Shown here: positions 1 to 58,761 of the stretch, piece after piece | How the letters are laid out: each line of letters opens with the position of its first letter | Position numbering within the stretch: position 1 is the first letter of the stretch | Sequence record: SRR2962707_856 | Strand: one strand, 5' to 3' | Length of the DNA: 58,761 nt | Translations under genes and position numbers: made by a program | The notes under the pieces: generated by a model | What the model saw: the letters and a program-made list of their open reading frames with translations, nothing else | Database searches by the model: none | Told to the model about the DNA's origin: nothing

Positions 1-30
1 ACCAGTGACCCCTGCCGTGTGAAGGCAGTG
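1..30 (-). other. att core, left part: anticodon arm of tRNA-Val(CAC) fragment
   Basis: Minus strand reads CACTGCC-TTCACAC-GGCAG-GGGTCACTGGT (stem CTGCC/GGCAG, anticodon CAC); no D-arm follows, so the copy is truncated. Confidence 0.85.
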
Positions 31-119
31 GTTCCACGCCAAAGTGGAGGTTTTCTGGGGGTTTTGTAATACGGCGATGGGTGGATTTGGCCGTTTGTGC
101 CGTGTATGTTCCTGTCGAT

Positions 120-135
120 TGGTGCAACTGCACCA
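120..135. repeat. Putative integrase arm-type site (TGGTGCAACTGCACCA)
   Basis: Near-palindrome matching TGGTGCAATTGCACCA at 58668-58683 on the other side of the att core. Confidence 0.6.
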
Positions 136-238
136 GGGAGCACTGTCTGTACGCGCCGCCCCGGTAAGCATCGTTACCGGTAGCTCGACCCGTCCATGTA
201 GGTGCGGGCCTGTGGTGCGAGGCGGCGCGGTGTTTTGG

Positions 239-910
239 TTATTCGGCTGCGATGCGCATAAAAGACATGTCGCCCGCCCACGCATTACCCATAGCGTCTT
301 CAAGAGCATTGCGCATCGCTCGAACCGGGTGTTCTCCACGAACACGTGATTGAAGGTCAGCCTCTCGCATCACATGCAAGAGAAGATCGAGCGTCACCGG
401 CATGTATCCGGGTAACGTGCCTTGCGTCGAACGCCCACCCTCGATTACGTCAGTCACTCGCTCCAACCGCTCCGCCGAGCGCGCCAACGAAATAGCGTTG
501 TCGAGTTTCGTGCTAGCCCGCCGCTCGTGAGCTTTCACAGGAATGGCGGACTTGGCCCGACGGTACTCCATGAACACGGTGATAAGCTGCCGACGAACCT
601 CGGCGGCCTTGGCAGTGTTTGAGAACATGCAGATCAGCAGGGCTTGGGGTTCGTTGAGGTAATATTGAATGGCGGGGCGTCCGCCTTGCTTTCCGGGGTT
701 AGCCCTGTGGCGGGGCAAACCGCCATAAGCACGCATTTCGTCTGCGTTGCGCTCGATAAGCTCCCGCACCTTACGCGGACGGTCAAACCCCAGCCTTTCT
801 CCCAGCGCAACATCGAGCACACGCGGCTCGCTATCGATATTTGTATTCAGGTCTGCAATCGAAATTGCGGTTATGGTATTTGTTCTTCTAGCCTGTGCCA
901 TGGGTATCAT
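239..910 (-). CDS. Phage antirepressor-like DNA-binding protein
   Basis: RVLDVALGERLGFDRPRKVRELIERN...GGRP...YYLNEPQALLICMFS pattern seen in phage antirepressor N-terminal domains. Confidence 0.65.
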   Translation of the reverse strand: MIPMAQARRTNTITAISIADLNTNIDSEPRVLDVALGERLGFDRPRKVRELIERNADEMRAYGGLPRHRANPGKQGGRPAIQYYLNEPQALLICMFSNTAKAAEVRRQLITVFMEYRRAKSAIPVKAHERRASTKLDNAISLARSAERLERVTDVIEGGRSTQGTLPGYMPVTLDLLLHVMREADLQSRVRGEHPVRAMRNALEDAMGNAWAGDMSFMRIAAE

Positions 911-963
911 CCGTGTCTTGGGTTAGGCTGGGTCGGTGTGCGACCACCGATTCCAGCCGACAT

Positions 964-1011
964 CATGTATATACATGCCATATTTACAGCATGTCAATAC
1001 AGCGCTATAAA
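964..1011. promoter_or_regulatory. Overlapping divergent promoters with palindromic operator CATGTATATACATG
   Basis: Minus: TTGACA(997-992)-N17-GTATAT; plus: TTTACA(983)-N17-TATAAA(1006); perfect 14-bp palindrome at 964-977. Confidence 0.6.
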
Positions 1012-1017
1012 CCCGAC

Positions 1018-1278
1018 ATGACCCTTCGGCACGATAAACAACTACAGATGCGCGCATCGGACGACTTCATTCGCTCGATAGACGAATGGCGGCGCACGCA
1101 GCCCGACATCCCTTCTCGCGCAGAGGCCATCCGCCGCCTGATCCAGACCGGAATCAAGGCCGAGCCAATCTTGCGCGATGTAATGAAGATGCTGGTGGAG
1201 TTGCGCGGCACAGGGCCTGCGCATGAATTGGACGAGCACATCGAGCAAATCATGGATGCGCTTGGGATGAGCGATTAA
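1018..1278 (+). CDS. Ribbon-helix-helix (Arc/CopG-like) regulator, probably leaderless
   Basis: QLQMRASDDFIRSIDEWRR...PSRAEAIRRLI; ATG about 7 nt after the -10 box, no SD. Confidence 0.75.
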   Translation: MTLRHDKQLQMRASDDFIRSIDEWRRTQPDIPSRAEAIRRLIQTGIKAEPILRDVMKMLVELRGTGPAHELDEHIEQIMDALGMSD

Positions 1279-1287
1279 ATTCAGCCG

Positions 1288-1320
1288 AAAATAAAGCCGC
1301 CCGGTTGTGAGCCGGGCGGT
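1288..1320 (-). terminator. Intrinsic terminator of the leftward accessory operon
   Basis: Hairpin CCGCCCGG/CCGGGCGG followed by TTTATTTT on minus strand. Confidence 0.75.
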
Positions 1321-1331
1321 GTGGTGGTTGA

Positions 1332-2057
1332 TTAGGCGGCAACCCTGGGACGAAGTATCTTTAGACGATTCTCGTTAGCCGCGACTGGAACTCGACGCCA
1401 CGTTTTTCCGGTTAGCGCGAATACCACTGTGTTGTAGGACACCCCGTACCGGTCAGCCAGTCGATGCAGTGGCTCATCGGATGTGCGAATATCAATCACC
1501 GCCGCCTCTGTAAGCTTGGCACAGTAGTGCGCCTCTCCGGCTATCCTGTCTCCGGGCTGTACATTAAAAATCTCGCCGGTAACGGGTAGCCATGACCACT
1601 CTTTAAGAGACTTGATGTTGGAGACGCTGGATAAGCCAATCCCAAAATCAGAGGCAATTTCTTCGTGAGCTCGCTTATCTGACCTTATCTGATGGACCTG
1701 GTCTGTGGTTAATTTGGTATGCGGCAGGGATGCACCCTTGGCCTGCCTGCCTTTTGATACGCAGTCCTCCATATTTTCTTTGCGAGTACCTGCGAAAAGG
1801 TGGAGTGGGTCGACGCATTTGCGGTTATCGCAACGGTGGCAAACCTCCATCCCGTCCGGTATCGGTATGTCCAGCACATGCTGGAAAGAAAATCTATGGG
1901 CAAGCATTCTGTGCTTTACCCGATCCCGCTTCATCTCGATTACGCCGTAGCCGCCAGACTGAATATAGCCCTGCCATTCAAGACAACCATTCAAGGCGCG
2001 TTTGGTTTTCGCCTGAAAGCGCTTCGTCATTTCAGGGATAGGTGCATCTGGGCTCAT
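1332..2057 (-). CDS. HNH endonuclease with repeated C-terminal DNA-binding units
   Basis: CLEWQG...AHRFSF...VCHRCDNRKCVDPLHL...N; two KLT..V..IR repeats; ends AANENRLKILRPRVAA. Confidence 0.85.
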   Translation of the reverse strand: MSPDAPIPEMTKRFQAKTKRALNGCLEWQGYIQSGGYGVIEMKRDRVKHRMLAHRFSFQHVLDIPIPDGMEVCHRCDNRKCVDPLHLFAGTRKENMEDCVSKGRQAKGASLPHTKLTTDQVHQIRSDKRAHEEIASDFGIGLSSVSNIKSLKEWSWLPVTGEIFNVQPGDRIAGEAHYCAKLTEAAVIDIRTSDEPLHRLADRYGVSYNTVVFALTGKTWRRVPVAANENRLKILRPRVAA

Positions 2058-2485
2058 TCCCTCACCTTCAATCGCTCTATCGCCTCGCTGGCCGACGCAC
2101 ATTTCGGCCGATCGTCGATCAAAGAACCACTAGCCTTGGCATCCATAAGAATAGCCATGCAGGCTCGCACGTGAGCTAGGTGTGACGCACCACTTTCCGG
2201 GTCTGTGTCCTCACCAGAGAACCAGGACAAAAGGTGACGCATAGCCGCGCTGTAGTAAGTGGTGGCGTCGACAGGGTCGTCCTGCCAGTTATACGGCCCG
2301 TACTTTGCAGCGCCCAAGGCCATCACTACGCTTTCTTCGATAATGGCGATGGGCGGGATAAACTGCGGGCTAGGCTTGCGCACGCCGAATGCCCGCTTGG
2401 GATTGCTTGATGGCGCGTTGTCATTGGCTGCCGACCGTGTGAGCGTAATGTCACCGGCCTGTCTTGCGTGTTCCGAGTTCATCAC
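2054..2485 (-). CDS. DUF5664-like (dATP/dGTP diphosphohydrolase N-terminal-like) protein
   Basis: VMALGAAKYGPYNW...YYSAAMRHLLSWFSGEDTDPESGASHLAH. Confidence 0.8.
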   Translation of the reverse strand: MMNSEHARQAGDITLTRSAANDNAPSSNPKRAFGVRKPSPQFIPPIAIIEESVVMALGAAKYGPYNWQDDPVDATTYYSAAMRHLLSWFSGEDTDPESGASHLAHVRACMAILMDAKASGSLIDDRPKCASASEAIERLKVRE

Positions 2486-3228
2486 TCCTCCCCATATAAC
2501 TCAGAAAACAGCGCCAGGAACTCAGCCTTGGCGCGCTCCGGCGGCCAGAACTGCAAAACAACACCCAACCGAACGCCGGTCAGGCCCCACTCCTTTTCAC
2601 TGGGCGCCATGTTCTGCTGCCGTTCGTCGTGCAGGATCCGAGCGTCCGCATCGTGCACAGCATCGTGCAGCGTGGTTTCGAGCCCGTACCGTTCGCACAC
2701 CGCCTCAAAGGCCGTGGCTTCGGCCTGCCGATACCCGCCAAGGAATGGCTTCACAGGACGCGGCACGTCGGTCAGGTAGGCTTCACAGGCGTCGTGCAGC
2801 AGCCCTTCCAGCGCAATCGCGTCGCTGTGCTTTTGGCGTAGGTGGCGTGCGATAAGCACGCAATGTTCTGCCACTGAGTAAAACCGCAGCGAGTGCCCGT
2901 TGTACCGGCACTGCATGGACAAGCTATGCGCAATGTCCTCGATGCAGATGTCTTCTGGCCGCAGGTCCATTGGGAACACTGCGCGGCCGGAGTAGGTCTG
3001 CATGAACGAACCGATGCGGGGCTGTGGCGGCAAGCGGGGGTCGTCCACCTGCTCCACGACTTCCCGCGCCACCTCGTCGACCAATTCACGCGTCACGTTG
3101 TCATTGGCCAACTTCGTGTTGCCATAGACGAAGCTGCGGCGCTGCTCTTCCTCCTGCTCCGGGGTCATGGGCTTGTGGTTGTCGAGCATGTATTGCAGGG
3201 CGTCTTCGGAAAGCATGTCCATGCTCAT
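2482..3228 (-). CDS. HD-family phosphohydrolase (YfbR/5'-deoxynucleotidase-like)
   Basis: IEDIAHSLSMQCRYNGH...YSVAEHC...LLHDACEAYLTDVPRPVK; ATGA-coupled start. Confidence 0.85.
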   Translation of the reverse strand: MSMDMLSEDALQYMLDNHKPMTPEQEEEQRRSFVYGNTKLANDNVTRELVDEVAREVVEQVDDPRLPPQPRIGSFMQTYSGRAVFPMDLRPEDICIEDIAHSLSMQCRYNGHSLRFYSVAEHCVLIARHLRQKHSDAIALEGLLHDACEAYLTDVPRPVKPFLGGYRQAEATAFEAVCERYGLETTLHDAVHDADARILHDERQQNMAPSEKEWGLTGVRLGVVLQFWPPERAKAEFLALFSELYGEE

Positions 3229-3587
3229 ACCCCCTCCTCCAGCGCGTCGGCCAGTTCGATGAACGTGGCGGCTGCAGCGCGGAGAGACGCCGCGTTCGCG
3301 TACCGCTTGTACTCGATCTCGAAACCGGAGAACGGGATCGGCGTGACAGTCACGTCGCCATACTTCCCCGGCACGATTTCCTTGCGCGTGACGGTGCGGA
3401 CGGGGCTGGCGCACTGGACTAGGCGAAAGCGTTCTGGCCTATAACTCTGCTTCGCCGACTCGATGTAGATCCACTCGCCTTCGTCCACATCTTGCGTCAA
3501 TGTGTGCCTTTCGCCGTTCTTGATGCTGAAATCTTCGCCAGCATTTACGACTTCGACAACATCTCCGGCCTTAAACTGTCTTCCCAT
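3225..3587 (-). CDS. Hypothetical protein
   Basis: Strong GAGGAG SD; FKAGDVVEVV start; coupled to next gene. Confidence 0.7.
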   Translation of the reverse strand: MGRQFKAGDVVEVVNAGEDFSIKNGERHTLTQDVDEGEWIYIESAKQSYRPERFRLVQCASPVRTVTRKEIVPGKYGDVTVTPIPFSGFEIEYKRYANAASLRAAAATFIELADALEEGV

Positions 3588-3631
3588 CTCATATCTCCTC
3601 TGTGGTGGTCGCGGGGTGGTGTCCCGCTGGT

Positions 3632-4099
3632 TTATGCTGCTATGCCCAAGGCCCATCTTGCCTTCTGCAAATGAACGCCCGCCGCTTGCTTTGTAATCCC
3701 CATAACCTGCCCCGCCTCGCTCAGTGTGTTGTCGTTCGCGACCAGCTTGAACACGTCCCGCTGCCTGTCCGGCAGGTGTTCGGCTCGCTCAAGCAACCGC
3801 GTCAGTTCAAAGACATACGGCTGGTTTGCCTCAACTGGCGGCACCAGCCATTCCGAGCCGCCGGGCGTTCCGGCAGGTGGCAGCTTCGTCTGCCCTTTCA
3901 GCACGCGGGCCGCAGCCGACCGCACATGCAGGTAGAGCCAAGACGCCTTGGATTTTGACGGGTCGTAGGAGCGCGATTCAAGAATGGTGGCGCACGCCTC
4001 TTGAAACACGTCCTCGTGGTTGTGCTTGCCGATCTTGCGGGAATAGGCGCGCAGTTTGTCGAGATTGTCCGTAATAAGGCGTGCCATATCGGCGGGCAT
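3632..4099 (-). CDS. ECF/sigma70-like (region 2 + region 4) factor
   Basis: LRAYSRKI...EDVFQEA...ASWLY; HLPDRQRDVFKLV...TLSEAGQVMGIT HTH. Confidence 0.75.
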   Translation of the reverse strand: MPADMARLITDNLDKLRAYSRKIGKHNHEDVFQEACATILESRSYDPSKSKASWLYLHVRSAAARVLKGQTKLPPAGTPGGSEWLVPPVEANQPYVFELTRLLERAEHLPDRQRDVFKLVANDNTLSEAGQVMGITKQAAGVHLQKARWALGIAA

Positions 4100-4135
4100 A
4101 ATGTCTCCTCTGGTGGTTTGCGCTGTGGTGGGGCG

Positions 4136-4840
4136 CTAGATTGAAACGATAAGGTCCGGCTGGAACGACTGGTTCTCGCCGGGGTAGCCTCGCGGATTGG
4201 CAAGCACCCGCGTGGTGCCAATCTCGTAATCGAAGTTGTTATGCACGTGACCGTGGATCCACAGCGCCGCACCGCTTTCCGCAACGATGTCGTCCATATC
4301 GCTGTAATAGGCTCGGTTGATTGCAGACCCAGCGAAGCGACTATGGACGCTCTTCGACGACGGCGCGTGGTGGGTGACAACCACGTCAGCCTTGACGCCC
4401 GACAAGAAGGCACGGCTTGCCGCGTGCAATTGCGTCGCATGGCTTGGCAGGAATCGCTGGTATGGGTTCTTGGTCCACTTGATATAGCGATGGTCGTTCA
4501 TAGCCCGACGGGCCAGTTCGGCTGCCGCTGACGAGTGGCCGTAGTCGGTCCAGAGAGTGGACCCTGCGACCGTCACGCCGTCCACGGTAACGGCTGTGTC
4601 GTCGAGAAAGTGCAGTCCGGGGACAGCAGACAGCTTCGCCAGCCGTTCCTGATAATCCCAGCCGTAGAACTCATGGTTTCCAGCAACGAACACGGTTGGC
4701 AGTCTGGCTGCCGTGCGCTCGAGCCAGTCATCGTTCACAGCATCGCCAGCGACAACCGCAATGTCGGCATTGGCGGGTGGCGCAAGCCACTCCCCGCCGT
4801 GGTCGTAGTGCAGGTCAGAAACAATCCAGAGATTGGTCAC
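4136..4840 (-). CDS. Calcineurin-like metallophosphoesterase
   Basis: SDLH, AGD, GNHE, THHAP, HGHVH motifs. Confidence 0.9.
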   Translation of the reverse strand: MTNLWIVSDLHYDHGGEWLAPPANADIAVVAGDAVNDDWLERTAARLPTVFVAGNHEFYGWDYQERLAKLSAVPGLHFLDDTAVTVDGVTVAGSTLWTDYGHSSAAAELARRAMNDHRYIKWTKNPYQRFLPSHATQLHAASRAFLSGVKADVVVTHHAPSSKSVHSRFAGSAINRAYYSDMDDIVAESGAALWIHGHVHNNFDYEIGTTRVLANPRGYPGENQSFQPDLIVSI

Positions 4841-6093
4841 GCCGCCCTCCTCTGCGGTTGATTGTCGTTGGCGGCAACACCATCCAGCATTGCCACGCGC
4901 ACCCGGCCAATCTCACCCATGTTCCGGTGGTAGGAGATGGTTTGCAGCGACCGACCGGACAGGAACCCCGAACCAAAATGCCATGCGTCTTGCGGTATGG
5001 GCGCCTGATGCGACTCCATAATCACACCGCCGCCTTCGGTCGCTGACTTGGACTGGTGGTGCACATGAAATCCATGGGCGTAGCGGAACTGGGTCGCGCC
5101 CCAATCCACGGCCCGACGATGCGCCATGATTGACGGCATGTCTTTCAGCTTGGCTTCGTGTCCATGTGTGGCGGCAAGCATCACCTTGCCGAAGCGGTGA
5201 TAGAAGAAAAGCGACTGGTCAAGGTCAACTTCGACGCGCGGCTCATTGCGATACCAAGCCTTCAGGAACCATGCGATGGCCGGTGCGGTTTCTTCGTCGT
5301 GGTTGCCCTTCAGGTTTCGAACGATGACACGACCGTTCCGTCTCAGGGCCGCATCGACGGTGCGCACCATAAGTGCGCCGGCCGTCTCGACGACCTTTTG
5401 ATGTCGCCCCTCGACGTCGAGTTGGTTGGCAGAGCGCGCCGTCTGGTTCTTGTTGTTGTCGGCATGTGTTAGGTCGCCACCACCCAAAACGATAGCAACC
5501 GCACTGGCAGGACTGCGCGAAATTGCATCCTCAATGCCTTGCCCGATTTGCTGCTCGGCGTGTTTCAAATCCCAGTTCTGGTCGGTCTCGCGCTGCCATG
5601 CGAACATTCCGACGTGCCAGTCATTGCACGGTATAAGCGTGAGCAAGTCGTCGCTTACCGCGGACGGCGACGGCACTGGGGCCGCGCACGGATCGTAATT
5701 CTCGAAACGCTTGGCTAGGATGTCGGCAATGTCGATCGCGCTTGGCGTCTCCCTTGTCTTCACCCACTGCTGGACCAGCCGCCCTTCGGCGTCGACCAGT
5801 GCGGACACACCCTTGACCGCGTGGCCGGTCGGAACTTCAAACGCCTCGCCGTGTTCCTTGACCTGCTTGACCCAGGAGTCGCCTTCCTTCGTGGCGATCG
5901 ACTTGATTGCGAAACCGGGCTTTGTTTCAGCCGGCCCCAGCAGCCCCCGCTCAGCAGCCCGCGCCAGCCGGTTGTTGAACGTGTTTCTCGGCAGCCCCAG
6001 CGTGGCCGCAGCTTCGGTTTTGTTCTCGCCGCATGCGCGGTAGGCCAGTGCGGCCTCTAGGGCGAGGTCGTCTGTCAATGGTGGGGTGGTCAT
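4837..6093 (-). CDS. Metallophosphoesterase-fold protein with N-terminal Fis-like HTH
   Basis: NKTEAAATLGLPRNT; DWH, GGD, GNHD, THGH, HVHH motifs; ends AANDNQPQRRAA. Confidence 0.8.
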   Translation of the reverse strand: MTTPPLTDDLALEAALAYRACGENKTEAAATLGLPRNTFNNRLARAAERGLLGPAETKPGFAIKSIATKEGDSWVKQVKEHGEAFEVPTGHAVKGVSALVDAEGRLVQQWVKTRETPSAIDIADILAKRFENYDPCAAPVPSPSAVSDDLLTLIPCNDWHVGMFAWQRETDQNWDLKHAEQQIGQGIEDAISRSPASAVAIVLGGGDLTHADNNKNQTARSANQLDVEGRHQKVVETAGALMVRTVDAALRRNGRVIVRNLKGNHDEETAPAIAWFLKAWYRNEPRVEVDLDQSLFFYHRFGKVMLAATHGHEAKLKDMPSIMAHRRAVDWGATQFRYAHGFHVHHQSKSATEGGGVIMESHQAPIPQDAWHFGSGFLSGRSLQTISYHRNMGEIGRVRVAMLDGVAANDNQPQRRAA

Positions 6094-6133
6094 TAGGATT
6101 CTCCTCGGATGGCTGTGGCTAGGTCTGCACGGT

Positions 6134-6451
6134 TCATGCGTCCACCCTCTCTTTCGTGTCAGTCAGCATCCAAGCGAACTTGGCCACGTCGTCGGCTTGC
6201 GTGATTAGGGGGCGGAAGCGACACACACCAAAGCCTTCGGCCTTGCCCCATCTGGTAACTTCGCGGAGGGAGAGCGTTACTTTATTTCGAGGATTACGCC
6301 CGTTGACCTGACCGAGTCTCTCAACTTGGACCGATTCAATCGTGTAGGTTTTGCCGCGCGAGAAAATATTATGGTACTCTCCCTCAATCATAACCGGTCG
6401 ATCATCCACACAAACGACCTTCGCCCCCGGCACTGCCCATGGATAGTTCAT
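6134..6451 (-). CDS. Hypothetical protein
   Basis: ATGA-coupled; GAKVVCVDD...RFRPL phage-type pattern. Confidence 0.65.
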   Translation of the reverse strand: MNYPWAVPGAKVVCVDDRPVMIEGEYHNIFSRGKTYTIESVQVERLGQVNGRNPRNKVTLSLREVTRWGKAEGFGVCRFRPLITQADDVAKFAWMLTDTKERVDA

Positions 6452-6813
6452 GGCTTCACCTCTGCGATTAGAGCGCGCAGGAGGGCGGCTAGGATGGCGA
6501 GTGGGATCGTGACGTTGCAACCCTCGCCGGTTACCCGCTTTCCTCCCAGACCGTCTGGCCACCAGTTGATGTGCGCGCCGCACCCTGACGGGTCGACACC
6601 CATTTGAACTCCGCAGACCGGCAGCAACCGCTCCACCAGCCAAAGCGCGTCGTCAACTGACCCAGTCAGTCTTGGGGGCCATGATACAAAGTCGCACGTT
6701 GCGGATGTGTCAAACGCTTTCACAAGGTCGCGGTTGAGTTGCGAGTCAGCCCCCGTCGCCTTCTCAACCCGATCAAGCAGCGCTTGCAGTTCTTCTTTCG
6801 TCGCCATGTTCAC
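6448..6813 (-). CDS. Hypothetical protein
   Basis: Coupled ORF within operon. Confidence 0.7.
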   Translation of the reverse strand: MNMATKEELQALLDRVEKATGADSQLNRDLVKAFDTSATCDFVSWPPRLTGSVDDALWLVERLLPVCGVQMGVDPSGCGAHINWWPDGLGGKRVTGEGCNVTIPLAILAALLRALIAEVKP

Positions 6814-7475
6814 TCCCTCCCCATCAGTTCACAAATCGCTTCACCGCTCACCACCAGCCCGATGCCGGTCAGTTGCGACCCGAACCCAACCGGATACGTC
6901 ATCACGGCCATGGAGATTCCCACGACCTGACCGTCCGCAACGACAGGCCCGCCGCTCATGCCGGGAATGATTGTCATATCGACGGGATAGGCGCCGGGAA
7001 TGCCCAAGGCAGAACCAACCGGCCCGATGACCTGACCAGCGGTGCGCACGAACTCCATGGCAAGCGGGTTGCCGTAGGCTATGACAGGCGTGCCGACCGG
7101 CGGCGTGTCGCAGGATAGCGGCAGGGTCTGCAGGTCTTCTGCTGAGGTAGAGAGCAAAGCCACGTCGTACGTCGTACTGGCCCAAAGCACTTCCGCGCCT
7201 CTGGTGTCGTCCGTAGTCTTGATTGTGGCCGTGTCTTGGGCTTTAACGACGTGTGCCGCGGTCAGGATTAGTCCTCCGCCGATATGCACGCCACTACCGT
7301 GGCCGGTTGCGGTTTCGACTTTGACTGTTGCGGTGATTGTGGGGGTTGGTGGGAAGTGGTGCTGGAGAGACGTGCCGATTAGAGCGACCGCAACCAGCGC
7401 GCAAGTGCTAAGAATACCGGCTACAAAAAAGGCGCCGGGAGCGGTGAGTCTGTGGTCTATGGCTGTCGCGCTCAT
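6810..7475 (-). CDS. Trypsin-like (S1/HtrA-type) serine protease with N-terminal membrane anchor
   Basis: GSGVHI..ILTAAHV (His), DVALL (Asp), PGMSGGPV (Ser). Confidence 0.9.
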   Translation of the reverse strand: MSATAIDHRLTAPGAFFVAGILSTCALVAVALIGTSLQHHFPPTPTITATVKVETATGHGSGVHIGGGLILTAAHVVKAQDTATIKTTDDTRGAEVLWASTTYDVALLSTSAEDLQTLPLSCDTPPVGTPVIAYGNPLAMEFVRTAGQVIGPVGSALGIPGAYPVDMTIIPGMSGGPVVADGQVVGISMAVMTYPVGFGSQLTGIGLVVSGEAICELMGRE

Positions 7476-7570
7476 GGCTGCACACGGTCGGAACCGCCCC
7501 GGATTACAAGGAAGGCGATGACGCTAACCGGAACGCCGATGGCAAGGATCGTTGTGAGGAGCGGGGTCAT
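7472..7570 (-). CDS. Small membrane protein (32 aa)
   Basis: MTPLLTTILAIGVPVSVIAFLVIR...; ATGA overlaps at both ends. Confidence 0.55.
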   Translation of the reverse strand: MTPLLTTILAIGVPVSVIAFLVIRGGSDRVQP

Positions 7571-7818
7571 TGACGGCGCTCCGCGACAACGACGCCGAAC
7601 AACCCGTGCGGAAGCACTCTTTTCAGCGCCCACGCGACAAAGAACAGAATCCCCACCAAGAGGTTGATCGGCCCCAAGATTGAGATGCAAGCGCCAATCA
7701 GCACTTCGGCAACCGTTATCTCTAGTTCGTCTCTCCACCAAAACCAGAGCGTGAGAAACGAGCCAATCGCCCCTATTGCCAGCCAAATCGCTATAAACAG
7801 TGCTACAGTCATCCTCAT
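7567..7818 (-). CDS. Membrane protein
   Basis: Hydrophobic helices; GGGGAG SD. Confidence 0.65.
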   Translation of the reverse strand: MRMTVALFIAIWLAIGAIGSFLTLWFWWRDELEITVAEVLIGACISILGPINLLVGILFFVAWALKRVLPHGLFGVVVAERRQ

Positions 7819-7860
7819 ATCTCCCCGGTGGTTCGCGCGTGTGGTGTCCGCGCAGGTCAC

Positions 7861-7900
7861 AAAAACAAAAAAAGCCCGCCGACCTTTCGGCCAGCGGGCG
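7861..7900 (-). terminator. Intrinsic terminator
   Basis: GCCCGCTGGCC-GAAA-GGTCGGCGGGC followed by TTTTTTTGTTTTT. Confidence 0.8.
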
Positions 7901-7915
7901 TTCGGTCATATTCGC

Positions 7916-7958
7916 ATATTAGAAGTTTATGCGCATATGTCAAGTAAAAAGTGATATG
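7916..7958 (-). promoter_or_regulatory. Promoter with repeated operator (CTTGACATATGCGCATAAA...TAATAT)
   Basis: 19-mer TTTATGCGCATATGTCAAG identical to copies at 34654 and 54308. Confidence 0.8.
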
Positions 7959-8011
7959 GAAGGCATAAAGGCGGCAGCAAATGCCTATCAAAACATGTTT
8001 CGGCTAGGCAA

Positions 8012-8368
8012 CTACCCACCACGCGGCGGCGTCCTAGTCGCCCTCGGCGCGGTCCATGCGTCCAGCCGCTGGTTGGTATAGTCGATCTTGTTGCTCACCC
8101 CGTCCAGCGCCTTCATGATTTGCGCGGTCTGCTCGGCCATGCCAGCCTTGGTGGTGTAGGTCTGCGCCACGTGCAGTTTGTGGTCGGCCAAGTCCTCTTT
8201 GGTGCGGTCGAGTTCGATGCGGACGGCACCGTTCGCTATGGTGCTGGCCTCGGCAACCTTATCAATGCGGTTGCCGACGAATTTCCAGACCGCAAAGCAG
8301 AGCCCGGCGAAAGCAACCAAAAACCCGCCGACCGTGACCACGTGTTCAAGCGTGATACCTGAGTCCAT
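8012..8368 (-). CDS. Lysis-module membrane protein
   Basis: N-terminal TM segment plus coiled coil; follows endolysin cluster. Confidence 0.6.
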   Translation of the reverse strand: MDSGITLEHVVTVGGFLVAFAGLCFAVWKFVGNRIDKVAEASTIANGAVRIELDRTKEDLADHKLHVAQTYTTKAGMAEQTAQIMKALDGVSNKIDYTNQRLDAWTAPRATRTPPRGG

Positions 8369-8757
8369 TAGCGCCTCCGAAATGCGAACGCGCCAGCGTC
8401 AGCTATGACAATCGCCGGGACCAAGACTTGCGCCATGGCGTTGATATGGACGGGAACGTCGATGATGACGAACCCCGTACCGGCCAGCCCGTTTACAATC
8501 TGCACCAGATAGATAGCGGACCACCACAGGCCGAACGGAACAACAATCAGCCACCTGCCTACGCTGGTGGCAGACCACGCCCTGCTGGCCTCCACAACAG
8601 CAATGTCGCGAGCGGCTTCAATGCGCGCAATATCGCGCTCCGCGTCCAGCTTATCGGCGTTGGTGGTGGCATTTAGCTTAGCCTGGTACGCGGCAAGCAG
8701 CGGCCCGGTGAATTTCTCCACCACGCCGCCCGTTAGGATGGATATTAGCCAGCCCAC
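8368..8757 (-). CDS. Holin-like membrane protein
   Basis: 2-3 hydrophobic segments, basic C-terminus, lysis cassette position. Confidence 0.55.
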   Translation of the reverse strand: MGWLISILTGGVVEKFTGPLLAAYQAKLNATTNADKLDAERDIARIEAARDIAVVEASRAWSATSVGRWLIVVPFGLWWSAIYLVQIVNGLAGTGFVIIDVPVHINAMAQVLVPAIVIADAGAFAFRRR

Positions 8758-8951
8758 TAGGTTGCCCAGCCGTGTTTCTTGGCCAAGGCGTGCCAGTATT
8801 TCGTCCCGGCGAACACCAGCCCGGACAGCAGCGCGCTAACCTCGTCGACGACCAGCGGATCCTTGAGCATTTCGGTGATGTCGGCGGGTACGGCACGAGC
8901 GGCAAGCCAGCCGGCCAATACGTATAGGAAAAGGCGAGCCCATAAGGTCAT
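8757..8951 (-). CDS. Small holin-like membrane protein
   Basis: Two hydrophobic segments, ends AKKHGWAT; coupled to endolysin. Confidence 0.6.
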   Translation of the reverse strand: MTLWARLFLYVLAGWLAARAVPADITEMLKDPLVVDEVSALLSGLVFAGTKYWHALAKKHGWAT

Positions 8952-9724
8952 GCCGCGTCCCTTTCTTCGTTTTCGTGATTGTCGTTGGCCGGTTCTATGA
9001 CGACCGGCTCGTTGCTTTTCTGACCTTTGATCCGCCGAACCAGCCAGCTTACCGCTGCAATAACCAGCAGCGCGACAATGACGAGCACGCCGGGCTGTAT
9101 GCCCGAAGGCGTAAGCGTGGGCGCTGCGGGCTGTGCGTCAGACTGCGGGGTCTGGTCGACAGTAACGGGCGGTGTCTTGGCGAAGGCGGCTTGTAGTTCC
9201 TTGCTTACGTCGATCTTTTTTGCCGAAGACCAGTCCGGCGACATGTTGGCGCGTACACGCGTGTATTCCGTCATCGTGCCGTTGCTGGACCACTTGCCGT
9301 CGAAGAACAGGTCGCGCTCTAGACCGCGCCGACGCGCTATCTCGTTGGGCTTGGTCCAGTTCATAAAGGCTTGCCGCGCCTTCTCAATCTGGCCCTTGCG
9401 GAAATACTGCACCCAAGTCGCGCGCTTGATGGCGCCAGTGTTCCAATGAAACGAAAGCGCGGCCGCGTACTGGTGTTCGGTTAACGGCACCCCTGCGAAC
9501 GCCTCATCGACCTGTTGTGCGTACCGCTTGAGCGCCCACACGAACACGTTCATGCAGTGCTGCAATGGCGCAGGCTTGCCGATATAGCGCTCGACGCTGT
9601 GGCCGGTGGCGTTGGTCATGCCCACGCACCAGGTCATGACGCCGACCGAGTCCTTGTAAGTCTGGCGCACAAGCGCCTCGTGGGACGCCAGTTCAAGGGC
9701 GGCCCGTGCAGTGAGTGCCATCAC
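8948..9724 (-). CDS. Endolysin (GH24 lysozyme) with C-terminal TM segment
   Basis: HEALVRQTYKDSVGVMTWCVG (E-x8-D-x5-T), AALSFHWNTG, RRRGLERDLF; TM GVLVIVALLVIAAVSWLV. Confidence 0.9.
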   Translation of the reverse strand: MMALTARAALELASHEALVRQTYKDSVGVMTWCVGMTNATGHSVERYIGKPAPLQHCMNVFVWALKRYAQQVDEAFAGVPLTEHQYAAALSFHWNTGAIKRATWVQYFRKGQIEKARQAFMNWTKPNEIARRRGLERDLFFDGKWSSNGTMTEYTRVRANMSPDWSSAKKIDVSKELQAAFAKTPPVTVDQTPQSDAQPAAPTLTPSGIQPGVLVIVALLVIAAVSWLVRRIKGQKSNEPVVIEPANDNHENEERDAA

Positions 9725-9871
9725 GGCCTCCTTATCGATGTTTGATAATTAGATCAGGGTGTGCAGGTACCAACGTCGCCCTGTGCAAGGCGCCGCCCGG
9801 TTCCAACGAAGTTCATTGGTTCACCTGTTGATGGTTGTGATGTTGCTCAAACTTGGTCGGATAGGGTATTG

Positions 9872-10645
9872 ATGGGCTTCGCAGAGAGGACCTATGGCCA
9901 AATGAATTATGTGCCCCGCGCTTTCGTGGAAAAGACGAAGACGAAGAAATTCAGATACGGCCACTTATTCCCGGCGCTCAAAAGCCTCACGACTGCCTTC
10001 GATCTCCCAGTTCGTCGTGTGCTATCTTATGGTTGCGCGACAGGCGCCGAGTGCTTGACGCTGGCCGAGCTATTTCCAGAAGCGCAAATCTTCGGAACAG
10101 ACGTGCTGCCCGAAATGGTCGCCGAGGCAAAACAGAGGTGCGAAAAACACCCCCGTATCACCATCCTTCCATACGATGAGTTTTGGAGCGGCAGGGCCGG
10201 CAGTTTCGACATTCTTACGTGCATGTCCGTGCTGATCGAATACCCGTACAAACATGTCTCGCGAGAGGAATGGGCACTACGAGAGGAAGCCCCCGAGCTT
10301 TGGCCGGAAGTGGAATCTCGATACCTCACCGCGACCAAGCAAGCGATGCCATTCTCTGAATTTGAAATGACAATTTCGGCGCTTGATCGGCACGTGGCAC
10401 CCGGCGGGGTTTTCGTGCTGTTCAATGCAAACTATCGCCTGACGGACACGAAGCCCGGCGCGGGCTATCAGCCAATACTTTGGCCCAACGGAAACATAGA
10501 GACCTTCCCGATGATGACCCCGAGCGGGCAACCGATTCACCGGGATCACACCGAAGTTGTTTTCAGAAAGTTTCCTAGAGGCTGGAAATCCAGCAATCTG
10601 TGGATACGCGGTCTGTTCCATCGTGGGAATCGTACCAAGCGATGA
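9872..10645 (+). CDS. Class I SAM-dependent methyltransferase (moron); start uncertain
   Basis: RVLSYGCATGAE...IFGTDV, FDILTCMSVL, VAPGGVFVL; opposite strand to late operon. Confidence 0.8.
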   Translation: MGFAERTYGQMNYVPRAFVEKTKTKKFRYGHLFPALKSLTTAFDLPVRRVLSYGCATGAECLTLAELFPEAQIFGTDVLPEMVAEAKQRCEKHPRITILPYDEFWSGRAGSFDILTCMSVLIEYPYKHVSREEWALREEAPELWPEVESRYLTATKQAMPFSEFEMTISALDRHVAPGGVFVLFNANYRLTDTKPGAGYQPILWPNGNIETFPMMTPSGQPIHRDHTEVVFRKFPRGWKSSNLWIRGLFHRGNRTKR

Positions 10646-11660
10646 GATTGTTTCCCGCGCCATCCCCAACGATCTGCGGATATGCGAACTCGCTCCAGTG
10701 CGCAGCGTTGGTCGGCGTCACCTTAGACACATAGAGCTTCTGGCGCGGTTCCCCGACCAGCCAACCAAGCTCCGGCCGCGTAAAGAACGCCTCAACGCCT
10801 ATCTTTTGGACATATAGGTAACCGTGGCCAGCCTCTCCCCTGGTGCCCCATGCGCAAGCAATCTCGGTGGGGCTGATGCGATACCCGCAAAGCGGGGAGC
10901 TGGCCTCCGGGATCAGGTTTGTCCAGAGAGCGTGGTTTGTGGTGGGCGTTGTCCACGTCAAACCACCATCGCCACTCTTAGAGGCATAGAACTTGTTTTC
11001 GTACCCATCTGCGTAGTTGCGAATGAGGATGACAAGCCGATCGTCATCGACGCGAACCGCGTAGGGTTCGGTAAACTTGGCCGTCCCTGTCGTCATATCC
11101 CAGACGGTCGTGAGGCTTCCCCAATTGACGCCATCGGTTGAGAATAGTACGCCACAAATGGAGCGGCCTGTTGTGCGGTGACGGCCAACAAAGGTCTGCA
11201 TCAGGCCGTTGGAAGTCTCGATTGCAACGCCGAAGGGAACGACAAACTCTACTGGCCACACAGAGAAAAGAGAGCTGATATTGACCGGAGCGCCCCACGT
11301 GCTCCCGCCATCCGTCGATTGACAGTACCATGCGTCTTTATGGATGCCGCTCTCGATGCTCACCCCTGCGTCATAGGTGCGAAAGAACGCCGTTAATGTG
11401 TGGCTATCAGGATCGTAGGCCAAAGCAATGTTGCGGGTGTCGAAGCCCGACGAATGGTCGCAAATGAGGATTTCCGAACCGAAGGTTTCGCCTTTATCGG
11501 TGCTAACCTTGGCGCAAACTTTCCCGTCATTGGAGTAGCCGTGGGTGCTGCCGCGATAATAGGCGACCACAAGATTGCCGTTTTTGTCGAAGAGCGGGTT
11601 GGGATGCGAGTTGTAAGCGACCGCGCCGCCGCCAGTGGCTAAAGCTTTGGGAGGGATCAT
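10575..11660 (-). CDS. BNR/Asp-box beta-propeller, sialidase-like
   Basis: Asp boxes STDKGETF, STDGGSTW, STDGVNW, SGDGGLTW; ATGA-coupled to tail fibre gene. Confidence 0.8.
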   Translation of the reverse strand: MIPPKALATGGGAVAYNSHPNPLFDKNGNLVVAYYRGSTHGYSNDGKVCAKVSTDKGETFGSEILICDHSSGFDTRNIALAYDPDSHTLTAFFRTYDAGVSIESGIHKDAWYCQSTDGGSTWGAPVNISSLFSVWPVEFVVPFGVAIETSNGLMQTFVGRHRTTGRSICGVLFSTDGVNWGSLTTVWDMTTGTAKFTEPYAVRVDDDRLVILIRNYADGYENKFYASKSGDGGLTWTTPTTNHALWTNLIPEASSPLCGYRISPTEIACAWGTRGEAGHGYLYVQKIGVEAFFTRPELGWLVGEPRQKLYVSKVTPTNAAHWSEFAYPQIVGDGAGNNLIAWYDSHDGTDRVSTDCWISSL

Positions 11661-12577
11661 GTGAACCACCGTCCAACACAAACAAACTCGGCGATAACCG
11701 CAGACGAAAGATTTGTGCCTCGGAAGCATTGTATGCCAGCTACGCCGGTCGTCGCGCGGGTGGCGCCGCTATTCCCCGTGACAAAACCGCCAGCGCCCGT
11801 CGCCGTCGCCCTGGGTGTCACCACCAGTCTGTAGATATTGTCTGCAAACTCCGCTGGGAATGTCCAGTCATAGATATTCGTACGGTACATATCCGACAAA
11901 GTGCCTGACCCCGCAAAGTTGCCCGCTCCCATGTTGACGCCAAACCAACAAATCTGCGTTCCGTCAGCAAAGCGGACATATTCTCCGTTCGCGTTGCTGC
12001 CGCTCTCAACAACCCCTCCGTTTTCTCGGAACGCGGCGCGCTGGTAGGACGTGCACCGCCAATTCCCCGATCCCTCAGAAACGAAGGTGGCAACATCGCC
12101 TGCCGCTGTGGAGATATTGGCAGCACCGGGAAGAATAAGGCTTGTGGCGTTATGGGTGAGGGTGACTGCCGCATCGAACTGCAGCATAATGACGGCGCCA
12201 GCTTGAAGCGTCGAGAGCGCCGTGACTGGGCCATCTGTCCCGGTTACGTCGAAATAGTTCCCATCACCGGGGATGGTGAGCGTTGCGCCGCTGGCAATGT
12301 CACTGCCCTTATACCAGCGGTGCTGCATCTTGCCGGACGCAGAGTCGTAAACCCCCTCGACAATCCAGTTCGCGCCGTCATAGCGCTTGAGCACCCAAGG
12401 CGATGCCGAATCGTCAAGCCATGACGCGCCCGCGACAGCATAGTCGGGCGCCGTCGACCCCTTGTGTTGGGACAGAAGGGCGTCAAGGCTGTCATCTACG
12501 CGCCCGGCAAACGTAGTGGGCGGAACGGCCCCGCCGCTATTGTCGCGAGGCACGCCCCAGGTTGTCGGTTGGCTCAT
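11657..12577 (-). CDS. Tail fibre protein
   Basis: SGSNANGEYVRFADGTQICW and WTFPAEF C-terminal fibre motifs; follows tail tip gene. Confidence 0.8.
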   Translation of the reverse strand: MSQPTTWGVPRDNSGGAVPPTTFAGRVDDSLDALLSQHKGSTAPDYAVAGASWLDDSASPWVLKRYDGANWIVEGVYDSASGKMQHRWYKGSDIASGATLTIPGDGNYFDVTGTDGPVTALSTLQAGAVIMLQFDAAVTLTHNATSLILPGAANISTAAGDVATFVSEGSGNWRCTSYQRAAFRENGGVVESGSNANGEYVRFADGTQICWFGVNMGAGNFAGSGTLSDMYRTNIYDWTFPAEFADNIYRLVVTPRATATGAGGFVTGNSGATRATTGVAGIQCFRGTNLSSAVIAEFVCVGRWFT

Positions 12578-15500
12578 GTTTCAATACTCCCATAGCCCAC
12601 GGCCTGGTAATCGAATGATCGATCCACCATTTCGCCTGCACTGTTGAAAAAGGTTACGGTTGCGCCCGTCACGGACTTGCCAGTCACAGTCCAATAATCG
12701 CCCTGGATCATGTCCTGCCCCGTGACATTAAGGGCCTTGAGCGACTTGAATGCAGGGCTGAACGTGATCGTCACACCGGAAGCGGTCGACTGAAGGTCTT
12801 CGCCAGCGACTATCCTGTCGGGCATATCGACAGTGAATACGGCGCTGGTCAGCAGAGGCGAAACGGAGGGTGTTATGCTCTCAAGGCGCACCCTGAAGTC
12901 GAAGGCCCGCGCCGTATAATCTGAGATGCGAAGATCTTCCCATTCCGACCAGTCCGGGGATGCGGATGGATCGTCGTCAGTATATCTGACCTGCGCCCTT
13001 GCCGCCCACCCGTCAGGCGATTCCAGGAACACATCTTCGCCATCAAAGATGTCGTTTCCATCAAAGAAATCAATGCCGAACTCAATGCCGCCGACCGACA
13101 GCGCTGCCGTGAGATGACTCGTGTAGACCGAACCAAGATCGATCCCCGTGGCAAGGCTGTAATACCCGAGCGGTTGCCTCTCGGCTGGAAAAACTACGCC
13201 CTGATCGAAAAAATCGTCCGGTGCGAAGAAATCCGCAGTCGATTGCAAAACAACACCGCTCGCGCCCTCATCAAAGTAGGTATCGGTATAGGTTCCGCCA
13301 AAATCAGGATCGTCTGTTGCGGTCTCGACCGCGTTCAGTCGCTCGATTGGCTCGGTGCGGGTGACAATGGCGGTCGCGTCAGCGCTGTAGACATTTCGCC
13401 ACGATCTGGCTTTGATCAAATACGTGCCCTTGGCGTACGGCGCGACATAGCTGGTGCCACTAAGATCGGCGACCAGCTGCGTTGCCGATTGCCAGGTCGC
13501 CCCCGACAGGGCCGGAGAGAACCGGATTTCATAATCCTTGACGATGCTATCGCTCGTGCCGGACCATGTCATGATGATGTTGGAGCCGGCAATGTCGGCC
13601 CGGAATGTCTCCACATTGTCCGGAACACGGTAGGGGCCGGCTATATCGAAAAAAACGGTGCGCCAGACCGACACGGCACTGGTATAGACAGCTTGCACCC
13701 GCAGTTGATACGACCCGGCCTCCAGTTGAAGAACGCTGTAGGACGTGTCGGCTACAGAAACCGCAGGCTGCCATTCCGCATCTTCGGCATTGCGCCATTG
13801 GATGTTGTAACTGATCGGCGAGCCGAGGGGCGGCGGCTGCCACGACACCTCGGCACCCGAAAACAGCATCACGCCGTCCTGCAAATAGCTCAGTTCCGTC
13901 GCGATCAGATCGCTCGGCGGCTGATTGAATAGATCGACTGGCTCTGTGATCTGGCTATCGAAAGCAGGAATGGTTCCTTGATCAGCCTGATAGATCGCCG
14001 GAGCGTCGTCGACCAGAGTGAGGCGGGCGGCGAAGTCAGCCGTTGGCGCAATGGCCTTGACGCGCAGCACGACGCTTTCGATCCCTGTCACGCCGAACAT
14101 GTAGAGCGCACCGACTTCCGGTGCCGTGCCGCCAGCGACAAGCTCGATCACCGAATTGGTTCCGGCGTCTGTCACAACGCTGCGCAGCACAGATGTGCCG
14201 TCGCCCTGACGGAAGCGGATCACATAGTCGCCATCAACCTCCATCGTCACGTCGCCATCAAGCGTGATCGTGTCGCCGGAGACGGCTTTGACGCGACCAA
14301 AACCAAGGCCCCATTTGGGTACGTCATGCGTCACCCGAACCCGGTCGCCGCGTGTGCAAACCAGATGTTCGAAGTCCGTGCTCAGATTGTAGGTTTCGCG
14401 CCGCAGCCGGAGTTGGGCGATGTGATACCGGCCGAACTTCCAGATCAGGTCCGGGTCGGTGACGCCGGGAAACTCAAGCCCCTCAAAGCGTGTGGCGTTG
14501 GTTTCGTCATATCCGTCGTCATAAACGACCCGTTCGTCCTGCAGATAGTTGTTCTGCTCGTTGACAAACCGCACCCGGAAGGCGTGGGGCATATCGATAT
14601 AGGCACGCTGGCCCTGAAATCCCGAAGAATTGGCGGGCGTGAAATGCTGAACAACAACAGCGTCCGGATCATCCCAGACTACAGACCACTTGCCGTCCAC
14701 AAAGGTCGGCACGGCCCGACCTGCGGCACAGATGGCCTTGAGCGTATCCCACACCGATCCAGAAAAGTCCCGCACCTGATTGAAGGTGTAGCCCTGCTCG
14801 GTGCAGAACTCGTGCCAGTCGGCCAATTGATCAAGATCGATCTGACCAACGGCCACGGGACGCTTGTTGGCCGAGCAGGTCAGAGCATGTCGGAACAGAT
14901 CGGCCGGGTTGTTGCTGGGTTGGTCATCGACCCATGCAGACCCGTTCCATGATGTCACCCTCGATGTCACGAGGCCGTTGAACGTCTCGATGTTGCCAGA
15001 AAGCTGCGCCGTCGCCCTGATGCGCATGGCAGTCAGCGCCAGCGGCACGTCCGCATTGATCGGGTTTTCGTTACGGATGCCCCGCAGCGCCGACCAGATT
15101 ACATCCTGCGAAATCTGATCTTCACCATCGTAAAGGGCAGAGGGGCGCAGGACGCGAACGTCATACTGCCCGCGCTCCACTTCAAGCCTATAGGACTTGC
15201 GGATAGCGGTTTCATCAGACCCTTTCAGGGTCACTTCCTGAAACTGGACATAACTTCCCGACCCTGCCGGCCGATAAAGCAAGCGGATCGTCGCAGTGTA
15301 GCTGATCCGCCGCCCGTCAGATTTCCGGTAACGGTAGAGCCCGCGCGGCGCCTGCAGATCGACAATGATTTCATCAATATCAGGCGCGGTCGTGCGGACG
15401 TATTCGCTCTCGCCCTCAAGCGTGACGCTGAGATCTTCCTGAAACACCTGTGCCGGGAAAAGCGTCGGCTCGCCGTCGCCCTCATACCCGTTGAAGGTCT

Positions 15501-16161
15501 GGGTCGTGACCTCGTCAAATTCTGAAAGGGGCGTTTCCCCGATCTTGAGATCGGAAATATCCAGAGGCCCATGCCCCCAACAGAACACCGCGCGCAAATA
15601 CTGGTCATTGCCGCGCAGTTCGGTATAGGGGCTCGCCGCATATGACGGCGACACCCGATGAGTGCCCAATATGACCGGCACCGCGCCCCATGGGCTTGTC
15701 TGGTTCCGCGCCCCGCCGATCGAATAGGTTGCCGATGCAGTGTCCCGATCGAGGCTTGGCTTGGCCGGGGGGAACAACAGATTGGCGAGCAGTTGCAGGC
15801 CGATGCCTATAGCAACGTTAAACAGTGCCGTGCCAACAACGCCAAGCGAGCCAACAGCCGCGCTGATAGACGCAATGGCAGCCGTAATCGGGTCCTGGGG
15901 TACGCCGACCAGCTCAACAGTTTCGAGCGGGCAGACGCTGTCCCAGCGCTCACGGGGAACGTCGTTACCGTCGGCGCGAACAGCGCACGGAATGACTCCG
16001 TTCCAGTTGGCAGCAACGATCTCGGCAACCGTGTCCCCGGCCTGTGCAGCCGCAAATGCCTTGCGTGAATTGAAGGGGTGCGGCGCGATCGTTACTTGAA
16101 TTTTTTCATTCGAAAGGACGCGCACATTGGTGCCGCGGACAAGATCAAGTTGTTGCGACAT
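12574..16161 (-). CDS. Tail tip / host specificity protein (TipJ-like) with fibronectin-III-like region
   Basis: 1195 aa; VPVILGTHRV, SNNPA, RGDRVRVTHD; position after NlpC/P60 gene. Confidence 0.85.
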   Translation of the reverse strand: MSQQLDLVRGTNVRVLSNEKIQVTIAPHPFNSRKAFAAAQAGDTVAEIVAANWNGVIPCAVRADGNDVPRERWDSVCPLETVELVGVPQDPITAAIASISAAVGSLGVVGTALFNVAIGIGLQLLANLLFPPAKPSLDRDTASATYSIGGARNQTSPWGAVPVILGTHRVSPSYAASPYTELRGNDQYLRAVFCWGHGPLDISDLKIGETPLSEFDEVTTQTFNGYEGDGEPTLFPAQVFQEDLSVTLEGESEYVRTTAPDIDEIIVDLQAPRGLYRYRKSDGRRISYTATIRLLYRPAGSGSYVQFQEVTLKGSDETAIRKSYRLEVERGQYDVRVLRPSALYDGEDQISQDVIWSALRGIRNENPINADVPLALTAMRIRATAQLSGNIETFNGLVTSRVTSWNGSAWVDDQPSNNPADLFRHALTCSANKRPVAVGQIDLDQLADWHEFCTEQGYTFNQVRDFSGSVWDTLKAICAAGRAVPTFVDGKWSVVWDDPDAVVVQHFTPANSSGFQGQRAYIDMPHAFRVRFVNEQNNYLQDERVVYDDGYDETNATRFEGLEFPGVTDPDLIWKFGRYHIAQLRLRRETYNLSTDFEHLVCTRGDRVRVTHDVPKWGLGFGRVKAVSGDTITLDGDVTMEVDGDYVIRFRQGDGTSVLRSVVTDAGTNSVIELVAGGTAPEVGALYMFGVTGIESVVLRVKAIAPTADFAARLTLVDDAPAIYQADQGTIPAFDSQITEPVDLFNQPPSDLIATELSYLQDGVMLFSGAEVSWQPPPLGSPISYNIQWRNAEDAEWQPAVSVADTSYSVLQLEAGSYQLRVQAVYTSAVSVWRTVFFDIAGPYRVPDNVETFRADIAGSNIIMTWSGTSDSIVKDYEIRFSPALSGATWQSATQLVADLSGTSYVAPYAKGTYLIKARSWRNVYSADATAIVTRTEPIERLNAVETATDDPDFGGTYTDTYFDEGASGVVLQSTADFFAPDDFFDQGVVFPAERQPLGYYSLATGIDLGSVYTSHLTAALSVGGIEFGIDFFDGNDIFDGEDVFLESPDGWAARAQVRYTDDDPSASPDWSEWEDLRISDYTARAFDFRVRLESITPSVSPLLTSAVFTVDMPDRIVAGEDLQSTASGVTITFSPAFKSLKALNVTGQDMIQGDYWTVTGKSVTGATVTFFNSAGEMVDRSFDYQAVGYGSIET

Positions 16162-16163
16162 AC

Positions 16164-16550
16164 TTATCCCTTTGGAATGAAATAGCCCTCAATTCGCTTG
16201 GAAAGAGAGTCTGTTATGGGTGCCATGACAGACAGCCCATCGCGCTTTTCGATATGAAGCATGCGGCGGTTAGGCGCGACGATGCCAACATGTGACAACG
16301 CTCTGCCGCGCCGTATCAGGGACACTGCGCCGGGGGTTGGCGCCGTCTCGGTCCACGAACTCAGCCCAGAAGACACAAGCCTTGCGGTTGTTTCCTGCTG
16401 GCTGGCGCTCTCATATGCTTCCGCGAATGACCGCAGTTCAATTCCGAGCTCATTGGCGTAAAAGATGCAGACCAGGCCATAGCAATCGACGCCATCGAAC
16501 CCCCTGCCGCCATCCTTGAACGGCAGCCCCACATAGCGGTTGAAATCCAT
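16164..16550 (-). CDS. NlpC/P60 tail-associated peptidase
   Basis: YVGLPF..GGR..GVDCYGLV...HVGI...MLH. Confidence 0.85.
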   Translation of the reverse strand: MDFNRYVGLPFKDGGRGFDGVDCYGLVCIFYANELGIELRSFAEAYESASQQETTARLVSSGLSSWTETAPTPGAVSLIRRGRALSHVGIVAPNRRMLHIEKRDGLSVMAPITDSLSKRIEGYFIPKG

Positions 16551-16553
16551 GGA

Positions 16554-17057
16554 TCAGAACAAGCCCGGAAACATGCTCGGCACAAACGAAGTGCCGGGGA
16601 ATGGCTCGCTAACCAGCGAGTCGACCTCCAGGGAAAACCGCACGACCTCAGAGTCGTAATCAGCGCTACCTGTAAGCATGGCGGGGAACTCAATCTCGAC
16701 AGTATCCGGGTCTGACGCCAGAACAATCTCGATTGAAACGCTTGCCGGAGCCGTTATGGAGCGCACCATCGTTATTAGCGATAGGTCGACATTGTCCACC
16801 TCAAGCGCAACCTGTGGCGGGGCGTCGTCCGTCTCGCCAGACAGCACAACACTGATCGGGACGAACTGGTACACCTCACCACGGCTCGTTGTGCCATAGC
16901 TCAATGGCTCCAGCGACAACCGCTCCGTGGCGTCGGTCGACAGCCTAACCGGCTCGGCAAGGTCGTCGTGCGTGATGGTGAGTAGCGCAACGATAACCTC
17001 GCCAGTCTGCGCCGCGTAAAGCGCCCGCCTGAAGGTTTCCGATACCGTCCGGCTCAT
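16554..17057 (-). CDS. Minor tail protein (DUF1833-like)
   Basis: LLTITHDDL..PVRL...LEVDNVD...PSMFPGLF. Confidence 0.75.
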   Translation of the reverse strand: MSRTVSETFRRALYAAQTGEVIVALLTITHDDLAEPVRLSTDATERLSLEPLSYGTTSRGEVYQFVPISVVLSGETDDAPPQVALEVDNVDLSLITMVRSITAPASVSIEIVLASDPDTVEIEFPAMLTGSADYDSEVVRFSLEVDSLVSEPFPGTSFVPSMFPGLF

Positions 17058-17404
17058 GGCAGGGCCTCGAGATCGATGTTTATCACCCAGTGCCGACCAC
17101 TTATCGCCCCAACCGATGGAAGTGAGCGGAAGCGGACGTCTGTGTCCGTACCGTCGAGTGGGTGCGGAAACGTGAATGGCGAAACGCCAGAAACCAACGT
17201 GGTTTCCACGAACGTCCGCAACGCTACGAATTGCGTCAGCGTCATCCGCATTTGACCAGAAATAACGTAGGGCTGTAGCGACGACCTGCGGCGCATTTTT
17301 GCCGGGCCGGTGTCGTTCTGAGAAACAACCCTGTTATCGGGTAGACCCACCTGCAGAGCGTTGGCGAGGAACTTTTGCGGCAATGAAGCCGGCCAACTAG
17401 CCAT
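17054..17404 (-). CDS. Distal tail protein
   Basis: WPASLP...GPAKMRRR; follows tape measure gene. Confidence 0.7.
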   Translation of the reverse strand: MASWPASLPQKFLANALQVGLPDNRVVSQNDTGPAKMRRRSSLQPYVISGQMRMTLTQFVALRTFVETTLVSGVSPFTFPHPLDGTDTDVRFRSLPSVGAISGRHWVINIDLEALP

Positions 17405-17407
17405 TTA

Positions 17408-19852
17408 TCACCTCTTTGCCAAAGTGTTCTGCAGCCCAAACCGCGACTGAAGCGCACGGCTTGTTTCCGAGCCGGGGGTCGCGATCTTTCTCGCCATCAT
17501 CTGGTCCAGCGATGTATCTAGATTGAACCCCGACCCCGCCTTGCCAGTCTGCTTTGCAACTTCCTGCCCGGCCGCATCGACAATGCGAAGCGTGATGCTC
17601 GTATCGCCACCGTTCGGCATGCTGGGCATGCGCAATTCGACAGGGATTCGCCGTCCGTCAGGGAGCGGCACGGCGGCCTCTGGGCCAGCCTCGCCGAAAA
17701 TTGCCGCGGTGCGGGAAACCCCACCTCGAGCAAAGGTCTTGATTTGTTGGGGCTTCCCGTTTGCAGCGATGCCGCCAGATGCAAACGGGAAGATCGAACC
17801 AAACAGTGAATCCAGCCCGAAATCTATGAGCTTGGACCCTATGCTGCTTAGCGCGTTTCCAAGCGCCTCTGCTGCTGACTTCCCAGACACGAGGTCGTTG
17901 ATAAACCCAGACAAAGCGCTCTTTGATGCGTCCGCGAAACTTTTCATCGCATCGCGAGCAGCGTCCTGCGCCTCCGCTAACTTCTTGGCTTCGACCTGCG
18001 CATTTGCGTACGCCGTCGCCACGTCGTCGATCGCCTCGACCCTGTCAGGGGTTAACTCTAGGCCCTGCTTTTCAGCAGCGTTGAGCAAATCCTGCTCGGC
18101 CCGAAGTTTTTCCATGGCGAAGCCATAGTCGTCGACAAGCGGACCTAACTGGCGCTGCAGTTCGGTTTCTTGATTGAGAAGTTCAATGCGCCGCTCGTAG
18201 TCGGCAAGGCTGTCAGCAAAGCCGTTTGATTTGCCACCAGAGCCACCGCCTGATCCGCCGCCACTGCCTGACCCGTTGACGGGATAGTCAGCCAACGAAA
18301 CACGGCCCGGTACACCAGTGCCAAGACCATCTGGACGCGGCGGCGGGACAAGGCCGCGCACAGGAATATCCGGCCCGCTGATCTCCCCCTCTCGCCATGG
18401 ACGACCGGCGCCCTTGTTCGCCGCAAACTCGCGCGCTGCGGCCATGCTGTCTGCAATGGCTTGACCCGTCGCTTGCGCCTCGCTCTGGACGCCTCGCAGT
18501 CTGCCGATTACCTCTGATAGCCCAGCGAATAACTGCTGGAAGTCTGGGTTGGCGTCGCCAAGCGCCTCTAGCGCATCAAGCGTCTCTTCGGCGTCAAGTG
18601 TGCCATCCTGCAAATCCTCGGAAATGCTGGTAAGCTGTGCCTGAACTTCTGGCGGATAGATGGAGAAGTTGCGCGATCCCGTCATCACATTGACGTAGTC
18701 GACCGCCATACGGGTCGCTTCGGCCAACTGTGCTTCTAGGAATGCGACCTCTGCAGTGGTTTCGCTTACGCCCTGCGACGCTCTTTCAGCGGCAGCGCCA
18801 ACACTTTCGATCAGGCTGGCAGCATACCCAATGCCGTTCCATTCGCCGCGCCCCATAAGGTCGGCAAAGAACCCTCCGTGCTCGTCAATCGCCTCCAAGC
18901 CATCCGCGATGGCCTGAAAGAAAGCACGAACACTTTCTCCGTGATTGTCTAGGAAATTTCCAAAATTCTCAATGTCGCTGGCAAGACGCTCAATGACGGT
19001 GCCCATCGCAGCGCCCGCGCCGGTGGCATCATCGAACTTGCCGGCAGTATCGATCAGGACATTTTGTAGTCTGACAAACTGCTGGCTAACCGTCAGTTCC
19101 GCATTGGCCACCTTTTCGGTGAGAATGACAGAACCAGCCTCAAACGCCCTAAAGAAGGCTTCCGAAGAAACCTTTCCGTCAACGACCAGTTGACGCAAGC
19201 GCGCAACAGATCCGCCCGCCTCCTCAAGTCCGGCAGCCGTGGCCTGCGCAATCGGCAGCGCGCCTTCAAGGATCGAATTGAATTCTTCGGCCCGGACGAT
19301 GCCGGAACCCAACGCCTGGCTAAGCTGCAAGAGCGCGCCACTGGATTCCGCGGCAGACTTACCGCTAACACGCAAGGCAACGGCAATGTTGTCTGTGAAG
19401 CCGAGCAATTCCTGCGTGGAGACGCCCAGTTCGTTTTGAACCAAGGCTGCACGACTATAAAGCTCGGTAAGCGCCTCGATCGGCGCGGCATTGCGCTGAG
19501 CGCTGTCGAACAGATCGTCGTAAACACGAGTCAGTTCTTCACCGGCCAGACCGGCGACCTTCAAGCCATTCTCGATGCGAGTGCTGGCGTCAATAAGTTG
19601 CTGCGCACCGCGAATAGCGGCTGCACCTGCGAAAGCGCCGATCAACCCACGCTGAACGCCAGCAAACACAGCGGAAGTCTGGCGCCCCATCCGCGTCATG
19701 CGCGATTCAACCCGCGCCATCGACTGGTCGGTCTTGCGCTCAATGTTGCGCATGGTCGTGTTGGTCTGGCCGAGCGCCTTGTCCATGGCTCTTGAGTACT
19801 TAGTAATCGAAGCCTCAAGACTCACAACCAAGCGTTCTACATCTGTAGCCAA
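17408..19852 (-). CDS. Tape measure protein
   Basis: ALLQLSQALGSGIVRAEEFNSILE; Ala-rich helical; FGEAGPEAAVPL. Confidence 0.92.
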   Translation of the reverse strand: MATDVERLVVSLEASITKYSRAMDKALGQTNTTMRNIERKTDQSMARVESRMTRMGRQTSAVFAGVQRGLIGAFAGAAAIRGAQQLIDASTRIENGLKVAGLAGEELTRVYDDLFDSAQRNAAPIEALTELYSRAALVQNELGVSTQELLGFTDNIAVALRVSGKSAAESSGALLQLSQALGSGIVRAEEFNSILEGALPIAQATAAGLEEAGGSVARLRQLVVDGKVSSEAFFRAFEAGSVILTEKVANAELTVSQQFVRLQNVLIDTAGKFDDATGAGAAMGTVIERLASDIENFGNFLDNHGESVRAFFQAIADGLEAIDEHGGFFADLMGRGEWNGIGYAASLIESVGAAAERASQGVSETTAEVAFLEAQLAEATRMAVDYVNVMTGSRNFSIYPPEVQAQLTSISEDLQDGTLDAEETLDALEALGDANPDFQQLFAGLSEVIGRLRGVQSEAQATGQAIADSMAAAREFAANKGAGRPWREGEISGPDIPVRGLVPPPRPDGLGTGVPGRVSLADYPVNGSGSGGGSGGGSGGKSNGFADSLADYERRIELLNQETELQRQLGPLVDDYGFAMEKLRAEQDLLNAAEKQGLELTPDRVEAIDDVATAYANAQVEAKKLAEAQDAARDAMKSFADASKSALSGFINDLVSGKSAAEALGNALSSIGSKLIDFGLDSLFGSIFPFASGGIAANGKPQQIKTFARGGVSRTAAIFGEAGPEAAVPLPDGRRIPVELRMPSMPNGGDTSITLRIVDAAGQEVAKQTGKAGSGFNLDTSLDQMMARKIATPGSETSRALQSRFGLQNTLAKR

Positions 19853-19894
19853 CGTTCTTCTCCAAACGGGATTTTATATTTAGAATTGAAACGG

Positions 19895-20671
19895 CTACAC
19901 AAGATAAAGTATCTTTGCGCTTTTCTGGCGGTTATCTACAGTCCACATTGGCCTAAGGTTAGTCAGCGACCAGCAGGCGACGAACTCTGGGTCTGTTTCA
20001 TCTTGAAAAGAGAACGCAGACCTAGGCACGATGTGGTCAATCTCCCATTGATGGAAGTTTTCCCATGTCATTCCCGGCAAAAACTGTTTTTCAAGATGCA
20101 CAAGAAGTTTCTCAAGTGAGTAGCCAACTATAGACTCCCACCGTCTTCCGGCTTTTCTTTCGCGAAGTGCCGCCCGTATTCCAGCACTCATTCGTCCGTG
20201 AATAGCGACATCCGGCTTCTTGCGAAGTTCACGTCCCCTAGCGTTCGCCCTTTCCATTACTTCTGGGCGCTTTGACCTTTCACGGGCATATTCCCGAGTC
20301 TTTTCTAGGTTTTTTAATCGGTATCTTTCCGTACTGGCCCTAGCCAGTTCAACCGCTCGCGGGTTATCTGCCCGGTATCGAATATTTGCTTCTTTCGCGA
20401 GCATCCGCTCGACTTCGTCAGCGCAAGTGGGGCAGTACTTTTGGTTTCCGTTTATCCGCGTGCATTGCTGGCCGCACTTTTGGCACGACATGTCGCGTCC
20501 GATTCTCTGTATGCCTTCGCGATCAGCCCGCCGTTCGCGGCAATCCTTGACGGACGCCCTATGACAGACCTTGCAATCACTCCTGCGCCCATGGAGGCCG
20601 CGAGCACTTTTCACAAAATCTTCAAGTGGCTTCTCAACCAGACACTTGGTGCATATCCTCGCTAGTGCCAT
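19895..20671 (-). CDS. HNH homing endonuclease with Zn ribbons, inserted in tail operon
   Basis: CTKC...CKVC, CQKC...CPTC; WEIDHIVP...NLRPMW..DNRQK. Confidence 0.85.
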   Translation of the reverse strand: MALARICTKCLVEKPLEDFVKSARGLHGRRSDCKVCHRASVKDCRERRADREGIQRIGRDMSCQKCGQQCTRINGNQKYCPTCADEVERMLAKEANIRYRADNPRAVELARASTERYRLKNLEKTREYARERSKRPEVMERANARGRELRKKPDVAIHGRMSAGIRAALRERKAGRRWESIVGYSLEKLLVHLEKQFLPGMTWENFHQWEIDHIVPRSAFSFQDETDPEFVACWSLTNLRPMWTVDNRQKSAKILYLV

Positions 20672-20691
20672 GCGCGCCCTGCTCTGCTAAA

Positions 20692-20725
20692 GAAAAAGGC
20701 CCGCCGATTGGCGAGCCTTGCTTTT
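20692..20725. terminator. Terminator-like hairpin
   Basis: AAGGCCCGCC-GATT-GGCGAGCCTT with flanking A/T tracts. Confidence 0.55.
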
Positions 20726-20749
20726 GATTTTGTTTGTGCGGGAGTCAGC

Positions 20750-21079
20750 CTACGCGGCCTCAAACTCCACCACCCGCCACGGCACCAGTTTGTCGCCGTC
20801 AAGCCAGTAGGTCTGTGTGGTCAACGTGCCAGAAACGACGTCCCGCTCAATCCATGCGAACAGGTCATCGGCCTCTTTCTCGCTTAGCTTCTCACTGCCC
20901 TTCGGCGTGTTGGCCGCGATATAGCCATTCAGCGCGGCAAAGAATTGCCACATGGACATGTCGTTGACTTGCTGCGGGGTGAAACCCATCGCAGCGCCTG
21001 CGCCATAAATCGGGGCTATTCGGAACTTTCCGTTGGGGAGGTCGTCGTATCGTTCGCCGCCTCCCCGTCCGCTTCCCCC
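20750..21079 (-). CDS. Tail assembly chaperone T portion (-1 frameshift extension)
   Basis: Frame open from slippery GGGGGAA (21073-21079) through NGKFRIAPIYGAGAAMGFTPQQV to stop at 20750. Confidence 0.7.
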   Translation of the reverse strand, partial: GGSGRGGGERYDDLPNGKFRIAPIYGAGAAMGFTPQQVNDMSMWQFFAALNGYIAANTPKGSEKLSEKEADDLFAWIERDVVSGTLTTQTYWLDGDKLVPWRVVEFEAA

Positions 21080-21399
21080 GGCACTTCATCTGCCGCCCCC
21101 TGCAAAGCAATGCCTAGAATGCCACGCGCAAGCATGATGTTCTCAAGAGGGGGGCGGCTTTCGACGTAGCGCTGGGTTAGCTTCAGGGCGTCGGCAGGTG
21201 TGGCGCCCCCGCCGATCAGACCAAGCCGGATGGTGTGGGAAATATCCCCTACCTTCCAGGTGCCGCGCGTGAGGCGGTCGAGAATGACGAACGGGCCGGC
21301 GTCGGCTTGCTCTTGGAGCTCGATAAGTTGGCCCCAACGAAGCGCAAACGTATATTCACCGTCCGCCCACGCCAGCGTTACCGATACGTCGCGGCTCAT
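21016..21399 (-). CDS. Tail assembly chaperone G (GTA gp10-like)
   Basis: WADGEYTFAL..LIELQE...IRLGLIGGG; between tail tube and tape measure genes. Confidence 0.8.
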   Translation of the reverse strand: MSRDVSVTLAWADGEYTFALRWGQLIELQEQADAGPFVILDRLTRGTWKVGDISHTIRLGLIGGGATPADALKLTQRYVESRPPLENIMLARGILGIALQGAADEVPGEADGEAANDTTTSPTESSE

Positions 21400-21845
21400 T
21401 AGGTGGTTACCCGAACCATTTCGCCGTCAGACTGGGTCGATACGTTGAGCGTCACGCGGCGGCCATTCTGCGCACCGAGTTCGAGCGATTCAACATGAAT
21501 GCGGCCCGTCCATGTGTCGGTCGAAGCGGCAAACTCAACTTCGATCTTGGCGGCAACGGATTCGGTTTCGTGGAACGCGTCAAACCATGTGTCCTTGCTT
21601 TCCGAAGCCAGCACGCCTTCGCCGCTAACCGAGACGGAAAGCGAAACGGCGTCGCGGCCAATCCAGGGCACATCGTCAGGGGACGAACAGTCGGACAGGA
21701 GGATTTCTTCGAGACCCTTGGTGAAGGTCACAGACTTGGAATTGAAGCCACAAGGCGCGGTGTACGTACCGCCGCCAGTGGGGTCGAGTAGAATGCGGAC
21801 TTTGCCGCCCGTTGTGGTGCTTGGAGGGCTCACAAAATTCTCCAT
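21399..21845 (-). CDS. Major tail tube protein
   Basis: APCG...DC..PD..PW...SVSGEGV...SDGE; position. Confidence 0.8.
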   Translation of the reverse strand: MENFVSPPSTTTGGKVRILLDPTGGGTYTAPCGFNSKSVTFTKGLEEILLSDCSSPDDVPWIGRDAVSLSVSVSGEGVLASESKDTWFDAFHETESVAAKIEVEFAASTDTWTGRIHVESLELGAQNGRRVTLNVSTQSDGEMVRVTT

Positions 21846-21911
21846 AAAAATAAAGGCCGCTCAATGGCGGCCGAGGTGGTGGATTGTGGTGTGGTGGGTT
21901 TGTTGGGCGCG

Positions 21912-22340
21912 CTACGGCTGCTCAACGACAGCGTCGAACCGAAGCACGCCGTGCATGTGTATGTTGTCGGGGTCGCGCAAAATCTGCGAAAGCCCGAGTT
22001 CTAGCGACGCCAGCGCCTTGGTTGTCAGCGCCAATTCGGCGTTGTGCAGCAATCTCACGATTGCGTCACATATGTCCCGGCATCGCTTCGAGCTGCCGCC
22101 CTTGTCCCAAATGTCAAGTTGGAAAGAGATTTCGCTGGCGTCGATGCAGTCCGCGTCGTCGCGAAAGCTGTTTGTCGGCCCAAGCGAAATGTAGGGCGTC
22201 TCAACGCTGTCTTCGCCAGCCGGTGGTGGGTCGTAGAACCGGAAATAACCGTCCGCGCCCTGCAAGTAACCGCGAAGCGTCGCGTCGGCCCTCATTGCGC
22301 CAACGGCGGCAAAGATGACTTCATAATCTGGAGCGGCCAT
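21912..22340 (-). CDS. Tail terminator (DUF3168-like)
   Basis: YDPPP..PYISLG...QLDIW...RDPD..HGVLRF. Confidence 0.8.
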   Translation of the reverse strand: MAAPDYEVIFAAVGAMRADATLRGYLQGADGYFRFYDPPPAGEDSVETPYISLGPTNSFRDDADCIDASEISFQLDIWDKGGSSKRCRDICDAIVRLLHNAELALTTKALASLELGLSQILRDPDNIHMHGVLRFDAVVEQP

Positions 22341-22772
22341 CTAGCCTCCTGCGGCGATACGCTTGGCGGATTTGTTGATTGCGCGGGTAGTGCGTCCGCG
22401 TGTGCGTTTGCGGAGCGCGCGCCAGCTAGGGTAGAAAAATGGTCGAGCAGGCATGTTCTTTGTGCCAAATTCCAAGAACCTGGCGTGAAATGCCTCACCG
22501 CCGCCCGCAAAGATCGTTATTACGAGGTTGCCAGCGCCCTTACCACCCTGCCGCACCTTACCGAGAACCATGCTACCCTTCGGAGCATCACCCCAAGTCC
22601 ATCCGATGCTCATCTGCGCGTCGCCGGTATCAACCGGCACAAGTGACTTCATCAGCATCACTATTTCTTCGGCGCTCTGCTCCATCGCCTTGGCGATTTC
22701 CTCGCGCGCAGCGTCAGGCAGCGCCCGTAGCTTTCGCTTCAGACGGTCAACGCCCTGTATGCGGGTGGCCAT
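22341..22772 (-). CDS. HK97 gp10-like tail completion protein
   Basis: VPVDTG...FLEFGTKNMPARPFFYP. Confidence 0.9.
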   Translation of the reverse strand: MATRIQGVDRLKRKLRALPDAAREEIAKAMEQSAEEIVMLMKSLVPVDTGDAQMSIGWTWGDAPKGSMVLGKVRQGGKGAGNLVITIFAGGGEAFHARFLEFGTKNMPARPFFYPSWRALRKRTRGRTTRAINKSAKRIAAGG

Positions 22773-22789
22773 GCTTTCGCCTTCCGGCG

Positions 22790-23176
22790 CTAACTAGCCG
22801 CGCCCTGCTCAATCAAAAACTCGAGCCACTGGTTCTTGCCGTCCGGGTCGGTCGGCGGAGACTTGATCGCATAAACCCTCTTGGGGTTGCCCTGCGTATC
22901 GTTGCCGGCACGCGCGTCAACGCACCGCCATGCAGCGGTAACCGGATCCATGCGGCTGGAATGCCGAACCGTACACACAAACGGCTGGCGGCCCTCAAGG
23001 CGCGCTGCCGTGACAGTCTCGCTGCCAGTGCGGGGCGTAAGGTTAGCGGGCTCAGTAAAAACGGTTTCCCAGTCGCCAGCGCCAGGGATGGGCTGGCCCC
23101 AATCGTCCTCGCCGTCGCTCTTCTTCTGGAAGTGCAGCGACTCGCGTAGGGCGCCGGAGCGTTTATTGGTTTTCAT
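22790..23176 (-). CDS. Head closure / head-tail adaptor
   Basis: GALRESLHFQ..DDWG..W; position. Confidence 0.8.
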   Translation of the reverse strand: MKTNKRSGALRESLHFQKKSDGEDDWGQPIPGAGDWETVFTEPANLTPRTGSETVTAARLEGRQPFVCTVRHSSRMDPVTAAWRCVDARAGNDTQGNPKRVYAIKSPPTDPDGKNQWLEFLIEQGAAS

Positions 23177-23333
23177 CCCCGCTCCCCTTCTTCACCCTTA
23201 CCGCCTTGCCGGCCGCCACGGCAGCCTTTGCGCATGCCGTGGTTACCAGTTCAGTCGCGCCAGCCTTGTAGGCTTGAGTAATGTTCGGGCGCGGTTTGTG
23301 GTCGTAGTCTGACAACCAGCGCACCCAAGGCAT
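23163..23333 (-). CDS. Small hypothetical protein (56 aa, absent from ORF track)
   Basis: TAATG-coupled; MPWVRWLSDYDHKP...CAKAAVAAGKAVRV. Confidence 0.7.
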   Translation of the reverse strand: MPWVRWLSDYDHKPRPNITQAYKAGATELVTTACAKAAVAAGKAVRVKKGSGDENQ

Positions 23334-23740
23334 TACAGAGTGACGCCCGTGTTCTGAATGTCGACGTGCAGCACGCTCGTCGAAGTGGCCACGCCGATGA
23401 CGACAACCGTGTCGCCGGTCGTGGCGTCGGCTTGCGGCGAAATCCCGCCGTCGTCGCTCAGTACGTAAGTCGTGCCAGCCACCAGTGTCGCGCCGATGGT
23501 CACGTCACCGCTGCGCACAATTGCGCCCGGCTGTCCGTCCGATCCGGCGTTCAGCGCAATGCCTCGCGCGGACTTGGCCGCTGCGGTTGCGCTGTTCTTG
23601 TCGGCGATCTTGTATTTTCCGTCTGCTGCATCACGATAGGCAACCTTGCCCTGCGTGAAAGTCGCACCGAACGTACCGTGCTCAACGGTAGCGTTGCTAC
23701 CAGGCACCACATTCGCGGCGGTAATTACGATGTCGGTCAT
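23333..23740 (-). CDS. Virion structural protein (decoration-like)
   Basis: Ala/Gly/Thr-rich; AAGGAA SD; in head module. Confidence 0.65.
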   Translation of the reverse strand: MTDIVITAANVVPGSNATVEHGTFGATFTQGKVAYRDAADGKYKIADKNSATAAAKSARGIALNAGSDGQPGAIVRSGDVTIGATLVAGTTYVLSDDGGISPQADATTGDTVVVIGVATSTSVLHVDIQNTGVTL

Positions 23741-23764
23741 AGCAATTCCTTAGATGGCCACCAC

Positions 23765-24334
23765 CTACTCGGCGCGCGGCGAAAACCAATTTCGATAGGG
23801 GGCGATAAGGGCGGAAACGGCCATGGGAGGCTCTTGCATCGACGCTTCGCCAACCGCCTCGCGGACTTCATACCAGTGCGAAACGAGCATCAGGCAGGCG
23901 TGTTTGATCGGTGCGGGAACGCTGGTGTATCCTGCCTTAAAAGTAACTGTCACCGAAAGCGGCTCGCTGCTCGCAGTAGGCCACGATTCATTGACCGCGG
24001 GGAGCGCAAAGCCGTTGTCAGTTCCGACGCCGAACGTGCGATATCCTGCAATCGTCTGCTCGGTTTGATCGGCGTCGAGATATTCAATGCTGTCGACAGA
24101 AATCAGTGTGCCTTGCGGAAAAGCCATTCGTCCGGACGGAAACTCATCGAGTTTCATTTCCCACGTCTCGGATGCGAGGGACCGGCCAAGCACTCGGCCA
24201 ACCAATCCCGTCGCCGCTGCAATCAGTCCCTCGAAATACGTGTCGTCCTCGTCGTGAAAAACGCGGGAATTCTTTTTTGCCTCCGGTACTGACACGACTG
24301 GCGTGCTTGCCGGAACTGTCAGGCGGAGTTGCAT
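23765..24334 (-). CDS. Head-tail connector (gp6-like)
   Basis: VSVPEAKKNSRV...AGY..VPAPIKHACLMLVSHWYEVRE. Confidence 0.9.
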   Translation of the reverse strand: MQLRLTVPASTPVVSVPEAKKNSRVFHDEDDTYFEGLIAAATGLVGRVLGRSLASETWEMKLDEFPSGRMAFPQGTLISVDSIEYLDADQTEQTIAGYRTFGVGTDNGFALPAVNESWPTASSEPLSVTVTFKAGYTSVPAPIKHACLMLVSHWYEVREAVGEASMQEPPMAVSALIAPYRNWFSPRAE

Positions 24335-24337
24335 GTC

Positions 24338-24595
24338 TTACTTCCGGGTGCGGGTTTTTGGCTTTTCGTCGGCAGTCTTTTCGTCAACAGATTCTGGCAC
24401 CACGGCATCAGCCGCAACTTCGCGAGCCTCGTCGACTGTCACCTCGCGCGTTGGCGCTTTGCCCTCTTTGGCGATAAACCCCTCGCTTTCTAGGCCAGCG
24501 GTGAACCGCCCGAAATCGCGCTCGTCGCCAGGCACAAGATGCTCGGTATCAACGCCGTTCACGGAATACCGGAACGGTTTTAGAACTTTAGCCAT
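24338..24595 (-). CDS. Hypothetical head-module protein
   Basis: AAGGAG SD; MAKVLKPF. Confidence 0.65.
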   Translation of the reverse strand: MAKVLKPFRYSVNGVDTEHLVPGDERDFGRFTAGLESEGFIAKEGKAPTREVTVDEAREVAADAVVPESVDEKTADEKPKTRTRK

Positions 24596-24644
24596 AGTGT
24601 CTCCTTTTAGGTGGGCACCCGAAGGCACCCACCCCGATTAGGAA

Positions 24645-25040
24645 TTACGCAACTGGTTTGTCGCGTGCATTTCCGAGCAGGAAGTCGACGCTGTAAGCGA
24701 CGGACGTGCCGCTATTCAGCGTGCCGAGGGCGCGAACATAACGCTTGGCGCCAAGATAGCCCTGCTTGTAGGTCGTGGCAGCGACAAGCGCGGCAGGAAT
24801 TTCGCCCTGCAACTGCGCGTCGGGCACGTCAACGAAATCGCCGGACGTGGTAGTGTCGCTGTGCTGCAATTTCAGGGTGACGTCACCAGCGCCTGCAACT
24901 GCACCAACATTGACAGTCATAAGGGCCGATTCATACCCTGCGGTATCGACAGTCGTGCCCGTTACGGTTCCCGCCGAATTAACGGCAGGCACAACCGAAG
25001 ACACAAGCTTCAGGTTGTTGTAAAGGTCTTTAGAAGCCAT
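24645..25040 (-). CDS. Capsid-associated structural protein
   Basis: Directly after major capsid gene; VDTAGYES...GYLGAKRYVR. Confidence 0.7.
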   Translation of the reverse strand: MASKDLYNNLKLVSSVVPAVNSAGTVTGTTVDTAGYESALMTVNVGAVAGAGDVTLKLQHSDTTTSGDFVDVPDAQLQGEIPAALVAATTYKQGYLGAKRYVRALGTLNSGTSVAYSVDFLLGNARDKPVA

Positions 25041-25062
25041 TCGGCTATCTCCTTTTCAATAG

Positions 25063-25088
25063 AAAAAGGGGACGCATTAAGCGTCCCC
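25063..25088 (-). terminator. Terminator after major capsid gene
   Basis: GGGGACGC-TTAAT-GCGTCCCC followed by TTTTT. Confidence 0.75.
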
Positions 25089-25099
25089 AGCCAAGTGGC

Positions 25100-26395
25100 C
25101 TAGAGGGTGGCGCAAGTCAGCTTGCGAATGGCCTCTGCCAGCACGACCTGCCCACCAAGGCGGCGGCGGAAGATAAACCGCACGTTGCCAGAAGTGGCCT
25201 GGGTGTACGGGTCGCGGAGCATTTCCATCGCAATGCGGTCGACCAGCGTATAAGCGCGACCGAAATCGCCGTAAGCGATCGGGGTGTTGCCCGCGCCCTC
25301 GTTCGGCATGTCGGGGACTTCCACATACGGGTCGCCGTCGATGGTGTTCGGAGCGCCCGCGCCAATGCCAGGCTGCCAGATGTACCCCTTGTCGGCGTCC
25401 TTGAGCTTACGAACCGAGCCAAGGGTGGTGCGGTTCATCGCCCAAACGGCGTTGCGAGCATAGGCGGTCTTGAGGCCGTATTTCAGCGTCAGGAGGCCAT
25501 TGGCCTGGCCATCAGCGTCCGCAATGGTCGTCGCGGTGCCGGAGTTGTTGCCGGTCACGCCATCAGCGGTCAGGAAGCCTTCAGGCTTGCCGACGCCATT
25601 GCCGGAAACGAACGCGGTGCCTTCCGCAACAGCAAACTGCTCGGTTGCCTCAAACGAGATTTCCGATTCCATATCGAACGCGGAATCTTCGAGGTTCTGG
25701 TTCGAGATGTCGATTAGCGCATAGAGCTCGTGGGTCGGGATTTCCCACATGCCATAGCGCAGGCCGTCGGTTTCCGAGCGATTGCCCTGTTCAGCAACCC
25801 ACTGGGCTGCGAACTGGCCGGTACGCTTCGGAATCGAGATAGCCTTAGAGGAAGTCTGGCGAACGCGGGCCAACATACGGGCCGGCGAGATTTCCGTAAC
25901 ACCCTTGATGATTTCGCGAACGTACTCGTTGGGAGCCAGATAGCCGCCAGTCGTGTCGTTGGCGATCGAAAGGGCCTTATACTCTTCCTGCGCGTCGGCG
26001 AGCGCCTTGCGCTGGTCTTCCGGCAGGTTGGCCACGCCGATAAGGTGCGCGTTAACGACAGCGCGACCCCACAGATTCACGCGGGACTTCAGGTCACGCT
26101 TGCGCTGCTCGGGGTCAGCCGAAGCATTCAGGTGCATGGCGTTGAGCTTCTTTTCAAGCTCGTCGACGTGCTCCTTTTCCTCGTCAAGCGCCTTGCGGGC
26201 CTCGAGAATGTCGGCGGTCGCCTTCTGGTTCGATTCCTCGAACTTCTGAAGCGCGGTTTCCAGACGATCGACCTTTTCAGTGGTCACAACGTCTGCGGAG
26301 CCCTTCTTTTCGAGCTCCTTGATGCGGTTGTCATTGGCGCTCTTGAACTCTTCAAAAGCTTCCATGACCTGCTCAACGGCAGTTTTCTCAGCCAT
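25100..26395 (-). CDS. HK97-fold major capsid protein with N-terminal scaffold region
   Basis: GGYLAP...WVAE...GNGVGKPEGFL...YIWQP...YGDF..AY. Confidence 0.95.
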   Translation of the reverse strand: MAEKTAVEQVMEAFEEFKSANDNRIKELEKKGSADVVTTEKVDRLETALQKFEESNQKATADILEARKALDEEKEHVDELEKKLNAMHLNASADPEQRKRDLKSRVNLWGRAVVNAHLIGVANLPEDQRKALADAQEEYKALSIANDTTGGYLAPNEYVREIIKGVTEISPARMLARVRQTSSKAISIPKRTGQFAAQWVAEQGNRSETDGLRYGMWEIPTHELYALIDISNQNLEDSAFDMESEISFEATEQFAVAEGTAFVSGNGVGKPEGFLTADGVTGNNSGTATTIADADGQANGLLTLKYGLKTAYARNAVWAMNRTTLGSVRKLKDADKGYIWQPGIGAGAPNTIDGDPYVEVPDMPNEGAGNTPIAYGDFGRAYTLVDRIAMEMLRDPYTQATSGNVRFIFRRRLGGQVVLAEAIRKLTCATL

Positions 26396-26422
26396 AGTAA
26401 TAATATCCTTGGGATGGGCTGG

Positions 26423-27166
26423 CTACGCGCCAGCTAGGGTTCGGATGCGTTCCGCCAGGCTCACAAGCTCGGCCGACCGCTGTTCCGCCGCGGCTTCCTC
26501 ATCCCGAGGATCCGTATTCGGCTCTCCGTCTTCACGACGGAGTTCTGTTTTTAGGACCGCGACAGCCTTAACGCTGTCGGCGCGCGACAACCCTGCATCA
26601 CGCAGGGCGTCCTCTAGTTCACGCGGATTAAACTGCGACTTCACGTCAACAACGCGAGCCTTTGGGTTCGATGGGAACGTCACAAGGGACACTTCCATCA
26701 AGTCAACCTGTTTCAATGTGCGCCTCGGCTCCTCCGGCCTGGTGCGCATCGACCATTCAACGGCGCGAAAACCGATCGACAGCCCGTTATAGGCTGGCCT
26801 GGGCTTCATCTTGAGTAGTTCGTAGGCTTCCCGACCGCGCTCGGTATTGGCAAATTTGCCTTCCACCCAGAGCCCGACGTCGTCTTCTTTCATGTCGGTC
26901 CAGACGCCAATAGGCGTCGAATCCGAACCAAACATGCCGCCATGTTGGCTTAAAAGAGCCGGCCAGCTTCCGCCACGCCGTGCCTTTTTCAAGGTTTCGG
27001 CGAACGCGCCCTTGGCGATCACGTCGCCATGGCTATCCACGTTGCCAAACACGGCGCCGTAGCCCGAAAACGTCATTTCGCCGCTGCTATCGTCGGAAAC
27101 GGCCTTGATCTCGCCGAGCCCAACGAACATGTGCTCGACAGGACCGTCGTTTTTTTCGTCAAACAT
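26423..27166 (-). CDS. HK97-type prohead protease
   Basis: FSGYGAVFGNVD..DVIAKGAF...GLSIGF...LMEVSLVTFPSN. Confidence 0.93.
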   Translation of the reverse strand: MFDEKNDGPVEHMFVGLGEIKAVSDDSSGEMTFSGYGAVFGNVDSHGDVIAKGAFAETLKKARRGGSWPALLSQHGGMFGSDSTPIGVWTDMKEDDVGLWVEGKFANTERGREAYELLKMKPRPAYNGLSIGFRAVEWSMRTRPEEPRRTLKQVDLMEVSLVTFPSNPKARVVDVKSQFNPRELEDALRDAGLSRADSVKAVAVLKTELRREDGEPNTDPRDEEAAAEQRSAELVSLAERIRTLAGA

Positions 27167-28430
27167 GCAATGGATCCTGTTTTTGCCCGCTATCCGCCGG
27201 CTCAGTATTGTCATTATCCGGCTTAGGCGCCTGTTGCGGCGCAACACTGGTCGCGACCGGCAACTTGTCGCCGCCTTCGGTTGGATTCAGGTCTTCGAGC
27301 GCCCTGATTTCGTTCGGCGTCATCCACGCGGGTGACCCGCCGCTGCCTAACGCCTTCGAGTAGCCGTCGTAGCGGTCCTTGAAAGCACCGCGCTGCAGAG
27401 AATTCATGTTGAAGTGGGCCGAAAACCCGTCGTCTTCCCTGCCGTCCAGCAAATCATTGTCGATCGACTGCTCTAGGCGCGTTATCCACGGCGTTAGAGT
27501 GTGGACCACATGCGCCTGGAACACTTGCTCGGCGCTGGCGAACGTCATCGACTGGCTCGGATGCCCGATCATCGCCGGGAACACTCCGAAAGCGTGGCAA
27601 ATCTGCTCAACCTGGAACTTGCGAGTCTCGAGATGCTGCGCGTCGACGCCCTTCATGGTCTGCGGGGTCCACGTGAACCCGCTATCGATCACGAAAGGCT
27701 TGTGCTTGTTCGACCCGCCGACCTGCGCCTCAATCCACTTCTGGATTTTCACGTAATCGTCAGGCGCAATCTTTTGCTCGGTCGAGTAGGTGCCGGACAT
27801 CTGCAAGCCGTTGGCGTGCAACTCTGCCTGCGTAGTCTCTGTGGCAATGGTGAGCCCGATTGCCTCTCGTGCCTGCCGAACAGGGTCCAACCCGCGCCAC
27901 GTGTCCCACGAAGGGCCGCGCACGTGCCAAACCAGCTCCTGCGGCAACTGCATCGTCGTGCCGTCTATGCCTGAAACGGTATAGACCAGCGAATAATCGC
28001 GCTTGCGTTCAATGCTGACCGAGCCTGGATCGATCGGGATAAGCTCAACGACCCGGTTGCGGACAATATTCTTGTAAAAATATGCGTTCCCGGTAAGCGC
28101 AAGATGCAAAATCATTGTCTCGCGCAAGGCGAAACTGGTCTGCCAGCGGTTTGGTTTGGCACCCAAAACCTTGTAAAGCGGGTGCTCCTTAGCGGGCTCC
28201 CATCCCTTACCGTCCGGCAACTCCTTCATTACGCGCAGCGGAACTTGCGCAACGCCGTTAGCGATGACGCGAATGCAGGCATAAACGACCGAAACGTCGA
28301 TCGCCGTCTGCCAATTCACGTCAACACCAGACTTTGGTTTACCCAACCCGAAAAACGAGTCCCAAGCGGGCGAGAATATAACGCCCTTTTGCTCGGACTT
28401 GCGTCCGGGAAGCCAATCGAACAGGCCCAT
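27159..28430 (-). CDS. HK97-type portal protein
   Basis: VYACIRVIA...PNRWQT...GNAY...FGVFPAMIG...MTPNEIR. Confidence 0.95.
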   Translation of the reverse strand: MGLFDWLPGRKSEQKGVIFSPAWDSFFGLGKPKSGVDVNWQTAIDVSVVYACIRVIANGVAQVPLRVMKELPDGKGWEPAKEHPLYKVLGAKPNRWQTSFALRETMILHLALTGNAYFYKNIVRNRVVELIPIDPGSVSIERKRDYSLVYTVSGIDGTTMQLPQELVWHVRGPSWDTWRGLDPVRQAREAIGLTIATETTQAELHANGLQMSGTYSTEQKIAPDDYVKIQKWIEAQVGGSNKHKPFVIDSGFTWTPQTMKGVDAQHLETRKFQVEQICHAFGVFPAMIGHPSQSMTFASAEQVFQAHVVHTLTPWITRLEQSIDNDLLDGREDDGFSAHFNMNSLQRGAFKDRYDGYSKALGSGGSPAWMTPNEIRALEDLNPTEGGDKLPVATSVAPQQAPKPDNDNTEPADSGQKQDPLHV

Positions 28431-28446
28431 GCAGCGTTCCTTGTTT

Positions 28447-30051
28447 TTAAGCCGCGGCGGGCCAGTTCTGTGTTTCGGGGTCAAGTATTTCCCAGAAGGA
28501 AGTGGTTTGATTTGAGCCTTCGTACGTGCCGGCCATTGCAGTGGCCATGGCTAGCGCCACGGCGCCGTCTATGCGGCCGCGCGACCGTTGCTTGTCGAGT
28601 TTTCTGTTGCCGGTAGGGTCCGGCTTGACAGTCGCATTCATCATGCACATGGTCAGAACCGGGTTTCCGCCGTGCGCAATTTGCTTGTTCAGCAAAAGAC
28701 TCTCTAGATCGCGCAAGGCGGGTGACATTGACGCGTAGCCCTGGCCGAATGGCTCAAAGACTGCGTTGTCGCCCTCCAACTGGTCGTCAGTGAACCCGAC
28801 TTTTTGCAGCCATGGCTTCAAATGACGCCAATTCCAGCGGTCAAACGCGATTTTTCTTATGTCCAACTGCCCAAAAAGCCCTTTCAGGTGGTGAGCAACG
28901 AACTCGTAGTCCACCGTCGGTCCCGGCGTGGTCGAGAGAAACGTTTCACCATTTTCGTTTGGAGTCGCCCAAACGTCATATGGGACGCGGTCGGCCTTGG
29001 ACTTTTCCCGCAAACTGTCGCCTGGAAGCCAAAATGTGGGCTTAACGCTCCAGACAGTAGTGCCCTGAACGTCGTCTGGAGCCATAAGCACCAGACTGGT
29101 CAAATCCGACACCTCGGAGAGATCGAGTCCGCCAAAAACCGGCTTGCCTTCAAAGCTTTCGGCAATAGGTGTGTCACACGCTCGCCAAACCGACGGCGCA
29201 ACAAACGGCGCAGAGGCGTCGATACGCTGATTCAGGAACAACCAGCGAAAGCTGGCCTCCTTGGTCGGCATCCGACTCGCCATGTGCGAGAAATCTTCTA
29301 CGTCTTTGATTGATCTGAAGATACCAAGCGCCGGGTTCGCGGCCGCCCAGGCATCCCTGTCGTCCAGCTCGCACTCTTCCGGCGCGCTATACACGTGACT
29401 TACAACGCGCGGATCCTTTGCGATCTCCGCATCATCAATCCACCTTGAAAAAAGGTCATTGTCAGTCGCCGCCTGGGTCGAAATGGCGAAAAGCATCGCC
29501 TTGCCTTCGTAAGCACCCTGCGACGTTTCAATTGCCTCGACAAAATCGTCGGTCGGCCCTTTGATCTGACCAACCTCGTCAAGAATGGCAAGAATTGGCG
29601 ACCCGCCGTGCGCGCCTTTGGCCTCCGCTGAGATGGCCTGGTATTCGACGTTCTTTGCCAAGCCAACAATCATCTTCGCGGACGGCACGATGCGCGCCAG
29701 CTTTGAAAGCTCTGGCGACATCATCACCATTTTTGCGGCGTAGTTGAAAACCTCGGCAGCTTGTTTGCGCGACCGGGCGCCAGAAACTATGCGCCCATTC
29801 TGATAAGCCTCCGGCCCCACGATGTGAGCCAACAGTAAGCATGCGATCGTGGCCGTCTTGCCGTTCTTTCTGGCAATGGAAAGGTAAGCTCGTGACGTGC
29901 CGGCCGGGTTGTCATAGACTGACCGTATGAACCGCTCTTGGAACGGCAACAGCTTTACCGGCTTACCTAGCAGCGTACCCTCTGGCACAATGCAATAGCG
30001 ATGAATGAACGCAATTACGCGCTCACCGCGCGACAATTTCTTTGGTGCCAT
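28447..30051 (-). CDS. terL: Terminase large subunit
   Basis: Walker A IARKNGKT, Walker B ILDE, GGLDLS, RIDGAVA. Confidence 0.95.
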   Translation of the reverse strand: MAPKKLSRGERVIAFIHRYCIVPEGTLLGKPVKLLPFQERFIRSVYDNPAGTSRAYLSIARKNGKTATIACLLLAHIVGPEAYQNGRIVSGARSRKQAAEVFNYAAKMVMMSPELSKLARIVPSAKMIVGLAKNVEYQAISAEAKGAHGGSPILAILDEVGQIKGPTDDFVEAIETSQGAYEGKAMLFAISTQAATDNDLFSRWIDDAEIAKDPRVVSHVYSAPEECELDDRDAWAAANPALGIFRSIKDVEDFSHMASRMPTKEASFRWLFLNQRIDASAPFVAPSVWRACDTPIAESFEGKPVFGGLDLSEVSDLTSLVLMAPDDVQGTTVWSVKPTFWLPGDSLREKSKADRVPYDVWATPNENGETFLSTTPGPTVDYEFVAHHLKGLFGQLDIRKIAFDRWNWRHLKPWLQKVGFTDDQLEGDNAVFEPFGQGYASMSPALRDLESLLLNKQIAHGGNPVLTMCMMNATVKPDPTGNRKLDKQRSRGRIDGAVALAMATAMAGTYEGSNQTTSFWEILDPETQNWPAAA

Positions 30052-30058
30052 GTTGCCA

Positions 30059-30523
30059 CTATTCTGGGCGCGCTAGCAGGTCGTCCTCTAGGGGGTTGTT
30101 TCCCTCGATTTCCTTGGCTGACCCGCGACGTTTAGCAACGTCCCTCGCCTCTCCCCCTTGCGCGCGCGCGTGAAGAGACAGTGACCTGCGAAACGACAGG
30201 ATCGAACTGGCGTGCATCTGGACTATCGATTTTCTTGGGTTGGCAACCGGCGTACCCTTTTCAGACTTTGCAACGCCGCCCTCCTCGCGCAATAGCTTTT
30301 GCTCGCGCGTCAGGTCGGCCATTGTCCTGGCCAGCATCGCGGCAATCTCGAGTTGATGCGCTGACCATTCTGACCGCGCATACTCGGCAATAACGCTTTC
30401 AAAGAATGGCAGATCGCCGTCATCTAAGGGAACGTTGGCAGGCGGGGTAATCTTGGACACGGCTTTTGCCATGACGCGCACGGCCTCGCCGGCGCTGTCG
30501 ATTCTCGCCTTCCGCTTGCTCAT
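30059..30523 (-). CDS. terS: Terminase small subunit
   Basis: Upstream of terL; L.EEG....KG..VANP pattern. Confidence 0.8.
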   Translation of the reverse strand: MSKRKARIDSAGEAVRVMAKAVSKITPPANVPLDDGDLPFFESVIAEYARSEWSAHQLEIAAMLARTMADLTREQKLLREEGGVAKSEKGTPVANPRKSIVQMHASSILSFRRSLSLHARAQGGEARDVAKRRGSAKEIEGNNPLEDDLLARPE

Positions 30524-30607
30524 AGAAAAACCTGTAATAGCGCTAACGTTTACTTGGGGCGCGGGTATGCGCTAGAAAGGCTGTGGACATCGGAGGCCGG
30601 GGTGGGG

Positions 30608-30910
30608 TCACTCGATGGGGTAACCGTCCACGCCATAAGTGACCACGACCTTGCCGTGGTCCTCCATCTGCCCGCGTGAGGCGTGGCAAGGCTTGCATGT
30701 GCTAACGAACGGCCCATTCCAGAACTTGTCGACGTCACCCTTATGACCACCGTCCGCGTGATGGACTTCGGTAGCGGGCTCAACGACGTCCATCTCAAGG
30801 CACCATGCACACAGTGGGTGCATGGACAGGTGCTGCTCACGCAGGCGCTTCCACCTGGCCGTGCTATACAGGCGTCGGTATGCCTTGGCTTGCTCTCTGC
30901 GTCTGGCCAC
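30608..30910 (-). CDS. Packaging-associated HNH endonuclease (HK97 gp74-like)
   Basis: PLCAWC...ATEVHH...H.GD...CKPCH; next to terS. Confidence 0.85.
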   Translation of the reverse strand: MARRREQAKAYRRLYSTARWKRLREQHLSMHPLCAWCLEMDVVEPATEVHHADGGHKGDVDKFWNGPFVSTCKPCHASRGQMEDHGKVVVTYGVDGYPIE

Positions 30911-31827
30911 TAGGCTGCCTCGCTACACCCATGAATCTCATTGTCATTGGCTGCTATAGTTGGGAAGTTGAGGTAACAATTACCCAAGCCCCAAGCATCA
31001 ATTGCCGCCCTGTCATACGCCCTCGCCGCTTCCTCGGCGGTGAAGTAGTACCCAAGGAATGGACGCTTATCACCAATGCGAATTGCGGACTTCCACTTGC
31101 CTAGCTGCTTGTTGAAGCTCACGCCTTTGTACTGACTGGCACCACATGGCCCACGCATCCGATTGGATTTCGATATGGCCTGACGATGTGCAGGGTCTTT
31201 GTGGAAGCTGGCTTGTCCAATCTTTTGCTTGTGCGCCTCACTCTTGGGCTTTCCCCTTAGCGCAGCACTAACCTTCGCTGCGACCTCGGGTCGCTGCATG
31301 CCATTATTGGCGCGCATCTTTTCCTTGGTCTCTGGCGTATGACGTCGACCTGTTTGCGACGCCCCCATCTTGGCGCGAGTTTCCGGGGTGGGATTTCTTA
31401 CCCTTTCCAATAGCAGGGCATAGTGCTCAGGTGACAACGTCTTACCTGCGTGCACCAATCCAATTTTACGCTTCGTCTCGTCTGAATGCGGGCGCCCAGA
31501 AGTTCCCTCGCCACCATCCGTAAAGTTAGCAAGAATGCCCGTCTTGTTGTTCAATCGCCCATACTTGGCGATCAACTCTTTCTCAAGGTCGAAGGCCTCA
31601 CGCTCGGTAAGATTCTCCTTGACGCGAACCACTATTGGCTCGCAACCGATAGCCTCTAGTTTGTCGATGATGCGCCGCAATATAACGTTGTTCCTGGCAC
31701 GGAGTCTGTCTCGACGACCGCACCCCTTCCCTACGTAGAAAGGCTCGCCATTCGGCCTGCGCCACTCATAAACGAAAAACCTTTGGCCATTATCATTGGC
31801 CGGAGACTGAATATCCAAAGGCCTCAA
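30910..31827 (-). CDS. GIY-YIG-like homing endonuclease with NUMOD3 repeats and AP2 domain
   Basis: FVY...PFYVGKG; HSDETKRKIG repeats; YKGVS...AEEAARAYD. Confidence 0.8.
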   Translation of the reverse strand: MRPLDIQSPANDNGQRFFVYEWRRPNGEPFYVGKGCGRRDRLRARNNVILRRIIDKLEAIGCEPIVVRVKENLTEREAFDLEKELIAKYGRLNNKTGILANFTDGGEGTSGRPHSDETKRKIGLVHAGKTLSPEHYALLLERVRNPTPETRAKMGASQTGRRHTPETKEKMRANNGMQRPEVAAKVSAALRGKPKSEAHKQKIGQASFHKDPAHRQAISKSNRMRGPCGASQYKGVSFNKQLGKWKSAIRIGDKRPFLGYYFTAEEAARAYDRAAIDAWGLGNCYLNFPTIAANDNEIHGCSEAA

Positions 31828-31848
31828 CTCCTTTTGCCAACCTCATGT

Positions 31849-31878
31849 AAAAAAGGCGGGGGCCGAAGCCACCCGCCT
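31849..31878 (-). terminator. Intrinsic terminator
   Basis: GGCGGGTGGC-TTCG-GCCCCCGCC followed by TTTTTT. Confidence 0.7.
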
Positions 31879-31926
31879 AGCGGACACTGCAAGAGGTTGA
31901 GGAATTGCAGTGCCGTATGTCTTTGC

Positions 31927-32121
31927 CTACGCTGCCCGAACGAACGGCACCACCTTGGACACTTCGCCCAGCGCCACATGCTTGGTCGATATGTAGACCT
32001 CGAACGCCTGCTCTCCATTGCCCAGTTGTTTCAGCCCTGTGACGATGGCTCCAGCAACTGGGATGTCGTGCGTGTAGAGATGTAGCGCGCCGTTGGCGTC
32101 CCGCTTGATTTCGGTTGTCAT
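31927..32121 (-). CDS. Hypothetical protein
   Basis: GAGGAG SD; ends VRAA. Confidence 0.65.
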   Translation of the reverse strand: MTTEIKRDANGALHLYTHDIPVAGAIVTGLKQLGNGEQAFEVYISTKHVALGEVSKVVPFVRAA

Positions 32122-32146
32122 TGTGTCTCTCCTCAGTTGGTAGTGC

Positions 32147-32278
32147 CTAATCCAGATCAGCAACCATGAACCAACGGTCATTGATGCGCGCCATGGGTAG
32201 CCCGGCAGGGTCCACTGCTGTAGAGTCGATCTTGCCGGTAATGCCCGACTGTGTGTGCGTAAGCGTCATGCCAATCAT
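32147..32278 (-). CDS. Small hypothetical protein
   Basis: CACCAC leader plus GAGGAG SD. Confidence 0.6.
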   Translation of the reverse strand: MIGMTLTHTQSGITGKIDSTAVDPAGLPMARINDRWFMVADLD

Positions 32279-32471
32279 TGAAGTCTCCTCTGGTGTGGTG
32301 GATGTGGTGTGGTGATACGATGACCCCACGCCCACTGGCCAAGTGGATCGCCGAGTAGGCTCCCGGCTTCTGTGTGCGCGTGCTAAGCAGAGGCGTTAGG
32401 GGTCTTGTTGGTGAGAAGGCGAGCGGCTGGTAAGGCCGTATGCACGTTGATGCGCCGTGCCTCGCCAAACA

Positions 32472-32561
32472 TGGAACGTGAAGTGCGGACTCGAACCGCA
32501 TCCATGGCCGCTATTGCAATTCGCAAACCTGAAAGCGCCAACCCATGCGCCATCTTCACGT
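32472..32561 (-). ncRNA. tRNA-like element with non-canonical anticodon arm
   Basis: 8-bp acceptor ACGTGAAG/CTTCACGT + T-CCA; T-arm TGCGG-TTCGAGT-CCGCA; D-like arm GGCGC/GCGCT. Confidence 0.7.
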
Positions 32562-32743
32562 ATAAAAACGAATAGCGACGGGGAGGCACCGGCCTTATCG
32601 TTGCCGACCTCAACCCGTCGCTGACCACCGGTTCGCTGGAGGAGACAGCGCACACGGGGGATAGTTACCCGGCCACACTGTGACCGGGGCGGCTCTATGT
32701 CCGCAAACTGTGGTTTCTAATATACTATCCACTTGAGGGGTGA

Positions 32744-33475
32744 TTACCCTAGCCCTGCGCGGTCCGCTTCAGTTAGGAACACGCGCACCATCTGCAGTCC
32801 ATCCATCACGTATGCTCGACCGATTGGGCCGCTTGACACTGTATTCCCTCCCTTCGCTTCACCTATGGCGCTAAGCGTTTCCCCGTGCAGAACCGCGTTC
32901 TCGAATGGCTCCAACAATGGCCCTAGAGCCTTCTGCATGTCGTAGAGCATCCGGCGACTATCAATCGCTGCGTTTATCATCGCATCGCCGTTCCATGCGT
33001 TCCGGGTTGGTGATGGGTTCTTGGGCTTGAAGGTGACGGGCTTCTTGCTTTCGTCCGCGCCAGTCTCCCACTCAATCTTGTCTCGCTTTGCCAGTGACCG
33101 TCGAACTCCGCGGGTTTCTATCGTCCCGTCATCCTTGGCGTATGACCGTTCATCCAGATTGTACAAATCATCTCCGGCCAGGCTTGTGCCCATCAACTGG
33201 ACGTCTGCCGTGGCAGCGTCGTAAATCGCCCTGTAGCGCTCCGCTACCCGCAACAGAACGTCGTTGCCTTCCTTGCGCAATTGCTGGGCCAGTGGCCACG
33301 CCTGATTGTCGTTAGCGGGCGGTGTGAGCCATTCGGGGCGTCGGGATTCAAGCCGGGCAAGGCGGCGCTTCTGGGCTCTCACGGCTTTTTCCTCATGGGG
33401 GCGATAGGTGATGCGGGAGGGAAGGTTTGATCCGTCGCCGGATAAGGCTAGGTGGTTGTGTGCTGTGGCGGTCAT
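32744..33475 (-). CDS. Hypothetical protein, possible late transcription regulator
   Basis: Last early gene before late leader; C-terminal ETLSAIGE HTH-like segment. Confidence 0.55.
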   Translation of the reverse strand: MTATAHNHLALSGDGSNLPSRITYRPHEEKAVRAQKRRLARLESRRPEWLTPPANDNQAWPLAQQLRKEGNDVLLRVAERYRAIYDAATADVQLMGTSLAGDDLYNLDERSYAKDDGTIETRGVRRSLAKRDKIEWETGADESKKPVTFKPKNPSPTRNAWNGDAMINAAIDSRRMLYDMQKALGPLLEPFENAVLHGETLSAIGEAKGGNTVSSGPIGRAYVMDGLQMVRVFLTEADRAGLG

Positions 33476-34065
33476 TATGCTGCCCTCCTAGAGCGCTCTT
33501 CTGGGGTTTCTATGTATCCGCTCTCCTCTAGCCGCTTTCTCATGCGCTCCTCTTTTTCGGCCAAGTGTTTTCGACCGATCGGCTCATCCAGCTTCCATTG
33601 TTCTTCGATTTTCGGCGTCTTCACGTGGCAGCGGATGATTTCCTTTTTGCATATCTCCGTGATTAGGTTGTGGGCCTCTACAGCTCCACAGCGGAACCAC
33701 TCGCCAACGCCTCGCGTAAAATTGCGTCCTGCGTCTTCATGCGCCCAAGCCTCAACTTTCGTCGTGTGGTTTGTTTTCTCGAACTCAAAGACACGATGCA
33801 CGTAGAGCTTTGAGTGATTTCCGGTCTGCAGTGACCGCATTCTGGATAGAACGTTGCTGGCCTTGCCTATCTTGATGTATTCGGGGTCAGCCTCGCCGAT
33901 CACATAAACGAATCTAGCGCCGGGCGTTTTTGATCGGAATCGGTCGTTAGCGGCCAGAACAATCTCATCATGAAATCGCTCTAACATCGCCATTGTTGGC
34001 TTGGTGTTTCCGCCGCCAGACATTCTGACCAAGCTGTTATCATTCGCTGCCGTGGGTGGGGTCAT
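33475..34065 (-). CDS. GIY-YIG (T5orf172/MUG113-like) protein
   Basis: FVYVI...IKIG..SN..R...LQTGN...GEWF. Confidence 0.8.
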   Translation of the reverse strand: MTPPTAANDNSLVRMSGGGNTKPTMAMLERFHDEIVLAANDRFRSKTPGARFVYVIGEADPEYIKIGKASNVLSRMRSLQTGNHSKLYVHRVFEFEKTNHTTKVEAWAHEDAGRNFTRGVGEWFRCGAVEAHNLITEICKKEIIRCHVKTPKIEEQWKLDEPIGRKHLAEKEERMRKRLEESGYIETPEERSRRAA

Positions 34066-34271
34066 TGGGCATTCTCCAAGGCAGGACTGGAAGTCGAGTG
34101 GGTGGCACGCTCAAGTTTTTCGATGCGGGCGCGCAGATCCTTGTTCTCGGCTTGCTGCTTGTGCGCTGCGATGCAGGATGGGCATCTATGGGTCGGGTAG
34201 GGAGCGCAGTAGCCGGTTTCTTGCAACGCGCCTCCACAGCGCGGGCACTTTGGGTCAAACCACCCCATCAC
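34062..34271 (-). CDS. Small Zn-ribbon protein
   Basis: CPRC...CPSC plus coiled coil. Confidence 0.6.
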   Translation of the reverse strand: MMGWFDPKCPRCGGALQETGYCAPYPTHRCPSCIAAHKQQAENKDLRARIEKLERATHSTSSPALENAQ

Positions 34272-34600
34272 GTTGCCTCCACATTACGGGGCTCCGCTTT
34301 GGCGATGGCGTCACATACCCGATCGAACAGTTCGGCTGGAATCACTACGTCCTCGCTAACGCCGATGCCGTGATCATCATCGAACAGGCACTGCTCCCGA
34401 ACCTCCTTGAGCGCTGCCAGCATGTCAGGCGCTGCGGCAATCAGGTGGGCGTTTGCCTTTTGGTCGAAGGCCGCCATAGTGCTGCCGTCCATTCGGCACA
34501 CGTCTCTGGTGATGTAGCCATCGCTGGGCTTTGATATGATGTAGGTATAGCCACGGTCGTTTAGTGACCATGGTCCCGGCGTGTGCTTTCTCTCGCTCAT
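34268..34600 (-). CDS. Phage hypothetical protein (HTPGPW...ANAHLIAAAP type)
   Basis: KHTPGPW and ANAHLIAAAPDMLAAL motifs. Confidence 0.75.
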   Translation of the reverse strand: MSERKHTPGPWSLNDRGYTYIISKPSDGYITRDVCRMDGSTMAAFDQKANAHLIAAAPDMLAALKEVREQCLFDDDHGIGVSEDVVIPAELFDRVCDAIAKAEPRNVEAT

Positions 34601-34643
34601 ATCCCCTCCAGTGGTTCCGGGCCGTGGTGAAGCCCTTACCCCC

Positions 34644-34688
34644 AATATAGCGTTTTATGCGCATATGTCAAGTGATAAATGGCATATG
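34644..34688 (-). promoter_or_regulatory. Promoter with repeated operator
   Basis: CTTGACATATGCGCATAAAACG-CTATAT. Confidence 0.8.
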
Positions 34689-34692
34689 GGGC

Positions 34693-34717
34693 AAAAAGAA
34701 ACCCCGCCGGAGCGGGG
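34693..34717 (-). terminator. Intrinsic terminator
   Basis: CCCCGC-TCCG-GCGGGG followed by TTTCTTTTT. Confidence 0.7.
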
Positions 34718-34720
34718 TAG

Positions 34721-34942
34721 TCATGCGCAAAGCGAACTAGCGTACGCCTCGCAAGCCTTGTCGAACAATTTGTGGTCGGTCACCTTCAGCCATCGTTGGC
34801 TGTAGTGCTTGCTGCTTTCGACCTCCACGCCCAGTCCGTTCGCAAAGGCATATTTCTTGGCGCCAGATATGAATTCAAAGAACAACCACAGCTTCGTTCT
34901 ATCCGCGCCAGTGGATAGCCACGCCGCAAATCGGGGGTTCAT
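34721..34942 (-). CDS. Hypothetical protein
   Basis: ATGA-coupled ORF. Confidence 0.6.
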   Translation of the reverse strand: MNPRFAAWLSTGADRTKLWLFFEFISGAKKYAFANGLGVEVESSKHYSQRWLKVTDHKLFDKACEAYASSLCA

Positions 34943-35094
34943 GCCCCCGCCTTCGTCCGCAGTTCGTCATAAAGATCGGAAATCATCTGGTCGACAACCT
35001 CGGCCCCGCAAACCATGCGCAGGGCGTCAATCGGTGCGGCGCCTTCGGAAATCTTTGCTGCAACCTTTGCGCTGATTATCTGGGTCTTGGTCAT
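34939..35094 (-). CDS. Hypothetical protein
   Basis: CACCAC leader plus GAGGAG SD. Confidence 0.65.
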   Translation of the reverse strand: MTKTQIISAKVAAKISEGAAPIDALRMVCGAEVVDQMISDLYDELRTKAGA

Positions 35095-35144
35095 CTCTAT
35101 CTCCTCAGTGGCTCGGGCTGTGGTGTCGCCCTTTCGATAAATGT

Positions 35145-35200
35145 ACACTACCAATGACAAAGGCATATGTCAAGGCATATGCGCATAAAAAAGTGATATG
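35145..35200 (-). promoter_or_regulatory. Promoter with operator sites
   Basis: TTGACA-N17-TAGTGT with CATATGCGCATAAA immediately upstream. Confidence 0.7.
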
Positions 35201-35238
35201 GTCGAAAAATGCTCAGGCGGATCGAAAAGAACCGTTTT

Positions 35239-35820
35239 TCACGCGGCGGAATCGGTTTTCATGGATTGGGCTTCGGATAGCCACTTCCTCACGATAGCCT
35301 CAGCCGCATCGGCCGCTTCCGCCTCTGTCTTGACCCTGATGATTTCCTGCCGCCCGAACCCCAGCCCATCCAGCAACGCGTGCCGCTCTACTTGTGCGTC
35401 GCTGGTCGTGTTCTCCCACTCCTTGACCTCGATAAGCCCCAACTGCGCGCCAGGCATGTAAACCCGCATGTCGTGCTCCCCGGTCATCATGCCGGTAGCC
35501 TTCGCCTTCACCTTGGCCTGCGCGCCGAACAATGGCAGCCCGTTCATGTCGCCGGCAAAGGCGAAGTTCATTCCGGCCTTGATCATCTGATTGAACCGTC
35601 GGACGATCGCCGCTTGAAGGCGCCACTCGAGAACTGGCGCGTCACCCACCTTGCGAGTGACCTTCCCGTCCTTCGACACACTGGTCGTGATGCGAACGCG
35701 CTTGCCGTTAATTTTTGTCGTCCGGACTTTCCGCTTGCCGGGCTCGGGCAGATCGTCGACGTGATTATCATTCGCAGCGCGAACGACCCGCGTTCCGTTT
35801 TTGGTGGTCCTGATTGCCAT
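35239..35820 (-). CDS. VRR-NUC-like PD-(D/E)XK nuclease
   Basis: EWRLQ...KATGM..GEHD...IEVK...Q. Confidence 0.7.
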   Translation of the reverse strand: MAIRTTKNGTRVVRAANDNHVDDLPEPGKRKVRTTKINGKRVRITTSVSKDGKVTRKVGDAPVLEWRLQAAIVRRFNQMIKAGMNFAFAGDMNGLPLFGAQAKVKAKATGMMTGEHDMRVYMPGAQLGLIEVKEWENTTSDAQVERHALLDGLGFGRQEIIRVKTEAEAADAAEAIVRKWLSEAQSMKTDSAA

Positions 35821-35899
35821 GGTATCTCCTGGTGGTTTGGGTGGTGATTTAAGGCCGGCTGAGAAAGTGCGAGTGCGCAATGTTGGAGATTTTTAAAAC

Positions 35900-36090
35900 C
35901 TCTCACTTTCGCGCGCTAAAGTATGCGCAAACCACTATAGGGTGTTTGCGCACTTTCGCACGTATAGTCGGCGAAGTTACTTTCGCAGACTTTCGCGCCA
36001 CTTTCGCACTTACTTTCGCAAACCTTTTGGTTATATACGGGGCAAAGTGCGCAATGCGAAAGTGATTACTTTCGCACGCTTTCGCACTTG
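35900..36090. repeat. Iteron-like array, about 9 copies of (A)CTTTCGC(A); putative replication origin
   Basis: Direct copies near 35906, 35953, 35980, 35990, 36001, 36013, 36069, 36079, inverted copy near 36056; just downstream of primase-helicase. Confidence 0.75.
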
Positions 36091-36095
36091 CGCAT

Positions 36096-38342
36096 TCACT
36101 CTTCATAGCCAGCGCTTTTGACGAACGCCGCGTCCTTCCGACTGATGGCATCGCGCTCCCGAACTTCCTTCAATTTGCCTTCCTTGAGGAGCGCCTTGAA
36201 GATCATTCCGGCGCGCTTTTTGTCGGCCGTTTCGTCCACGTCCAACCCCAAGGCATATGCCACGGCTTGACCTGCCCAGTTCTTGGCATTGGGTGCTGGC
36301 TTGAACTCGCCGTTATCCAGCAGGGTCTCGATTTGCCGCAACTGGTCAGGCGTGACCGTCTCGACAACCTGCTCGCTTCCCGGCCATTGCCACTCCGTAA
36401 CAACGCCGGCATGGTCCTGCGGCTTGGAAAGCCCCGCACCGTTGTTCAGCGCCACGCTAACCAAGTGCCGCCACTCCATGCTGCCGTTCATGGCTGCGAG
36501 ATTGGCCTTACCTCTACTGACCGAAAAATACGAAAAACGGTCCTGCCGTGGCACGCCCGCCGCGGTAGCCTGGTCATCGGTCATGCGGTTCAATACACGG
36601 GCTGAACGCGCTGCCGCCAGCAGCGATACTGCCCCGCGAGCATCCTCTACGGTTACGTCCCGCCCTTCTGACTTGCGGACGTGGTGAACCACCTCAATGG
36701 CACAGTTGGTCACGTCGGCAATGTAGCCCCACAACTTGGCTACCCGGTCGATTGCTCCGTTGTCGTTTTCCGAAACGGCGTGCGTTGACACAAACGGGTC
36801 GATCACCATCACGTCGATTTTGTTGCGAACGATCTGGTCGATCACCGCATCGACGATGGGCTCCTGAATTATCACCCCGCGCTTGTCATCCCGAGCGACG
36901 ACGATTTCCTGCTCGCGCCCTGAGTCCAGAAACAACCCGTCAAGGTCTTTGGGCTTGAGTTTGTAATGCGTCGCGGCCGCCATGATGCGGCGGTCCATTT
37001 CGTCACGGGGATCCTCTGCGTTAAAGAGCCAGACGTTGAGGCGCCGCGGCGGCTTTTCACCCAACAACGGCCGGCCCGTCACCATGGAAAGCGCTTCCGC
37101 GATGGTCAGGCTAGTCTTGCCGATGCCGCCGGGCGACACAGTGACCGACACATACTTGCGAATCAGGTGCGTGCCGTACACGAACTCCCGCCGCGGCAAA
37201 AGTGCAGGGTCTGTCCACTGAAACGGTGTTGCCGTGACGGGTAGTTGCTGGGCACTACGACTGTGAGGCGCTGGTTTTTGTTGGGGCGCGGTGGCCGGTT
37301 CCTCGACAGGTGGTGTTGCGCTGGTGGCAGGGGTTTCCTGCGCCTCCGCGGCCGGTTTTCCGCCCGGTTCGCTGTCCGCTACGGCCGCCACCTTGCGCAG
37401 CTTCGCCAATAACTTATGCGGCATCCAGCGCTCGAGGTCTTCGTTGTTGTCATTGTCGGGCTCGGGTATGTGTCGCGGCTGTAGCATTCCGGCTTCCAAA
37501 CCTCGCTTGATCTTGGCGCGGATTTCCCTCTCCCCGTCCTTGGCCACAACGCCATTGGCTACCGCGGCTTGCCATAGCCCCTGCTCGGCCTCGGAACGAG
37601 ACAGGGCGCCGGCGCCAACGATCGTGCCAAGGCTATAGGCTGACTTGTTCACAGCCTCACCCCGCCCACCTGCCGTGGTGGTAGCAAGGTCGGACAGTTC
37701 TGCCTCTACTGCCCGCTCGACGTACCGTTCGTTTGCGCCGGGCTGATAAGTGTAGGCTGTGCTGTTGGCTGGTTGCGTGGGCGCTGCGGGTGGCAGGACG
37801 AGATCCAGCAGCCATTGTGGGGCTGGTGCAGGCGGCAGGTCGTTGAGCCATTCATATGCACGCCCGTCGGTCATGCAGCTACCTGGTGCAATGACATATC
37901 CACCGTCACCACGCACATCGAGACCGCGCCCTAGCGCTCCGCGATTGCGAACGCCTGGATGGTGCGCAAAATAGACATGGCGGCCGCCTGACGCAGTGCG
38001 TGCTTCTCGGGTGGGCGGTAGCGGGTCGTTGGCTGCAATGAGTGCGGCAAGCGTTTCCTCGCCCTGTTTGCCGTCCGCGATATCAACGTCCAGCACCCAC
38101 ACGCCAGTCTGCTCGCCGGTCGGGATACCAATCATTGCGTCGGGGTGATCGCTCCACCAACGGTCGATGATGCGCGGGAACTTGCTGGCCGACCGGAAGC
38201 CCTTGCTGGTGTAGGGCGACTTGGGTGGCATGAACTCACCGGTTTCGGCGTGGGGCTCCTCCTTGGCGCGGCACGGGAACACAGGCCATTGCTGGCTTGT
38301 AATGTAGTCGATCGCGACGGCGTGTGGTGTGGTCTGGGTCAT
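36096..38342 (-). CDS. Bifunctional Prim-Pol primase / RepA-like (AAA_25) helicase
   Basis: WPVFPC, IGIPTG..VLDVD, TASGGRHVYF, DVRGDGGYVIAP; SPGGIGKT, VIDPF, VVHHVRK. Confidence 0.92.
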   Translation of the reverse strand: MTQTTPHAVAIDYITSQQWPVFPCRAKEEPHAETGEFMPPKSPYTSKGFRSASKFPRIIDRWWSDHPDAMIGIPTGEQTGVWVLDVDIADGKQGEETLAALIAANDPLPPTREARTASGGRHVYFAHHPGVRNRGALGRGLDVRGDGGYVIAPGSCMTDGRAYEWLNDLPPAPAPQWLLDLVLPPAAPTQPANSTAYTYQPGANERYVERAVEAELSDLATTTAGGRGEAVNKSAYSLGTIVGAGALSRSEAEQGLWQAAVANGVVAKDGEREIRAKIKRGLEAGMLQPRHIPEPDNDNNEDLERWMPHKLLAKLRKVAAVADSEPGGKPAAEAQETPATSATPPVEEPATAPQQKPAPHSRSAQQLPVTATPFQWTDPALLPRREFVYGTHLIRKYVSVTVSPGGIGKTSLTIAEALSMVTGRPLLGEKPPRRLNVWLFNAEDPRDEMDRRIMAAATHYKLKPKDLDGLFLDSGREQEIVVARDDKRGVIIQEPIVDAVIDQIVRNKIDVMVIDPFVSTHAVSENDNGAIDRVAKLWGYIADVTNCAIEVVHHVRKSEGRDVTVEDARGAVSLLAAARSARVLNRMTDDQATAAGVPRQDRFSYFSVSRGKANLAAMNGSMEWRHLVSVALNNGAGLSKPQDHAGVVTEWQWPGSEQVVETVTPDQLRQIETLLDNGEFKPAPNAKNWAGQAVAYALGLDVDETADKKRAGMIFKALLKEGKLKEVRERDAISRKDAAFVKSAGYEE

Positions 38343-38411
38343 GCTGCCTCGCTGGTGGTGGTTGTGGTGGCGTGAAAGAAAAGAAAAAGCGCGATGGGCG
38401 CAAAATAGTGT

Positions 38412-38440
38412 TTGACAACTAGGGCCATTGGTCCTAGTAT
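38412..38440 (+). promoter_or_regulatory. Promoter with inverted-repeat operator
   Basis: TTGACA-N17-TAGTAT; inverted repeat ACTAGGGCCATTGGTCCTAGT across the spacer. Confidence 0.75.
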
Positions 38441-38467
38441 GAGGATAACGAAACAAGGAGAAGCACC

Positions 38468-38692
38468 ATGAACGCCCTCGAAAAAATCGCCGCAGCCCAA
38501 GCAATGCCCCACACGCACAAGGTCGTCACGACCTACGCCGACGGCGCGGTGCGAGAACTGGCTACCCGCAACGCTGCTGCCGCCGAAACCCACGCGATTG
38601 GCGAACGCCGCAAGGTTGGTCGCGACTTGATTTCGCGTGAGACCGGCAAGACGGTTCGGGTTGTTAGCGTTGATGTCCTGCCTATCGCATGA
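38468..38692 (+). CDS. Hypothetical protein (moron)
   Basis: AAGGAG SD, own promoter. Confidence 0.75.
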   Translation: MNALEKIAAAQAMPHTHKVVTTYADGAVRELATRNAAAAETHAIGERRKVGRDLISRETGKTVRVVSVDVLPIA

Positions 38693-38874
38693 CACCCGAC
38701 GACCTAAACCGCCGCTGCACCGCCCTATACGGACGCGAGTGGCAAACCCTGCTGGCACGGCGCGTGCGCGTTGACGCCCGAACCGTCCGCCGCTGGAAAG
38801 CCGGTGACCGCGCCATCCCCGATTGGGTAGAGTGGGCGATTGGCGTGTTGGAGCGGAACGTTGGGGAGCGTTAG
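38689..38874 (+). CDS. Small HTH regulator
   Basis: WQTLLARRVRVDARTVRRWKAGDRAIP; ATGA-coupled. Confidence 0.8.
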   Translation: MTPDDLNRRCTALYGREWQTLLARRVRVDARTVRRWKAGDRAIPDWVEWAIGVLERNVGER

Positions 38875-39597
38875 TCATGCGGCCGCCTCGAACAAGTCCG
38901 GGTTGTTGTCATTTGCCGGACGTTTCGCCGATCGCGCCATGCCGATAAGAATGTTACGGAACGGCGTCGGTGTGTGTATCCTCGGCGTGCTGTTTTGCCC
39001 GCCACCTTTGGCGCCGACTTCACCCAACCGCTTGGCGCGCTTCAAGCCCATACGCTCGACCACAGCCGGGTCTAGCCGCGGCTCACCGATTCCCCAATCG
39101 AGCTCGGGCAGTTCGCACCCGTAGGCCAGCAATAGCGTCGGCTTGCGCGCATAGTGCCCATATCGGCCTTGCTCGACGCAGCACGTCCATCCGCCATAGA
39201 AGTCAGCGACAATCCACCCACCTGCCCGCGGTGGTTTGTTGATGCCAAAGTGCGCCCACGCATGGCTGCCCCAAGGATGCTCAATGACGCCACCGTACTT
39301 GCGAGCAGACGCTAGAGCCGCGGCAAAGCAACCACCGTCGTCTCCCTTGATTTTTCGAATGCCGGTGCGCTTGATGTAGAGCGGCTGGCCGGCCCATAAC
39401 TTGCCCCAACGCTGGCAAGGTGGGTGAGCGACTACAGGGTGCGGCCCGTCATACGAACGCGCGTCCCGTGCTTCGTCCCAAGGGTCAACGCCTGGCAGGC
39501 CGTAATAACAGCCGCCGGTTTCAACATAGAGCGCCGCAATGGTGCGCCCGCCCGCTACGCCAGTTGCTGGCGCGTTGTCATTCGCCGCGCGGGTCAA
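38875..39597 (-). CDS. Conserved phage protein with HPPC motif (C5-methyltransferase-like)
   Basis: PVVAHPPCQRW, GVIEHP, YGH..RKPT; TTGA-coupled start; ANDN at both ends. Confidence 0.6.
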   Translation of the reverse strand: MTRAANDNAPATGVAGGRTIAALYVETGGCYYGLPGVDPWDEARDARSYDGPHPVVAHPPCQRWGKLWAGQPLYIKRTGIRKIKGDDGGCFAAALASARKYGGVIEHPWGSHAWAHFGINKPPRAGGWIVADFYGGWTCCVEQGRYGHYARKPTLLLAYGCELPELDWGIGEPRLDPAVVERMGLKRAKRLGEVGAKGGGQNSTPRIHTPTPFRNILIGMARSAKRPANDNNPDLFEAAA

Positions 39598-39725
39598 AAC
39601 GGCCACCAAATCAGTGCGAAAAGCACGACCCATAAGAGGAAAAACACAGACCAGATGACGGCGGCAATTCGTCCCCACACTCTGGTCTCACGCTGGAATT
39701 CTGGTGCAAAATCTGGATCAATCAT
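39594..39725 (-). CDS. Small membrane protein (43 aa)
   Basis: TAATG-coupled; one TM segment. Confidence 0.55.
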   Translation of the reverse strand: MIDPDFAPEFQRETRVWGRIAAVIWSVFFLLWVVLFALIWWPF

Positions 39726-40084
39726 TAGAATGGTACTCCGTTCTTGACGGCATCCCGCACACCCTCGCCGCAATACGCCCAAACGGCCCGCACGAACTCC
39801 TCCACCTGGAGCGCGTCCCACGTAGAGAGGTCGGGGCCATTGGCTTCTATAAGCGGCCCAACAGCCTCAATTGCATGATCCACAGCGGCGCGCTCGTAGC
39901 CGTTCCACTGGCGTATGTCTTTGATTTCTGTGAGCATTTCCATGCACCTGTTGCAGAGGTAGTGAGGGTCTTGTTGGGGGTTTCCTACGCCCAGACCATG
40001 GGCGTGCCGGCCACATGCGTGGCAGGCGGTCGGGTAGCCCTGGTGGTCGCGGGTGGGGCGGAAGGGTAGAACGGGGGGGGTCAT
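39725..40084 (-). CDS. Hypothetical Zn-binding protein
   Basis: CHAC...C..C; ends VPF. Confidence 0.65.
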   Translation of the reverse strand: MTPPVLPFRPTRDHQGYPTACHACGRHAHGLGVGNPQQDPHYLCNRCMEMLTEIKDIRQWNGYERAAVDHAIEAVGPLIEANGPDLSTWDALQVEEFVRAVWAYCGEGVRDAVKNGVPF

Positions 40085-40884
40085 GCGGCACCGCCGAACA
40101 GGTCCGCTGGTTGTTCTGGACCTACCCCACCAGCTTGCGCAGGAGGGGTGTTGTCGTTGGCTGCTACAGGAACGACCTGCTCGTCACGAATGCGCCGCTC
40201 GGCTATCGCGAAGTAGTCAGGGTCACGCTCTATGCCGATGAAGCTGCGGCCAGTGTTGCGCGCCGCAAGTCCTGTTGTTCCGCTGCCCATCGTGTTATCG
40301 AGCACGGTTTCACCTTCATTCGTGTAGGTGCGAATGAGGTATTCCATGAGCGCGACGGGCTTTTGGGTGGGGTGGTGGCGAGCGCCCCTGTCATGGTCGA
40401 ACTCGAGAATGGATCTCGGGTAGCGCTCTCCGCTATTCTCGGTCACCACTTCGACCTGCTGGCCATAGTTAGTGCTTTGGCGGCCGGACTTAACGGTGTA
40501 CGGCTTACCGCTAGCCATCTGCGGGTTGTATGTGCATTGCGACCGATAGAATACCAGCACATTTTCATGCGCTTTCATGGGTTGCTTTTTGGCGTTCAGG
40601 TGCCCCGTGGCTAGCCGTTTTGACCAAATCCATTCGTACTTCAGATACTTGAGGCACGACACGCCGAGCGCCTTATCGAACGGTGTCTGCGCCGTCAAAA
40701 CAACCGCGCCATTCGGCTTGACCACGCGCCAATATTCAGCCCACAGATGGTCGAGCGGGATAATAGAGTCCCACTTGTTCTGCGTCGTCCCATACGGCAA
40801 GTCGCACAGGATCATATCGACACTGCTGTCCGCTAGGGTCGGCAGGATTTCAAGGCAATCGCCCAATCTCAGGTCAAAGGACAT
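40081..40884 (-). CDS. DNA N6-adenine/N4-cytosine methyltransferase (beta class)
   Basis: DLPY, HPTQKP, VLDNTMGSGTTG. Confidence 0.92.
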   Translation of the reverse strand: MSFDLRLGDCLEILPTLADSSVDMILCDLPYGTTQNKWDSIIPLDHLWAEYWRVVKPNGAVVLTAQTPFDKALGVSCLKYLKYEWIWSKRLATGHLNAKKQPMKAHENVLVFYRSQCTYNPQMASGKPYTVKSGRQSTNYGQQVEVVTENSGERYPRSILEFDHDRGARHHPTQKPVALMEYLIRTYTNEGETVLDNTMGSGTTGLAARNTGRSFIGIERDPDYFAIAERRIRDEQVVPVAANDNTPPAQAGGVGPEQPADLFGGAA

Positions 40885-41131
40885 GGAAATATGGCTCCAT
40901 CTCTAGACCAACATCGCCCGACCAGACGCACTCACTGTCTTTGTAAATGCGCACATTGACAGGCCACGTATCCTCCCATCCGTCATGGTTGGAGTGGTAG
41001 TCCTCGGCTAAGTCTGTTGCGACCAGTCGCCAGTCGTCATTGTAGGTTGGCTGGTTTTTGGGGAAATCCCAGCGATCAGACCAGACGTCCGATTGGCGTT
41101 CTGATCCCGCGCAGTATTGGAGTTTTGTCAT
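40874..41131 (-). CDS. Hypothetical protein
   Basis: ATGA-coupled; AEDYHSNHDGWE..WP. Confidence 0.65.
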   Translation of the reverse strand: MTKLQYCAGSERQSDVWSDRWDFPKNQPTYNDDWRLVATDLAEDYHSNHDGWEDTWPVNVRIYKDSECVWSGDVGLEMEPYFHVL

Positions 41132-41916
41132 GCGGCCACCTCGCTTGCGGCATTGTCGTTGTCGAACATGCTGACCGGCTTGGGTGGCTTGCGATGTTCT
41201 GTGAACATGTCGCCTTGGCTGTAGGCTTTCTCGATGCGCTCGCACGCCACGTCGAAATACTTGGGGTCCAGTTCGACACCGATAAACTTGCGCCCCATAC
41301 GAGCGCAGGTAACGCCGGTCGTGCCACTTCCAGCGAACGGATCGAGGATTGTCTCGCCGGGGTTGGTGAAGTCGGCCAGCAGTTCGCGCATAAGCGGAAG
41401 TGGCTTTTCGGTCGGGTGCCTGCCGTCGCGGTCGCGCTGGTTGGTCAGGTGGGTATAGACGCCGCGCTTGCCACCAGCGTTCCAGCGCGAGTGGCCCTGC
41501 CCGTTCCATGCAAGCGGCATGGACTCGTAGCCCATTGCTGGCATCTGGCCGTTTAACTGCGGCGTGCTGTCAGGCTTCACCCATATCATCGAGCGCTTAT
41601 ACTTGCTGCCGGCCGCCTCCATAACGTCGCGCCAATCGCCGACAGCCTCGGCTTGGCAGAACAGAAGTATCCAGCCTTGTGACAGTCGGGCAGCCTCTTT
41701 GGCGACAGCGGTTCGCAGGTCTTCGGTTATTGCCGTGAAATCAAGGTCGACGTTGACGCCAGTCTTCACGCTTTTCTGCGTGCGCATCATGGAGCGGTGC
41801 GCCTCCTTTTCGTATGGAGGATCTCCGATGACATGATTCACCGGATCCAAACCGGCCATAACTTCCAGGCAATCGCCATTGTACAACGTGCAATCGCCGA
41901 TGCGTTCAATGCGCAT
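41128..41916 (-). CDS. Second beta-class DNA methyltransferase
   Basis: DPPY, HPTEKP, ILDPFAGSGTTG. Confidence 0.92.
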   Translation of the reverse strand: MRIERIGDCTLYNGDCLEVMAGLDPVNHVIGDPPYEKEAHRSMMRTQKSVKTGVNVDLDFTAITEDLRTAVAKEAARLSQGWILLFCQAEAVGDWRDVMEAAGSKYKRSMIWVKPDSTPQLNGQMPAMGYESMPLAWNGQGHSRWNAGGKRGVYTHLTNQRDRDGRHPTEKPLPLMRELLADFTNPGETILDPFAGSGTTGVTCARMGRKFIGVELDPKYFDVACERIEKAYSQGDMFTEHRKPPKPVSMFDNDNAASEVAA

Positions 41917-42018
41917 GGTGCATCTCTCCTCAAGGTGGCGCACGCAGGTGGTGACTGGGTGCTGTGTGATATAGCGGAGCGCATAAAACGCCCCGCTCTA
42001 TATGCTATAGTATATGCC

Positions 42019-42291
42019 CTACTGCGCTTGCGCGGCAGTGGGGCATGGCTTCCAGTGTGTGGGCTTTATCGATGGAACGCCGTCATCATTGACAGCCCAG
42101 CAAATACCATCCGTCCATCCGTCTGGAGGCTCCTGATCTTCGGCCATGTACCAGCCGCCGCTGTCCTCTCCGTCACTGTTGAGAAGGCCGTTGGTCCACG
42201 CGATAATATTGTCATCGCCATTGCCGGGGATGCGCGCTTGGAATGCGGTGCCATCCTTCGGTGCAGTTTCTATCGGTTGCCAATCCATCAC
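42019..42291 (-). CDS. DUF551-like protein
   Basis: WQPIETAPKDG...PTHWKP. Confidence 0.75.
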   Translation of the reverse strand: MMDWQPIETAPKDGTAFQARIPGNGDDNIIAWTNGLLNSDGEDSGGWYMAEDQEPPDGWTDGICWAVNDDGVPSIKPTHWKPCPTAAQAQ

Positions 42292-43046
42292 CTCGCCACC
42301 TTATCTTCCCAAACCCTAAACCCCGGAACGTCCCTTAGTCCCCCACGCACCGCGCCGTCCGCCATGCTCTGCACCAGCGCAAGGAACGCCGCTTCGTCAC
42401 GCTCAAAGGCCCAATCTAGAGCCGCCCCGGGGTCGACCAAATCAGCCTTCCAAACCGACCTTAAACCCGTTCCAGTCGTCGCGGCTTTCTCAGTCCGGCG
42501 CGCAAACTTACTGGCCTCCTTGCTTTCCGCCAGCCGCTCCTCTGCGCGCTCGCGCTCCTCAAGGTTGCCCGACGATACACGGATAGCGTCTTGTGCTTCC
42601 TGCTCCAATTTAGCAGCCAGTGCCGCAGCTTCCGCTGCTCTAGCTGCTTTTTCTTCCTGAACTTTCCGGCGCCACACGGCCAGCAAATCACCAAGCGCGG
42701 CCTTGCCCATATCGACCTTGCCACGCTTCGCTTGCACATATGGGTTCCACTTAGCTTGCACTGCCGCTGCCGCGTCGTCGTGCGGCTTCTTTTCCGCCTT
42801 GCGCAGTTCCTCGGCTTCCTTGCCGGCCTCGTGCAGCCCGTTGTAAAGTTTCTCGAGCTCGTCGTGCATTTCCTGGGAGGCGATGGCCTCGCCGTCCGCG
42901 AAGTTCTTGGCCTCATCGTACAGGTCGTCGATGCGCTGCTGCACGGTAACGTCGGGCGGCGGGTTGTTGTGGCCGGGTTGGGGTGCGTTGTCGTTGGTGG
43001 GTTCGGGGTATAGGTCGAACTCGGTGGTGGTGGCTGGTGCGGTCAT
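42288..43046 (-). CDS. Coiled-coil hypothetical protein of recombination module
   Basis: GHNNPP start, RKAEKKP, VPGFRVWE end. Confidence 0.7.
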   Translation of the reverse strand: MTAPATTTEFDLYPEPTNDNAPQPGHNNPPPDVTVQQRIDDLYDEAKNFADGEAIASQEMHDELEKLYNGLHEAGKEAEELRKAEKKPHDDAAAAVQAKWNPYVQAKRGKVDMGKAALGDLLAVWRRKVQEEKAARAAEAAALAAKLEQEAQDAIRVSSGNLEERERAEERLAESKEASKFARRTEKAATTGTGLRSVWKADLVDPGAALDWAFERDEAAFLALVQSMADGAVRGGLRDVPGFRVWEDKVAR

Positions 43047-43108
43047 TTCTATCTCCTCGGTGGTGGTGCCAGTGGTGGTGGCTATGCGGTTTAGGGTATA
43101 AAACGCTG

Positions 43109-43429
43109 TTATGCGGTGCGGGGTATAGGCTGGTCGACAAGAGCTCCATGCTCACGGCTGATAGCCATGAACTTCTCAATCTTCCGGCGCTTTTTCTCGA
43201 TCGTCTCTTCGGACGGCATTACCCCAAGACCCGGAAGCGCACCCGTACGGTACAAAAGCAGCGCTACCGCAACTAGGTCGTGCAACTCCTCGACGACGCG
43301 CTCCGCGTTGTTCAATTGCTGACCGTCCTGCACTTCACCAAGACTGAAGCGCAGCGCCTTCATGCACCGCTGACCAACCTCGTCACACTCTTCTGCTAGG
43401 CACGCTAGCAAGTACTCTTGCTTATTCAT
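43109..43429 (-). CDS. MazG-like all-alpha protein
   Basis: LAEECDEVGQRCMKALRF...EELHDL. Confidence 0.6.
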   Translation of the reverse strand: MNKQEYLLACLAEECDEVGQRCMKALRFSLGEVQDGQQLNNAERVVEELHDLVAVALLLYRTGALPGLGVMPSEETIEKKRRKIEKFMAISREHGALVDQPIPRTA

Positions 43430-43508
43430 CTATCAATCTCCTCATGGTTCGCCGCCGTGGTGTTGCGGCATGTCAAAATACGTGGCCAGTTGCGGTAGCA
43501 ACCCGCCA

Positions 43509-45203
43509 CTAAAAAGGAATTATGTCCTCACCAACGGCCAGCTTTGCCAGCCGCTCGCGCTCGTTGTCGTTGTTGGCGGCGGGTGCATGTTGCTCCGCAA
43601 CCGGCACCGCATTGTCGTTCGCAGCGCCCTCGCCCGCCTTATAATCAGTCACGTTCCAATACTTCCCGTTCTTGCGAACCTGGACCTCGGCAGTCTCGCG
43701 CAACTCGCCTGCTTCGACCCTCTCCAAGAACTCTTCCACGCTAGAAGGAAACGGCCGCTTGCCGCCATGCCTTGACCACCAGCGATCCGCCTTGGCTTTC
43801 GCAAAGCCCTCGTGCTCGCAGCAGATCCAATCGCGCTGTATTTCAAGCCCCAAAGTGTAATCGACCCTCACGCTAGGCGTACCGCCTAGCTTTTCGTGGC
43901 GGCGAAACGTCCGTCCCGACACCGACCGCCAAATGGGCTCGTTGGTGGACAGGATGGGGGCGTCGGAGGGCGCAGCGGTAATCTTGACTTCCTCGGACGC
44001 CGGAAACTCATTGCCGCACGCCGGGCATACTTTCGCCGATGCGTGGCAAATCTCGTCGCACTGCTCGCAAATACGGCAGGGTGCCTCGCCTTCACCCTTG
44101 CCGGGCTCTTTCGGCTCAACAGCGTCCACGGGTCCATGGCGTGAGACATTCCCCGCGTGATCGAGCACCAAGCAGTTCTCCTTGCCCGGTGCCATGCGGG
44201 TGCCCCTGCCACAAATTTGTACGTACAAGCCCGTTGAGGCCGTCGGGCGGAGCATTGAAATCAAGTCCACCTGCGGCACGTTAAAGCCCTTGGTGAGCAT
44301 GTTTGCTGAACACAAGGCGCGCAGCTTGCCGGACTTGAAGTCGCGAATGATCGCGTCCTGCCCCGCCGTGCGGCTGGTCAGGCTTGCAGCCGGTATGCCC
44401 TGCGCCAGCAGTTCGTCGCGCACGTGTTCGCTATGATCCTGGCCCGAACAAAAGAACAGCCAAGCCTTGCGGTTTTGCCCGTACCGAATTGCGGTCTGCA
44501 CAGCGGCGCGCGTGATTTCCTCCTTATCAGCGGCACGGTTTAGTTGGCCGGGAATGAACTCGCCGCCTCGCTTGCCAACGCCGCCAAGGTCAATCATCAC
44601 GTCGACGGCCTTGGACGTAAGCGGTGCTAGATAGCCAGCGTCGATCAGGTCGCGCAGCTTGGCTTCGTACACCACGTCGTCAAACAGCCTGTCCTCGCCT
44701 TCGGTGAGCCGCCCACTATCCATGCGGTAGTCAGTGGCGGTCAGGCCTGCCGTGCGGGAGTCCGGGTTCTTGGCGCGTACCGCTGCGAAATACTGGCCGT
44801 ATTGCGTGTCAGCTTTTCGGCTAATCGCGTGCGCTTCGTCGACGATCGTCAGGTCAATATCACCAAGCTCATCAACCTTGTTGGCCACCGACTGGATGCC
44901 AGCAAACAACACTTGCGCGTTGCGGTCGCGTCGACCCAGACCCGCCGAGTAGATTCCCGATGGTGAAAAAGGTGATAGGCCGACGAACTCTTTGAAGTTC
45001 TGTTCCACCAGGGTTTTACTGTCTACCAAATTGACAATCCGCATGTCGGGATAGTCCGCGAGAATTTCCTCAATGAGTTTGGCAATGACGAAAGCTTTGC
45101 CACTGCCGGTTGGCAGGACAATAAGCCCGTTGCCGCCGCTGTTAGCCCAGTAGTCGTATAGGCTGTCCAGGGCGGCTCTTTGGTAGTCGCGGAGTTGGAG
45201 CAT
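43509..45203 (-). CDS. SF2 helicase (RadD/YejH-like) with Zn finger
   Basis: LRDYQ, LPTGSGK, DEAH, TAT, QICGRGTR, CxxC...CPAC. Confidence 0.93.
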   Translation of the reverse strand: MLQLRDYQRAALDSLYDYWANSGGNGLIVLPTGSGKAFVIAKLIEEILADYPDMRIVNLVDSKTLVEQNFKEFVGLSPFSPSGIYSAGLGRRDRNAQVLFAGIQSVANKVDELGDIDLTIVDEAHAISRKADTQYGQYFAAVRAKNPDSRTAGLTATDYRMDSGRLTEGEDRLFDDVVYEAKLRDLIDAGYLAPLTSKAVDVMIDLGGVGKRGGEFIPGQLNRAADKEEITRAAVQTAIRYGQNRKAWLFFCSGQDHSEHVRDELLAQGIPAASLTSRTAGQDAIIRDFKSGKLRALCSANMLTKGFNVPQVDLISMLRPTASTGLYVQICGRGTRMAPGKENCLVLDHAGNVSRHGPVDAVEPKEPGKGEGEAPCRICEQCDEICHASAKVCPACGNEFPASEEVKITAAPSDAPILSTNEPIWRSVSGRTFRRHEKLGGTPSVRVDYTLGLEIQRDWICCEHEGFAKAKADRWWSRHGGKRPFPSSVEEFLERVEAGELRETAEVQVRKNGKYWNVTDYKAGEGAANDNAVPVAEQHAPAANNDNERERLAKLAVGEDIIPF

Positions 45204-45406
45204 TAGACAGAGCCACGGCTAGCCTGCTGCTCGATATATGCAATTATCAAGCAGTCATCGTCATGGTCTGGCCGCGTCGGAATAGAGAATTTCGGCCCCT
45301 TCCCGCTCTCAAGACGCTCACCGTCTCGGCGAAAAGAGCCGCGAATGAGGCGCAGTGCGACTTCCTTGGCCTCTTCGTGGCCGATTGTTCTGTCCGTTAT
45401 GGTCAT
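45203..45406 (-). CDS. Hypothetical protein
   Basis: GAGGAG SD, TAATG-coupled. Confidence 0.65.
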   Translation of the reverse strand: MTITDRTIGHEEAKEVALRLIRGSFRRDGERLESGKGPKFSIPTRPDHDDDCLIIAYIEQQASRGSV

Positions 45407-45461
45407 CGTATTCTCCTCATTCGCCCGGTGGTGACAGGCGGGGTGGTGGTGTGGGTGGCGG

Positions 45462-45740
45462 TTAGGTAGCGGCTAGAAAGCGGTCGCGGTCGCCAACCTC
45501 TGGGAATAGTTCGGCCAGCAACTCGTCGTCGCCCATCTCGTCCCAGATTTCCTCCATAGTCGGCGCGTCTTCGTCCCGTGCCATCATTGCGATTGTCATT
45601 CGGGCTTCAGCGTTCGCGCCGCACATATCGGCTTCGTGAACGGTCGCGATATTATCGCCGCGCTCAAACAGCTTTCCGTCCCAATCAAAGACCTCGTAAG
45701 AGAACTTGCCGTTTTCGTCTCTGGCGCTGCGGTTCCACAT
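45462..45740 (-). CDS. Hypothetical protein
   Basis: GAGGAG SD behind operator-bearing promoter. Confidence 0.7.
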   Translation of the reverse strand: MWNRSARDENGKFSYEVFDWDGKLFERGDNIATVHEADMCGANAEARMTIAMMARDEDAPTMEEIWDEMGDDELLAELFPEVGDRDRFLAAT

Positions 45741-45766
45741 TGTTTTGCTCCTCTTGCTATATGCCC

Positions 45767-45810
45767 AATATAGACATATGCGCATATATGTCAAGCGCAA
45801 AGTGATATGC
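45767..45810 (-). promoter_or_regulatory. Promoter with palindromic operator ATATGCGCATAT
   Basis: CTTGACATATATGCGCATATGT-CTATAT. Confidence 0.8.
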
Positions 45811-46480
45811 GGGGGGCGGTGAATAACGATGCCGAAACTTGCGTATCGGCATTATCGTTGGCTGCAATGGCGGGGTCAGCCTCAACACATTGTCTCCGAC
45901 GAAGAGTTTCGCACACGGCCCGCGTGACTTGCTCCCCAGTCAGGTTCCAACGCATGTGGTCAATGCACTCTTCCATTGTGAGTTTTGATACGCCACGAAC
46001 GCCAATGCCCCGGCACAGCGATTGCAACTCATCGCGCCAAAGCATCCAGACCGCGCCGGGTGGTAAGCATTTTACCGGCTTGGCCCACCTATCTCTACTA
46101 TCCCAAGCCTCACCACAATCCACATGCCCCTTGCGTTCGATGCGCGGATACACCCACACTAGAGCGTGGCGCGCCTCATCGGGTGGATAGACATTCTCCC
46201 CGATTTTTCTCAAAAACTTCTCATGTAGGGCCGCAAACACCAGATTGGTTACGTTCCGCATCGCTGCTATTTGGTCCGGCAGGCGGTCTAGCTTGTCCTT
46301 TGACGACTTGATCTCGACCGCTGCCATTTCGGTTTCCCCTACTGCCAAGACGTCGATGCGGTTGCCAAATGATGCGGCGTTGATCTCGTGAATGATGCGA
46401 CACCCGGGAATCAGTTCGCGAAGCCGATCAACCACGGCCTCGCGAATCTCTCCCTCCGCGCTGGACCTATATGCTGGCAT
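45791..46480 (-). CDS. PD-(D/E)XK-fold protein (sce7726/MmcB-like)
   Basis: IIHEI..RIDVLAV..AVEIKSSKDKLDRLPDQ. Confidence 0.7.
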   Translation of the reverse strand: MPAYRSSAEGEIREAVVDRLRELIPGCRIIHEINAASFGNRIDVLAVGETEMAAVEIKSSKDKLDRLPDQIAAMRNVTNLVFAALHEKFLRKIGENVYPPDEARHALVWVYPRIERKGHVDCGEAWDSRDRWAKPVKCLPPGAVWMLWRDELQSLCRGIGVRGVSKLTMEECIDHMRWNLTGEQVTRAVCETLRRRQCVEADPAIAANDNADTQVSASLFTAPRISLCA

Positions 46481-47436
46481 CAGGTTTCCTCCCCGTCATC
46501 ATTCGCCGCGCCGTCGATCCATTCACGCCCCGACCGCAAGCGGTAAGTGACAGTCTCGTTTTCCTCGTCCGCATCGATTTGCTCGCCTGGTACGAGCCCC
46601 GGCAAAAAGAGATGGCTTGGGCACCCTGCGGCCTGCTCTTGAGCGGAAAGGGGTTTGGACCAGCGACTGCATGACCAAGACCCGCCCGCCTCCGGCGAGC
46701 TAAACAGACACGTCCGACAATTGACGCGCGCGAACGCGCCTTCTTTGCAGACGGTTGCGTGCTGGCACCACTGGCAGGTGAAGTCGTCAACGCCAGACGG
46801 CGGTTCGTTCGCAGCAATGATGCGTTCTGCCTTGGCCAACAACCGCAGAACATAGTCGACGTCTAGCGGCATGCGCTCGGCATAGAGCTCGTCGGTATCC
46901 TTGCAGACCGCCAAATAGATTCCACGTTCGCGACCGCGCAGGTACATGTAGGTTTGAAGCTGGCCGTAGTGGAGCGGTTTGCTTTCCTTGACGCCCTTCT
47001 TTTTCAGGTCGGTGAAACTCTTCAGGTTGTGCGATTTCATTTCGCCGACATGCACGGCAACCGGCGCTTCTGGCAGTCCGGTGATTTCCGAGTCCAGATA
47101 GCCGCGCACATGACCATTCGCAGCCTCGACCATGATTTGCCGCTCTTTGCCGGTGCGCGGATCCGGCTCGTGCGAAACCACCTCGCAGCCAATCATGCGT
47201 AAATTGTCAATCCAGCGCTGCTCGTGGATCTCGCCTGTCTCGAAAAGGCGCAGCAGACGCCCGTCGGGCTTCTCGGTAGGTGATGCCCAACGGAAACTGT
47301 AAAAGAGCTTGCGGCTGCACTCCTCCGCAAGCGTTGAGACAGAGATGGAGCGCCCGTCGCGGGGTTGGTTTTGTTCTTCGTACGCGCGATAGATGGCCGC
47401 GACGGTGGCGGGTTGGGGCTTGGGGAGTGCCACCAT
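46480..47436 (-). CDS. Cas4-like PD-(D/E)XK exonuclease
   Basis: ECSRKLFY, G..HE, GYLD, EMKS, HYGQLQTYM, CQWCQHATVC. Confidence 0.8.
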   Translation of the reverse strand: MVALPKPQPATVAAIYRAYEEQNQPRDGRSISVSTLAEECSRKLFYSFRWASPTEKPDGRLLRLFETGEIHEQRWIDNLRMIGCEVVSHEPDPRTGKERQIMVEAANGHVRGYLDSEITGLPEAPVAVHVGEMKSHNLKSFTDLKKKGVKESKPLHYGQLQTYMYLRGRERGIYLAVCKDTDELYAERMPLDVDYVLRLLAKAERIIAANEPPSGVDDFTCQWCQHATVCKEGAFARVNCRTCLFSSPEAGGSWSCSRWSKPLSAQEQAAGCPSHLFLPGLVPGEQIDADEENETVTYRLRSGREWIDGAANDDGEET

Positions 47437-47437
47437 T

Positions 47438-47968
47438 CTACTCGACCCTCAAGCGATCGTCGTTTTTCCCGTGGTTCTCGTGAAAGCCATACCTATCATT
47501 GGCAGCCTCCCTCGCAAGCTGAGCCATCGGAAGGGACGCATATCGGCCAAGGGAGATGTTCTTCCCGTTCACGGTTATTTGTGCCTGCCAAAGCCCCTTT
47601 TCCTTATTCCAATAGACGCCTGTGAAGCCGCTGGTGTTTGTAGCGTGCATTGAAACGTTTTGCCCGTTGGAAGTCCTGTCAGCGTCTCGTAGATTGTCCC
47701 AAGCATTGTTTGATCGGCAATGGTCTATGTGGTCTACCTCTTCTGGGATGTAATTTTCCATGTATAGGTACGCCAGTCGATGCGCCCTATACCTAGAATA
47801 ATCGACACGGATCAAAATGTAGCCCTTGTCGCTTAAGCTTCCAGCACTTTTTCCAGCCCACCGTCCGTTCCATTTCTCATTGCCGTCTTGTCGGCGAAGC
47901 CATGTAAAGACACCCGTAACCGGGTCGTAGTGCAAAACCTCGCGCAATCTCTCCGCCGTCAGCATCAC
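47438..47968 (-). CDS. HNH-AP2 endonuclease
   Basis: YDPVTGVFTW, AHRLAY, VDHID..RSNNAWDNLR, NTSGFTGVYW. Confidence 0.9.
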   Translation of the reverse strand: MMLTAERLREVLHYDPVTGVFTWLRRQDGNEKWNGRWAGKSAGSLSDKGYILIRVDYSRYRAHRLAYLYMENYIPEEVDHIDHCRSNNAWDNLRDADRTSNGQNVSMHATNTSGFTGVYWNKEKGLWQAQITVNGKNISLGRYASLPMAQLAREAANDRYGFHENHGKNDDRLRVE

Positions 47969-48276
47969 CCCTCCTCCGCCACAGCTTGCGCCGTGGCGTT
48001 ATTGAGGAATGTGGCGTGGTGGTACGCTGATTGGCTGGCCTCGACACTTGCCCACTTAGGAAAGAACTCACGCTCGAGCGTTGTCACAGCATCAGCCAAA
48101 TCGCCCCGCTGGATTTGCGAAATGGCAGTGCGCACCTCGTCGTTGTATTGCGTTTCGTGCTCCGCCCTGCGGCTACGCAATTCCTCGACCAGCGTGTCCG
48201 TTGGCACCTCTGGCAAGACCATATCGAAGTCTATATCGACCTCGACCATGCACGATGTTTGGCGACGTCTAGCCAT
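47965..48276 (-). CDS. Hypothetical protein
   Basis: TGATG-coupled ORF. Confidence 0.6.
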   Translation of the reverse strand: MARRRQTSCMVEVDIDFDMVLPEVPTDTLVEELRSRRAEHETQYNDEVRTAISQIQRGDLADAVTTLEREFFPKWASVEASQSAYHHATFLNNATAQAVAEEG

Positions 48277-49367
48277 CACGCCGCCTCCGCTCGACCAGAC
48301 ACCCGCATGGGCATCAACACCCCGCACCAGTCCGGGTTGCCGCCTGTAATGCGCGCTGGCGAGCCGCCATCGCGGATTTCAAACGTCACCTTGTCGCCTT
48401 CTACCGACCCGACCAGTTCGGCCAGATAGCGCGCGTTGTAGCCAATCTCGAAAGGTTCGCCGTCATAGTCGGCCACGATTTCGTCGTCAGCTTGTCCTTC
48501 CTCGCCCGTGACGGAAAGCACAACCTGGCCCGGCGCAACTTCCAGGCGAACCGCTTTGCCGGCACGTTCGGATGCGAACACACCGACGCGGCCAACTGCG
48601 GTTAGCAGCGCCTTGTTTTCGAGCGTGACCAGTTTGTCGTTCTCTTTGGGGATGACGCGCTCATAGTCAGGGAATGAGCCTTCGACCAATTTGGAAACGA
48701 TAGTCGTGTCGCCCTGCACGAAACGGATACGTCCCTCGCCAATATCCACCTGCACGGTGCCTTCTGGAATTAGGCCAACCGTCTTTCGCGGGACGATGAT
48801 GCCCGCTGCCAAGGTAAGCTCCGGCCCGTACACAGCGGCCAGTCGGTGTCCATCGGTTGCCACGGCACGCAAGCGACCGTCGCTGGTTGTGTGGACAAAC
48901 ACGCCGTTGAGATAGAACCGGGTTTCCTCGTTCGACATGGCGAACGTGACTGGCGCGAACAGCGCAGCAAGGTCAATGGTTGCCGTTGTGGTGTAGTCGG
49001 GCTGCTTGAGTTCGGGGAACCCGTCAACTGGTAATGTCGCAACCTTGAACCGGCTGCGCCCCGATTTGACGACAAGGTGCTCTTGTTCCGTAGTCAGCGT
49101 GATTTCGCTCCCCGCTGGCATGCGTTTGGCAATGTCCAGCAACGTGCGCGCTGGCGCGGTCGTGGTTGGCAAGTCGCCGGCGCATGGCGCGGACGTTGTG
49201 ATTTCGATGCCCAGGTCGGTTGCACGCAAGTGCAACTGCCCGTCGGTTGACGACAGTAGGACGTTCGCCAAAATGGGATAGGTGTTGCGAGTCTCGACCG
49301 CCTTGCTTGCCTGCGTTAGCGCGGCAACAAGGTGGGATCGTTCGATGGTCAGGGTGCCGGTGGGCAT
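48276..49367 (-). CDS. dnaN: DNA polymerase III beta sliding clamp homologue
   Basis: PILANVLL, ATDL, EETRFYLNGV, VATDGHRLA, FPDYERVIP, VLMPMR. Confidence 0.93.
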   Translation of the reverse strand: MPTGTLTIERSHLVAALTQASKAVETRNTYPILANVLLSSTDGQLHLRATDLGIEITTSAPCAGDLPTTTAPARTLLDIAKRMPAGSEITLTTEQEHLVVKSGRSRFKVATLPVDGFPELKQPDYTTTATIDLAALFAPVTFAMSNEETRFYLNGVFVHTTSDGRLRAVATDGHRLAAVYGPELTLAAGIIVPRKTVGLIPEGTVQVDIGEGRIRFVQGDTTIVSKLVEGSFPDYERVIPKENDKLVTLENKALLTAVGRVGVFASERAGKAVRLEVAPGQVVLSVTGEEGQADDEIVADYDGEPFEIGYNARYLAELVGSVEGDKVTFEIRDGGSPARITGGNPDWCGVLMPMRVSGRAEAA

Positions 49368-49407
49368 GTGTGTGGGTCTCCTCTGGTGGGTGCAGTGTGG
49401 TGGGCTG

Positions 49408-49701
49408 CTATCGTCCGTGATATTGCCAAAGAACGGCGTTGCAATAAGCATGCACCGCGCCTTCGGTCAGTCCGGTCTTGTGGCAATGCTGCAAGTGGAC
49501 CGGGTGCTTTAGAAAGTTCTTCGGGAAGCGCCGCCAGTTGATTGGCTTTGATGTGACTGCGCGTGGCGCAGGTTCATCAAGTGGGCCGTGGCAGTGCATG
49601 CACTTGCCGCCCTGCTCCTCCATGTACTGCTCGCGAACTTCTCTCCGCTCCGCCCATTCAAGAGCGTCGTAGCGCACCGGCAACTGGTACGGCATGTTCA
49701 T
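49408..49701 (-). CDS. Endonuclease VII-like protein
   Basis: QGGKCMHC...HLQHCHKTGL..GAVHAYCN. Confidence 0.7.
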   Translation of the reverse strand: MNMPYQLPVRYDALEWAERREVREQYMEEQGGKCMHCHGPLDEPAPRAVTSKPINWRRFPKNFLKHPVHLQHCHKTGLTEGAVHAYCNAVLWQYHGR

Positions 49702-49767
49702 CTCCTCATCTGGTGGCACCGGGGCGCGTGGTGAACGCCCCGGCTGGTTGTTGCTACACGGTCGGCG

Positions 49768-50358
49768 CTACCCCCAAGGACGTGCCTTCTTGGCACCGCC
49801 AGACTGCGCCGCAGGGCGGTTGTCGTTCGCGGCAGCGCGGTTGTCGTTTGCGGCGGGCTGCTGCTGTGACACGGCGGCACCAGCGTCCACAAACGGCTGC
49901 GGCACTTGGCCGTCCTGGGGGAAATAGTAGCGCTTCACCTCGTTGCTCTGGCGCATGATCTGGTTGCCGTTCGCGTCGAGAAGCGGCACGCCGTCCTTCT
50001 TGGCGGGATACGGCTTGCCGAAACCAACCTTGGCGACGAACGGGCGGAAGTGGAATTCCTCGGTGTTCTCGTAGTCTTCGAGTTCGCACGCCTTGGCCAG
50101 CTTGCCGATATTGCGATTTCCAATGTCCTGAGCCTGCGGCGTGCTGTGCTCGCCCCACTCGCTGATGTAGAAGGTTCTGCCCTCATATTCCTCCGGCGCC
50201 AGAACCGTGCATTTGAACTCTGCCTTCTTGCCGTTACCCTGCTCCTTGTAGTCGGACTCGACGACCTCAAGCCCGTAGATGCCCTCCGGGAGCGGGCTGT
50301 AATCCGATTGGGAAGTGTCGACGTCGTTCACATTGGTTTTCTTGCCAAGACTGGCCAT
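49768..50358 (-). CDS. DUF669-like single-stranded DNA-binding protein
   Basis: YSPLPEGIY...EYEGR...NEVK; follows Sak4-like ATPase; PW C-terminus. Confidence 0.7.
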   Translation of the reverse strand: MASLGKKTNVNDVDTSQSDYSPLPEGIYGLEVVESDYKEQGNGKKAEFKCTVLAPEEYEGRTFYISEWGEHSTPQAQDIGNRNIGKLAKACELEDYENTEEFHFRPFVAKVGFGKPYPAKKDGVPLLDANGNQIMRQSNEVKRYYFPQDGQVPQPFVDAGAAVSQQQPAANDNRAAANDNRPAAQSGGAKKARPWG

Positions 50359-50393
50359 TTGGTTCTCCTAGTGGTGGTGGTGTGGTGTGGTGG

Positions 50394-51188
50394 TTAGGCA
50401 GCCTTGGCAGACTTCCCATTGTCGTTCGCAGCGCCCGGCAGATATTTGGCCAGTTCGGCGAAGCCCTGACCCTTCTTGTACGGGATGCTATCCGGCAGGC
50501 TGTACCGGTTCTTCGCCACGAAGCCCGCCTTCTCATTGAAGTGCATAAGGCGTTCGTTGCCGCCCTCGGCGTGCGAAACCTTTTTGTTGAACCCGACCTC
50601 TTTTTCCTTGAGCGAGATTCGGTAGTTCACGAACGCGACGACGTCGGCCTGCTCACGGACCATCGCATTGGCGCGCTTGTGCAGCTTCACGGTGTACCGC
50701 GAATATGGATCCGACGTCGGACTGTCGAAGCGAATGATCTCCGGGTGGGCAAGCTGCACCACAAAGATGCCGGCACGAGACATTGCCGAAACAGCCTTCA
50801 GATATTCGTCCCACTCGGCGTCCGCTTCGATGTAGCCTTTGCCGTACCCAGGCTCCTCGATCGACGACACGCCAAGCCGCTGACACGTCGCGGCCCAAAC
50901 AAGGCTTTCGAGCCCGTCCAAACTGTCGACGATCACGGTTTGAAAGTCGTGCTCTTCGGTCAGCAGTTCGCCGAAAATATCGAGCAGGCTATGGAATGAC
51001 TCGATTGTACCGGGCGTCGTCAATTCAACGTCGCTGGGCGGCGTTTCGCCTTCCGTCGGCAGGTAGAGCACCGGGCCGGGGAATTCCGCTGCAAGGCTGG
51101 TTTTGCCGACGCCATCGACGCCGTAAATCACGGTACGCGGCGGGTTGTTGGTCTTGGTGGTGGTAAGGGTGGATAATGATAGGGCCAT
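50394..51188 (-). CDS. AAA_24 / Sak4-like ATPase
   Basis: IYGVDGVGKTSLA, TVIVDSLD, GYGKGY, AKNRY. Confidence 0.88.
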   Translation of the reverse strand: MALSLSTLTTTKTNNPPRTVIYGVDGVGKTSLAAEFPGPVLYLPTEGETPPSDVELTTPGTIESFHSLLDIFGELLTEEHDFQTVIVDSLDGLESLVWAATCQRLGVSSIEEPGYGKGYIEADAEWDEYLKAVSAMSRAGIFVVQLAHPEIIRFDSPTSDPYSRYTVKLHKRANAMVREQADVVAFVNYRISLKEKEVGFNKKVSHAEGGNERLMHFNEKAGFVAKNRYSLPDSIPYKKGQGFAELAKYLPGAANDNGKSAKAA

Positions 51189-51190
51189 GC

Positions 51191-51382
51191 TTAGAATGCT
51201 CCGAACCAGATGCCAAAGCCATGCACAATGCCAATGGGCGCCATGATTGCTCCCGCAATCAAGAAGGCCCAATTAGCGGTCTGCAGGCAGACGATTACGT
51301 GAGTTGCCCATGCCGCGATGCTGGCAATGACAAGTGCGAAAATTGAGAGCGCAAGTGCCGCGCCCGTTAATGGGGTGTCCAT
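51191..51382 (-). CDS. Membrane protein
   Basis: Two TM segments; strong SD. Confidence 0.7.
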   Translation of the reverse strand: MDTPLTGAALALSIFALVIASIAAWATHVIVCLQTANWAFLIAGAIMAPIGIVHGFGIWFGAF

Positions 51383-51453
51383 CTTATCTCCTCTTGTGGT
51401 GGTTACCCGCCCTGCCGTGGTGTGCAGGGCGGTAGGTTATGCGTGTGGTGCGG

Positions 51454-51783
51454 CTAAACGAACTGGACTGTTACCCAGCCAGCGAACAGCGCGAACGCGG
51501 GGTAAAAGAACAGGAACAACGTTGCGGAAATCGTCCTCTCCCACGCTGGCTTCTTTTCGCTATGCGTGTCGGCGGGCATCCGCGCACCAATCATGCGAGC
51601 GAATGTGAACAGGCCGAATAGCAGTGCCATTCCTGGCGCGACGATTCCGGTAATGGGCGTGACGAACCAGCCCCAAAGCACGTTGCCGACGTAAGCCTGC
51701 CAAAGAATGGCTGGCACAATGGCAACGGCGGCAATGCCAATCGCGGCTGATAGTTGCAGCAGGGTCTTTTCCCCCTCGTTCAT
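51454..51783 (-). CDS. Membrane protein
   Basis: Three hydrophobic segments; LWGWFVTP. Confidence 0.7.
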   Translation of the reverse strand: MNEGEKTLLQLSAAIGIAAVAIVPAILWQAYVGNVLWGWFVTPITGIVAPGMALLFGLFTFARMIGARMPADTHSEKKPAWERTISATLFLFFYPAFALFAGWVTVQFV

Positions 51784-51882
51784 AGTGTTCTCCTTGGTGG
51801 TTGTGGTGTTAAGCGTAGGGCGGCCAGTCGCAGTTTGCGGCAAGCAATAGGCACAGGGCGGCAAGCAAGGCGATTTCAGCCA

Positions 51883-52047
51883 TCACTTCAGCGCCCCGAT
51901 TGCGTCCAGCACCCAGACAATCGGCAGTAGGACACTGACCGTTACAGCCGCGGCAAAGAACGCGGTGCGCAGCCCGTTTCGTGCCGGGTGCAGGCTGTTG
52001 CTGCACTGCCCGCGGCGCGGAGCGTATGGCCGGTAGGGGTCAAACAT
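51883..52047 (-). CDS. Small membrane protein
   Basis: GAGGAGG SD; C-terminal TM segment. Confidence 0.55.
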   Translation of the reverse strand: MFDPYRPYAPRRGQCSNSLHPARNGLRTAFFAAAVTVSVLLPIVWVLDAIGALK

Positions 52048-52246
52048 TGCCCGCCTCCTCACCGTCGGCTTGCCGTGCAACCGCTTCCGCAGCCCACAGA
52101 GCCGCGAACAGCGGCTCCAGGTCGGTTGCGGAAAGCATGACGGTATCCTCGTCCTGCTCGATTGTTATGGTGCCGTTGTCGACGTCGACGGCAACCTCGG
52201 CCCGCAACTCTTCAGAACCAATCTCCCATCTGACGGGGCGCATCAT
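52040..52246 (-). CDS. Hypothetical protein
   Basis: ATGA-coupled ORF. Confidence 0.6.
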   Translation of the reverse strand: MMRPVRWEIGSEELRAEVAVDVDNGTITIEQDEDTVMLSATDLEPLFAALWAAEAVARQADGEEAGNV

Positions 52247-53202
52247 GCCGACACCAGCGCGGCGAGGGGCAGGTCAAAGGAGCCGCCGGTCGAAAGAGTG
52301 AGGTTTACGTTGGGACCGTTGATGCCAGTTACACGTGCCGGTGCGGCAAGAATAACGGTCGTGCCGACGGTGATGCCTGCTGAAACTGGCGTATCGGCGG
52401 GTGTGGAATCGACCCATTCGGCGACAAGGTCGCCACCGGCTTCCTGCCCCAAACGCTCCAGCCAATTCCCATTAGCGGCGTAGTGACCCATGCCGTCGAC
52501 GTGAAAAGCTGCTCGGTTGCCATCCCGGTCGGTGTAGTCTGGACGATAGGTGACCTCCATCGGCCCAACCTTCCGCCCGTCGCGCGTCTTGTAGAACTTG
52601 CCGGCCTCGATGGTGAGGGGTGCCTCGACCGCCCCTTGCGCTTCCGCGGCAACGGGCAGTGGCATTAGGTGGTGGAAAGAAAAGCCACCGACGCGGCCAT
52701 CATCCATGCGGACATTGCACGATTCAAGAACGGTAAGGATAACCTCCCCGTCGCCGCGCCAGTCGCTGTTATAATCCACCCGCACCCGGTCGCCGACCTT
52801 CGGCTGCCATTCGGGGGTGGAGAGAAGTTGATCGGCTGGCCACCAGTGAAGTTCGTCGCCAGAAAGAATCCATGCATCGGGCTGGGTCCGAGCAGCGCGA
52901 ACAATCGTGTGTTCGCTACCCACTTCCAGGTTCTTTTTCATGCCTGCCGGCGTCATGTTGTCGATGATCTTTACGCGATCCCCGACCTTGAACCTGCCTT
53001 CCGGCTCACCTTCCCGCTCCTGCGTAGCTGGTGCGTCGTCGTTGGCGGGAAGCGGGGTGAAAATGCGCTTAGGGAACCAGAAGGGACCGGCGGATGAATA
53101 CCGGTCATACTCGACCTGTCTCTCCCCCTTTCGCTTCCCGACGATCACGCCTTCGTCGCCGTCGTCGTCACGCACACGCGCGCCAATTCCATATTTACCC
53201 AT
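52243..53202 (-). CDS. Multi-module protein with repeated KOW/SH3-like units
   Basis: IGARVR, FKVGDRVKI, PKVGDRVRV, GKFYKTRDGRKVGP. Confidence 0.7.
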   Translation of the reverse strand: MGKYGIGARVRDDDGDEGVIVGKRKGERQVEYDRYSSAGPFWFPKRIFTPLPANDDAPATQEREGEPEGRFKVGDRVKIIDNMTPAGMKKNLEVGSEHTIVRAARTQPDAWILSGDELHWWPADQLLSTPEWQPKVGDRVRVDYNSDWRGDGEVILTVLESCNVRMDDGRVGGFSFHHLMPLPVAAEAQGAVEAPLTIEAGKFYKTRDGRKVGPMEVTYRPDYTDRDGNRAAFHVDGMGHYAANGNWLERLGQEAGGDLVAEWVDSTPADTPVSAGITVGTTVILAAPARVTGINGPNVNLTLSTGGSFDLPLAALVSA

Positions 53203-53255
53203 CTGTATCTCCTCTTGGTGGTGCGGCGTGGTGGGCCGCAGGTTCATATGCCCCG

Positions 53256-53549
53256 TCAGTGCATCTTGCGCTTGAGCGGCACTACGTTGTCTGGAAGTTC
53301 TTCTTCAGCTGGCAGTTCGGCCTGTCCCGCGTCCGCCGACTCGATCAGCGTCAGTTGTTCGTGATACCACTCGCCCTGCTGCGGGTTGCCCGCCGCGTCG
53401 GCGTATTCGACCACGTACAAGCACTCGTGGTACTTGCTGAACGTGCAGCACGCGATACGGCCCTGCACCTTGGTGCCCAAAATCTGCACCAGGTCGTTCA
53501 GGTCGAACGGGTAGTCGTCTGGTTCGGTTCTGTCGTTGGTGTCTGTCAT
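53256..53549 (-). CDS. Hypothetical protein
   Basis: ATGA-coupled; resembles upstream neighbour (F.LN..V...G....Y.VE....G...W..E). Confidence 0.65.
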   Translation of the reverse strand: MTDTNDRTEPDDYPFDLNDLVQILGTKVQGRIACCTFSKYHECLYVVEYADAAGNPQQGEWYHEQLTLIESADAGQAELPAEEELPDNVVPLKRKMH

Positions 53550-53779
53550 GCCGCCCGCCTTACCGGCACGTCCGCCGGATAGACGTCGCGTTCCTTGAAC
53601 CACTGGCGCGGCGTGCGACCGTCGGGCAGCGTCTGCTCGATCCAGTATTGGTTGCCGGTGGGGCCTTGCTTGCGTTCGATCACGCGGCCCGTCAGCGTGA
53701 CTTCGACGGTTTCGTTGAGGGTGAAGGCGAAGTCTGTAGCGAGCATAGGCACGCTGTTGTCGTTGTCTGCTGTTTTCAC
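53546..53779 (-). CDS. Hypothetical protein
   Basis: GTGA-coupled; begins MKTADNDN, ends RRAA. Confidence 0.65.
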   Translation of the reverse strand: MKTADNDNSVPMLATDFAFTLNETVEVTLTGRVIERKQGPTGNQYWIEQTLPDGRTPRQWFKERDVYPADVPVRRAA

Positions 53780-53937
53780 GCCGCCACCTCGCTAGGCAGG
53801 ACGGCCAGCGCAATATCGGCATAGCGCGCCTTGGTGGATCCGACGTATTCGGTCAGCTTACGCACCGTGCGGTAGGGGCGGCCTGACTTGGTTGCGTGTG
53901 TTGCGGGAGGGGTGTTGTCGTTTGCTGGTGTTCTCAT
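53776..53937 (-). CDS. 53-aa protein, first clear gene of leftward early operon (absent from ORF track)
   Basis: GAGGAG SD; MRTPANDNTPP...LPSEVAA; GTGA overlap with next gene. Confidence 0.75.
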   Translation of the reverse strand: MRTPANDNTPPATHATKSGRPYRTVRKLTEYVGSTKARYADIALAVLPSEVAA

Positions 53938-54297
53938 TTGTGCTCCTCAGTGGTGGCTTGCGTGGTGTGGTGGTTGCGGCTATATAGGCCGCATCTCCTC
54001 TGGCTTCGTGCCGAGGTGGTGGAGAAAGCGCTGGCGCAGGTAATGGTGTGGTGCCCCCGCCGAAAGGCGGTTCTGTTAGCTGGCGCTTTCGTTGTTTGGT
54101 GGGCAGTTTCACGGCATGCCCAGGCCAGTACCAATCGGGTAGTTCTCAAGTTGGCTTGGGCACTATCGTCTCTATGGCCCGCGCGCCCCGCGCTGCGTCT
54201 CGCATTGTCCCCTCCCGCTCTAGAAGAATCCCGCCGTTACACGGCTTAGTGGGTCGGCTTGCCAGCGTAGTTGCCGGTTCGCCTCTTGCAATTTCCC

Positions 54298-54326
54298 ATA
54301 TTAGAAATTTATGCGCATATGTCAAG
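54298..54326 (-). promoter_or_regulatory. Leftward early promoter with operator
   Basis: CTTGACATATGCGCATAAATTTC-TAATAT, divergent from cI. Confidence 0.85.
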
Positions 54327-54375
54327 CATTAATTGTCATGCCATGCCACCACGGGCCACCCCGCCAACCTACCCC

Positions 54376-54415
54376 GTTGACTAATCCCGCACTTTCCCCT
54401 ATATGCCCGCATATG
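54376..54415 (+). promoter_or_regulatory. cI promoter (leaderless mRNA) overlapped by ATATGCCCGCATATG operator
   Basis: GTTGAC-N17-CTATAT; ATG at 54413 without SD. Confidence 0.7.
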
Positions 54416-55090
54416 AGCATACTTGGTGAACGCATACGAAAAGAGCGAGAAGCGCGCGGCTGGCGTCATATTGACGTCGCGGAAAAGCTCGACGTGAATC
54501 AGTCGACCATTTCGAACATCGAGATCGGCCGCAACAAGACCCTTCGCAAATGGAAAGAGATGGCCGACCTGTTCGGCATCGATCACGACGAATTCAAACA
54601 GTTGATGGTCGATTCGGTGCAGGCGGACGGCAAGCACCTGCCCCGCCAACTCAAGGCCGACATAACAGCCCAACCCGCTCCACCAATGTCCGACCGCGAC
54701 GTGCCAGTCTATGGACGCGCACAGGGCGGAGCCGACGGCGTGTTCCTGTTCAACGGCGAAGTTATCGGCTGGGAAATCCGTCCGCCGCAACTGGCCGGCG
54801 TAAAGGAAGCGTACGCCACCTATGTGGACGGCGAGTCGATGTATCCGCGTTATAAGCCCGGCGAGACCGTGTGGCTCAACCCGCACAAGCCAGCCGCTCG
54901 AGGCGACGACGTGGTGGTGCAATTGCGGCCAGCCGAGGAACATGCCGCGCCGTACGGGTTTATTAAAGAGTACGTGCGGCGCACTCCTACGAAGTTGGTG
55001 GTTTGCCAGCACAACCCGGCGCAAGAGATCGAGTTTGATCTGGCCGACGTGGTTTCGATCCACCCGATTGTGTTCGCGCAACGGGGGTAG
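54413..55090 (+). CDS. cI: CI-like repressor (XRE HTH + S24 autopeptidase)
   Basis: LGERIRKEREARGW..DVAEKLDVNQSTISNIEIG; VDGESMYPRY; FIKEY. Confidence 0.93.
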   Translation: MSILGERIRKEREARGWRHIDVAEKLDVNQSTISNIEIGRNKTLRKWKEMADLFGIDHDEFKQLMVDSVQADGKHLPRQLKADITAQPAPPMSDRDVPVYGRAQGGADGVFLFNGEVIGWEIRPPQLAGVKEAYATYVDGESMYPRYKPGETVWLNPHKPAARGDDVVVQLRPAEEHAAPYGFIKEYVRRTPTKLVVCQHNPAQEIEFDLADVVSIHPIVFAQRG

Positions 55091-55118
55091 CGCCCCACCC
55101 ACACGACCCCAACCAACC

Positions 55119-55146
55119 AGCCCCGCCAAGTGCGGGGCTTTTTTTA
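55119..55146 (+). terminator. Terminator after cI
   Basis: AGCCCCGC-CAAGT-GCGGGGCT followed by TTTTTT. Confidence 0.85.
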
Positions 55147-55167
55147 TGCACATATGTCATTTTCTTG

Positions 55168-55196
55168 TTGACGGCATATGCCCGCATATGTATATT
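55168..55196 (+). promoter_or_regulatory. Rightward early promoter with operator CATATGCCCGCATATG
   Basis: TTGACG-N17-TATATT; the spacer is the operator. Confidence 0.85.
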
Positions 55197-55251
55197 CCCG
55201 CCTATGCGCTGGTCACCACCCGGCGCAACCACCTAAGAGGAGTACAAGAAA

Positions 55252-55548
55252 ATGACACAACAGCTTTTGCCCACTGAAAACGCCAGAAGAGTTTACGGCA
55301 CGGGCCACGAATTTGGGCTTGGCCAGGCCCGTGTCAACGGCGGGGGCGCTACTACCAAGAACAAAAACAACACAAAGGAACTGGCGTTGCCGGCGGAAGC
55401 TGGCGACGCCGTTGGCGTAGGCGCGGGCGTGTGGAGCGTTGAACCCATGCCGCGCGCTGACCACAAGGCGAAGCGGCATGGGCGGCCCGTTAGCGTGAAG
55501 TATAAGCGGCAGGCGCGAAAGCGCGCGATATGGGACGAAGTGCTGTGA
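55252..55548 (+). CDS. Basic hypothetical protein
   Basis: CACCAC leader plus GAGGAG SD; Arg/Lys-rich C-terminus. Confidence 0.65.
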   Translation: MTQQLLPTENARRVYGTGHEFGLGQARVNGGGATTKNKNNTKELALPAEAGDAVGVGAGVWSVEPMPRADHKAKRHGRPVSVKYKRQARKRAIWDEVL

Positions 55549-55715
55549 GCCCGGTCGTCCAAGACGCTGGTCTGGGCATCACGGCCCGCCTGACCGAAAT
55601 GAACGCGCGACACCGCGCAGAGCGACACGCCGCATATGGAGCGCTGAACAGCCTTATGACTGGCGCGTTTCTGCTGGTCGTGTTTACCGCAACGATTTTT
55701 GTTTGGGCTGCTTAG
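55545..55715 (+). CDS. Small membrane protein
   Basis: GTGA-coupled; C-terminal TM segment. Confidence 0.55.
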   Translation: MSPVVQDAGLGITARLTEMNARHRAERHAAYGALNSLMTGAFLLVVFTATIFVWAA

Positions 55716-55735
55716 GGTAGCCGCCACTAGAGGAG

Positions 55736-56521
55736 ATGGATATGGAAAAGATAAGCCAACTGGCGGAGATGCTGCGAGGCGGAACGCTGTCACTATGCGG
55801 CGGCGACATCACAATTGCGTACTCCACCAGCAACGAGTCTAGCGATGCTTTCGACGCGCTGCTCGACCTGGCAGCAGCCGACCGCCTCGAATCCCTCCAA
55901 TCATCCAATGATGAGGGAGTGGAAGACCGGGTGACACGCATCATATCGGTCGCCGCGATAATCAGGCGGGTCGATGGCAACAATACCATGGGGGCCGGAG
56001 AACTTGCCGAGGCAATTGTTGACGCCCTCTCCACCAAGCCCGAAGCGGCGAAGCCCCGGTATATCGGAACTATCGGTCATGTCGATCACGGCAAAACGTC
56101 GCTGACGGCAGCTATTGCCAGCCTCGCCACCCAACCCCCAACCCCTGCCAGCGGGGAGCATATGGAGGTGGTGGCGTACAAGGGCCAGTCCGGATCGCTA
56201 TACCTTCCGCATCACGGAGACCCCAAGGAAGATGCTGCCCTCGTCACCCTCGACGCTGCCCAGAAAGCAATTGCAGAGGCGCGAGCGGAAGTGTTACGGG
56301 CGTGGGATGTTTGCGACAAGCGCAGGAGGCAGGCCGAAACCGCCGAAGCCCTCAACACAACACTATCGGAGGCGCTGAAAATGGCAAAGGCTGGCATTTC
56401 CGCAGCGTTTATGGAGGAAGGTAAGAAACGGTTCAAGCTTCTGAACGAGGCACGCCACACAATCAACACAGCCCTCGCCGCTATGCCAGCCAAACAGGGA
56501 GGGTATGGGGATGAAGCCTGA
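55736..56521 (+). CDS. Mosaic hypothetical protein containing an EF-Tu P-loop segment
   Basis: GAGGAG SD; IGTIGHVDHGKTSLTAAI at 56063-56116. Confidence 0.75.
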   Translation: MDMEKISQLAEMLRGGTLSLCGGDITIAYSTSNESSDAFDALLDLAAADRLESLQSSNDEGVEDRVTRIISVAAIIRRVDGNNTMGAGELAEAIVDALSTKPEAAKPRYIGTIGHVDHGKTSLTAAIASLATQPPTPASGEHMEVVAYKGQSGSLYLPHHGDPKEDAALVTLDAAQKAIAEARAEVLRAWDVCDKRRRQAETAEALNTTLSEALKMAKAGISAAFMEEGKKRFKLLNEARHTINTALAAMPAKQGGYGDEA

Positions 56522-56753
56522 GTGGTGCCCGGACGATATTTGGAAGCGTGCGCAGTATTACTGGCGTCTGGACGGATGCTCAGCGCCAACGCCCAACACC
56601 TACGCCCGCGCCCTCCTCACCGCCCGTCAGCAAGGTCGTGATGAAGGGCTGGAAGAAGCTAAGGCAATAGCGTCGGGTTTCATGGACAAAATCAGTGCGG
56701 AAGACTTCGCCGCCGCCATTCGCGAAAAGATCGGGGAGCATGGGAATGGGTGA
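56511..56753 (+). CDS. Hypothetical protein
   Basis: GGAGGG SD; overlaps neighbours. Confidence 0.6.
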   Translation: MKPEWCPDDIWKRAQYYWRLDGCSAPTPNTYARALLTARQQGRDEGLEEAKAIASGFMDKISAEDFAAAIREKIGEHGNG

Positions 56754-56994
56754 TTGGCGAAACCTCATGAACGAGCCCCACTTTTTCAAAGCGGGCGCTC
56801 GATACCATGTCCTGTCTTGGATGGGGTTCAACCCTAAAGTGCCCCACATGGACGGCACGTCGATAATCGTATGTTCCGAGCCGACATGTGAGTTTAACGG
56901 GCGCGCGGCGCATCAGTTGGAAGAGCAAGGCTATGACATAACGAAGATTCTGCCGTTTGCCGCCGCCCTCCGCAAGTCACAAGGGGAGCGGTGA
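56746..56994 (+). CDS. Hypothetical protein
   Basis: GGAG SD; CSEPTCEFN. Confidence 0.55.
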   Translation: MGDWRNLMNEPHFFKAGARYHVLSWMGFNPKVPHMDGTSIIVCSEPTCEFNGRAAHQLEEQGYDITKILPFAAALRKSQGER

Positions 56995-57128
56995 TGACCG
57001 ACACAGACCCCTACATCGATTTCGACCAGCCTGAAGCTGCGGACAAGTGGACCCGGCCCAACACGCAACCACCCGTCAGGGTGCGGCGCGATAAAGAAAG
57101 GAGGAGGAGACATGCAAGCGGCGAATGA
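56994..57128 (+). CDS. Small hypothetical protein (44 aa)
   Basis: TGATG-coupled; fills the operon gap. Confidence 0.45.
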   Translation: MTDTDPYIDFDQPEAADKWTRPNTQPPVRVRRDKERRRRHASGE

Positions 57129-57489
57129 TAATGGGCGGGATGGATACGTTTACGTCATCACTTCGACAGAACAAAAAGCCTTCAAGGTTGGATACACGTC
57201 GTCAGGCGTCCGCATTCACAACCTGCAGACTGGCAACCCCGCCAAGCTGACTCTTATGCGGCAAATCCCTGCAACAAAGGCAGCCGAGCGAGGCGTGCAT
57301 GCGGCGCTATCGGATTTCATAATTCGTGGCGAATGGTTCACTGACAGCGGCCTCGCTAATTGTCTTGTTGACGACTTGCTGAATGAATTCCATGGGTGCC
57401 AGCAGGACGGTCGAGTTCTCGAAGAATCTGACGCATTTAAAGCCGCAAAAAACGCGGTAAGGTATTTCCGCTTGGGAGTCGCGGCATGA
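57112..57489 (+). CDS. GIY-YIG (T5orf172/MUG113-like) protein
   Basis: GYVYVI...FKVGYT...LQTGNP...RGEWF; begins MQAANDN, ends GVAA. Confidence 0.8.
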   Translation: MQAANDNGRDGYVYVITSTEQKAFKVGYTSSGVRIHNLQTGNPAKLTLMRQIPATKAAERGVHAALSDFIIRGEWFTDSGLANCLVDDLLNEFHGCQQDGRVLEESDAFKAAKNAVRYFRLGVAA

Positions 57490-57794
57490 CCCCAGGCAAC
57501 GATAACAGACCGTTCACACCAGAAACCCTCGCCGATCGGTGGGGGTGTTCTGCGCAACACATACGCGACATTATCCGGGCCGGCGACTTGCCAGCATTTC
57601 GGATTGGTCGCTTAATACGAATCCGCCCTGAAGCCGTGAGAAAATTCGAATGTCCGAGTCCGACCAACGACAACCAGCCTACCGATGCAAGCTATTCCGC
57701 GGATACTGGCACGCCGTCTGGATCGACGAGGCAGGGCGAACGCAACGGCGCTCGCTCCGCACCAAGGATCGTGAAGAGGCCGAGCGCAGCCTAA
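57486..57794 (+). CDS. xis: Excisionase-like HTH protein
   Basis: FTPETLADRWGCSAQHIRDIIRAGDLPAFRIGRLIRI; adjacent to int. Confidence 0.85.
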   Translation: MTPGNDNRPFTPETLADRWGCSAQHIRDIIRAGDLPAFRIGRLIRIRPEAVRKFECPSPTNDNQPTDASYSADTGTPSGSTRQGERNGARSAPRIVKRPSAA

Positions 57795-58660
57795 TTGACT
57801 TCAAGCGAGACGCAACGGCACCCGTCGGATCCACAGTGGGCGCAATCGTTGAGGCGTACCTTGCAGAGAAGAGGGGTCGCATTTCGGACCACGCGCGTCT
57901 GCAGCACGGATGGGATCGAGCCAAGGCAACGTTCGCGCACCTGCGTCCGGACCAGATCACGCGCGAGCTTTGCCGGGAATATACCGCAGTGCGGCAAGCG
58001 GAAGGCGAGCGAGCACGCGGCAAGCCGACCGGCGACGCGACCATCCTCAAGGAAATGAATGTCATCCGCCAATCCCTCAACTGGCGCGGCGTCACTGGTG
58101 CGGTTTTTGAGGCCCCTAGCGCGCCTCCGCCTCGCGACCGGCACCTGACACGCGCCGAGTTCTCAACGCTACTGGATGCGGCTGGCAGCCCACACATTCG
58201 CCTGTTTATGATCCTGGCCCTATCAACGGCTGGCCGCAAGTCTGCAATTCTGCAATTGACCTGGGACCGGGTTGATTTCGAGCGTGGCCAGATACGGCTT
58301 GGCGTCGTTGGCGAGCGCAATCGAAAGGGCCGCGCATTGGTGCCGATGACCGATCGGCTGCGCCGCGAACTGCTAACCGCGCAAGCCGCCGCCCTGACCC
58401 CGTTTGTGATCGAGTACGGCGGCGATCCGGTGAAGAATATCAAGAAGGGCTTTGCCAAGGCCGTGGAGCGCTCCGGCCTTATCGACGTCACGCCGCACGA
58501 CCTGCGCCACAGCGCGGCGGTGTGGATGGCCGAGGACGGAATACCGATGGACGAGATTGCGCAGTTTCTTGGTCACAGCGACCCGCGCATCACGTTCCGC
58601 GTGTATGCCCGGTACTCGCCGGCTTACCTTAAGAAAGCGGCGTCAAGCCTAGAGTTCTAG
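57650..58660 (+). CDS. int: Tyrosine integrase
   Basis: TAGRKSAILQLTW (R), RNRK, HDLRH, LGH, VYARY; adjacent to att core. Confidence 0.95.
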   Translation: MSESDQRQPAYRCKLFRGYWHAVWIDEAGRTQRRSLRTKDREEAERSLIDFKRDATAPVGSTVGAIVEAYLAEKRGRISDHARLQHGWDRAKATFAHLRPDQITRELCREYTAVRQAEGERARGKPTGDATILKEMNVIRQSLNWRGVTGAVFEAPSAPPPRDRHLTRAEFSTLLDAAGSPHIRLFMILALSTAGRKSAILQLTWDRVDFERGQIRLGVVGERNRKGRALVPMTDRLRRELLTAQAAALTPFVIEYGGDPVKNIKKGFAKAVERSGLIDVTPHDLRHSAAVWMAEDGIPMDEIAQFLGHSDPRITFRVYARYSPAYLKKAASSLEF

Positions 58661-58667
58661 CAATTTC

Positions 58668-58683
58668 TGGTGCAATTGCACCA
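58668..58683. repeat. Putative integrase arm-type site (perfect palindrome TGGTGCAATTGCACCA)
   Basis: Matches 120-135 at 15 of 16 positions. Confidence 0.6.
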
Positions 58684-58734
58684 AGGGGAACTGCCTAGAC
58701 AAAATCGAAAACCCAATGTTTTCAATGCAGTAAA

Positions 58735-58761
58735 TGGTGGGTGTAACTGGGATTGAACCAG
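58735..58761 (-). other. att core, right part: T-arm and CCA end of tRNA-Val
   Basis: Minus strand CTGGTTCAATCCCAGTTACACCCACCA; continues into positions 1-30. Confidence 0.85.

Follow-up and report, generated by a model that had tools for sequence, protein, structure and literature searches.

The question: a peptide shared by unrelated phage proteins

Why should one short peptide recur in many unrelated proteins of a single phage, and does it connect them to the proteolytic machinery of the host? This question is raised by a stretch of 58,761 nucleotides (sequence record SRR2962707_856; the whole stretch is called the window here), which represents a temperate phage of Rhizobium-type bacteria. 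A first-pass annotation had listed 18 or more [A/P]ANDN peptides in 15 proteins, and this count proved exact: 18 in-frame copies, 14 of which read AANDN, lie in the same 15 genes. Six-frame translation of the window yields 21 ANDN, 20 on the minus strand and one on the plus strand. Each of the 21 is read in frame within a called gene or within one 53-aa ORF; non-coding frames contain none. The variants AANEN, AANDD, PANDD, DNDN (three copies) and TNDN are present as well, as is AANNDN.

Crude gene calling in the window gave 85 genes with 18,111 aa in total, in which ANDN was observed 20 times against 0.14 expected (140-fold; Poisson P = 4e-36), and the maximum count in 2,000 within-protein shuffles never exceeded three. 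Among the tetrapeptides of the called genes it ranks first by both count and P value, and the permutations ANND, ADNN and NAND have zero to one copies each. The codons at ANDN vary synonymously (Ala: GCC 9, GCG 8, GCA 2, GCT 1; each Asn: AAC 10, AAT 10; Asp: GAC 15, GAT 5), as the annotation had stated, and selection therefore acts on the peptide.

The comparison with shuffled, host and unrelated-phage sequences found enrichment in the window and near-absence of [A/P]ANDN in the others. Host chromosome samples of 116,219 and 117,789 aa contained no copy of the motif, and the 5.6-Mb genome of an Agrobacterium contained one [A/P]ANDN in a long open frame, its tmRNA gene and prophage excluded. 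Host proteomes do not avoid ANDN: one host genome holds about 15 in-frame copies in long open frames, compared to roughly 10 to 11 expected by scaling. Phage lambda, Sinorhizobium phage phi2LM21 and RcapNL have no motif copy in six frames, and lambda has neither ANDN nor ANDE.

Position of the motif within the proteins

The sites are mainly terminal and appear to lie outside folded domains, as first proposed, in segments that may be exposed and unstructured. In called genes, 16 of the 17 sites are at most 40 aa from a terminus, where 36% of all residues lie, and they fall outside the Pfam domain envelopes wherever Pfam assigns a domain. Their flanks are less hydrophobic than most (27 of 5,000 random sets were as extreme) and somewhat proline-rich. 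The tape measure, the 1195-aa tail protein, TerL and Int indeed lack ANDN, although TerL nonetheless ends in AAA. No [A/P]ANDN occurs in the 6337 aa of the virion and packaging block (10575-30523), versus 17 in 11,774 aa elsewhere. The proposed restriction to early, replication and nuclease proteins did not hold, since the endolysin of this phage and the portal proteins of relatives also bear the motif.

Five window proteins, all encoded on the minus strand, end in [A/P]ANDN-x5/7-AA-stop, with 7, 9, 9, 9 and 7 residues after ANDN. A complete tag mimic, AANDNQPQRRAA-stop (4837..4875; 7 residues after ANDN), closes a 418-aa HTH protein (gene 4837-6093), the homologues of which in RHph_X2_25 and 16-3 have AANDN at the same place. 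The tail PANDNHENEERDAA-stop (8948..8992; 9 residues after ANDN) follows a hydrophobic segment in a lysozyme-family protein (gene 8948-9724). A NUMOD3/AP2 homing-endonuclease-like protein (gene 30910-31827, with AAGGAG before its start) ends in AANDNEIHGCSEAA-stop (30910..30954) and carries a second, N-terminal PANDN at residue 10 (31789..31803). The 267-aa phrog_12600 protein (gene 38875-39678) likewise combines PANDNNPDLFEAAA-stop (38875..38919) with AANDN near its N-terminus, at residue 32 of the longest ORF, the start of which is uncertain (39574..39588). The fifth tail, AANDNGKSAKAA-stop (50394..50432), belongs to an AAA_24 (Sak4-like) ATPase (gene 50394-51272).

In other minus-strand genes the head stands apart from such a tail. 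It lies in the N-terminal extension of a dATP/dGTP diphosphohydrolase-like protein (AANDN at residue 20, 2417..2431; gene 2054-2485) and at residue 54 of a 243-aa protein (PANDN, 33305..33319; gene 32744-33475), both lacking an AA end; homologues of the latter carry the motif in three of three cases among the loci. AANDN is found at residue 7 of a T5orf172 protein ending in RRAA (34036..34050; gene 33475-34065), near the N-terminus of a phrog_824 protein ending in DSAA (35764..35778; gene 35239-35880) and past the N6_N4 methylase domain of the product of gene 40081-40884 (40150..40164), which ends in ADLFGGAA 22 residues on. A ResIII/DEAD helicase (gene 43509-45203) has AANDN in its C-terminal tail (43611..43625), an AANNDN variant 14 residues on and the end EDIIPF. 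In a phrog_984 protein lacking an AA end, AANDN lies 19 residues before the terminus (45851..45865; gene 45791-46480), and an SSB-like protein (gene 49768-50358) carries two AANDN in tandem (49819..49854) in a tail ending in RPWG. PANDN at residue 5 (53914..53928) of the 53-aa ORF (53776-53937) is outside the crude gene set, but an ATG after a GAGGAG Shine-Dalgarno sequence supports this ORF. The sole plus-strand copy, AANDN at residues 3 to 7 (57118..57132), is in a T5orf172 protein ending in GVAA (gene 57112-57489).

Variant ends, all on the minus strand, are DNDNAASEVAA-stop (41128..41163) in a second N6_N4 methylase (gene 41128-41943), AANENRLKILRPRVAA-stop (1332..1382) in an HNH endonuclease (gene 1332-2102) and AANDDGEET-stop (46480..46509) in a Cas4-domain exonuclease (gene 46480-47436), the 16-3 homologue of which has AANDN there. 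LANDN at 3108, VANDN at 3739 in sigma region 4 and SANDN at 26338 in the capsid N-terminal domain are probably ordinary occurrences.

Resemblance to the host ssrA tag

The annotation had proposed that the motif copies the tmRNA tag of the host. In five genomes with related prophages, the tags are ANDNYAEARLAA (two genomes), ANDNNARVAVAA, ANDNNAKEYALAA and ANDNEALAIAA. With the Ala carried by the tmRNA, each starts with AANDN and ends in AA 7 to 9 residues after ANDN; these are the tags of related-prophage carriers. The sspB gene is present in all five genomes and adjoins ssrA in the four Rhizobiales. Solved SspB relatives matched were 2nys (Agrobacterium) and 2qas/2qaz, which we take to be Caulobacter SspB structures. 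The motif copies themselves are not tmRNA-encoded tags: all lie inside long protein-coding frames, and neither ARAGORN nor Rfam detected a tmRNA gene in the window. The Caulobacter tag cited in the annotation is printed in PMC9393093, and a passage of PMC9963277 describes the first seven tag residues as bound by Escherichia coli SspB.

The phage tails share more than the head with these tags. C-terminal AA, a point little stressed at first, occurs in 16 of the 85 window proteins, compared to 11 of 461 and 24 of 423 proteins in the host chromosome samples. It is associated with the motif: an AA end is found in 9 of the 14 called proteins that carry the motif and in 7 of the 71 that do not (motif and AA, motif only, AA only, neither: 9/5/7/64; Fisher P = 3.6e-5). 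The corresponding counts are 10/7/14/65 in RHph_X2_25 (P = 1e-3) and 26/27/82/982 in 39 prophage loci (P = 3e-14). A terminal AA is not a feature of all motif proteins, since five of the 14 called bearers lack it. These include the helicase and the SSB-like protein, with their other conserved tips, and the dGTPase-like protein.

The distance between head and C-terminus in native tags (7 to 9 residues) is found in the five window tails, a count that leaves out N-terminal heads and heads 14 to 33 residues from the end. Pooling all loci, 22 of 25 ANDN placed 5 to 10 residues from a C-terminus are followed by a terminal AA. In the native tags read, ANDN is followed by Y, N, F or E; in 117 phage contexts the residue at this position is seldom aromatic (F 6, Y 3), with R, Q, T and A commonest. 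If this position is required, binding by SspB-alpha would be weak.

The full pattern was also found outside the window. IMG/VR contains AANDN-x7-AA-stop in at least 120 stretches and the scrambled control AANND-x7-AA-stop in 5. A called protein of at least 70 aa with this end is present in 46 of 120 IMG/VR loci read, and about a dozen of these 46 share zero to one genes with the 16-3 group. No comparable copies of E. coli-type or Pseudomonas-type tag heads were found in IMG/VR; such heads occur in 8 and 26 stretches, respectively, mostly as internal sites in a few conserved families.

Could the motif be a functionless by-product of linker composition, a DNA-level repeat or stop/start overlaps? 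The proline-rich flanks would fit, and at 8 of the 16 window AA ends the gene overlaps the following one through ATGA or GTGA. The other eight have no overlap, though, and all four Ala codons are used among the AA ends. The 140-fold excess of one exact tetrapeptide over its permutations, the free codon variation, the scrambled IMG/VR control and the conservation and repeated gain of the motif in divergent homologues also speak against this explanation, which we regard as barely plausible. At the sequence level, [A/P]ANDN is well supported as a genome-encoded copy of the head of the alphaproteobacterial ssrA tag.

Distribution across the phage lineage

Phages 16-3 and RHph_X2_25 show the same motif pattern, as do 20 of 22 closely related prophages. 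By these comparisons, the trait is common to the 16-3 group, not peculiar to the window phage, and the check on orthologues that had been suggested points to a lineage-specific motif. Prophages in Sphingomonas and other genera with 51 to 55% identical TerL have zero to one copies, although in a Sphingomonas genome the tag begins with the same head and sspB is present. A reader that the phage lineage itself encodes would be consistent with this restriction, too.

Of 120 homologues of the AAA_24 ATPase, 57 carry NDN, in every case 6 to 10 residues before the end (mode 7), and 52 of these 57 tails end in AA. Homologues of the dGTPase-like protein have ANDN within their first 60 residues in 29 of 120 cases, where N-terminal heads show no association with AA ends (14/16/38/52; P = 0.41). 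The motif also occurs in distantly related portal subfamilies, in the primase-polymerase linkers of 8 of 12 homologues and in N-terminal extensions, which suggests that it was gained repeatedly. In relatives, a virion protein, the portal, carries a tag-like tail, and a 16-3 protease with an N-terminal membrane or signal segment carries TANDN...AA. Other short terminal motifs of these phages are of the DLF type or form a VPF/IPF tip.

The motif might instead dock proteins on another hub, such as a replication or assembly center formed by a phage-lineage or host protein, its likeness to the tag being coincidental. The trait tracks the phage lineage and not the host, as the lack of copies in phi2LM21 and RcapNL and their scarcity in the prophages with more distant TerL illustrate. 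In addition, most of the bearers are enzymes that act on DNA or nucleotides, a clamp, an SSB-like protein, a Sak4-like ATPase and a helicase form a core common to the three full phage genomes, and the DLF-type and VPF/IPF motifs are used by the same phages. Such a hub would explain neither why the motif is identical to the first five residues of the tag nor why C-terminal AA is in excess, goes with the motif and stands at the native spacing of 6 to 10 residues. No candidate reader was found: the window, RHph_X2_25 and 16-3 encode neither an SspB homologue nor a tail motif for ClpX binding, and the trypsin-like protease shared by all three has an N-terminal membrane or signal segment. The dozen or so tailed IMG/VR loci with zero to one genes of the lineage also argue against it, and we consider docking on another hub unlikely.

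A candidate link to SspB and ClpXP

The reading that we prefer, with confidence slightly better than even, is that the encoded tag head brings about SspB binding and ClpXP turnover. Judged from sequence, the motif probably links about 15 unrelated proteins to the host SspB-ClpXP protease. By way of the head, host SspB would hold the protein at ClpX; the frequent C-terminal AA would copy the part of the tag read by ClpX, so that ClpXP could engage this end and degrade the bearer. Head and AA at the native distance, as in the five window tails and two variants, would form a complete built-in ssrA-like degron. N-terminal heads and tails lacking AA could still dock on SspB, where they may aid engagement of a weaker degron or merely occupy the adaptor. 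The likely net effect would be to render many non-virion enzymes short-lived or scarce (nucleases, methylases, helicase, SSB-like protein, nucleotide hydrolases and endolysin), in relatives together with unassembled portal. We infer the binding, the degradation and their purpose, be it timing, limitation or saturation.

Alternatively, the heads, above all those that lack an AA end, could tie up SspB and ClpXP in infected cells like a sponge, blocking clearance of tmRNA-tagged or other host substrates or shielding phage proteins, instead of setting the turnover of their own bearers. AA-less heads are common enough for this (in 5 of 14 window proteins and in 27 of 53 proteins of the prophage loci), about one window protein in six bears the head, the SSB-like tail has tandem copies, and N-terminal heads in the dGTPase-like family are uncoupled from AA. 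Strict spacing and a near-obligatory AA (52 of 57 and 22 of 25 tails) point rather to productive ClpX engagement, and a sponge would have no need of copies on many different low-abundance enzymes. We therefore regard this role as quite improbable.

The proposed degrons resemble the native alphaproteobacterial ssrA/SspB-alpha/ClpXP system in the AANDN head, the AA end and the distance of 7 to 9 residues between them. Unlike the native tag, which tmRNA adds to broken proteins during translation, they are part of the gene and belong to intact proteins; the middle of the tail varies freely, and heads are also found by themselves, in N-terminal positions and linkers. Encoded ssrA-like C-terminal degrons (ClpX C-motif 1) are known, and E. 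coli RseA is a natural SspB client other than ssrA. Pseudomonas MucA is another such client (PMC13251409). Clients of the RseA/MucA type are isolated cases of cellular regulators whose SspB sites are not copies of the tag head. As in RseA, MucA and C-motif 1 proteins, an intact phage protein would have its own AA-type ClpX signal or SspB-binding stretch; unlike in RseA and MucA, the head is repeated as an exact copy in some 15 proteins of one phage and across its lineage. Lambda O, Mu transposase and Mu repressor are phage proteins of replication or transposition and ClpX or ClpXP substrates via terminal signals, and the phage proteins discussed here would similarly be substrates of the host protease. 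To our knowledge, the lambda and Mu substrates have individual signals, with no SspB head and no proteome-wide pattern, in contrast to the SspB-type head spread across the window proteome. No published description of such phage-encoded tag mimicry was found in the literature.

In its broadest form, which we hold to be a doubtful extension, lineage-wide mimicry of the host tag would be a general control layer of temperate alphaproteobacterial phages. If so, complete tags would hold free nucleases, methylases, endolysin and, in relatives, portal at a very low level, with less self-damage in lysogens and perhaps less exposure to the sensors of host defense systems, whereas heads that lack a degron would titrate SspB and thereby alter what host ClpXP degrades in the infected cell.

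Genome organization and relatives

The window, with 58,761 bases and a G+C content of 56–61%, is a temperate siphovirus-type genome or prophage. A minus-strand block from ~30.5 kb down to 10.6 kb holds the genes for TerS, TerL, portal, protease, HK97-type capsid, tail proteins, tape measure and tail fibres. Lysis and accessory genes are found below 10.6 kb, a long replication, recombination and modification block occupies 30.9–53.9 kb, and the integrase gene is found at 57650–58660. The nearest named relatives are Rhizobium phage RHph_X2_25 (72% nucleotide identity across the head genes) as well as phages 16-3 and AP-16-3 (TerL, 76%). ARAGORN calls a 90-nt tRNA-Ala at 32472–32561 (minus strand; anticodon tgc at position 37), for which Rfam gives no tRNA at gathering score; this is probably either a false call or an aberrant gene.

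An ANDN peptide recurs across the proteome

The first-pass annotation had reported at least 18 [A/P]ANDN peptides in 15 genes, together with several variants, and proposed that they mimic the host ssrA (tmRNA) tag. The count is exactly 18, the same 15 genes are involved, and the variants are present. Among these genes is a 53-aa ORF that the crude gene caller missed, in which GAGGAG precedes the ATG. The other three ANDN copies are probably ordinary; they are LANDN, a VANDN within sigma region 4, and a SANDN in the N-terminal domain of the capsid protein. The SANDN site of the major capsid protein (gene 25100–26395, minus strand) reads F-K-S-ANDN-R at residue 20 (26327–26338). Five of 19 homologues have K/R-A-ANDN, and the peptide, instead of copying the tag, may belong to the folded N-terminal domain.

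Each of the 21 ANDN peptides in the six-frame translation of the window (20 on the minus strand, one on the plus strand) is read in frame with a gene, and none falls in the five noncoding frames. The 85 crudely called genes (18,111 aa) contain 20 copies versus 0.14 expected from composition (Poisson, 4e-36). In the same gene set, ANDN ranks first among tetrapeptides in both count and significance, and more than three copies appear in 0 of 2,000 within-protein shuffles. The permutations ANND, ADNN, NAND, DNAN and NNDA occur zero to one time each. Ala is encoded by all four of its codons, each Asn by AAC and AAT ten times apiece, and Asp by GAC 15 times and GAT five times. Since the codons vary, the constraint acts on the peptide, as the first-pass annotation had argued, and a DNA repeat is ruled out as the cause.

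The motif was also said to lie mostly outside folded domains. Wherever Pfam defines a domain, it indeed lies outside: in the dGTP diphosphohydrolase-like protein, the HTH protein, the lysozyme, the NUMOD3/AP2 endonuclease, two T5orf172 proteins, the N6_N4 methylase, the helicase and the AAA_24 ATPase. It is situated at most 40 residues from a terminus at 16 of 17 sites in called genes, versus 36% of all residues. In its flanks, hydrophobic residues are scarcer (27 of 5,000 random sets as extreme) and proline is commoner (132 of 5,000); mean hydropathy is not distinct (789 of 5,000). For the N-terminal copies, the start codon has Shine-Dalgarno support in six of eight examined. Among the variants, PDNDN is located in the linker of the primase-polymerase, which carries xANDN in 8 of 12 homologues, and AANDD forms the end of the Cas4-type exonuclease, whose counterpart in 16-3 has AANDN.

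tmRNA tags in hosts of related prophages share the motif

A TerL search of genomes yielded 39 related prophage loci in alphaproteobacteria, and tmRNA tags were read by ARAGORN in five of these genomes, which represent hosts of the relatives rather than that of the window. The tag is ANDNYAEARLAA in both Shinella fusca and Rhizobium sp., ANDNNARVAVAA in Bosea, ANDNNAKEYALAA in Agrobacterium and ANDNEALAIAA in Sphingomonas. With the tmRNA-carried alanine included, all five start with AANDN and end in AA seven to nine residues after ANDN. The adaptor gene sspB is present in the five genomes as well, and both results agree with the proposed mimicry. In four Rhizobiales (host genomes G001–G004; loci L042–L045 and L047–L050), sspB adjoins ssrA, at a distance of no more than ~150–350 bases. 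Among solved structures, the Rhizobium SspB matches 2nys from Agrobacterium and the Caulobacter SspB entries 2qas and 2qaz. A complex prediction that paired its residues 1–125 with the C-terminal 40 residues of the AAA_24 ATPase scored 0.31, under the mark of 0.34, and counts neither for binding nor against it. In E. coli, the first seven tag residues are bound by SspB and the last four contact ClpX (PMC9963277).

Host samples of 116,219 aa and 117,789 aa contain no ANDN, and neither do the six-frame translations of the unrelated phages lambda, Sinorhizobium phage phi2LM21 and Rhodobacter phage RcapNL. Across a whole Agrobacterium genome (5.6 Mb), GCNAAYGAYAAY has 37 DNA matches, versus 21 in the 59-kb window. 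One of these is the tmRNA gene and three belong to its prophage locus. Among the other 33, 15 are in open frames of at least 150 codons, only one of them preceded by A or P. The 15 are about as many as composition predicts (scaled from the host samples). Across this genome there is no sign that ANDN is avoided, or used, by the host.

Ala-Ala ends accompany the motif

A C-terminal Ala-Ala (AA end) is present in 16 of the 85 window proteins, and in 11 of 461 and 24 of 423 proteins of the host chromosome samples. An ATGA or GTGA overlap follows eight of the 16, the other eight lack one, and their Ala codons are of all four kinds; gene overlap, and with it translational coupling, is therefore rejected as the cause. 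Motif and AA end are associated in the window (motif plus AA, motif only, AA only and neither: 9, 5, 7 and 64; p=3.6e-5), in RHph_X2_25 (10, 7, 14 and 65; p=1e-3) and in the 39 prophage loci (26, 27, 82 and 982; p=3e-14). Five window proteins carry a complete tail, ending in [A/P]ANDN plus seven or nine residues, the final two being AA. Two others have variant tails, DNDN plus seven residues and AANEN plus 12.

Given the identity to the tag head, the excess of AA ends, the association of the two and their native spacing, mimicry of the host ssrA tag is the best explanation, and we lean towards it on these sequence features. SspB would be the likely reader of the ANDN heads, and ClpXP the likely effector on complete tails. 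That the heads are read by SspB and act mainly as a sponge seems quite improbable.

Several C termini show other features. The lysozyme-family protein (8948–9724, minus strand) has a hydrophobic stretch, GVLVIVALLVIAAVSWLV, near its C terminus; RRIKGQK comes next, and the tag-like tail after it. This arrangement suggests an endolysin that is anchored in the membrane and has its degron-like end in the cytoplasm. The N6_N4 methylase ends in ...QPADLFGGAA (40081–40110, minus strand) and the phrog_12600 protein in ...NPDLFEAAA (38875–38900, minus strand), with ADLFG or NLFG in homologues; these ends resemble sliding-clamp-binding motifs. The phage-encoded DNA polymerase III beta clamp (48276–49451) itself ends in AA. 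The helicase (43509–45203, minus strand) has an acidic tip, ...GEDIIPF (43509–43530), which appears as DDVPF, DEVPF and DSVPF in its homologues from RHph_X2_25, 16-3 and locus L024. This tip resembles the C-terminal one of bacterial SSB, and it may be another borrowed docking peptide.

The trait is lineage-specific and dynamic

RHph_X2_25 encodes 18 ANDN peptides, 17 of them [A/P]ANDN, with AA ends in 24 of 96 proteins; 16-3 encodes 15, of which 12 are [A/P]ANDN, with AA ends in 14 of 89. Among prophage loci with a TerL at least 70% identical, 20 of 22 contain two to six copies within 21 kb, most of them on the early side of TerL, versus zero to one copy in the 15 loci with a TerL 51–55% identical. 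The portal of relatives, including 16-3, ends in xANDN...AA after the Phage_portal domain; the window portal has only PDNDN. Homologues gain and lose the motif, and the trait belongs to a phage lineage and is dynamic.

The 120 closest homologues of the AAA_24 ATPase, a Sak4-like protein (50394–51272, minus strand), are 67–98% identical, with a conserved body followed by a variable tail. NDN is found in 57 of these 120 tails (ANDN in 47), always 6 to 10 residues from the end (6, 7, 8, 9 and 10 residues in 10, 25, 12, 9 and 1 tails). An AA end is present in 52 of the 57; of the other tails, 39 have AA alone and 24 lack both features. The best homologues are 253–265 aa long and cover 90% of the 292-aa ORF, so the true start is probably ~28 codons downstream of the longest-ORF start. 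In 120 homologues of the dGTPase-like protein (2054–2485), ANDN is present in a variable N-terminal extension in 29 and the AA end in 52; head and end are not associated in this family (14, 16, 38 and 52; p=0.41). A homologue search for the small T5orf172 protein returned only itself and one relative.

Lineage specificity, the many heads without AA and the position after ANDN, which departs from native tags, are the main reasons to keep in view a reader other than SspB, which we consider unlikely. No phage-encoded reader of the known kind was found: the window, RHph_X2_25 and 16-3 contain no SspB-like ORF and no ClpX-binding tail motif. These three phages share a trypsin-like protease (window, 6810–7475, minus strand; RHph_X2_25, 6842–7489; 16-3, 21528–22523), which in 16-3 bears a C-terminal extension with TANDN and an AA end. 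Its N-terminal membrane or signal segment makes it an unlikely cytoplasmic reader.

Tag-like tails in public viral contigs

In IMG/VR, the coding pattern AANDN-x7-AA-stop matches at least 120 stretches, versus five for the scrambled control AANND-x7-AA-stop. About half of the first 80 matches listed lie in short frames on low-G+C contigs. Of 45 such loci among the matches listed, 15 have a tmRNA gene by ARAGORN; these are real tmRNA genes, not mimics. Low-G+C viral contigs such as L110, L117, L123, L125, L127 and L161 carry phage-borne tmRNAs rather than protein mimics, with tags that start with (A)ANDN and end in AA, several within large tRNA arrays. A called protein of at least 70 aa ends in AANDN-x7-AA in 46 of 120 loci among the matches listed, on contigs of 52–73% G+C. 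About a dozen of these 46 listed loci have zero to one gene in common with the 16-3 group. Host assignment of the high-G+C contigs by similarity to named phages was uninformative. The tag head of Pseudomonas is ANDDN. Scans for the E. coli-type AANDENY (8 stretches) and the Pseudomonas-type AANDDNY (26) matched, apart from one likely tmRNA, chiefly sites inside the proteins of a few conserved families, with no sign of gamma-type tag mimicry.

Implications

No description of the ANDN motif in phages was found in the literature searched, including the main text of the AP-16-3 genome paper (PMC10460002). If ssrA-tag mimicry holds, a virus would be copying the protein-destruction label of its host over much of its proteome, and the setting of protein lifetimes by temperate phages could be approached directly. 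SspB clients would then be numerous beyond tmRNA products, and the tails would offer a graded series of natural SspB/ClpXP degrons, differing in strength, for use in rhizobia and agrobacteria. Phage 16-3 and its host Sinorhizobium meliloti are a pair established in the laboratory, in which the idea would be easily testable.

Follow-up and report, generated by a model that had tools for sequence, protein, structure and literature searches.

Why should so many genes of a single phage end in a short peptide that resembles the host tmRNA (ssrA) tag? The question is raised by the window, a 58,761-nucleotide stretch of DNA that belongs to a temperate 16-3-like rhizobiophage, kin of the classic phage 16-3 (hosts: root-nodule-type bacteria). 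An earlier note, made from the letters alone, had listed eight C-terminal tails in the window, and all eight are there, read in frame from minus-strand genes that stop at the positions given. The accompanying gene labels hold for HNH (1332), lysozyme (8948), NUMOD3/AP2 (30910), N6_N4 (40081 and 41128) and Sak4-like AAA_24 (50394). The label at 4837, phosphoesterase, does not: the carrier is an exonuclease-like gene (4837–6093), the stop of which overlaps the GTG start of the next gene, the Metallophos phosphoesterase (4136–4840). These eight tails form part of a broader pattern in the window, which consists of a head (ANDN) and an end (AA) in various arrangements:

1332–1382, minus strand: tail AANENRLKILRPRVAA plus stop of HNH endonuclease 1332–2102; variant head ANEN, 16 residues long
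4837–4875, minus strand: tail AANDNQPQRRAA plus stop of exonuclease-like gene 4837–6093 (PHROG 'DNA repair exonuclease')
8948–8992, minus strand: tail PANDNHENEERDAA plus stop of lysozyme-family endolysin 8948–9724
30910–30954, minus strand: tail AANDNEIHGCSEAA plus stop (TAG, no overlapping start) of NUMOD3/AP2 homing-endonuclease-like gene 30910–31818
31789–31803, minus strand: N-terminal PANDN (residues 6–10) of gene 30910–31818, directly ahead of the conserved domain
33475–34065, minus strand: T5orf172-domain gene; N-terminus MTPPTAANDN, C-terminus ...SRRAA
35239–35820, minus strand: PHROG 824 gene; AANDN at residues 15–19, C-terminus ...TDSAA
38875–38919, minus strand: tail PANDNNPDLFEAAA plus stop of PHROG 12600 gene 38875–39633
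39574–39588, minus strand: N-terminal AANDN of gene 38875–39633; the conserved-domain PHROG match begins after it
40081–40164, minus strand: long tail AANDNTPPAQAGGVGPEQPADLFGGAA plus stop, ending PADLFGGAA, of N6_N4 DNA methyltransferase 40081–40884
41128–41163, minus strand: tail DNDNAASEVAA plus stop of second N6_N4 methyltransferase 41128–41943
43509–43625, minus strand: helicase tail; AANDN, then NNDN, ending EDIIPF (a different tip motif, no AA end)
49768–49857, minus strand: tail of SSB-like protein; two AANDN copies, ending KKARPWG (no AA end)
50394–50432, minus strand: tail AANDNGKSAKAA plus stop (TAA, no overlapping start) of Sak4-like AAA_24 gene 50394–51188
53546–53779, minus strand: second early gene, 77 aa; N-terminus MKTADNDN, C-terminus ...VRRAA
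53776–53937, minus strand: first gene of the leftward early operon, 53 aa; N-terminus MRTPANDN, C-terminus ...SEVAA; no match in Pfam or PHROG
57112–57489, plus strand: T5orf172 (GIY-YIG-like) gene; N-terminus MQAANDN, C-terminus ...LGVAA

The motif lies outside folded domains: Pfam and PHROG matches end before its C-terminal copies (in gene 4837–6093, the PHROG 704 match stops at residue 401 of 418) and begin after its N-terminal copies (in gene 30910–31818, at residue 16–17, after PANDN). The tails are generally rich in Ala and Pro, and their details vary. The methyltransferase tail at 40081 joins three parts—an ANDN head, a DLF motif that we take to be clamp-binding-like, and an AA end—while that at 41128 has a degenerate head, DNDN, at a place where close relatives carry AANDN. 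Residue –3 is V in only two of the eight listed tails; the rest have R, D, E, A, G or K.

Neither element is expected by chance at the observed frequency. ANDN is the most over-represented 4-mer in the window, with 21 copies seen against 0.147 expected from composition (a 140-fold enrichment) and a mean of 0.15, maximum 3, in 2000 shuffles. AANDN is the top 5-mer in an unbiased k-mer scan (13 seen, 0.017 expected), and neighboring k-mers show no comparable excess. AA ends are found in 19 of 92 called genes (shuffle mean 1.3, maximum 6). Their distribution is also uneven: only one of the 21 ANDN copies falls in the structural module, though this module holds 35% of residues (P = 0.0017), and AA ends occur in 2 of 23 structural genes versus 17 of 69 others. 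The motif also lies near the N-termini of 10 genes and at the head of longer tails.

Proteins that carry the head tend also to carry the end, even where the two are widely separated. In the window, AA ends are carried by 6 of 8 genes with C-terminal ANDN, 4 of 7 with N-terminal ANDN only, and 8 of 69 without ANDN; of the 10 genes with NDN in their first 20 residues, seven are AA-ended. The corresponding figures among relatives are 46/118, 12/28 and 144/644, giving odds ratios of 2.2 and 2.6 from counts that include orthologues and hence are not independent. Since AA ends without ANDN are common in relatives, the association is only moderate.

Pooling the window with phage 16-3, a Shinella prophage and 30 viral contigs gives 129 unique tails, which fall into 34 protein families. 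The earlier note had proposed that a length of 11–14 residues matches natural tags, that the middle residues are unrelated, and that the tails arose independently. In line with the first of these, ANDN-to-end lengths across relatives are not random: 49 of the 129 lie at 11–14 (binomial P ~1e-11 against a flat null over lengths 4–32), only five are shorter than 11, and 22 of the 34 families have a median of 11–14. Among the tag-length tails, 46 of 49 are Ala-ended (29 AA, 17 xA); three end otherwise. Middle residues vary within families while ANDN and the terminal Ala persist. Independent origins are indicated by the occurrence of tails in 34 unrelated families and by the tree of the Sak4-like family, in which the ANDN head requires at least two changes. 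In that family, 17 of 24 members have the AA end and only three the head, and the head thus appears to behave like an add-on. The AA end is conserved even in families without any head. Many motif instances are orthologous, and ANDN also heads tails with other tips (helicase ...DD[IV]PF, SSB-like ...RPWGxK). The sequence-level parts of the earlier note's interpretation are supported.

What could recognize such tails? The head of the ssrA tag is the part bound by the adaptor SspB, and its Ala-Ala-COOH end is the part gripped by ClpX. Tags were read from tmRNA genes beside sspB in a Shinella genome and 25 of 29 further Rhizobiaceae loci (n = 26): 21 encode ANDNYAEARLAA (12 residues from the A of ANDN) and five encode 13-residue ANDNN... 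variants. SspB was found in 41 of 41 Rhizobiaceae genomes; an SspB-like gene was sought in the window and none was found. SspB and ClpX touch the tag simultaneously, as stated in a passage of PMC9963277, and so head-to-end spacing should matter. The Shinella host avoids the motif: the AANDN-coding pattern occurs nine times in its 5.4-Mb genome (reversed-pattern control, zero), and six of these fall within one 20-kb stretch, which we infer to be the prophage because it holds the motif-rich run of locus L001. ANDN is absent from all 17 loci in which other bacteria carry a homologue of gene 38875, including those of three sphingomonad hosts. These three hosts also have ANDN-type tags, yet their loci are ANDN-free, suggesting that the mimicry is a trait of one phage clade rather than a general rule.

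SspB binding was also modelled, with two copies of Shinella SspB (residues 1–125) and the 35-residue Sak4-like tail of the window, run without an alignment of our own. The model scored 0.62 versus 0.02 for the best control. In calibration, 51 of 78 solved complexes attain this mark, as opposed to 2 of 108 mismatched pairs; peptides fall outside the calibration set. Runs share at least 48% of contacts, and partner pLDDT is low (44–48). The confident interface consists of tail residues 250–259, with the tightest part, 253–257, being AANDN. In the model, AANDN lies in the SspB groove and faces residues that are invariant, or nearly so, among 24 SspB sequences. Rhizobiaceae SspB has solved relatives (2NYS, 2QAS, 2QAZ), and the score may reflect memory of solved SspB–ssrA complexes (2QAZ and relatives).

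On balance, we consider it somewhat probable that the tails are genome-encoded two-part degrons, look-alikes of the host tag. The two peptide elements would evolve separately: (i) a head, [A/P]-A-N-D-N, often followed by x-P, copying the start of the Rhizobiaceae tag (A)ANDNYAEARLAA for SspB, and (ii) an Ala-Ala-COOH end, copying the part gripped by ClpX. With both at the native distance (11–14, from the A of ANDN to the end), SspB would hand the protein to ClpXP for degradation. The tagged enzymes—nucleases, methyltransferases, a recombinase, homing endonucleases and an endolysin—would probably be short-lived via host SspB–ClpXP; the proposed reading of both elements by SspB and ClpX rests on one structure model and on analogy.

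Several observations run against a degron. The likeness is inexact: at –3 the host tags carry L or V, and after ANDN a Tyr, where phage tails seldom have an aromatic residue; Pro at +2 of the motif (98 of 230 instances) is absent from host tags. The 17 xA-ended tag-length tails lack AA. ANDN heads the helicase and SSB-like tails, where degradation has no obvious aim, and a virion protein, the 16-3 portal, also carries such a tail, ending in TANDNQEDEAEAA.

Could the repeated letters work as nucleic acid instead? AAYGAYAAY and GCNGCN-stop might serve coupling, termination context, a promoter or an RNA site, with the peptides as by-products; C-terminal heads do lie 30–40 bases upstream of the next gene, and the stop overlaps the next start in 10 of the 19 AA-ended genes (GCATGA in six, GCGTGA in four). 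The other nine have no such overlap, and among the 19 each of the four Ala codons and each of the three stops occurs, bearing out the earlier note's argument that this coupling motif cannot explain the AA. The three genes it had named as lacking the junction (1332, 30910 and 50394) indeed read GCCTAA, GCCTAG and GCCTAA. N-terminal copies follow start codons rather than precede them, and an Rfam search of the window matched no family. Furthermore, 30 of 34 AAYGAYAAY sites in the window are in the sense coding frame and all eight synonymous versions are used; a motif locked to frame and free in its codons is a peptide signal, and a nucleic-acid role is barely credible. A peptide signal without a reader—ANDN and Ala-rich ends as a compositional quirk of disordered tails, spread by descent or recombination—would agree with the general Ala and Pro content and with the many orthologous instances. 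This neutral habit is disfavored, and in our estimate very improbable: it sits badly with the excess of one 4-mer over its neighbors, a motif conserved amid varying residues, repeated gains on the tree, the sharp length distribution, and a host genome almost devoid of the motif outside the prophage.

Two further possibilities grant the peptide a reader. The tails may occupy SspB and ClpXP as decoys, sparing or delaying host ssrA-tagged proteins or ClpXP-controlled host or phage regulators (proteolytic queueing). About a quarter of non-virion genes carry head, end or both, a large load if co-expressed; the many heads on proteins without AA ends, among them the helicase and the SSB-like protein, could bind SspB unconsumed; and the structure model supports SspB binding on this view as well. 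Such decoys are decidedly doubtful, since the sharp, Ala-ended peak at 11–14 suits hand-off to ClpX rather than mere occupancy of SspB, and the AA end persists in families lacking any head. Alternatively, [A/P]ANDNxP may dock another host or phage protein (a chaperone, a processing protease, or a hub of replication or recombination) and resemble the tag head only by coincidence or secondarily. The phage preference for Pro at +2, the other partner-binding-type tips (DD[IV]PF, RPWGxK, DLF) and the confinement to one clade, despite the ANDN tags of other hosts, all speak for this. We nevertheless think it unlikely: a five-residue match to the host tag head, combined with native length and Ala-Ala ends in 24 of 34 families, is hardly coincidence, the model puts exactly AANDN into the SspB groove, and no alternative reader candidate was found.

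A literature search found no paper describing genome-encoded ANDN...AA two-part tails of this kind. Among the closest known counterparts of the proposed degrons is the native alphaproteobacterial ssrA tag, with the same AANDN head, Ala-Ala-COOH end and length (host tags ANDNYAEARLAA and ANDNNAKEYALAA; for Caulobacter, an excerpt of PMC9393093 gives AANDNFAEEFAVAA). One relative, L029, carries a near-copy, AANDNYAEAANAA. However, tmRNA attaches the native tag to chains that have stalled, whereas phage tails are gene-encoded and present on every copy, with unrelated middle residues and the hydrophobic –3 residue and Tyr mostly missing; the phage head is moreover found by itself, at N-termini and ahead of different tail motifs. 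N-RseA is bipartite: its SspB-binding stretch, unrelated to AANDN, lies apart from its degron, a C-terminal ...VAA. A similar arrangement is proposed here for window genes in which ANDN is N-terminal and AA C-terminal, but RseA is a single host regulator made by cleavage, unlike the proteome-wide design of the phage; Table 1 of PMC8138137 lists N-RseA as a natural SspB–ClpXP substrate (Flynn et al. 2004). The same table includes lambda O and MuA, classical phage ClpXP substrates. These too are proteins of phage replication or transposition, and host ClpX controls their level or state via a terminal peptide; the signals differ, however (lambda O has an N-terminal motif, MuA has RRKKAI), and there is no SspB-type head.

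In mycobacteriophage integration-dependent immunity, as outlined in the introduction of PMC9635641, the integrase and repressor carry phage-encoded ssrA-like C-terminal tags (Broussard et al. 2013), and ClpXP-type proteolysis sets their levels and influences the lysis–lysogeny choice. There, two regulators are tagged and the tags are lost by integration within the repressor gene. In the window phage, by contrast, the integrase (...SSLEF) and CI-like repressor (...FAQRG) are untagged, and the tags sit on about twenty enzymes and small early proteins, with a putative adaptor-binding head. Pseudomonas phage pf16, which encodes SspB according to a passage of PMC5587285, likewise engages the SspB branch of host proteolysis, as is proposed here; pf16 carries the adaptor, while the window phage carries a putative adaptor ligand.

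If the tails are indeed degrons, a plausible purpose would be the clearing of DNA-damaging or lytic early proteins when the choice for lysogeny is made, or the timing of the lytic program.

Eight minus-strand genes of the window carry the tails considered here, which combine an ANDN-type motif likened to the start of the host tmRNA (ssrA) tag (the head) with a C-terminal Ala-Ala (the end). Each tail lies in the coding frame at the stop that the earlier note had assigned to it, and AA directly precedes the stop in all eight.

1332-2102, minus strand: HNH protein
4837-6093, minus strand: exonuclease-like protein
8948-9724, minus strand: lysozyme-family endolysin
30910-31818, minus strand: homing endonuclease
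stop at 38875, minus strand: gene 38875
stop at 40081, minus strand: methyltransferase
stop at 41128, minus strand: methyltransferase
stop at 50394, minus strand: Sak4-like protein

One owner has to be corrected: the tail at 4837, which had been ascribed to a phosphoesterase, is that of the exonuclease-like gene; the gene that follows, whose GTG start overlaps the stop, encodes the Metallophos phosphoesterase. Five of the eight tails combine an AANDN or PANDN start with tag length, and one further tail starts with AANDN and is long; variant heads are DNDN (41128) and AANEN (1332). From the A of ANDN to the C-terminus, six tails span 11–13 residues. The hydrophobic residue at position -3 of host tags (LAA/VAA) is found in only two (VAA at 1332 and 41128); the remaining six end in RAA, DAA, EAA, AAA, GAA and KAA, and do not have it. 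All are encoded in frame in the genome rather than added by tmRNA to stalled chains; that is, they are mimics, not true ssrA tags. Domain matches stop short of the tails: the PHROG 704 match of the exonuclease-like protein ends at residue 401 of 418, PHROG 67 matches of methyltransferases end at 237 of 267 and 248 of 271, and an AP2 domain ends at 280 of 305.

The AA end could, hypothetically, be a by-product of stop-start overlap. As the earlier note had pointed out, the genes at 1332, 30910 and 50394 lack the coupling motif GCATGA/GCGTGA; their junctions read GCC-TAA, GCC-TAG and GCC-TAA. Over the full set of 19 AA-ended genes, GCATGA is found in six, GCGTGA in four and neither in nine. Translational coupling was rejected as a sufficient origin of the AA end, nine of the 19 having no overlapping start.

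An unbiased k-mer scan of the 92 called proteins (17,915 residues) returned ANDN as the top over-represented 4-mer (21 observed, 0.147 expected) and AANDN as the top 5-mer (13 observed, 0.017 expected). In residue shuffles ANDN averaged 0.15 copies and never exceeded three, and AA-ended genes averaged 1.3 and never exceeded six (observed: 19/92). The two strands together have 34 AAYGAYAAY sites. Of these, 30 fall in a gene's sense frame, and each of the eight synonymous codings is used; selection therefore acts on the peptide, not on DNA or RNA. A DNA- or RNA-level motif was rejected on this frame-lock and free synonymous variation, together with zero Rfam family matches. The motif is not confined to tag-like tails. 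It occurs in the first 20 residues of ten genes, directly ahead of conserved domains, and it heads longer tails with other tips: helicase ...EDIIPF, SSB-like ...RPWG and methyltransferase ...DLFGGAA.

The large terminase of the window shares ~85% protein identity with those of Rhizobium phage 16-3, Sinorhizobium phage AP-16-3 and Rhizobium phage RHph_X2_25. A megablast of the phage collection for near-identical phage DNA, with a 5-kb probe (window 25100-30051), gave no match; the relatives were found by protein-level comparison. Genes run on the minus strand up to ~54 kb, with virion genes at 10.5–30 kb and early, replication and modification genes elsewhere, while a CI-like repressor, a T5orf172 gene, an excisionase-like gene and a tyrosine integrase follow on the plus strand from 54.4 kb. 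Terminase relatives and gene layout together identify the window as a temperate 16-3-like siphophage with a Rhizobiaceae host. The virion module, with 35% of residues, holds just one of the 21 ANDN copies (P=0.0017), and AA ends are found in two of its 23 genes versus 17 of 69 elsewhere.

Putative genes of homing-endonuclease type (HNH, NUMOD3/AP2, T5orf172) are numerous, and several have ANDN heads and AA ends:

1332-2102
19895-20101 (labelled from translation alone)
30608-30910 (labelled from translation alone)
30910-31818
33475-34065
47438-47968
57112-57489

A 90-base tRNA-Ala(tgc) with an oddly placed anticodon, called by ARAGORN at 32472-32561 (minus strand), was not confirmed by Rfam, whose tRNA model stays below threshold throughout the window. 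It is perhaps a false call, or perhaps a degenerate tRNA-like fragment.

The host side of the comparison was drawn from Rhizobiaceae genomes. A prophage locus of Shinella sumterensis (L001) holds seven ANDN in 20 kb, and the tmRNA of the same genome, which adjoins sspB, encodes ANDNYAEARLAA. SspB is present in 41/41 sampled genomes of the host family, and a tmRNA gene lies beside sspB in 25 of 29 further 3.5-kb sspB loci. The two-piece tmRNA gene of Rhizobiaceae is directly beside sspB (L021/L022 in Shinella; loci L068-L096), so that the tag template and its adaptor are neighbours. Of all 26 tmRNAs, Shinella included, 21 encode ANDNYAEARLAA and five a 13-residue ANDNN... variant; every tag found begins with ANDN, and host length is 12–13 residues from the A of ANDN. 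The tmRNA itself contributes an alanine ahead of the encoded tag, and hence AANDN opens the native tag and is identical to the phage head. The AANDN-coding pattern occurs nine times in the 5.4 Mb of the Shinella genome (reversed control: zero), with six of these sites in one 20-kb contig stretch that we take to be the prophage; AANDN is thus almost absent from proteins of the host itself. No phage-encoded SspB was found when Shinella SspB was compared with the 701 window ORFs by phmmer.

A helicase search gave 45 viral contigs. ANDN density is 1.7–6.9 per 10 kb in the 30 close-helicase contigs (best segment at least 50% identical), and the other 15 contain 0–1 copies. Phage 16-3 has 22 NDN sites, with tag-like ends on its portal, exonuclease, HNH protein, Cas4-like nuclease and two methyltransferases. 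Pooling the window, 16-3, L001 and the 30 contigs, and clustering by protein bodies, gave 129 unique tails in 34 families, including near-copies of the native tag (e.g., AANDNYAEAANAA and AANDNFGEFARAA).

Table. Tail length and C-terminal end among 129 unique tails.
Length (residues); tails; AA; xA; other end
10 or fewer; 5; 2; 1; 2
11-14; 49; 29; 17; 3
15-20; 32; 8; 5; 19
21-32; 43; 16; 3; 24

Tails of 11–14 residues occur in 24 of the 34 families, and the family median falls at 11–14 in 22; against a flat null over lengths 4–32, the binomial P is ~1e-11 for each count. Spacing from the A of ANDN to the end is therefore far from random, by the comparison across relatives that the earlier note had proposed: it peaks at 11–14 residues (49/129 tails), bracketing the native 12–13.

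Judged by comparison of homologues, head and end are two separately evolving elements. Within families the head and last alanine are kept, while the middle and the length differ (methyltransferase tails span 11–26 residues). The Sak4-like family has the AA end in 17 of 24 members and an ANDN-type head only in the window and one contig pair, for which the tree requires at least two changes. Homologues of gene 38875 in other bacteria keep the AA end without ANDN, and here the end is far more widespread than the head; these loci (L002-L018, from sphingomonads, Rhodobacteraceae, Brevundimonas and various MAGs) mostly have the Ala-Ala end, with the junction GCAGCATGA. The most tag-like tail (L029) matches 20 distinct host tag-coding sequences at 25–29 of 39 bases, about the level expected from shared residues alone, which fits host-gene capture and convergence alike.

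Table. Genes ending in AA, by position of ANDN.
Position of ANDN; window; relatives
C-terminal; 6/8; 46/118
N-terminal only; 4/7; 12/28
none; 8/69; 144/644

The head is associated with the AA end even when the two lie at opposite termini; the association is moderate in relatives, whose counts include orthologues. Of the ten window genes whose first 20 residues include NDN, seven have an AA end. In sequence layout alone, an adaptor-binding-type stretch remote from a C-terminal AA is like N-RseA-type bipartite SspB substrates.

Two copies of Shinella SspB (residues 1–125) were modelled with the C-terminal 35 residues of the Sak4-like protein from the window. The complex scored 0.62 versus 0.02 for the best control, peptides being outside the calibration, in which that score is reached by 51 of 78 solved complexes and two of 108 mismatched pairs. 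Runs share at least 48% of contacts, with partner pLDDT of at least 44. The confident interface comprises tail residues 250–259, tightest at 253–257 (A-A-N-D-N), and opposes SspB positions with little or no variation across an alignment of 24 SspB sequences. Since similar complexes have been solved (2QAZ and others), the score may reflect memory; the model supports SspB binding of the ANDN head without demonstrating it. E. coli SspB holds the first seven tag residues while ClpX simultaneously holds the last four, as described in PMC9963277, and on that account head-to-end spacing would matter.

At the level of sequence, then, the earlier note's view of these tails as tag-like is borne out in the tails themselves, their spacing and their junctions. 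As the most likely mechanism we propose SspB-assisted ClpXP turnover of the carriers, a proposal that draws on the model and on analogy and that we favour by a modest degree. Rival explanations are that the tails act as decoys, that something else reads the motif, or that the tails have no function. The spacing peak and the modelled interface have to be weighed alongside several signs of imperfect mimicry: (i) Tyr after ANDN is rare, and Pro at +2, a phage peculiarity, is present in 98 of 230 instances, (ii) xA takes the place of AA in 17 of the 49 tails of tag length, and the head also precedes non-degron tips, and (iii) a full tag sits on the portal of phage 16-3. Under SspB-assisted turnover, the degron strength of single tails probably varies widely.

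Three sphingomonad hosts have tags of the form ANDNEALA[IL]AA and zero ANDN in their prophage loci; with the imperfect copies, this points to ANDN mimicry as an invention of one phage clade. More tentatively, and with slightly less than even confidence, we suggest that this rhizobiophage clade remade the host ribosome-rescue tag as a modular, evolvable addressing system. The ANDN "handle" for SspB could be placed at either terminus, and the Ala-Ala "grip" for ClpX would complete the address. Head and end would each be gained and lost gene by gene, and together would govern protein lifetime in about a quarter of the non-virion proteome. En masse, the tails may compete for the protease with host proteins that bear a real ssrA tag.

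Single phage proteins with ClpXP signals are already known. Literature searches on AANDN and ssrA-like phage tags returned no account of many unrelated enzymes that systematically carry a two-part copy of the host tag. The closest precedent, as outlined in PMC9635641, comes from the integration-dependent immunity of mycobacteriophages, in which Int and Rep carry an ssrA-like tag; in contrast, the window's integrase and repressor are untagged:

54413-55090, plus strand: CI-like repressor, ends ...FAQRG
57650-58660, plus strand: integrase, ends ...SSLEF

Several carriers and replication proteins have further terminal features. The endolysin (8948-9724, minus strand) consists of a lysozyme domain, a Pro/Thr-rich linker, a hydrophobic membrane-type segment (GVLVIVALLVIAAVSWLV), RRIK and the tag-like tail, an order that suggests a membrane-tethered protein with its tail toward the cytoplasm. 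D[LM]F adjoins the ANDN head, on either side, in methyltransferases and a PHROG 12600 protein (ADLFGGAA, PDLFEAAA, ADMF-AANDN); such tails lie at 40081-40164 and 38875-38919 in the window, and also occur in relatives. We take D[LM]F in this position to resemble sliding-clamp-binding motifs. Other features are:

43509-45203, minus strand: helicase with SSB-like acidic tip ...EDIIPF (DD[IV]PF in relatives)
48276-49451: the phage's own beta clamp, three DNA_pol3_beta domains, ends ...RAEAA
49768-50358, minus strand: SSB-like protein with basic tip ...RPWG(xK)

Because the acidic helicase tip and the basic SSB-like tip are both kept across ~20 relatives, they suggest a phage replisome in which contacts made through tails are swapped or new.

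Harmless and tractable in the laboratory, the pair of phage 16-3 and Sinorhizobium meliloti makes the idea directly testable. If the suggestion of an addressing system is true, it would be the first proteome-wide, adaptor-level degron mimicry described for a bacterial virus. Working tails would supply natural tunable degrons for alphaproteobacteria, with variable spacers and -3 residues, and a sequence signature tying uncultured phage contigs to hosts of a given tag type. They would also show how a temperate phage curbs the lifetime of its nucleases, methylases, recombinases and endolysin.

Follow-up and report, generated by a model that had tools for sequence, protein, structure and literature searches.

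Two short protein motifs, (A)ANDN and a C-terminal Ala-Ala (AA), recur on the flexible termini of mostly non-virion proteins of a temperate phage, and these copies of the two ends of a host tag probably link some two dozen proteins of the phage to the SspB-ClpXP protease of the host. From the sequences compared here, we lean modestly towards reading the motifs as genome-encoded copies of both functional ends of the host tmRNA (ssrA) tag, in which ANDN would dock SspB and AA would engage ClpX as separable modules. The window, as we call the whole stretch of DNA analysed, comprises 58,761 nucleotides of sequence record SRR2962707_856.

Phage lineage

The window belongs to a 16-3-like temperate siphophage of a Rhizobium-type bacterium. 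Its helicase aligns with the phage 16-3 helicase over 100% of the length at 52.5% identity, and both the gene set and the motif habit are common to the window and to 16-3-like temperate siphophages of Hyphomicrobiales. Phage 16-3 has 17 ANDN motifs and 19 AA ends in 109 CDS, and its Xis begins with MRVAANDN, while RHph_X2_25 has 20 ANDN-coding sites. A search of the window for a tmRNA found none, and a scan of 50 window proteins against Pfam returned no SspB-like domain.

Abundance and placement of the motifs

The window proteome, as called mechanically, consists of 83 ORFs with 18,197 residues. NDN occurs 30 times in frame, where 2000 residue shuffles of these ORFs gave 1.33 +/- 1.12 with a maximum of 6. 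The same shuffles predicted 0.14 ANDN and 0.01 AANDN, against 21 and 13 in the window, and 1.07 terminal Ala-Ala (maximum 6), against 19 of the 83 ORFs. No tetrapeptide of the window proteome is more over-represented than ANDN. A six-frame translation contains 34 NDN. Of these, 30 are on the coding strand and in the frame of a gene; the remaining 4 are out of frame or antisense, which is about the chance level. The 21 ANDN sites are written in 14 different 12-mers and every third codon position varies, which indicates that the motif is selected at the protein level. A run of Asn/Asp codons acting at translation was also considered and is not supported: NNN (2) and NEN (4) are both rare in the six-frame scan, the count for DND (11) is partly due to DNDN, and the conserved Ala before NDN does not fit.

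Most NDN copies (26 of 30) lie no more than 40 residues from a terminus, where 36% would be expected (p = 2e-8). They are distributed over 24 functionally unrelated proteins, about a quarter of the ORFs. The carriers are mostly DNA-metabolism proteins and also include an endolysin, a sigma factor, the major head protein and the portal; the virion block holds 2 NDN and 2 AA ends in 21 ORFs, and the other 62 ORFs hold 28 and 17, respectively. In a second phage-like element, TerL and the portal carry copies.

Split architecture

The original prediction had listed proteins in which ANDN near the N-terminus is paired with a distant AA end, and every listed example is present in the sequence:

33475..34065, minus strand: T5orf172-domain protein of 196 aa, split type, MTPPTAANDN...RRAA; AANDN at 34036-34050 (residues 6-10), terminal Ala-Ala codons 33478-33483
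35239..35880, minus strand: phrog_824 protein of 213 aa, RAANDN...DSAA; AANDN 35764-35778, AA 35242-35247
38875..39678, minus strand: phrog_12600 protein carrying tags of both kinds; N-side AANDN 39574-39588, C-terminal tag PANDNNPDLFEAAA with ANDN 38905-38916 and the last two Ala codons at 38878-38883
53546..53779, minus strand: 77-aa protein, MKTADNDN...RRAA; DNDN 53756-53767, AA 53549-53554
53776..53937, minus strand: 53-aa protein, MRTPANDN...EVAA; ANDN 53914-53925, AA 53779-53784
57112..57489, plus strand: T5orf172-domain protein, MQAANDN...GVAA; AANDN 57118-57132, AA 57481-57486
57486..57794, plus strand: excisionase-like HTH protein (Xis), MTPGNDN...PSAA; NDN 57498-57506, AA 57786-57791

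For four of these genes the sequence ahead of the start codon is as follows: GGAGA lies 8 nt upstream of the ATG of 33475..34065, GAGGTGG precedes the GTG start of 53546..53779, and GAGGAG and AGGAGG precede the ATG of 53776..53937 and 57112..57489, respectively. In 38875..39678, TRAANDN is found downstream of an in-frame TTG. Since the Pfam domain of 33475..34065 covers residues 52-138, both motif ends of this protein are outside the domain. The NDN of the phrog_824 protein, at residue 37, is ahead of the family envelope (46-207), and the phrog_12600 protein has its motifs at residues 33 and 256 around an envelope of 45-255. Xis has a second NDN at 57666-57674, and its HTH_17 domain covers residues 10-54.

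The statistics show the split architecture to be genuine. In the window, 14 of the 24 NDN proteins end in AA, compared with 5 of the 59 without NDN (p = 4e-6), an AA baseline that is lowered by spurious ORFs among the mechanical calls; conversely, 14 of the 19 AA-ending ORFs also carry NDN. The association holds when NDN is confined to the first 40 residues (5/8 versus 5/59, p = 0.0012). Across twelve related prophages the AA end is present in 26 of 53 NDN proteins and in 41 of 295 others (p = 6e-8), a protein-level count, as are those for the window, in which homologues are not independent. When homologues were collapsed into families across the window and its relatives, a rough correction for homology, an AA end was present in 16 of the 32 families whose NDN lies over 40 residues away from the C-terminus, against 28 of the 485 lacking NDN (p = 1e-10). 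The strictly N-terminal class outside the window is marginal (5/18 versus 67/595, p = 0.049), and with the annotated starts of phage 16-3 none of its 4 proteins with only N-terminal NDN ends in AA. In a gammaproteobacterial relative, L014, the enrichment of AA ends (7 of 29 ORFs) is apparent only, since a single repeat protein, in paralogous copies, accounts for 6 of the 7.

The two motif ends of the split class are 22 to 186 residues apart. In contrast to a tag added by tmRNA, all these motifs are encoded within ordinary ORFs, each upstream of the stop codon of its ORF. The claim that ANDN and AA are separable modules stands insofar as the two occur separately and yet co-occur; the roles assigned to them, adaptor tether and ClpX degron, rest on identity with the host tag and on published knowledge.

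C-terminal copies and single motifs

Other carriers have a tag copy at or near the C-terminal end, or NDN elsewhere; the first three listed fall outside the 33475..57794 range of the original prediction:

4837..6093, minus strand: DNA-repair exonuclease, C-terminal end AANDNQPQRRAA; AANDN 4861-4875
8948..9724, minus strand: endolysin, C-terminal end PANDNHENEERDAA; ANDN 8978-8989
30910..31827, minus strand: homing endonuclease, N-terminal PANDN (ANDN 31789-31800) and C-terminal tag AANDNEIHGCSEAA (AANDN 30940-30954)
36096..38504, minus strand: primase/polymerase-ATPase, DNDN 37446-37457 between the primase and ATPase matches, and ENDN (NDN 36759-36767) within the ATPase part
40081..40884, minus strand: DNA methyltransferase, AANDN 40150-40164, 22 residues ahead of an AA end
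41128..41943, minus strand: DNA methyltransferase, C-terminal end DNDNAASEVAA; DNDN 41152-41163
42288..43046, minus strand: exonuclease, N-terminal TNDN (NDN 42987-42995), without an AA end
45791..46480, minus strand: phrog_984 protein, AANDN 45851-45865, 19 residues from the end, without an AA end
50394..51272, minus strand: Sak4-like annealing protein, complete tag copy AANDNGKSAKAA at the C-terminal end; AANDN 50418-50432, AA 50397-50402

The ENDN inside the ATPase part may be a chance occurrence. The tails of Sak4-like homologues are nearly all AA-ending, with or without NDN. In the AA-ending window proteins, the C-terminal copies have 7, 7, 7, 9, 9 and 9 residues after NDN, and the same spacing is 5 to 13 residues in 14 relatives and 8-9 in the host tags. 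Because 10 of the 24 NDN proteins of the window have no AA end, ANDN must have a role beyond the completion of a degron.

Doubled motifs on the helicase and SSB-like tails

Two replication proteins were said to carry doubled motifs with no terminal AA, and these are indeed present and are conserved traits of the lineage:

43509..45203, minus strand: superfamily-2 helicase, C-terminal tail with AANDN 43611-43625 and ANNDN 43563-43577; ends in EDIIPF, without AA
49768..50358, minus strand: SSB-like protein, tail AANDNRAAANDN (49840-49854 and 49819-49833); ends in KKARPWG, without AA

The helicase tail plan recurs in 8 of the 9 tails listed (the window and 7 of 8 relatives), in phage 16-3, and in 38 of the 80 IMG/VR loci fetched. 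Its doubling is found in the window, 4 of the 8 relatives and 16-3; three relatives have a single copy and one has none. The SSB-like doubling is seen in the window and in relative L002, with no motif in relative L003, and a doubled ANDN with a PW tip occurs on SSB-like tails in 11 of the 80 IMG/VR loci. Taken together, at least 49 of the 80 viral loci fetched have doubled AA-less motifs on one tail or the other. The two ANDN copies are mostly four or five residues apart, usually four, a gap that one of the IMG/VR search patterns fixed by design.

Relation to the host ssrA tag

AANDN is identical to the Ala carried by the tmRNA followed by the first four residues of the tag in all five genomes with related prophages, that is, in the hosts of relatives of this phage; the predicted tags are ANDNYAEARLAA (twice), ANDNYAPVAQAA, ANDNNKAPVALAA and ANDNSREAVALAA. 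All alphaproteobacterial hosts examined have an ANDN tag, and the Caulobacter tag, as given in PMC9393093, also begins with AANDN. The residues after NDN in the phage motifs are unlike those of the host tags; no copy is made of the tag's middle part. The sspB gene adjoins ssrA in 4 of these 5 genomes, the contig of the fifth ending there, and SspB was found in 40 of 41 genomes sampled from the host order. Structures of SspB have been solved for Caulobacter and Agrobacterium (2qaz, 2qas, 2nys). In alphaproteobacteria it is the head of the tag that SspB reads; the contacts of SspB with tag residues are reportedly described by Lessner 2007 and Chien 2007.

The trait belongs to the phage and not to the host: host DNA called in the same way contained 2 NDN in 98,049 residues and AA ends in 8 of 392 ORFs, and a single prophage accounts for 16 of the 23 ANDN-coding sites of one host genome. 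An ANDN tag in the host is not always accompanied by motif-rich phages. A Roseomonas prophage relative has 1 NDN in 20 ORFs, though its genome has the tag and SspB, and Roseobacter phage CRP-902 has 1 ANDN site. The distant relative Pseudomonas phage NP1 has 0 ANDN sites, with AA ends in 1 of 60 ORFs.

Proposed mechanism and alternative explanations

In the reading that we favour, (A)ANDN would copy the tag head, the part read by the adaptor SspB, and the C-terminal Ala-Ala would copy the portion taken up by ClpX. PMC5422525 describes how SspB tethers proteins bearing the ssrA tag to the N-domain of ClpX. On the phage proteins SspB would bind ANDN at any position on a loose end and, via its own C-terminal peptide, bring the protein to that domain; such tethering would concentrate the AA end locally at the pore of ClpX, so that the two modules need not adjoin. 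Adaptor-assisted ClpXP substrates would then include proteins with a full twelve-residue copy, those combining an N-terminal ANDN with a remote AA, and those with AA and an internal ANDN, and early enzymes, nucleases and regulators such as Xis would be short-lived, with lifetimes set by SspB and ClpXP capacity. ANDN without AA, on the helicase, the SSB-like protein and others, would bind SspB and would not lead to degradation by the ANDN/AA route; it may serve to recruit ClpX for remodelling, to compete for SspB, or as another degron. Binding could be weak if AANDN is not all that SspB requires, and copies on the major head protein and portal are odd for a degron.

A more speculative extension, which we consider rather doubtful, is a threshold device. 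Leaky prophage proteins would be cleared by SspB-ClpXP, whereas the flood of ANDN/AA proteins at induction would saturate both, making phage proteins stable all at once and deregulating host ClpXP clients. The AA-less ANDN tails of the SSB-like protein and helicase would help to saturate SspB and ClpXP, and the position of the two modules would tune the lifetime of each protein. ClpXP is essential in Caulobacter.

The strongest alternative, although we think it unlikely, is that ANDN docks a reader other than SspB, such as a hub encoded by the phage or a factor of host replication or recombination; the resemblance to the tag head would then be convergent or incidental, and the AA ends an independent degron. 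Consistent with such a reader, the most conserved copies are on replication proteins, in the AA-less helicase and SSB-like tails beside the conserved tips ..IPF and ..PWG, most carriers act in DNA metabolism, and many phage ORFs without known function leave room for one. It is harder to reconcile with the five-residue identity to the tag head, extra Ala included, with the strong co-occurrence of NDN and AA ends, and with the near-native spacing of the C-terminal copies; endolysin, sigma factor, head protein and portal, plus TerL and portal of the second element, are also among the carriers, and the Pfam scan gave no SspB-like domain.

Less probable still is that the AA-less, often doubled copies on abundant proteins act mainly as SspB competitors (a sponge) or as ClpX handles for remodelling, by which other tagged proteins would be stabilised or the replisome reshaped. 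The conservation of the doubled motif in the window, its relatives, 16-3 and the viral loci argues for this, and another phage is described as encoding an SspB analogue (PMC5587285). However, we infer that a gap of four or five residues is too short for a single tail to bridge the two sites of an SspB dimer, as a naive model would have it, and the doubling is not universal on either tail.

Cleavage or docking of ANDN by the phage trypsin-like peptidase (6810-7475), offered earlier as an alternative, is unsupported and appears very improbable: a Trypsin_2 peptidase is encoded both in the window and in phage 16-3, but its gene sits among lysis genes and the annotation of its homologue in 16-3 reads 'typically periplasmic', whereas the carriers are enzymes of the cytoplasm, there is no evident use in trimming 4-10 terminal residues, and the AA link and the tag identity would be left unexplained. 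Finally, a DNA- or RNA-level repeat, or chance or composition, has nothing in its favour except the recurrence itself and is rejected with near certainty, as the codons vary and the copies are frame-specific, residue shuffles fall far below the observed counts, and the reversed pattern was found 0 times in four phage records, against 18 and 20 for the true pattern in two of them.

Comparison with known systems

No description of ANDN motifs in phage proteins was found in the literature searched, and the AP-16-3 genome paper makes no mention of ANDN, ssrA, tmRNA, ClpX, degron or proteolysis. If the favoured reading is true, a temperate phage lineage that includes the long-studied phage 16-3 of Sinorhizobium meliloti subjects roughly a quarter of its proteins to a single quality-control pathway of the host, copying the host tag and using its two halves as movable parts. 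Engineered split degrons would then have a natural counterpart, lysis-lysogeny control would gain a new layer, and ready-made portable degrons would become available for rhizobia.

The native alphaproteobacterial ssrA tag shares with the phage motifs its first residues, (A)ANDN, and its Ala-Ala end, and the C-terminal copies have nearly the same length after NDN. The native tag is added by trans-translation, whereas the phage motifs are gene-encoded, leave the middle uncopied and often have their ends apart or single. In RseA, the adaptor-binding site lies away from the C-terminal degron. E. coli SspB delivers this protein, which is not ssrA-tagged (PMC5587285, citing Flynn 2004), and a similar handling of untagged proteins is proposed here; RseA, however, is a single regulator of the host whose motif does not resemble the tag head, while here about two dozen phage proteins copy that head. 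Pseudomonas phage pf16 also touches the SspB pathway, but, in the account of PMC5587285, it does so with an SspB analogue, whereas the window phage has presumed adaptor-binding motifs and no SspB domain was found in its scanned proteins.

Bacterial SSB has an acidic ..IPF tip, a tail motif that binds a hub. Such SSB-type motifs resemble ANDN in being short linear motifs on variable, presumably disordered tails, and the ..IPF tip of the window helicase adjoins its ANDN copies; ANDN, unlike them, is found on functionally unrelated proteins beyond replisome partners. Mycobacteriophage integration-dependent immunity, as outlined in PMC9635641, is another case in which a temperate phage places its own proteins under host proteolysis through ssrA-like C-terminal tags. 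In that outline two proteins (Int and Rep) are involved, with a C-terminal tag only, which is removed by integration through an attP inside the gene. No repressor gene crossing an attachment site, a feature of the BPs type, was identified in the window. Compared with that type, the integrase of the window (57650-58660) ends in ASSLEF and is untagged, the adaptor-binding head is copied too, and the motifs extend to about a quarter of the ORFs.

Gene content of the window

PHROG and Pfam scans identified the window as a temperate siphophage with the following layout.

Main features of the window (PHROG/Pfam)
57650-58660: integrase
57486-57794: excisionase-like HTH protein
~10-30 kb, minus strand: virion block with terminase, portal, major head protein, tape measure and tail genes
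7-10 kb: lysis region
33-54 kb: large replication and recombination module

The module at 33-54 kb encodes a primase/polymerase, a superfamily-2 helicase, an SSB-like protein and a Sak4-like protein, together with a beta-clamp homologue, two methyltransferases and several nucleases. The window helicase shares 52.5% identity over its full length with that of Rhizobium phage 16-3. For the Sak4-like protein, the closest prophage relatives come from Pelagibacterium (85%) and Devosia (81%) genomes, with other Hyphomicrobiales next.

Three further loci were recorded. At 2054-4840 (minus strand), a dATP/dGTP diphosphohydrolase (PF18909), an HD-type dNMP phosphatase and a metallophosphoesterase are clustered. 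This cluster may alter the nucleotide pool and could point to modified DNA. Four plus-strand ORFs lacking a family match (21499-24641) lie within the minus-strand virion block; they are possibly a moron cassette, or else non-coding. ARAGORN called a 90-nt tRNA-Ala(tgc) at 32472-32561 (minus strand); this call is doubtful, since Rfam at gathering score finds no tRNA, nor any other family, anywhere in the window.

Enrichment of NDN motifs and terminal Ala-Ala

All the motif examples named in the original prediction are present in the window. A six-frame scan returned 34 NDN, 30 of them on the coding strand within long gene frames; the other four are out of frame or antisense, at about chance level. 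Across 83 ORFs (18,197 residues), with expectations taken from 2000 within-protein shuffles, we observed 30 NDN against 1.33 ± 1.12 (maximum 6), 21 ANDN against 0.14 and 13 AANDN against 0.01, and ANDN emerged without prior choice as the most over-represented tetrapeptide of the window proteome. The 21 ANDN sites are encoded by 14 different 12-mers in which all third positions vary, which places selection on the peptide and not on the DNA. The copies are concentrated near protein ends, with 26 of 30 NDN within 40 residues of a terminus against 36% expected (p = 2e-8), and at least 18 of the 30 fall outside the best family envelope when PHROG/Pfam envelopes are compared by hand with motif positions. 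N-terminal copies begin at residues 5-9, downstream of good ribosome-binding sites.

Terminal Ala-Ala (AA) is similarly enriched, closing 19 of the 83 ORFs against 1.07 in shuffles (maximum 6), while any other terminal dipeptide occurs at most twice. The two features are associated: 14/24 NDN proteins end in AA compared with 5/59 of the others (p = 4e-6). The virion block (21 ORFs) holds 2 NDN and 2 AA ends, and the other 62 ORFs hold 28 and 17, respectively. The DnaN-type beta clamp (48276-49451, minus strand; three Pfam clamp domains) has an AA end and no NDN.

Variant or decayed copies were also seen in minus-strand ORFs at 1332-2102, 46480-47436, 47438-47968 and 21016-21399. Among these, an HNH endonuclease ends in AANENRLKILRPRVAA, a Cas4-like exonuclease ends in GAANDDGEET where its homologues in phage 16-3 and the related locus L012 have AANDN, and other tails contain AANDR and AANDT.

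Distribution across phages and hosts

Counts obtained with a single ORF caller show that the motif habit belongs to the phage and not to the host.

NDN and AA ends in host, prophage and outgroup DNA
Host DNA: 2 NDN in 98,049 residues; AA ends in 8/392 ORFs
Twelve Hyphomicrobiales prophage pieces: 65 NDN in 69,572 residues; AA ends in 67/348 ORFs
Four outgroup loci: 1 NDN in 25,442 residues; AA ends in 9/111 ORFs (6 are paralogues)

One host genome has 16 of its 23 ANDN-coding sites within one prophage region, and in the Rhizobium genome G003 such sites form two clusters, one in a 16-3-like prophage and one in a further phage-like element. This smaller element, with an AAA_25 protein, TerL and portal, was noted at 13653-17435 of locus L078 and 104-1306 of locus L079 (~3118-3127 kb of G003 C1). 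Its TerL has AANDN at the start and AA at the end, and its portal ends in GANDNRSKLDNAA, so the habit extends beyond a single type of prophage. Phage 16-3 has 17 ANDN, 20 NDN and 19 AA ends in 109 CDS. ANDN-coding sites number 20 in RHph_X2_25, 1 in Roseobacter phage CRP-902 and 0 in Pseudomonas phage NP1, and a reversed-pattern control gave 0 in all four phages.

Resemblance to the host ssrA tag

Host tags were read in five genomes with related prophages, that is, in the hosts of relatives, and all five carry an alpha-type tmRNA. The predicted tags are ANDNYAEARLAA (twice), ANDNYAPVAQAA, ANDNNKAPVALAA and ANDNSREAVALAA; preceded by the tmRNA-borne alanine, they read AANDN..., identical to the commonest phage form. 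The published Caulobacter tag (PMC9393093) has the same start. Four of these genomes have the SspB (PF04386) gene directly next to ssrA; in the fifth, the contig stops just past ssrA. The distance between sspB and the tmRNA gene is within ~150 bases in three Hyphomicrobiales genomes (loci L022-L024, genomes G001-G003) and Roseomonas. Of 41 genomes sampled from the order, 40 have SspB. Proteins that combine a C-terminal copy with an AA end are full tag look-alikes, such as AANDNGKSAKAA on the Sak4-like protein. In these proteins NDN is followed by 7, 7, 7, 9, 9 and 9 residues in the window and by 5-13 among 14 relatives, compared with 8-9 in native tags.

Separated and doubled motifs

The original prediction also held that an N-terminal motif can be paired with a distant AA end. 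Among window proteins, an AA end is found on 5/8 of those with NDN confined to the first 40 residues and on 5/59 of those without NDN (p = 0.0012). A pooled set was then built by adding to the window twelve related prophage pieces, the annotated CDS of phage 16-3, RHph_X2_25 and a further three prophage stretches. With relatives' ORFs called mechanically, so that spurious ORFs lower the AA baseline, the N-terminal-only class ends in AA in 10/26 against 72/654 (p = 4e-4), or 5/18 against 67/595 without the window (p = 0.049). Internal-only copies give 17/32, although some of these may be N-terminal because of the mechanical ORF calls. All distant copies (more than 40 residues from the C-end) outside the window give 22/47 (p = 1e-8). 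When 772 ORFs were grouped by single-linkage clustering, giving 538 families, AA ends occur in 16/32 families with distant NDN and 28/485 without any NDN (p = 1e-10). Against the link, none of the four N-terminal-only NDN proteins of phage 16-3 ends in AA. Xis of that phage starts with MRVAANDN.

The predicted doubled, AA-less motifs on the helicase and SSB-like protein were seen in the window and recur in relatives. In the helicase tail (gene at 43509-45203, minus strand), AANDN and ANNDN precede ..EDIIPF; in the tail of the SSB-like protein (49768-50358, minus strand), AANDNRAAANDN precedes ..RPWG. Relatives keep both plans while the remaining tail sequence varies. Among eight relatives, 4 have the doubled motif on the helicase tail, 3 have a single copy and 1 has none; phage 16-3 has the doubled form. 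ANDN-x4-ANDN matched at least 124 IMG/VR stretches. Among the 80 of these that were classified, helicase tails with a ..PF end account for 38, SSB-like tails tipped with PW for 11, seemingly unrelated low-GC ANDN arrays for 7 and others for 24. This recurrence marks the doubled AA-less motif as a conserved trait. A high-GC (~0.66) IMG/VR protein family (L094, L105, L124, L136, L142, L143, L165) has ..MIGANDNGAGIANDNEALV.. ~240 residues from the C-end.

An acidic ..[DE][DE][IV]PF tip closes 9/9 helicase tails (window 43509-43530; relatives L001, L004, L006, L007, L009-L012), and this tip resembles the C-terminal tip of bacterial SSB, which suggests that the helicase tail may also mimic an SSB hub motif. 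In the SSB-like protein (49768-49800) and its relatives, a basic ..[KR]PW[GSK].. tip is conserved and the rest of the tail varies.

Interpretation and comparison with known systems

The ANDN head is the part of the tag that alphaproteobacterial SspB contacts and is taken as adaptor-binding. The simplest reading is of two modules, ANDN as a putative docking site for SspB and AA as the part that would engage ClpX, acting together even when far apart. Published work describes SspB tethering substrates to the ClpX N-domain (PMC5422525) and delivering RseA, which is not ssrA-tagged (PMC5587285). For ANDN without AA, a sponge role and ClpX recruitment are both guesses. The trypsin-like peptidase, proposed as another reader of ANDN, found no support.

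A search of a limited literature collection returned no description of ANDN/AA tag mimicry in phage proteins. One phage is reported to encode an SspB analogue (PMC5587285), and in mycobacteriophages with integration-dependent immunity, Int and Rep bear phage-encoded ssrA-like C-terminal tags (PMC9635641). Unlike these tags, copying in the window phage extends to the putative adaptor-binding head, is proteome-wide, uses the two tag halves apart, and has been conserved across a lineage to which the classic model phage 16-3 belongs.
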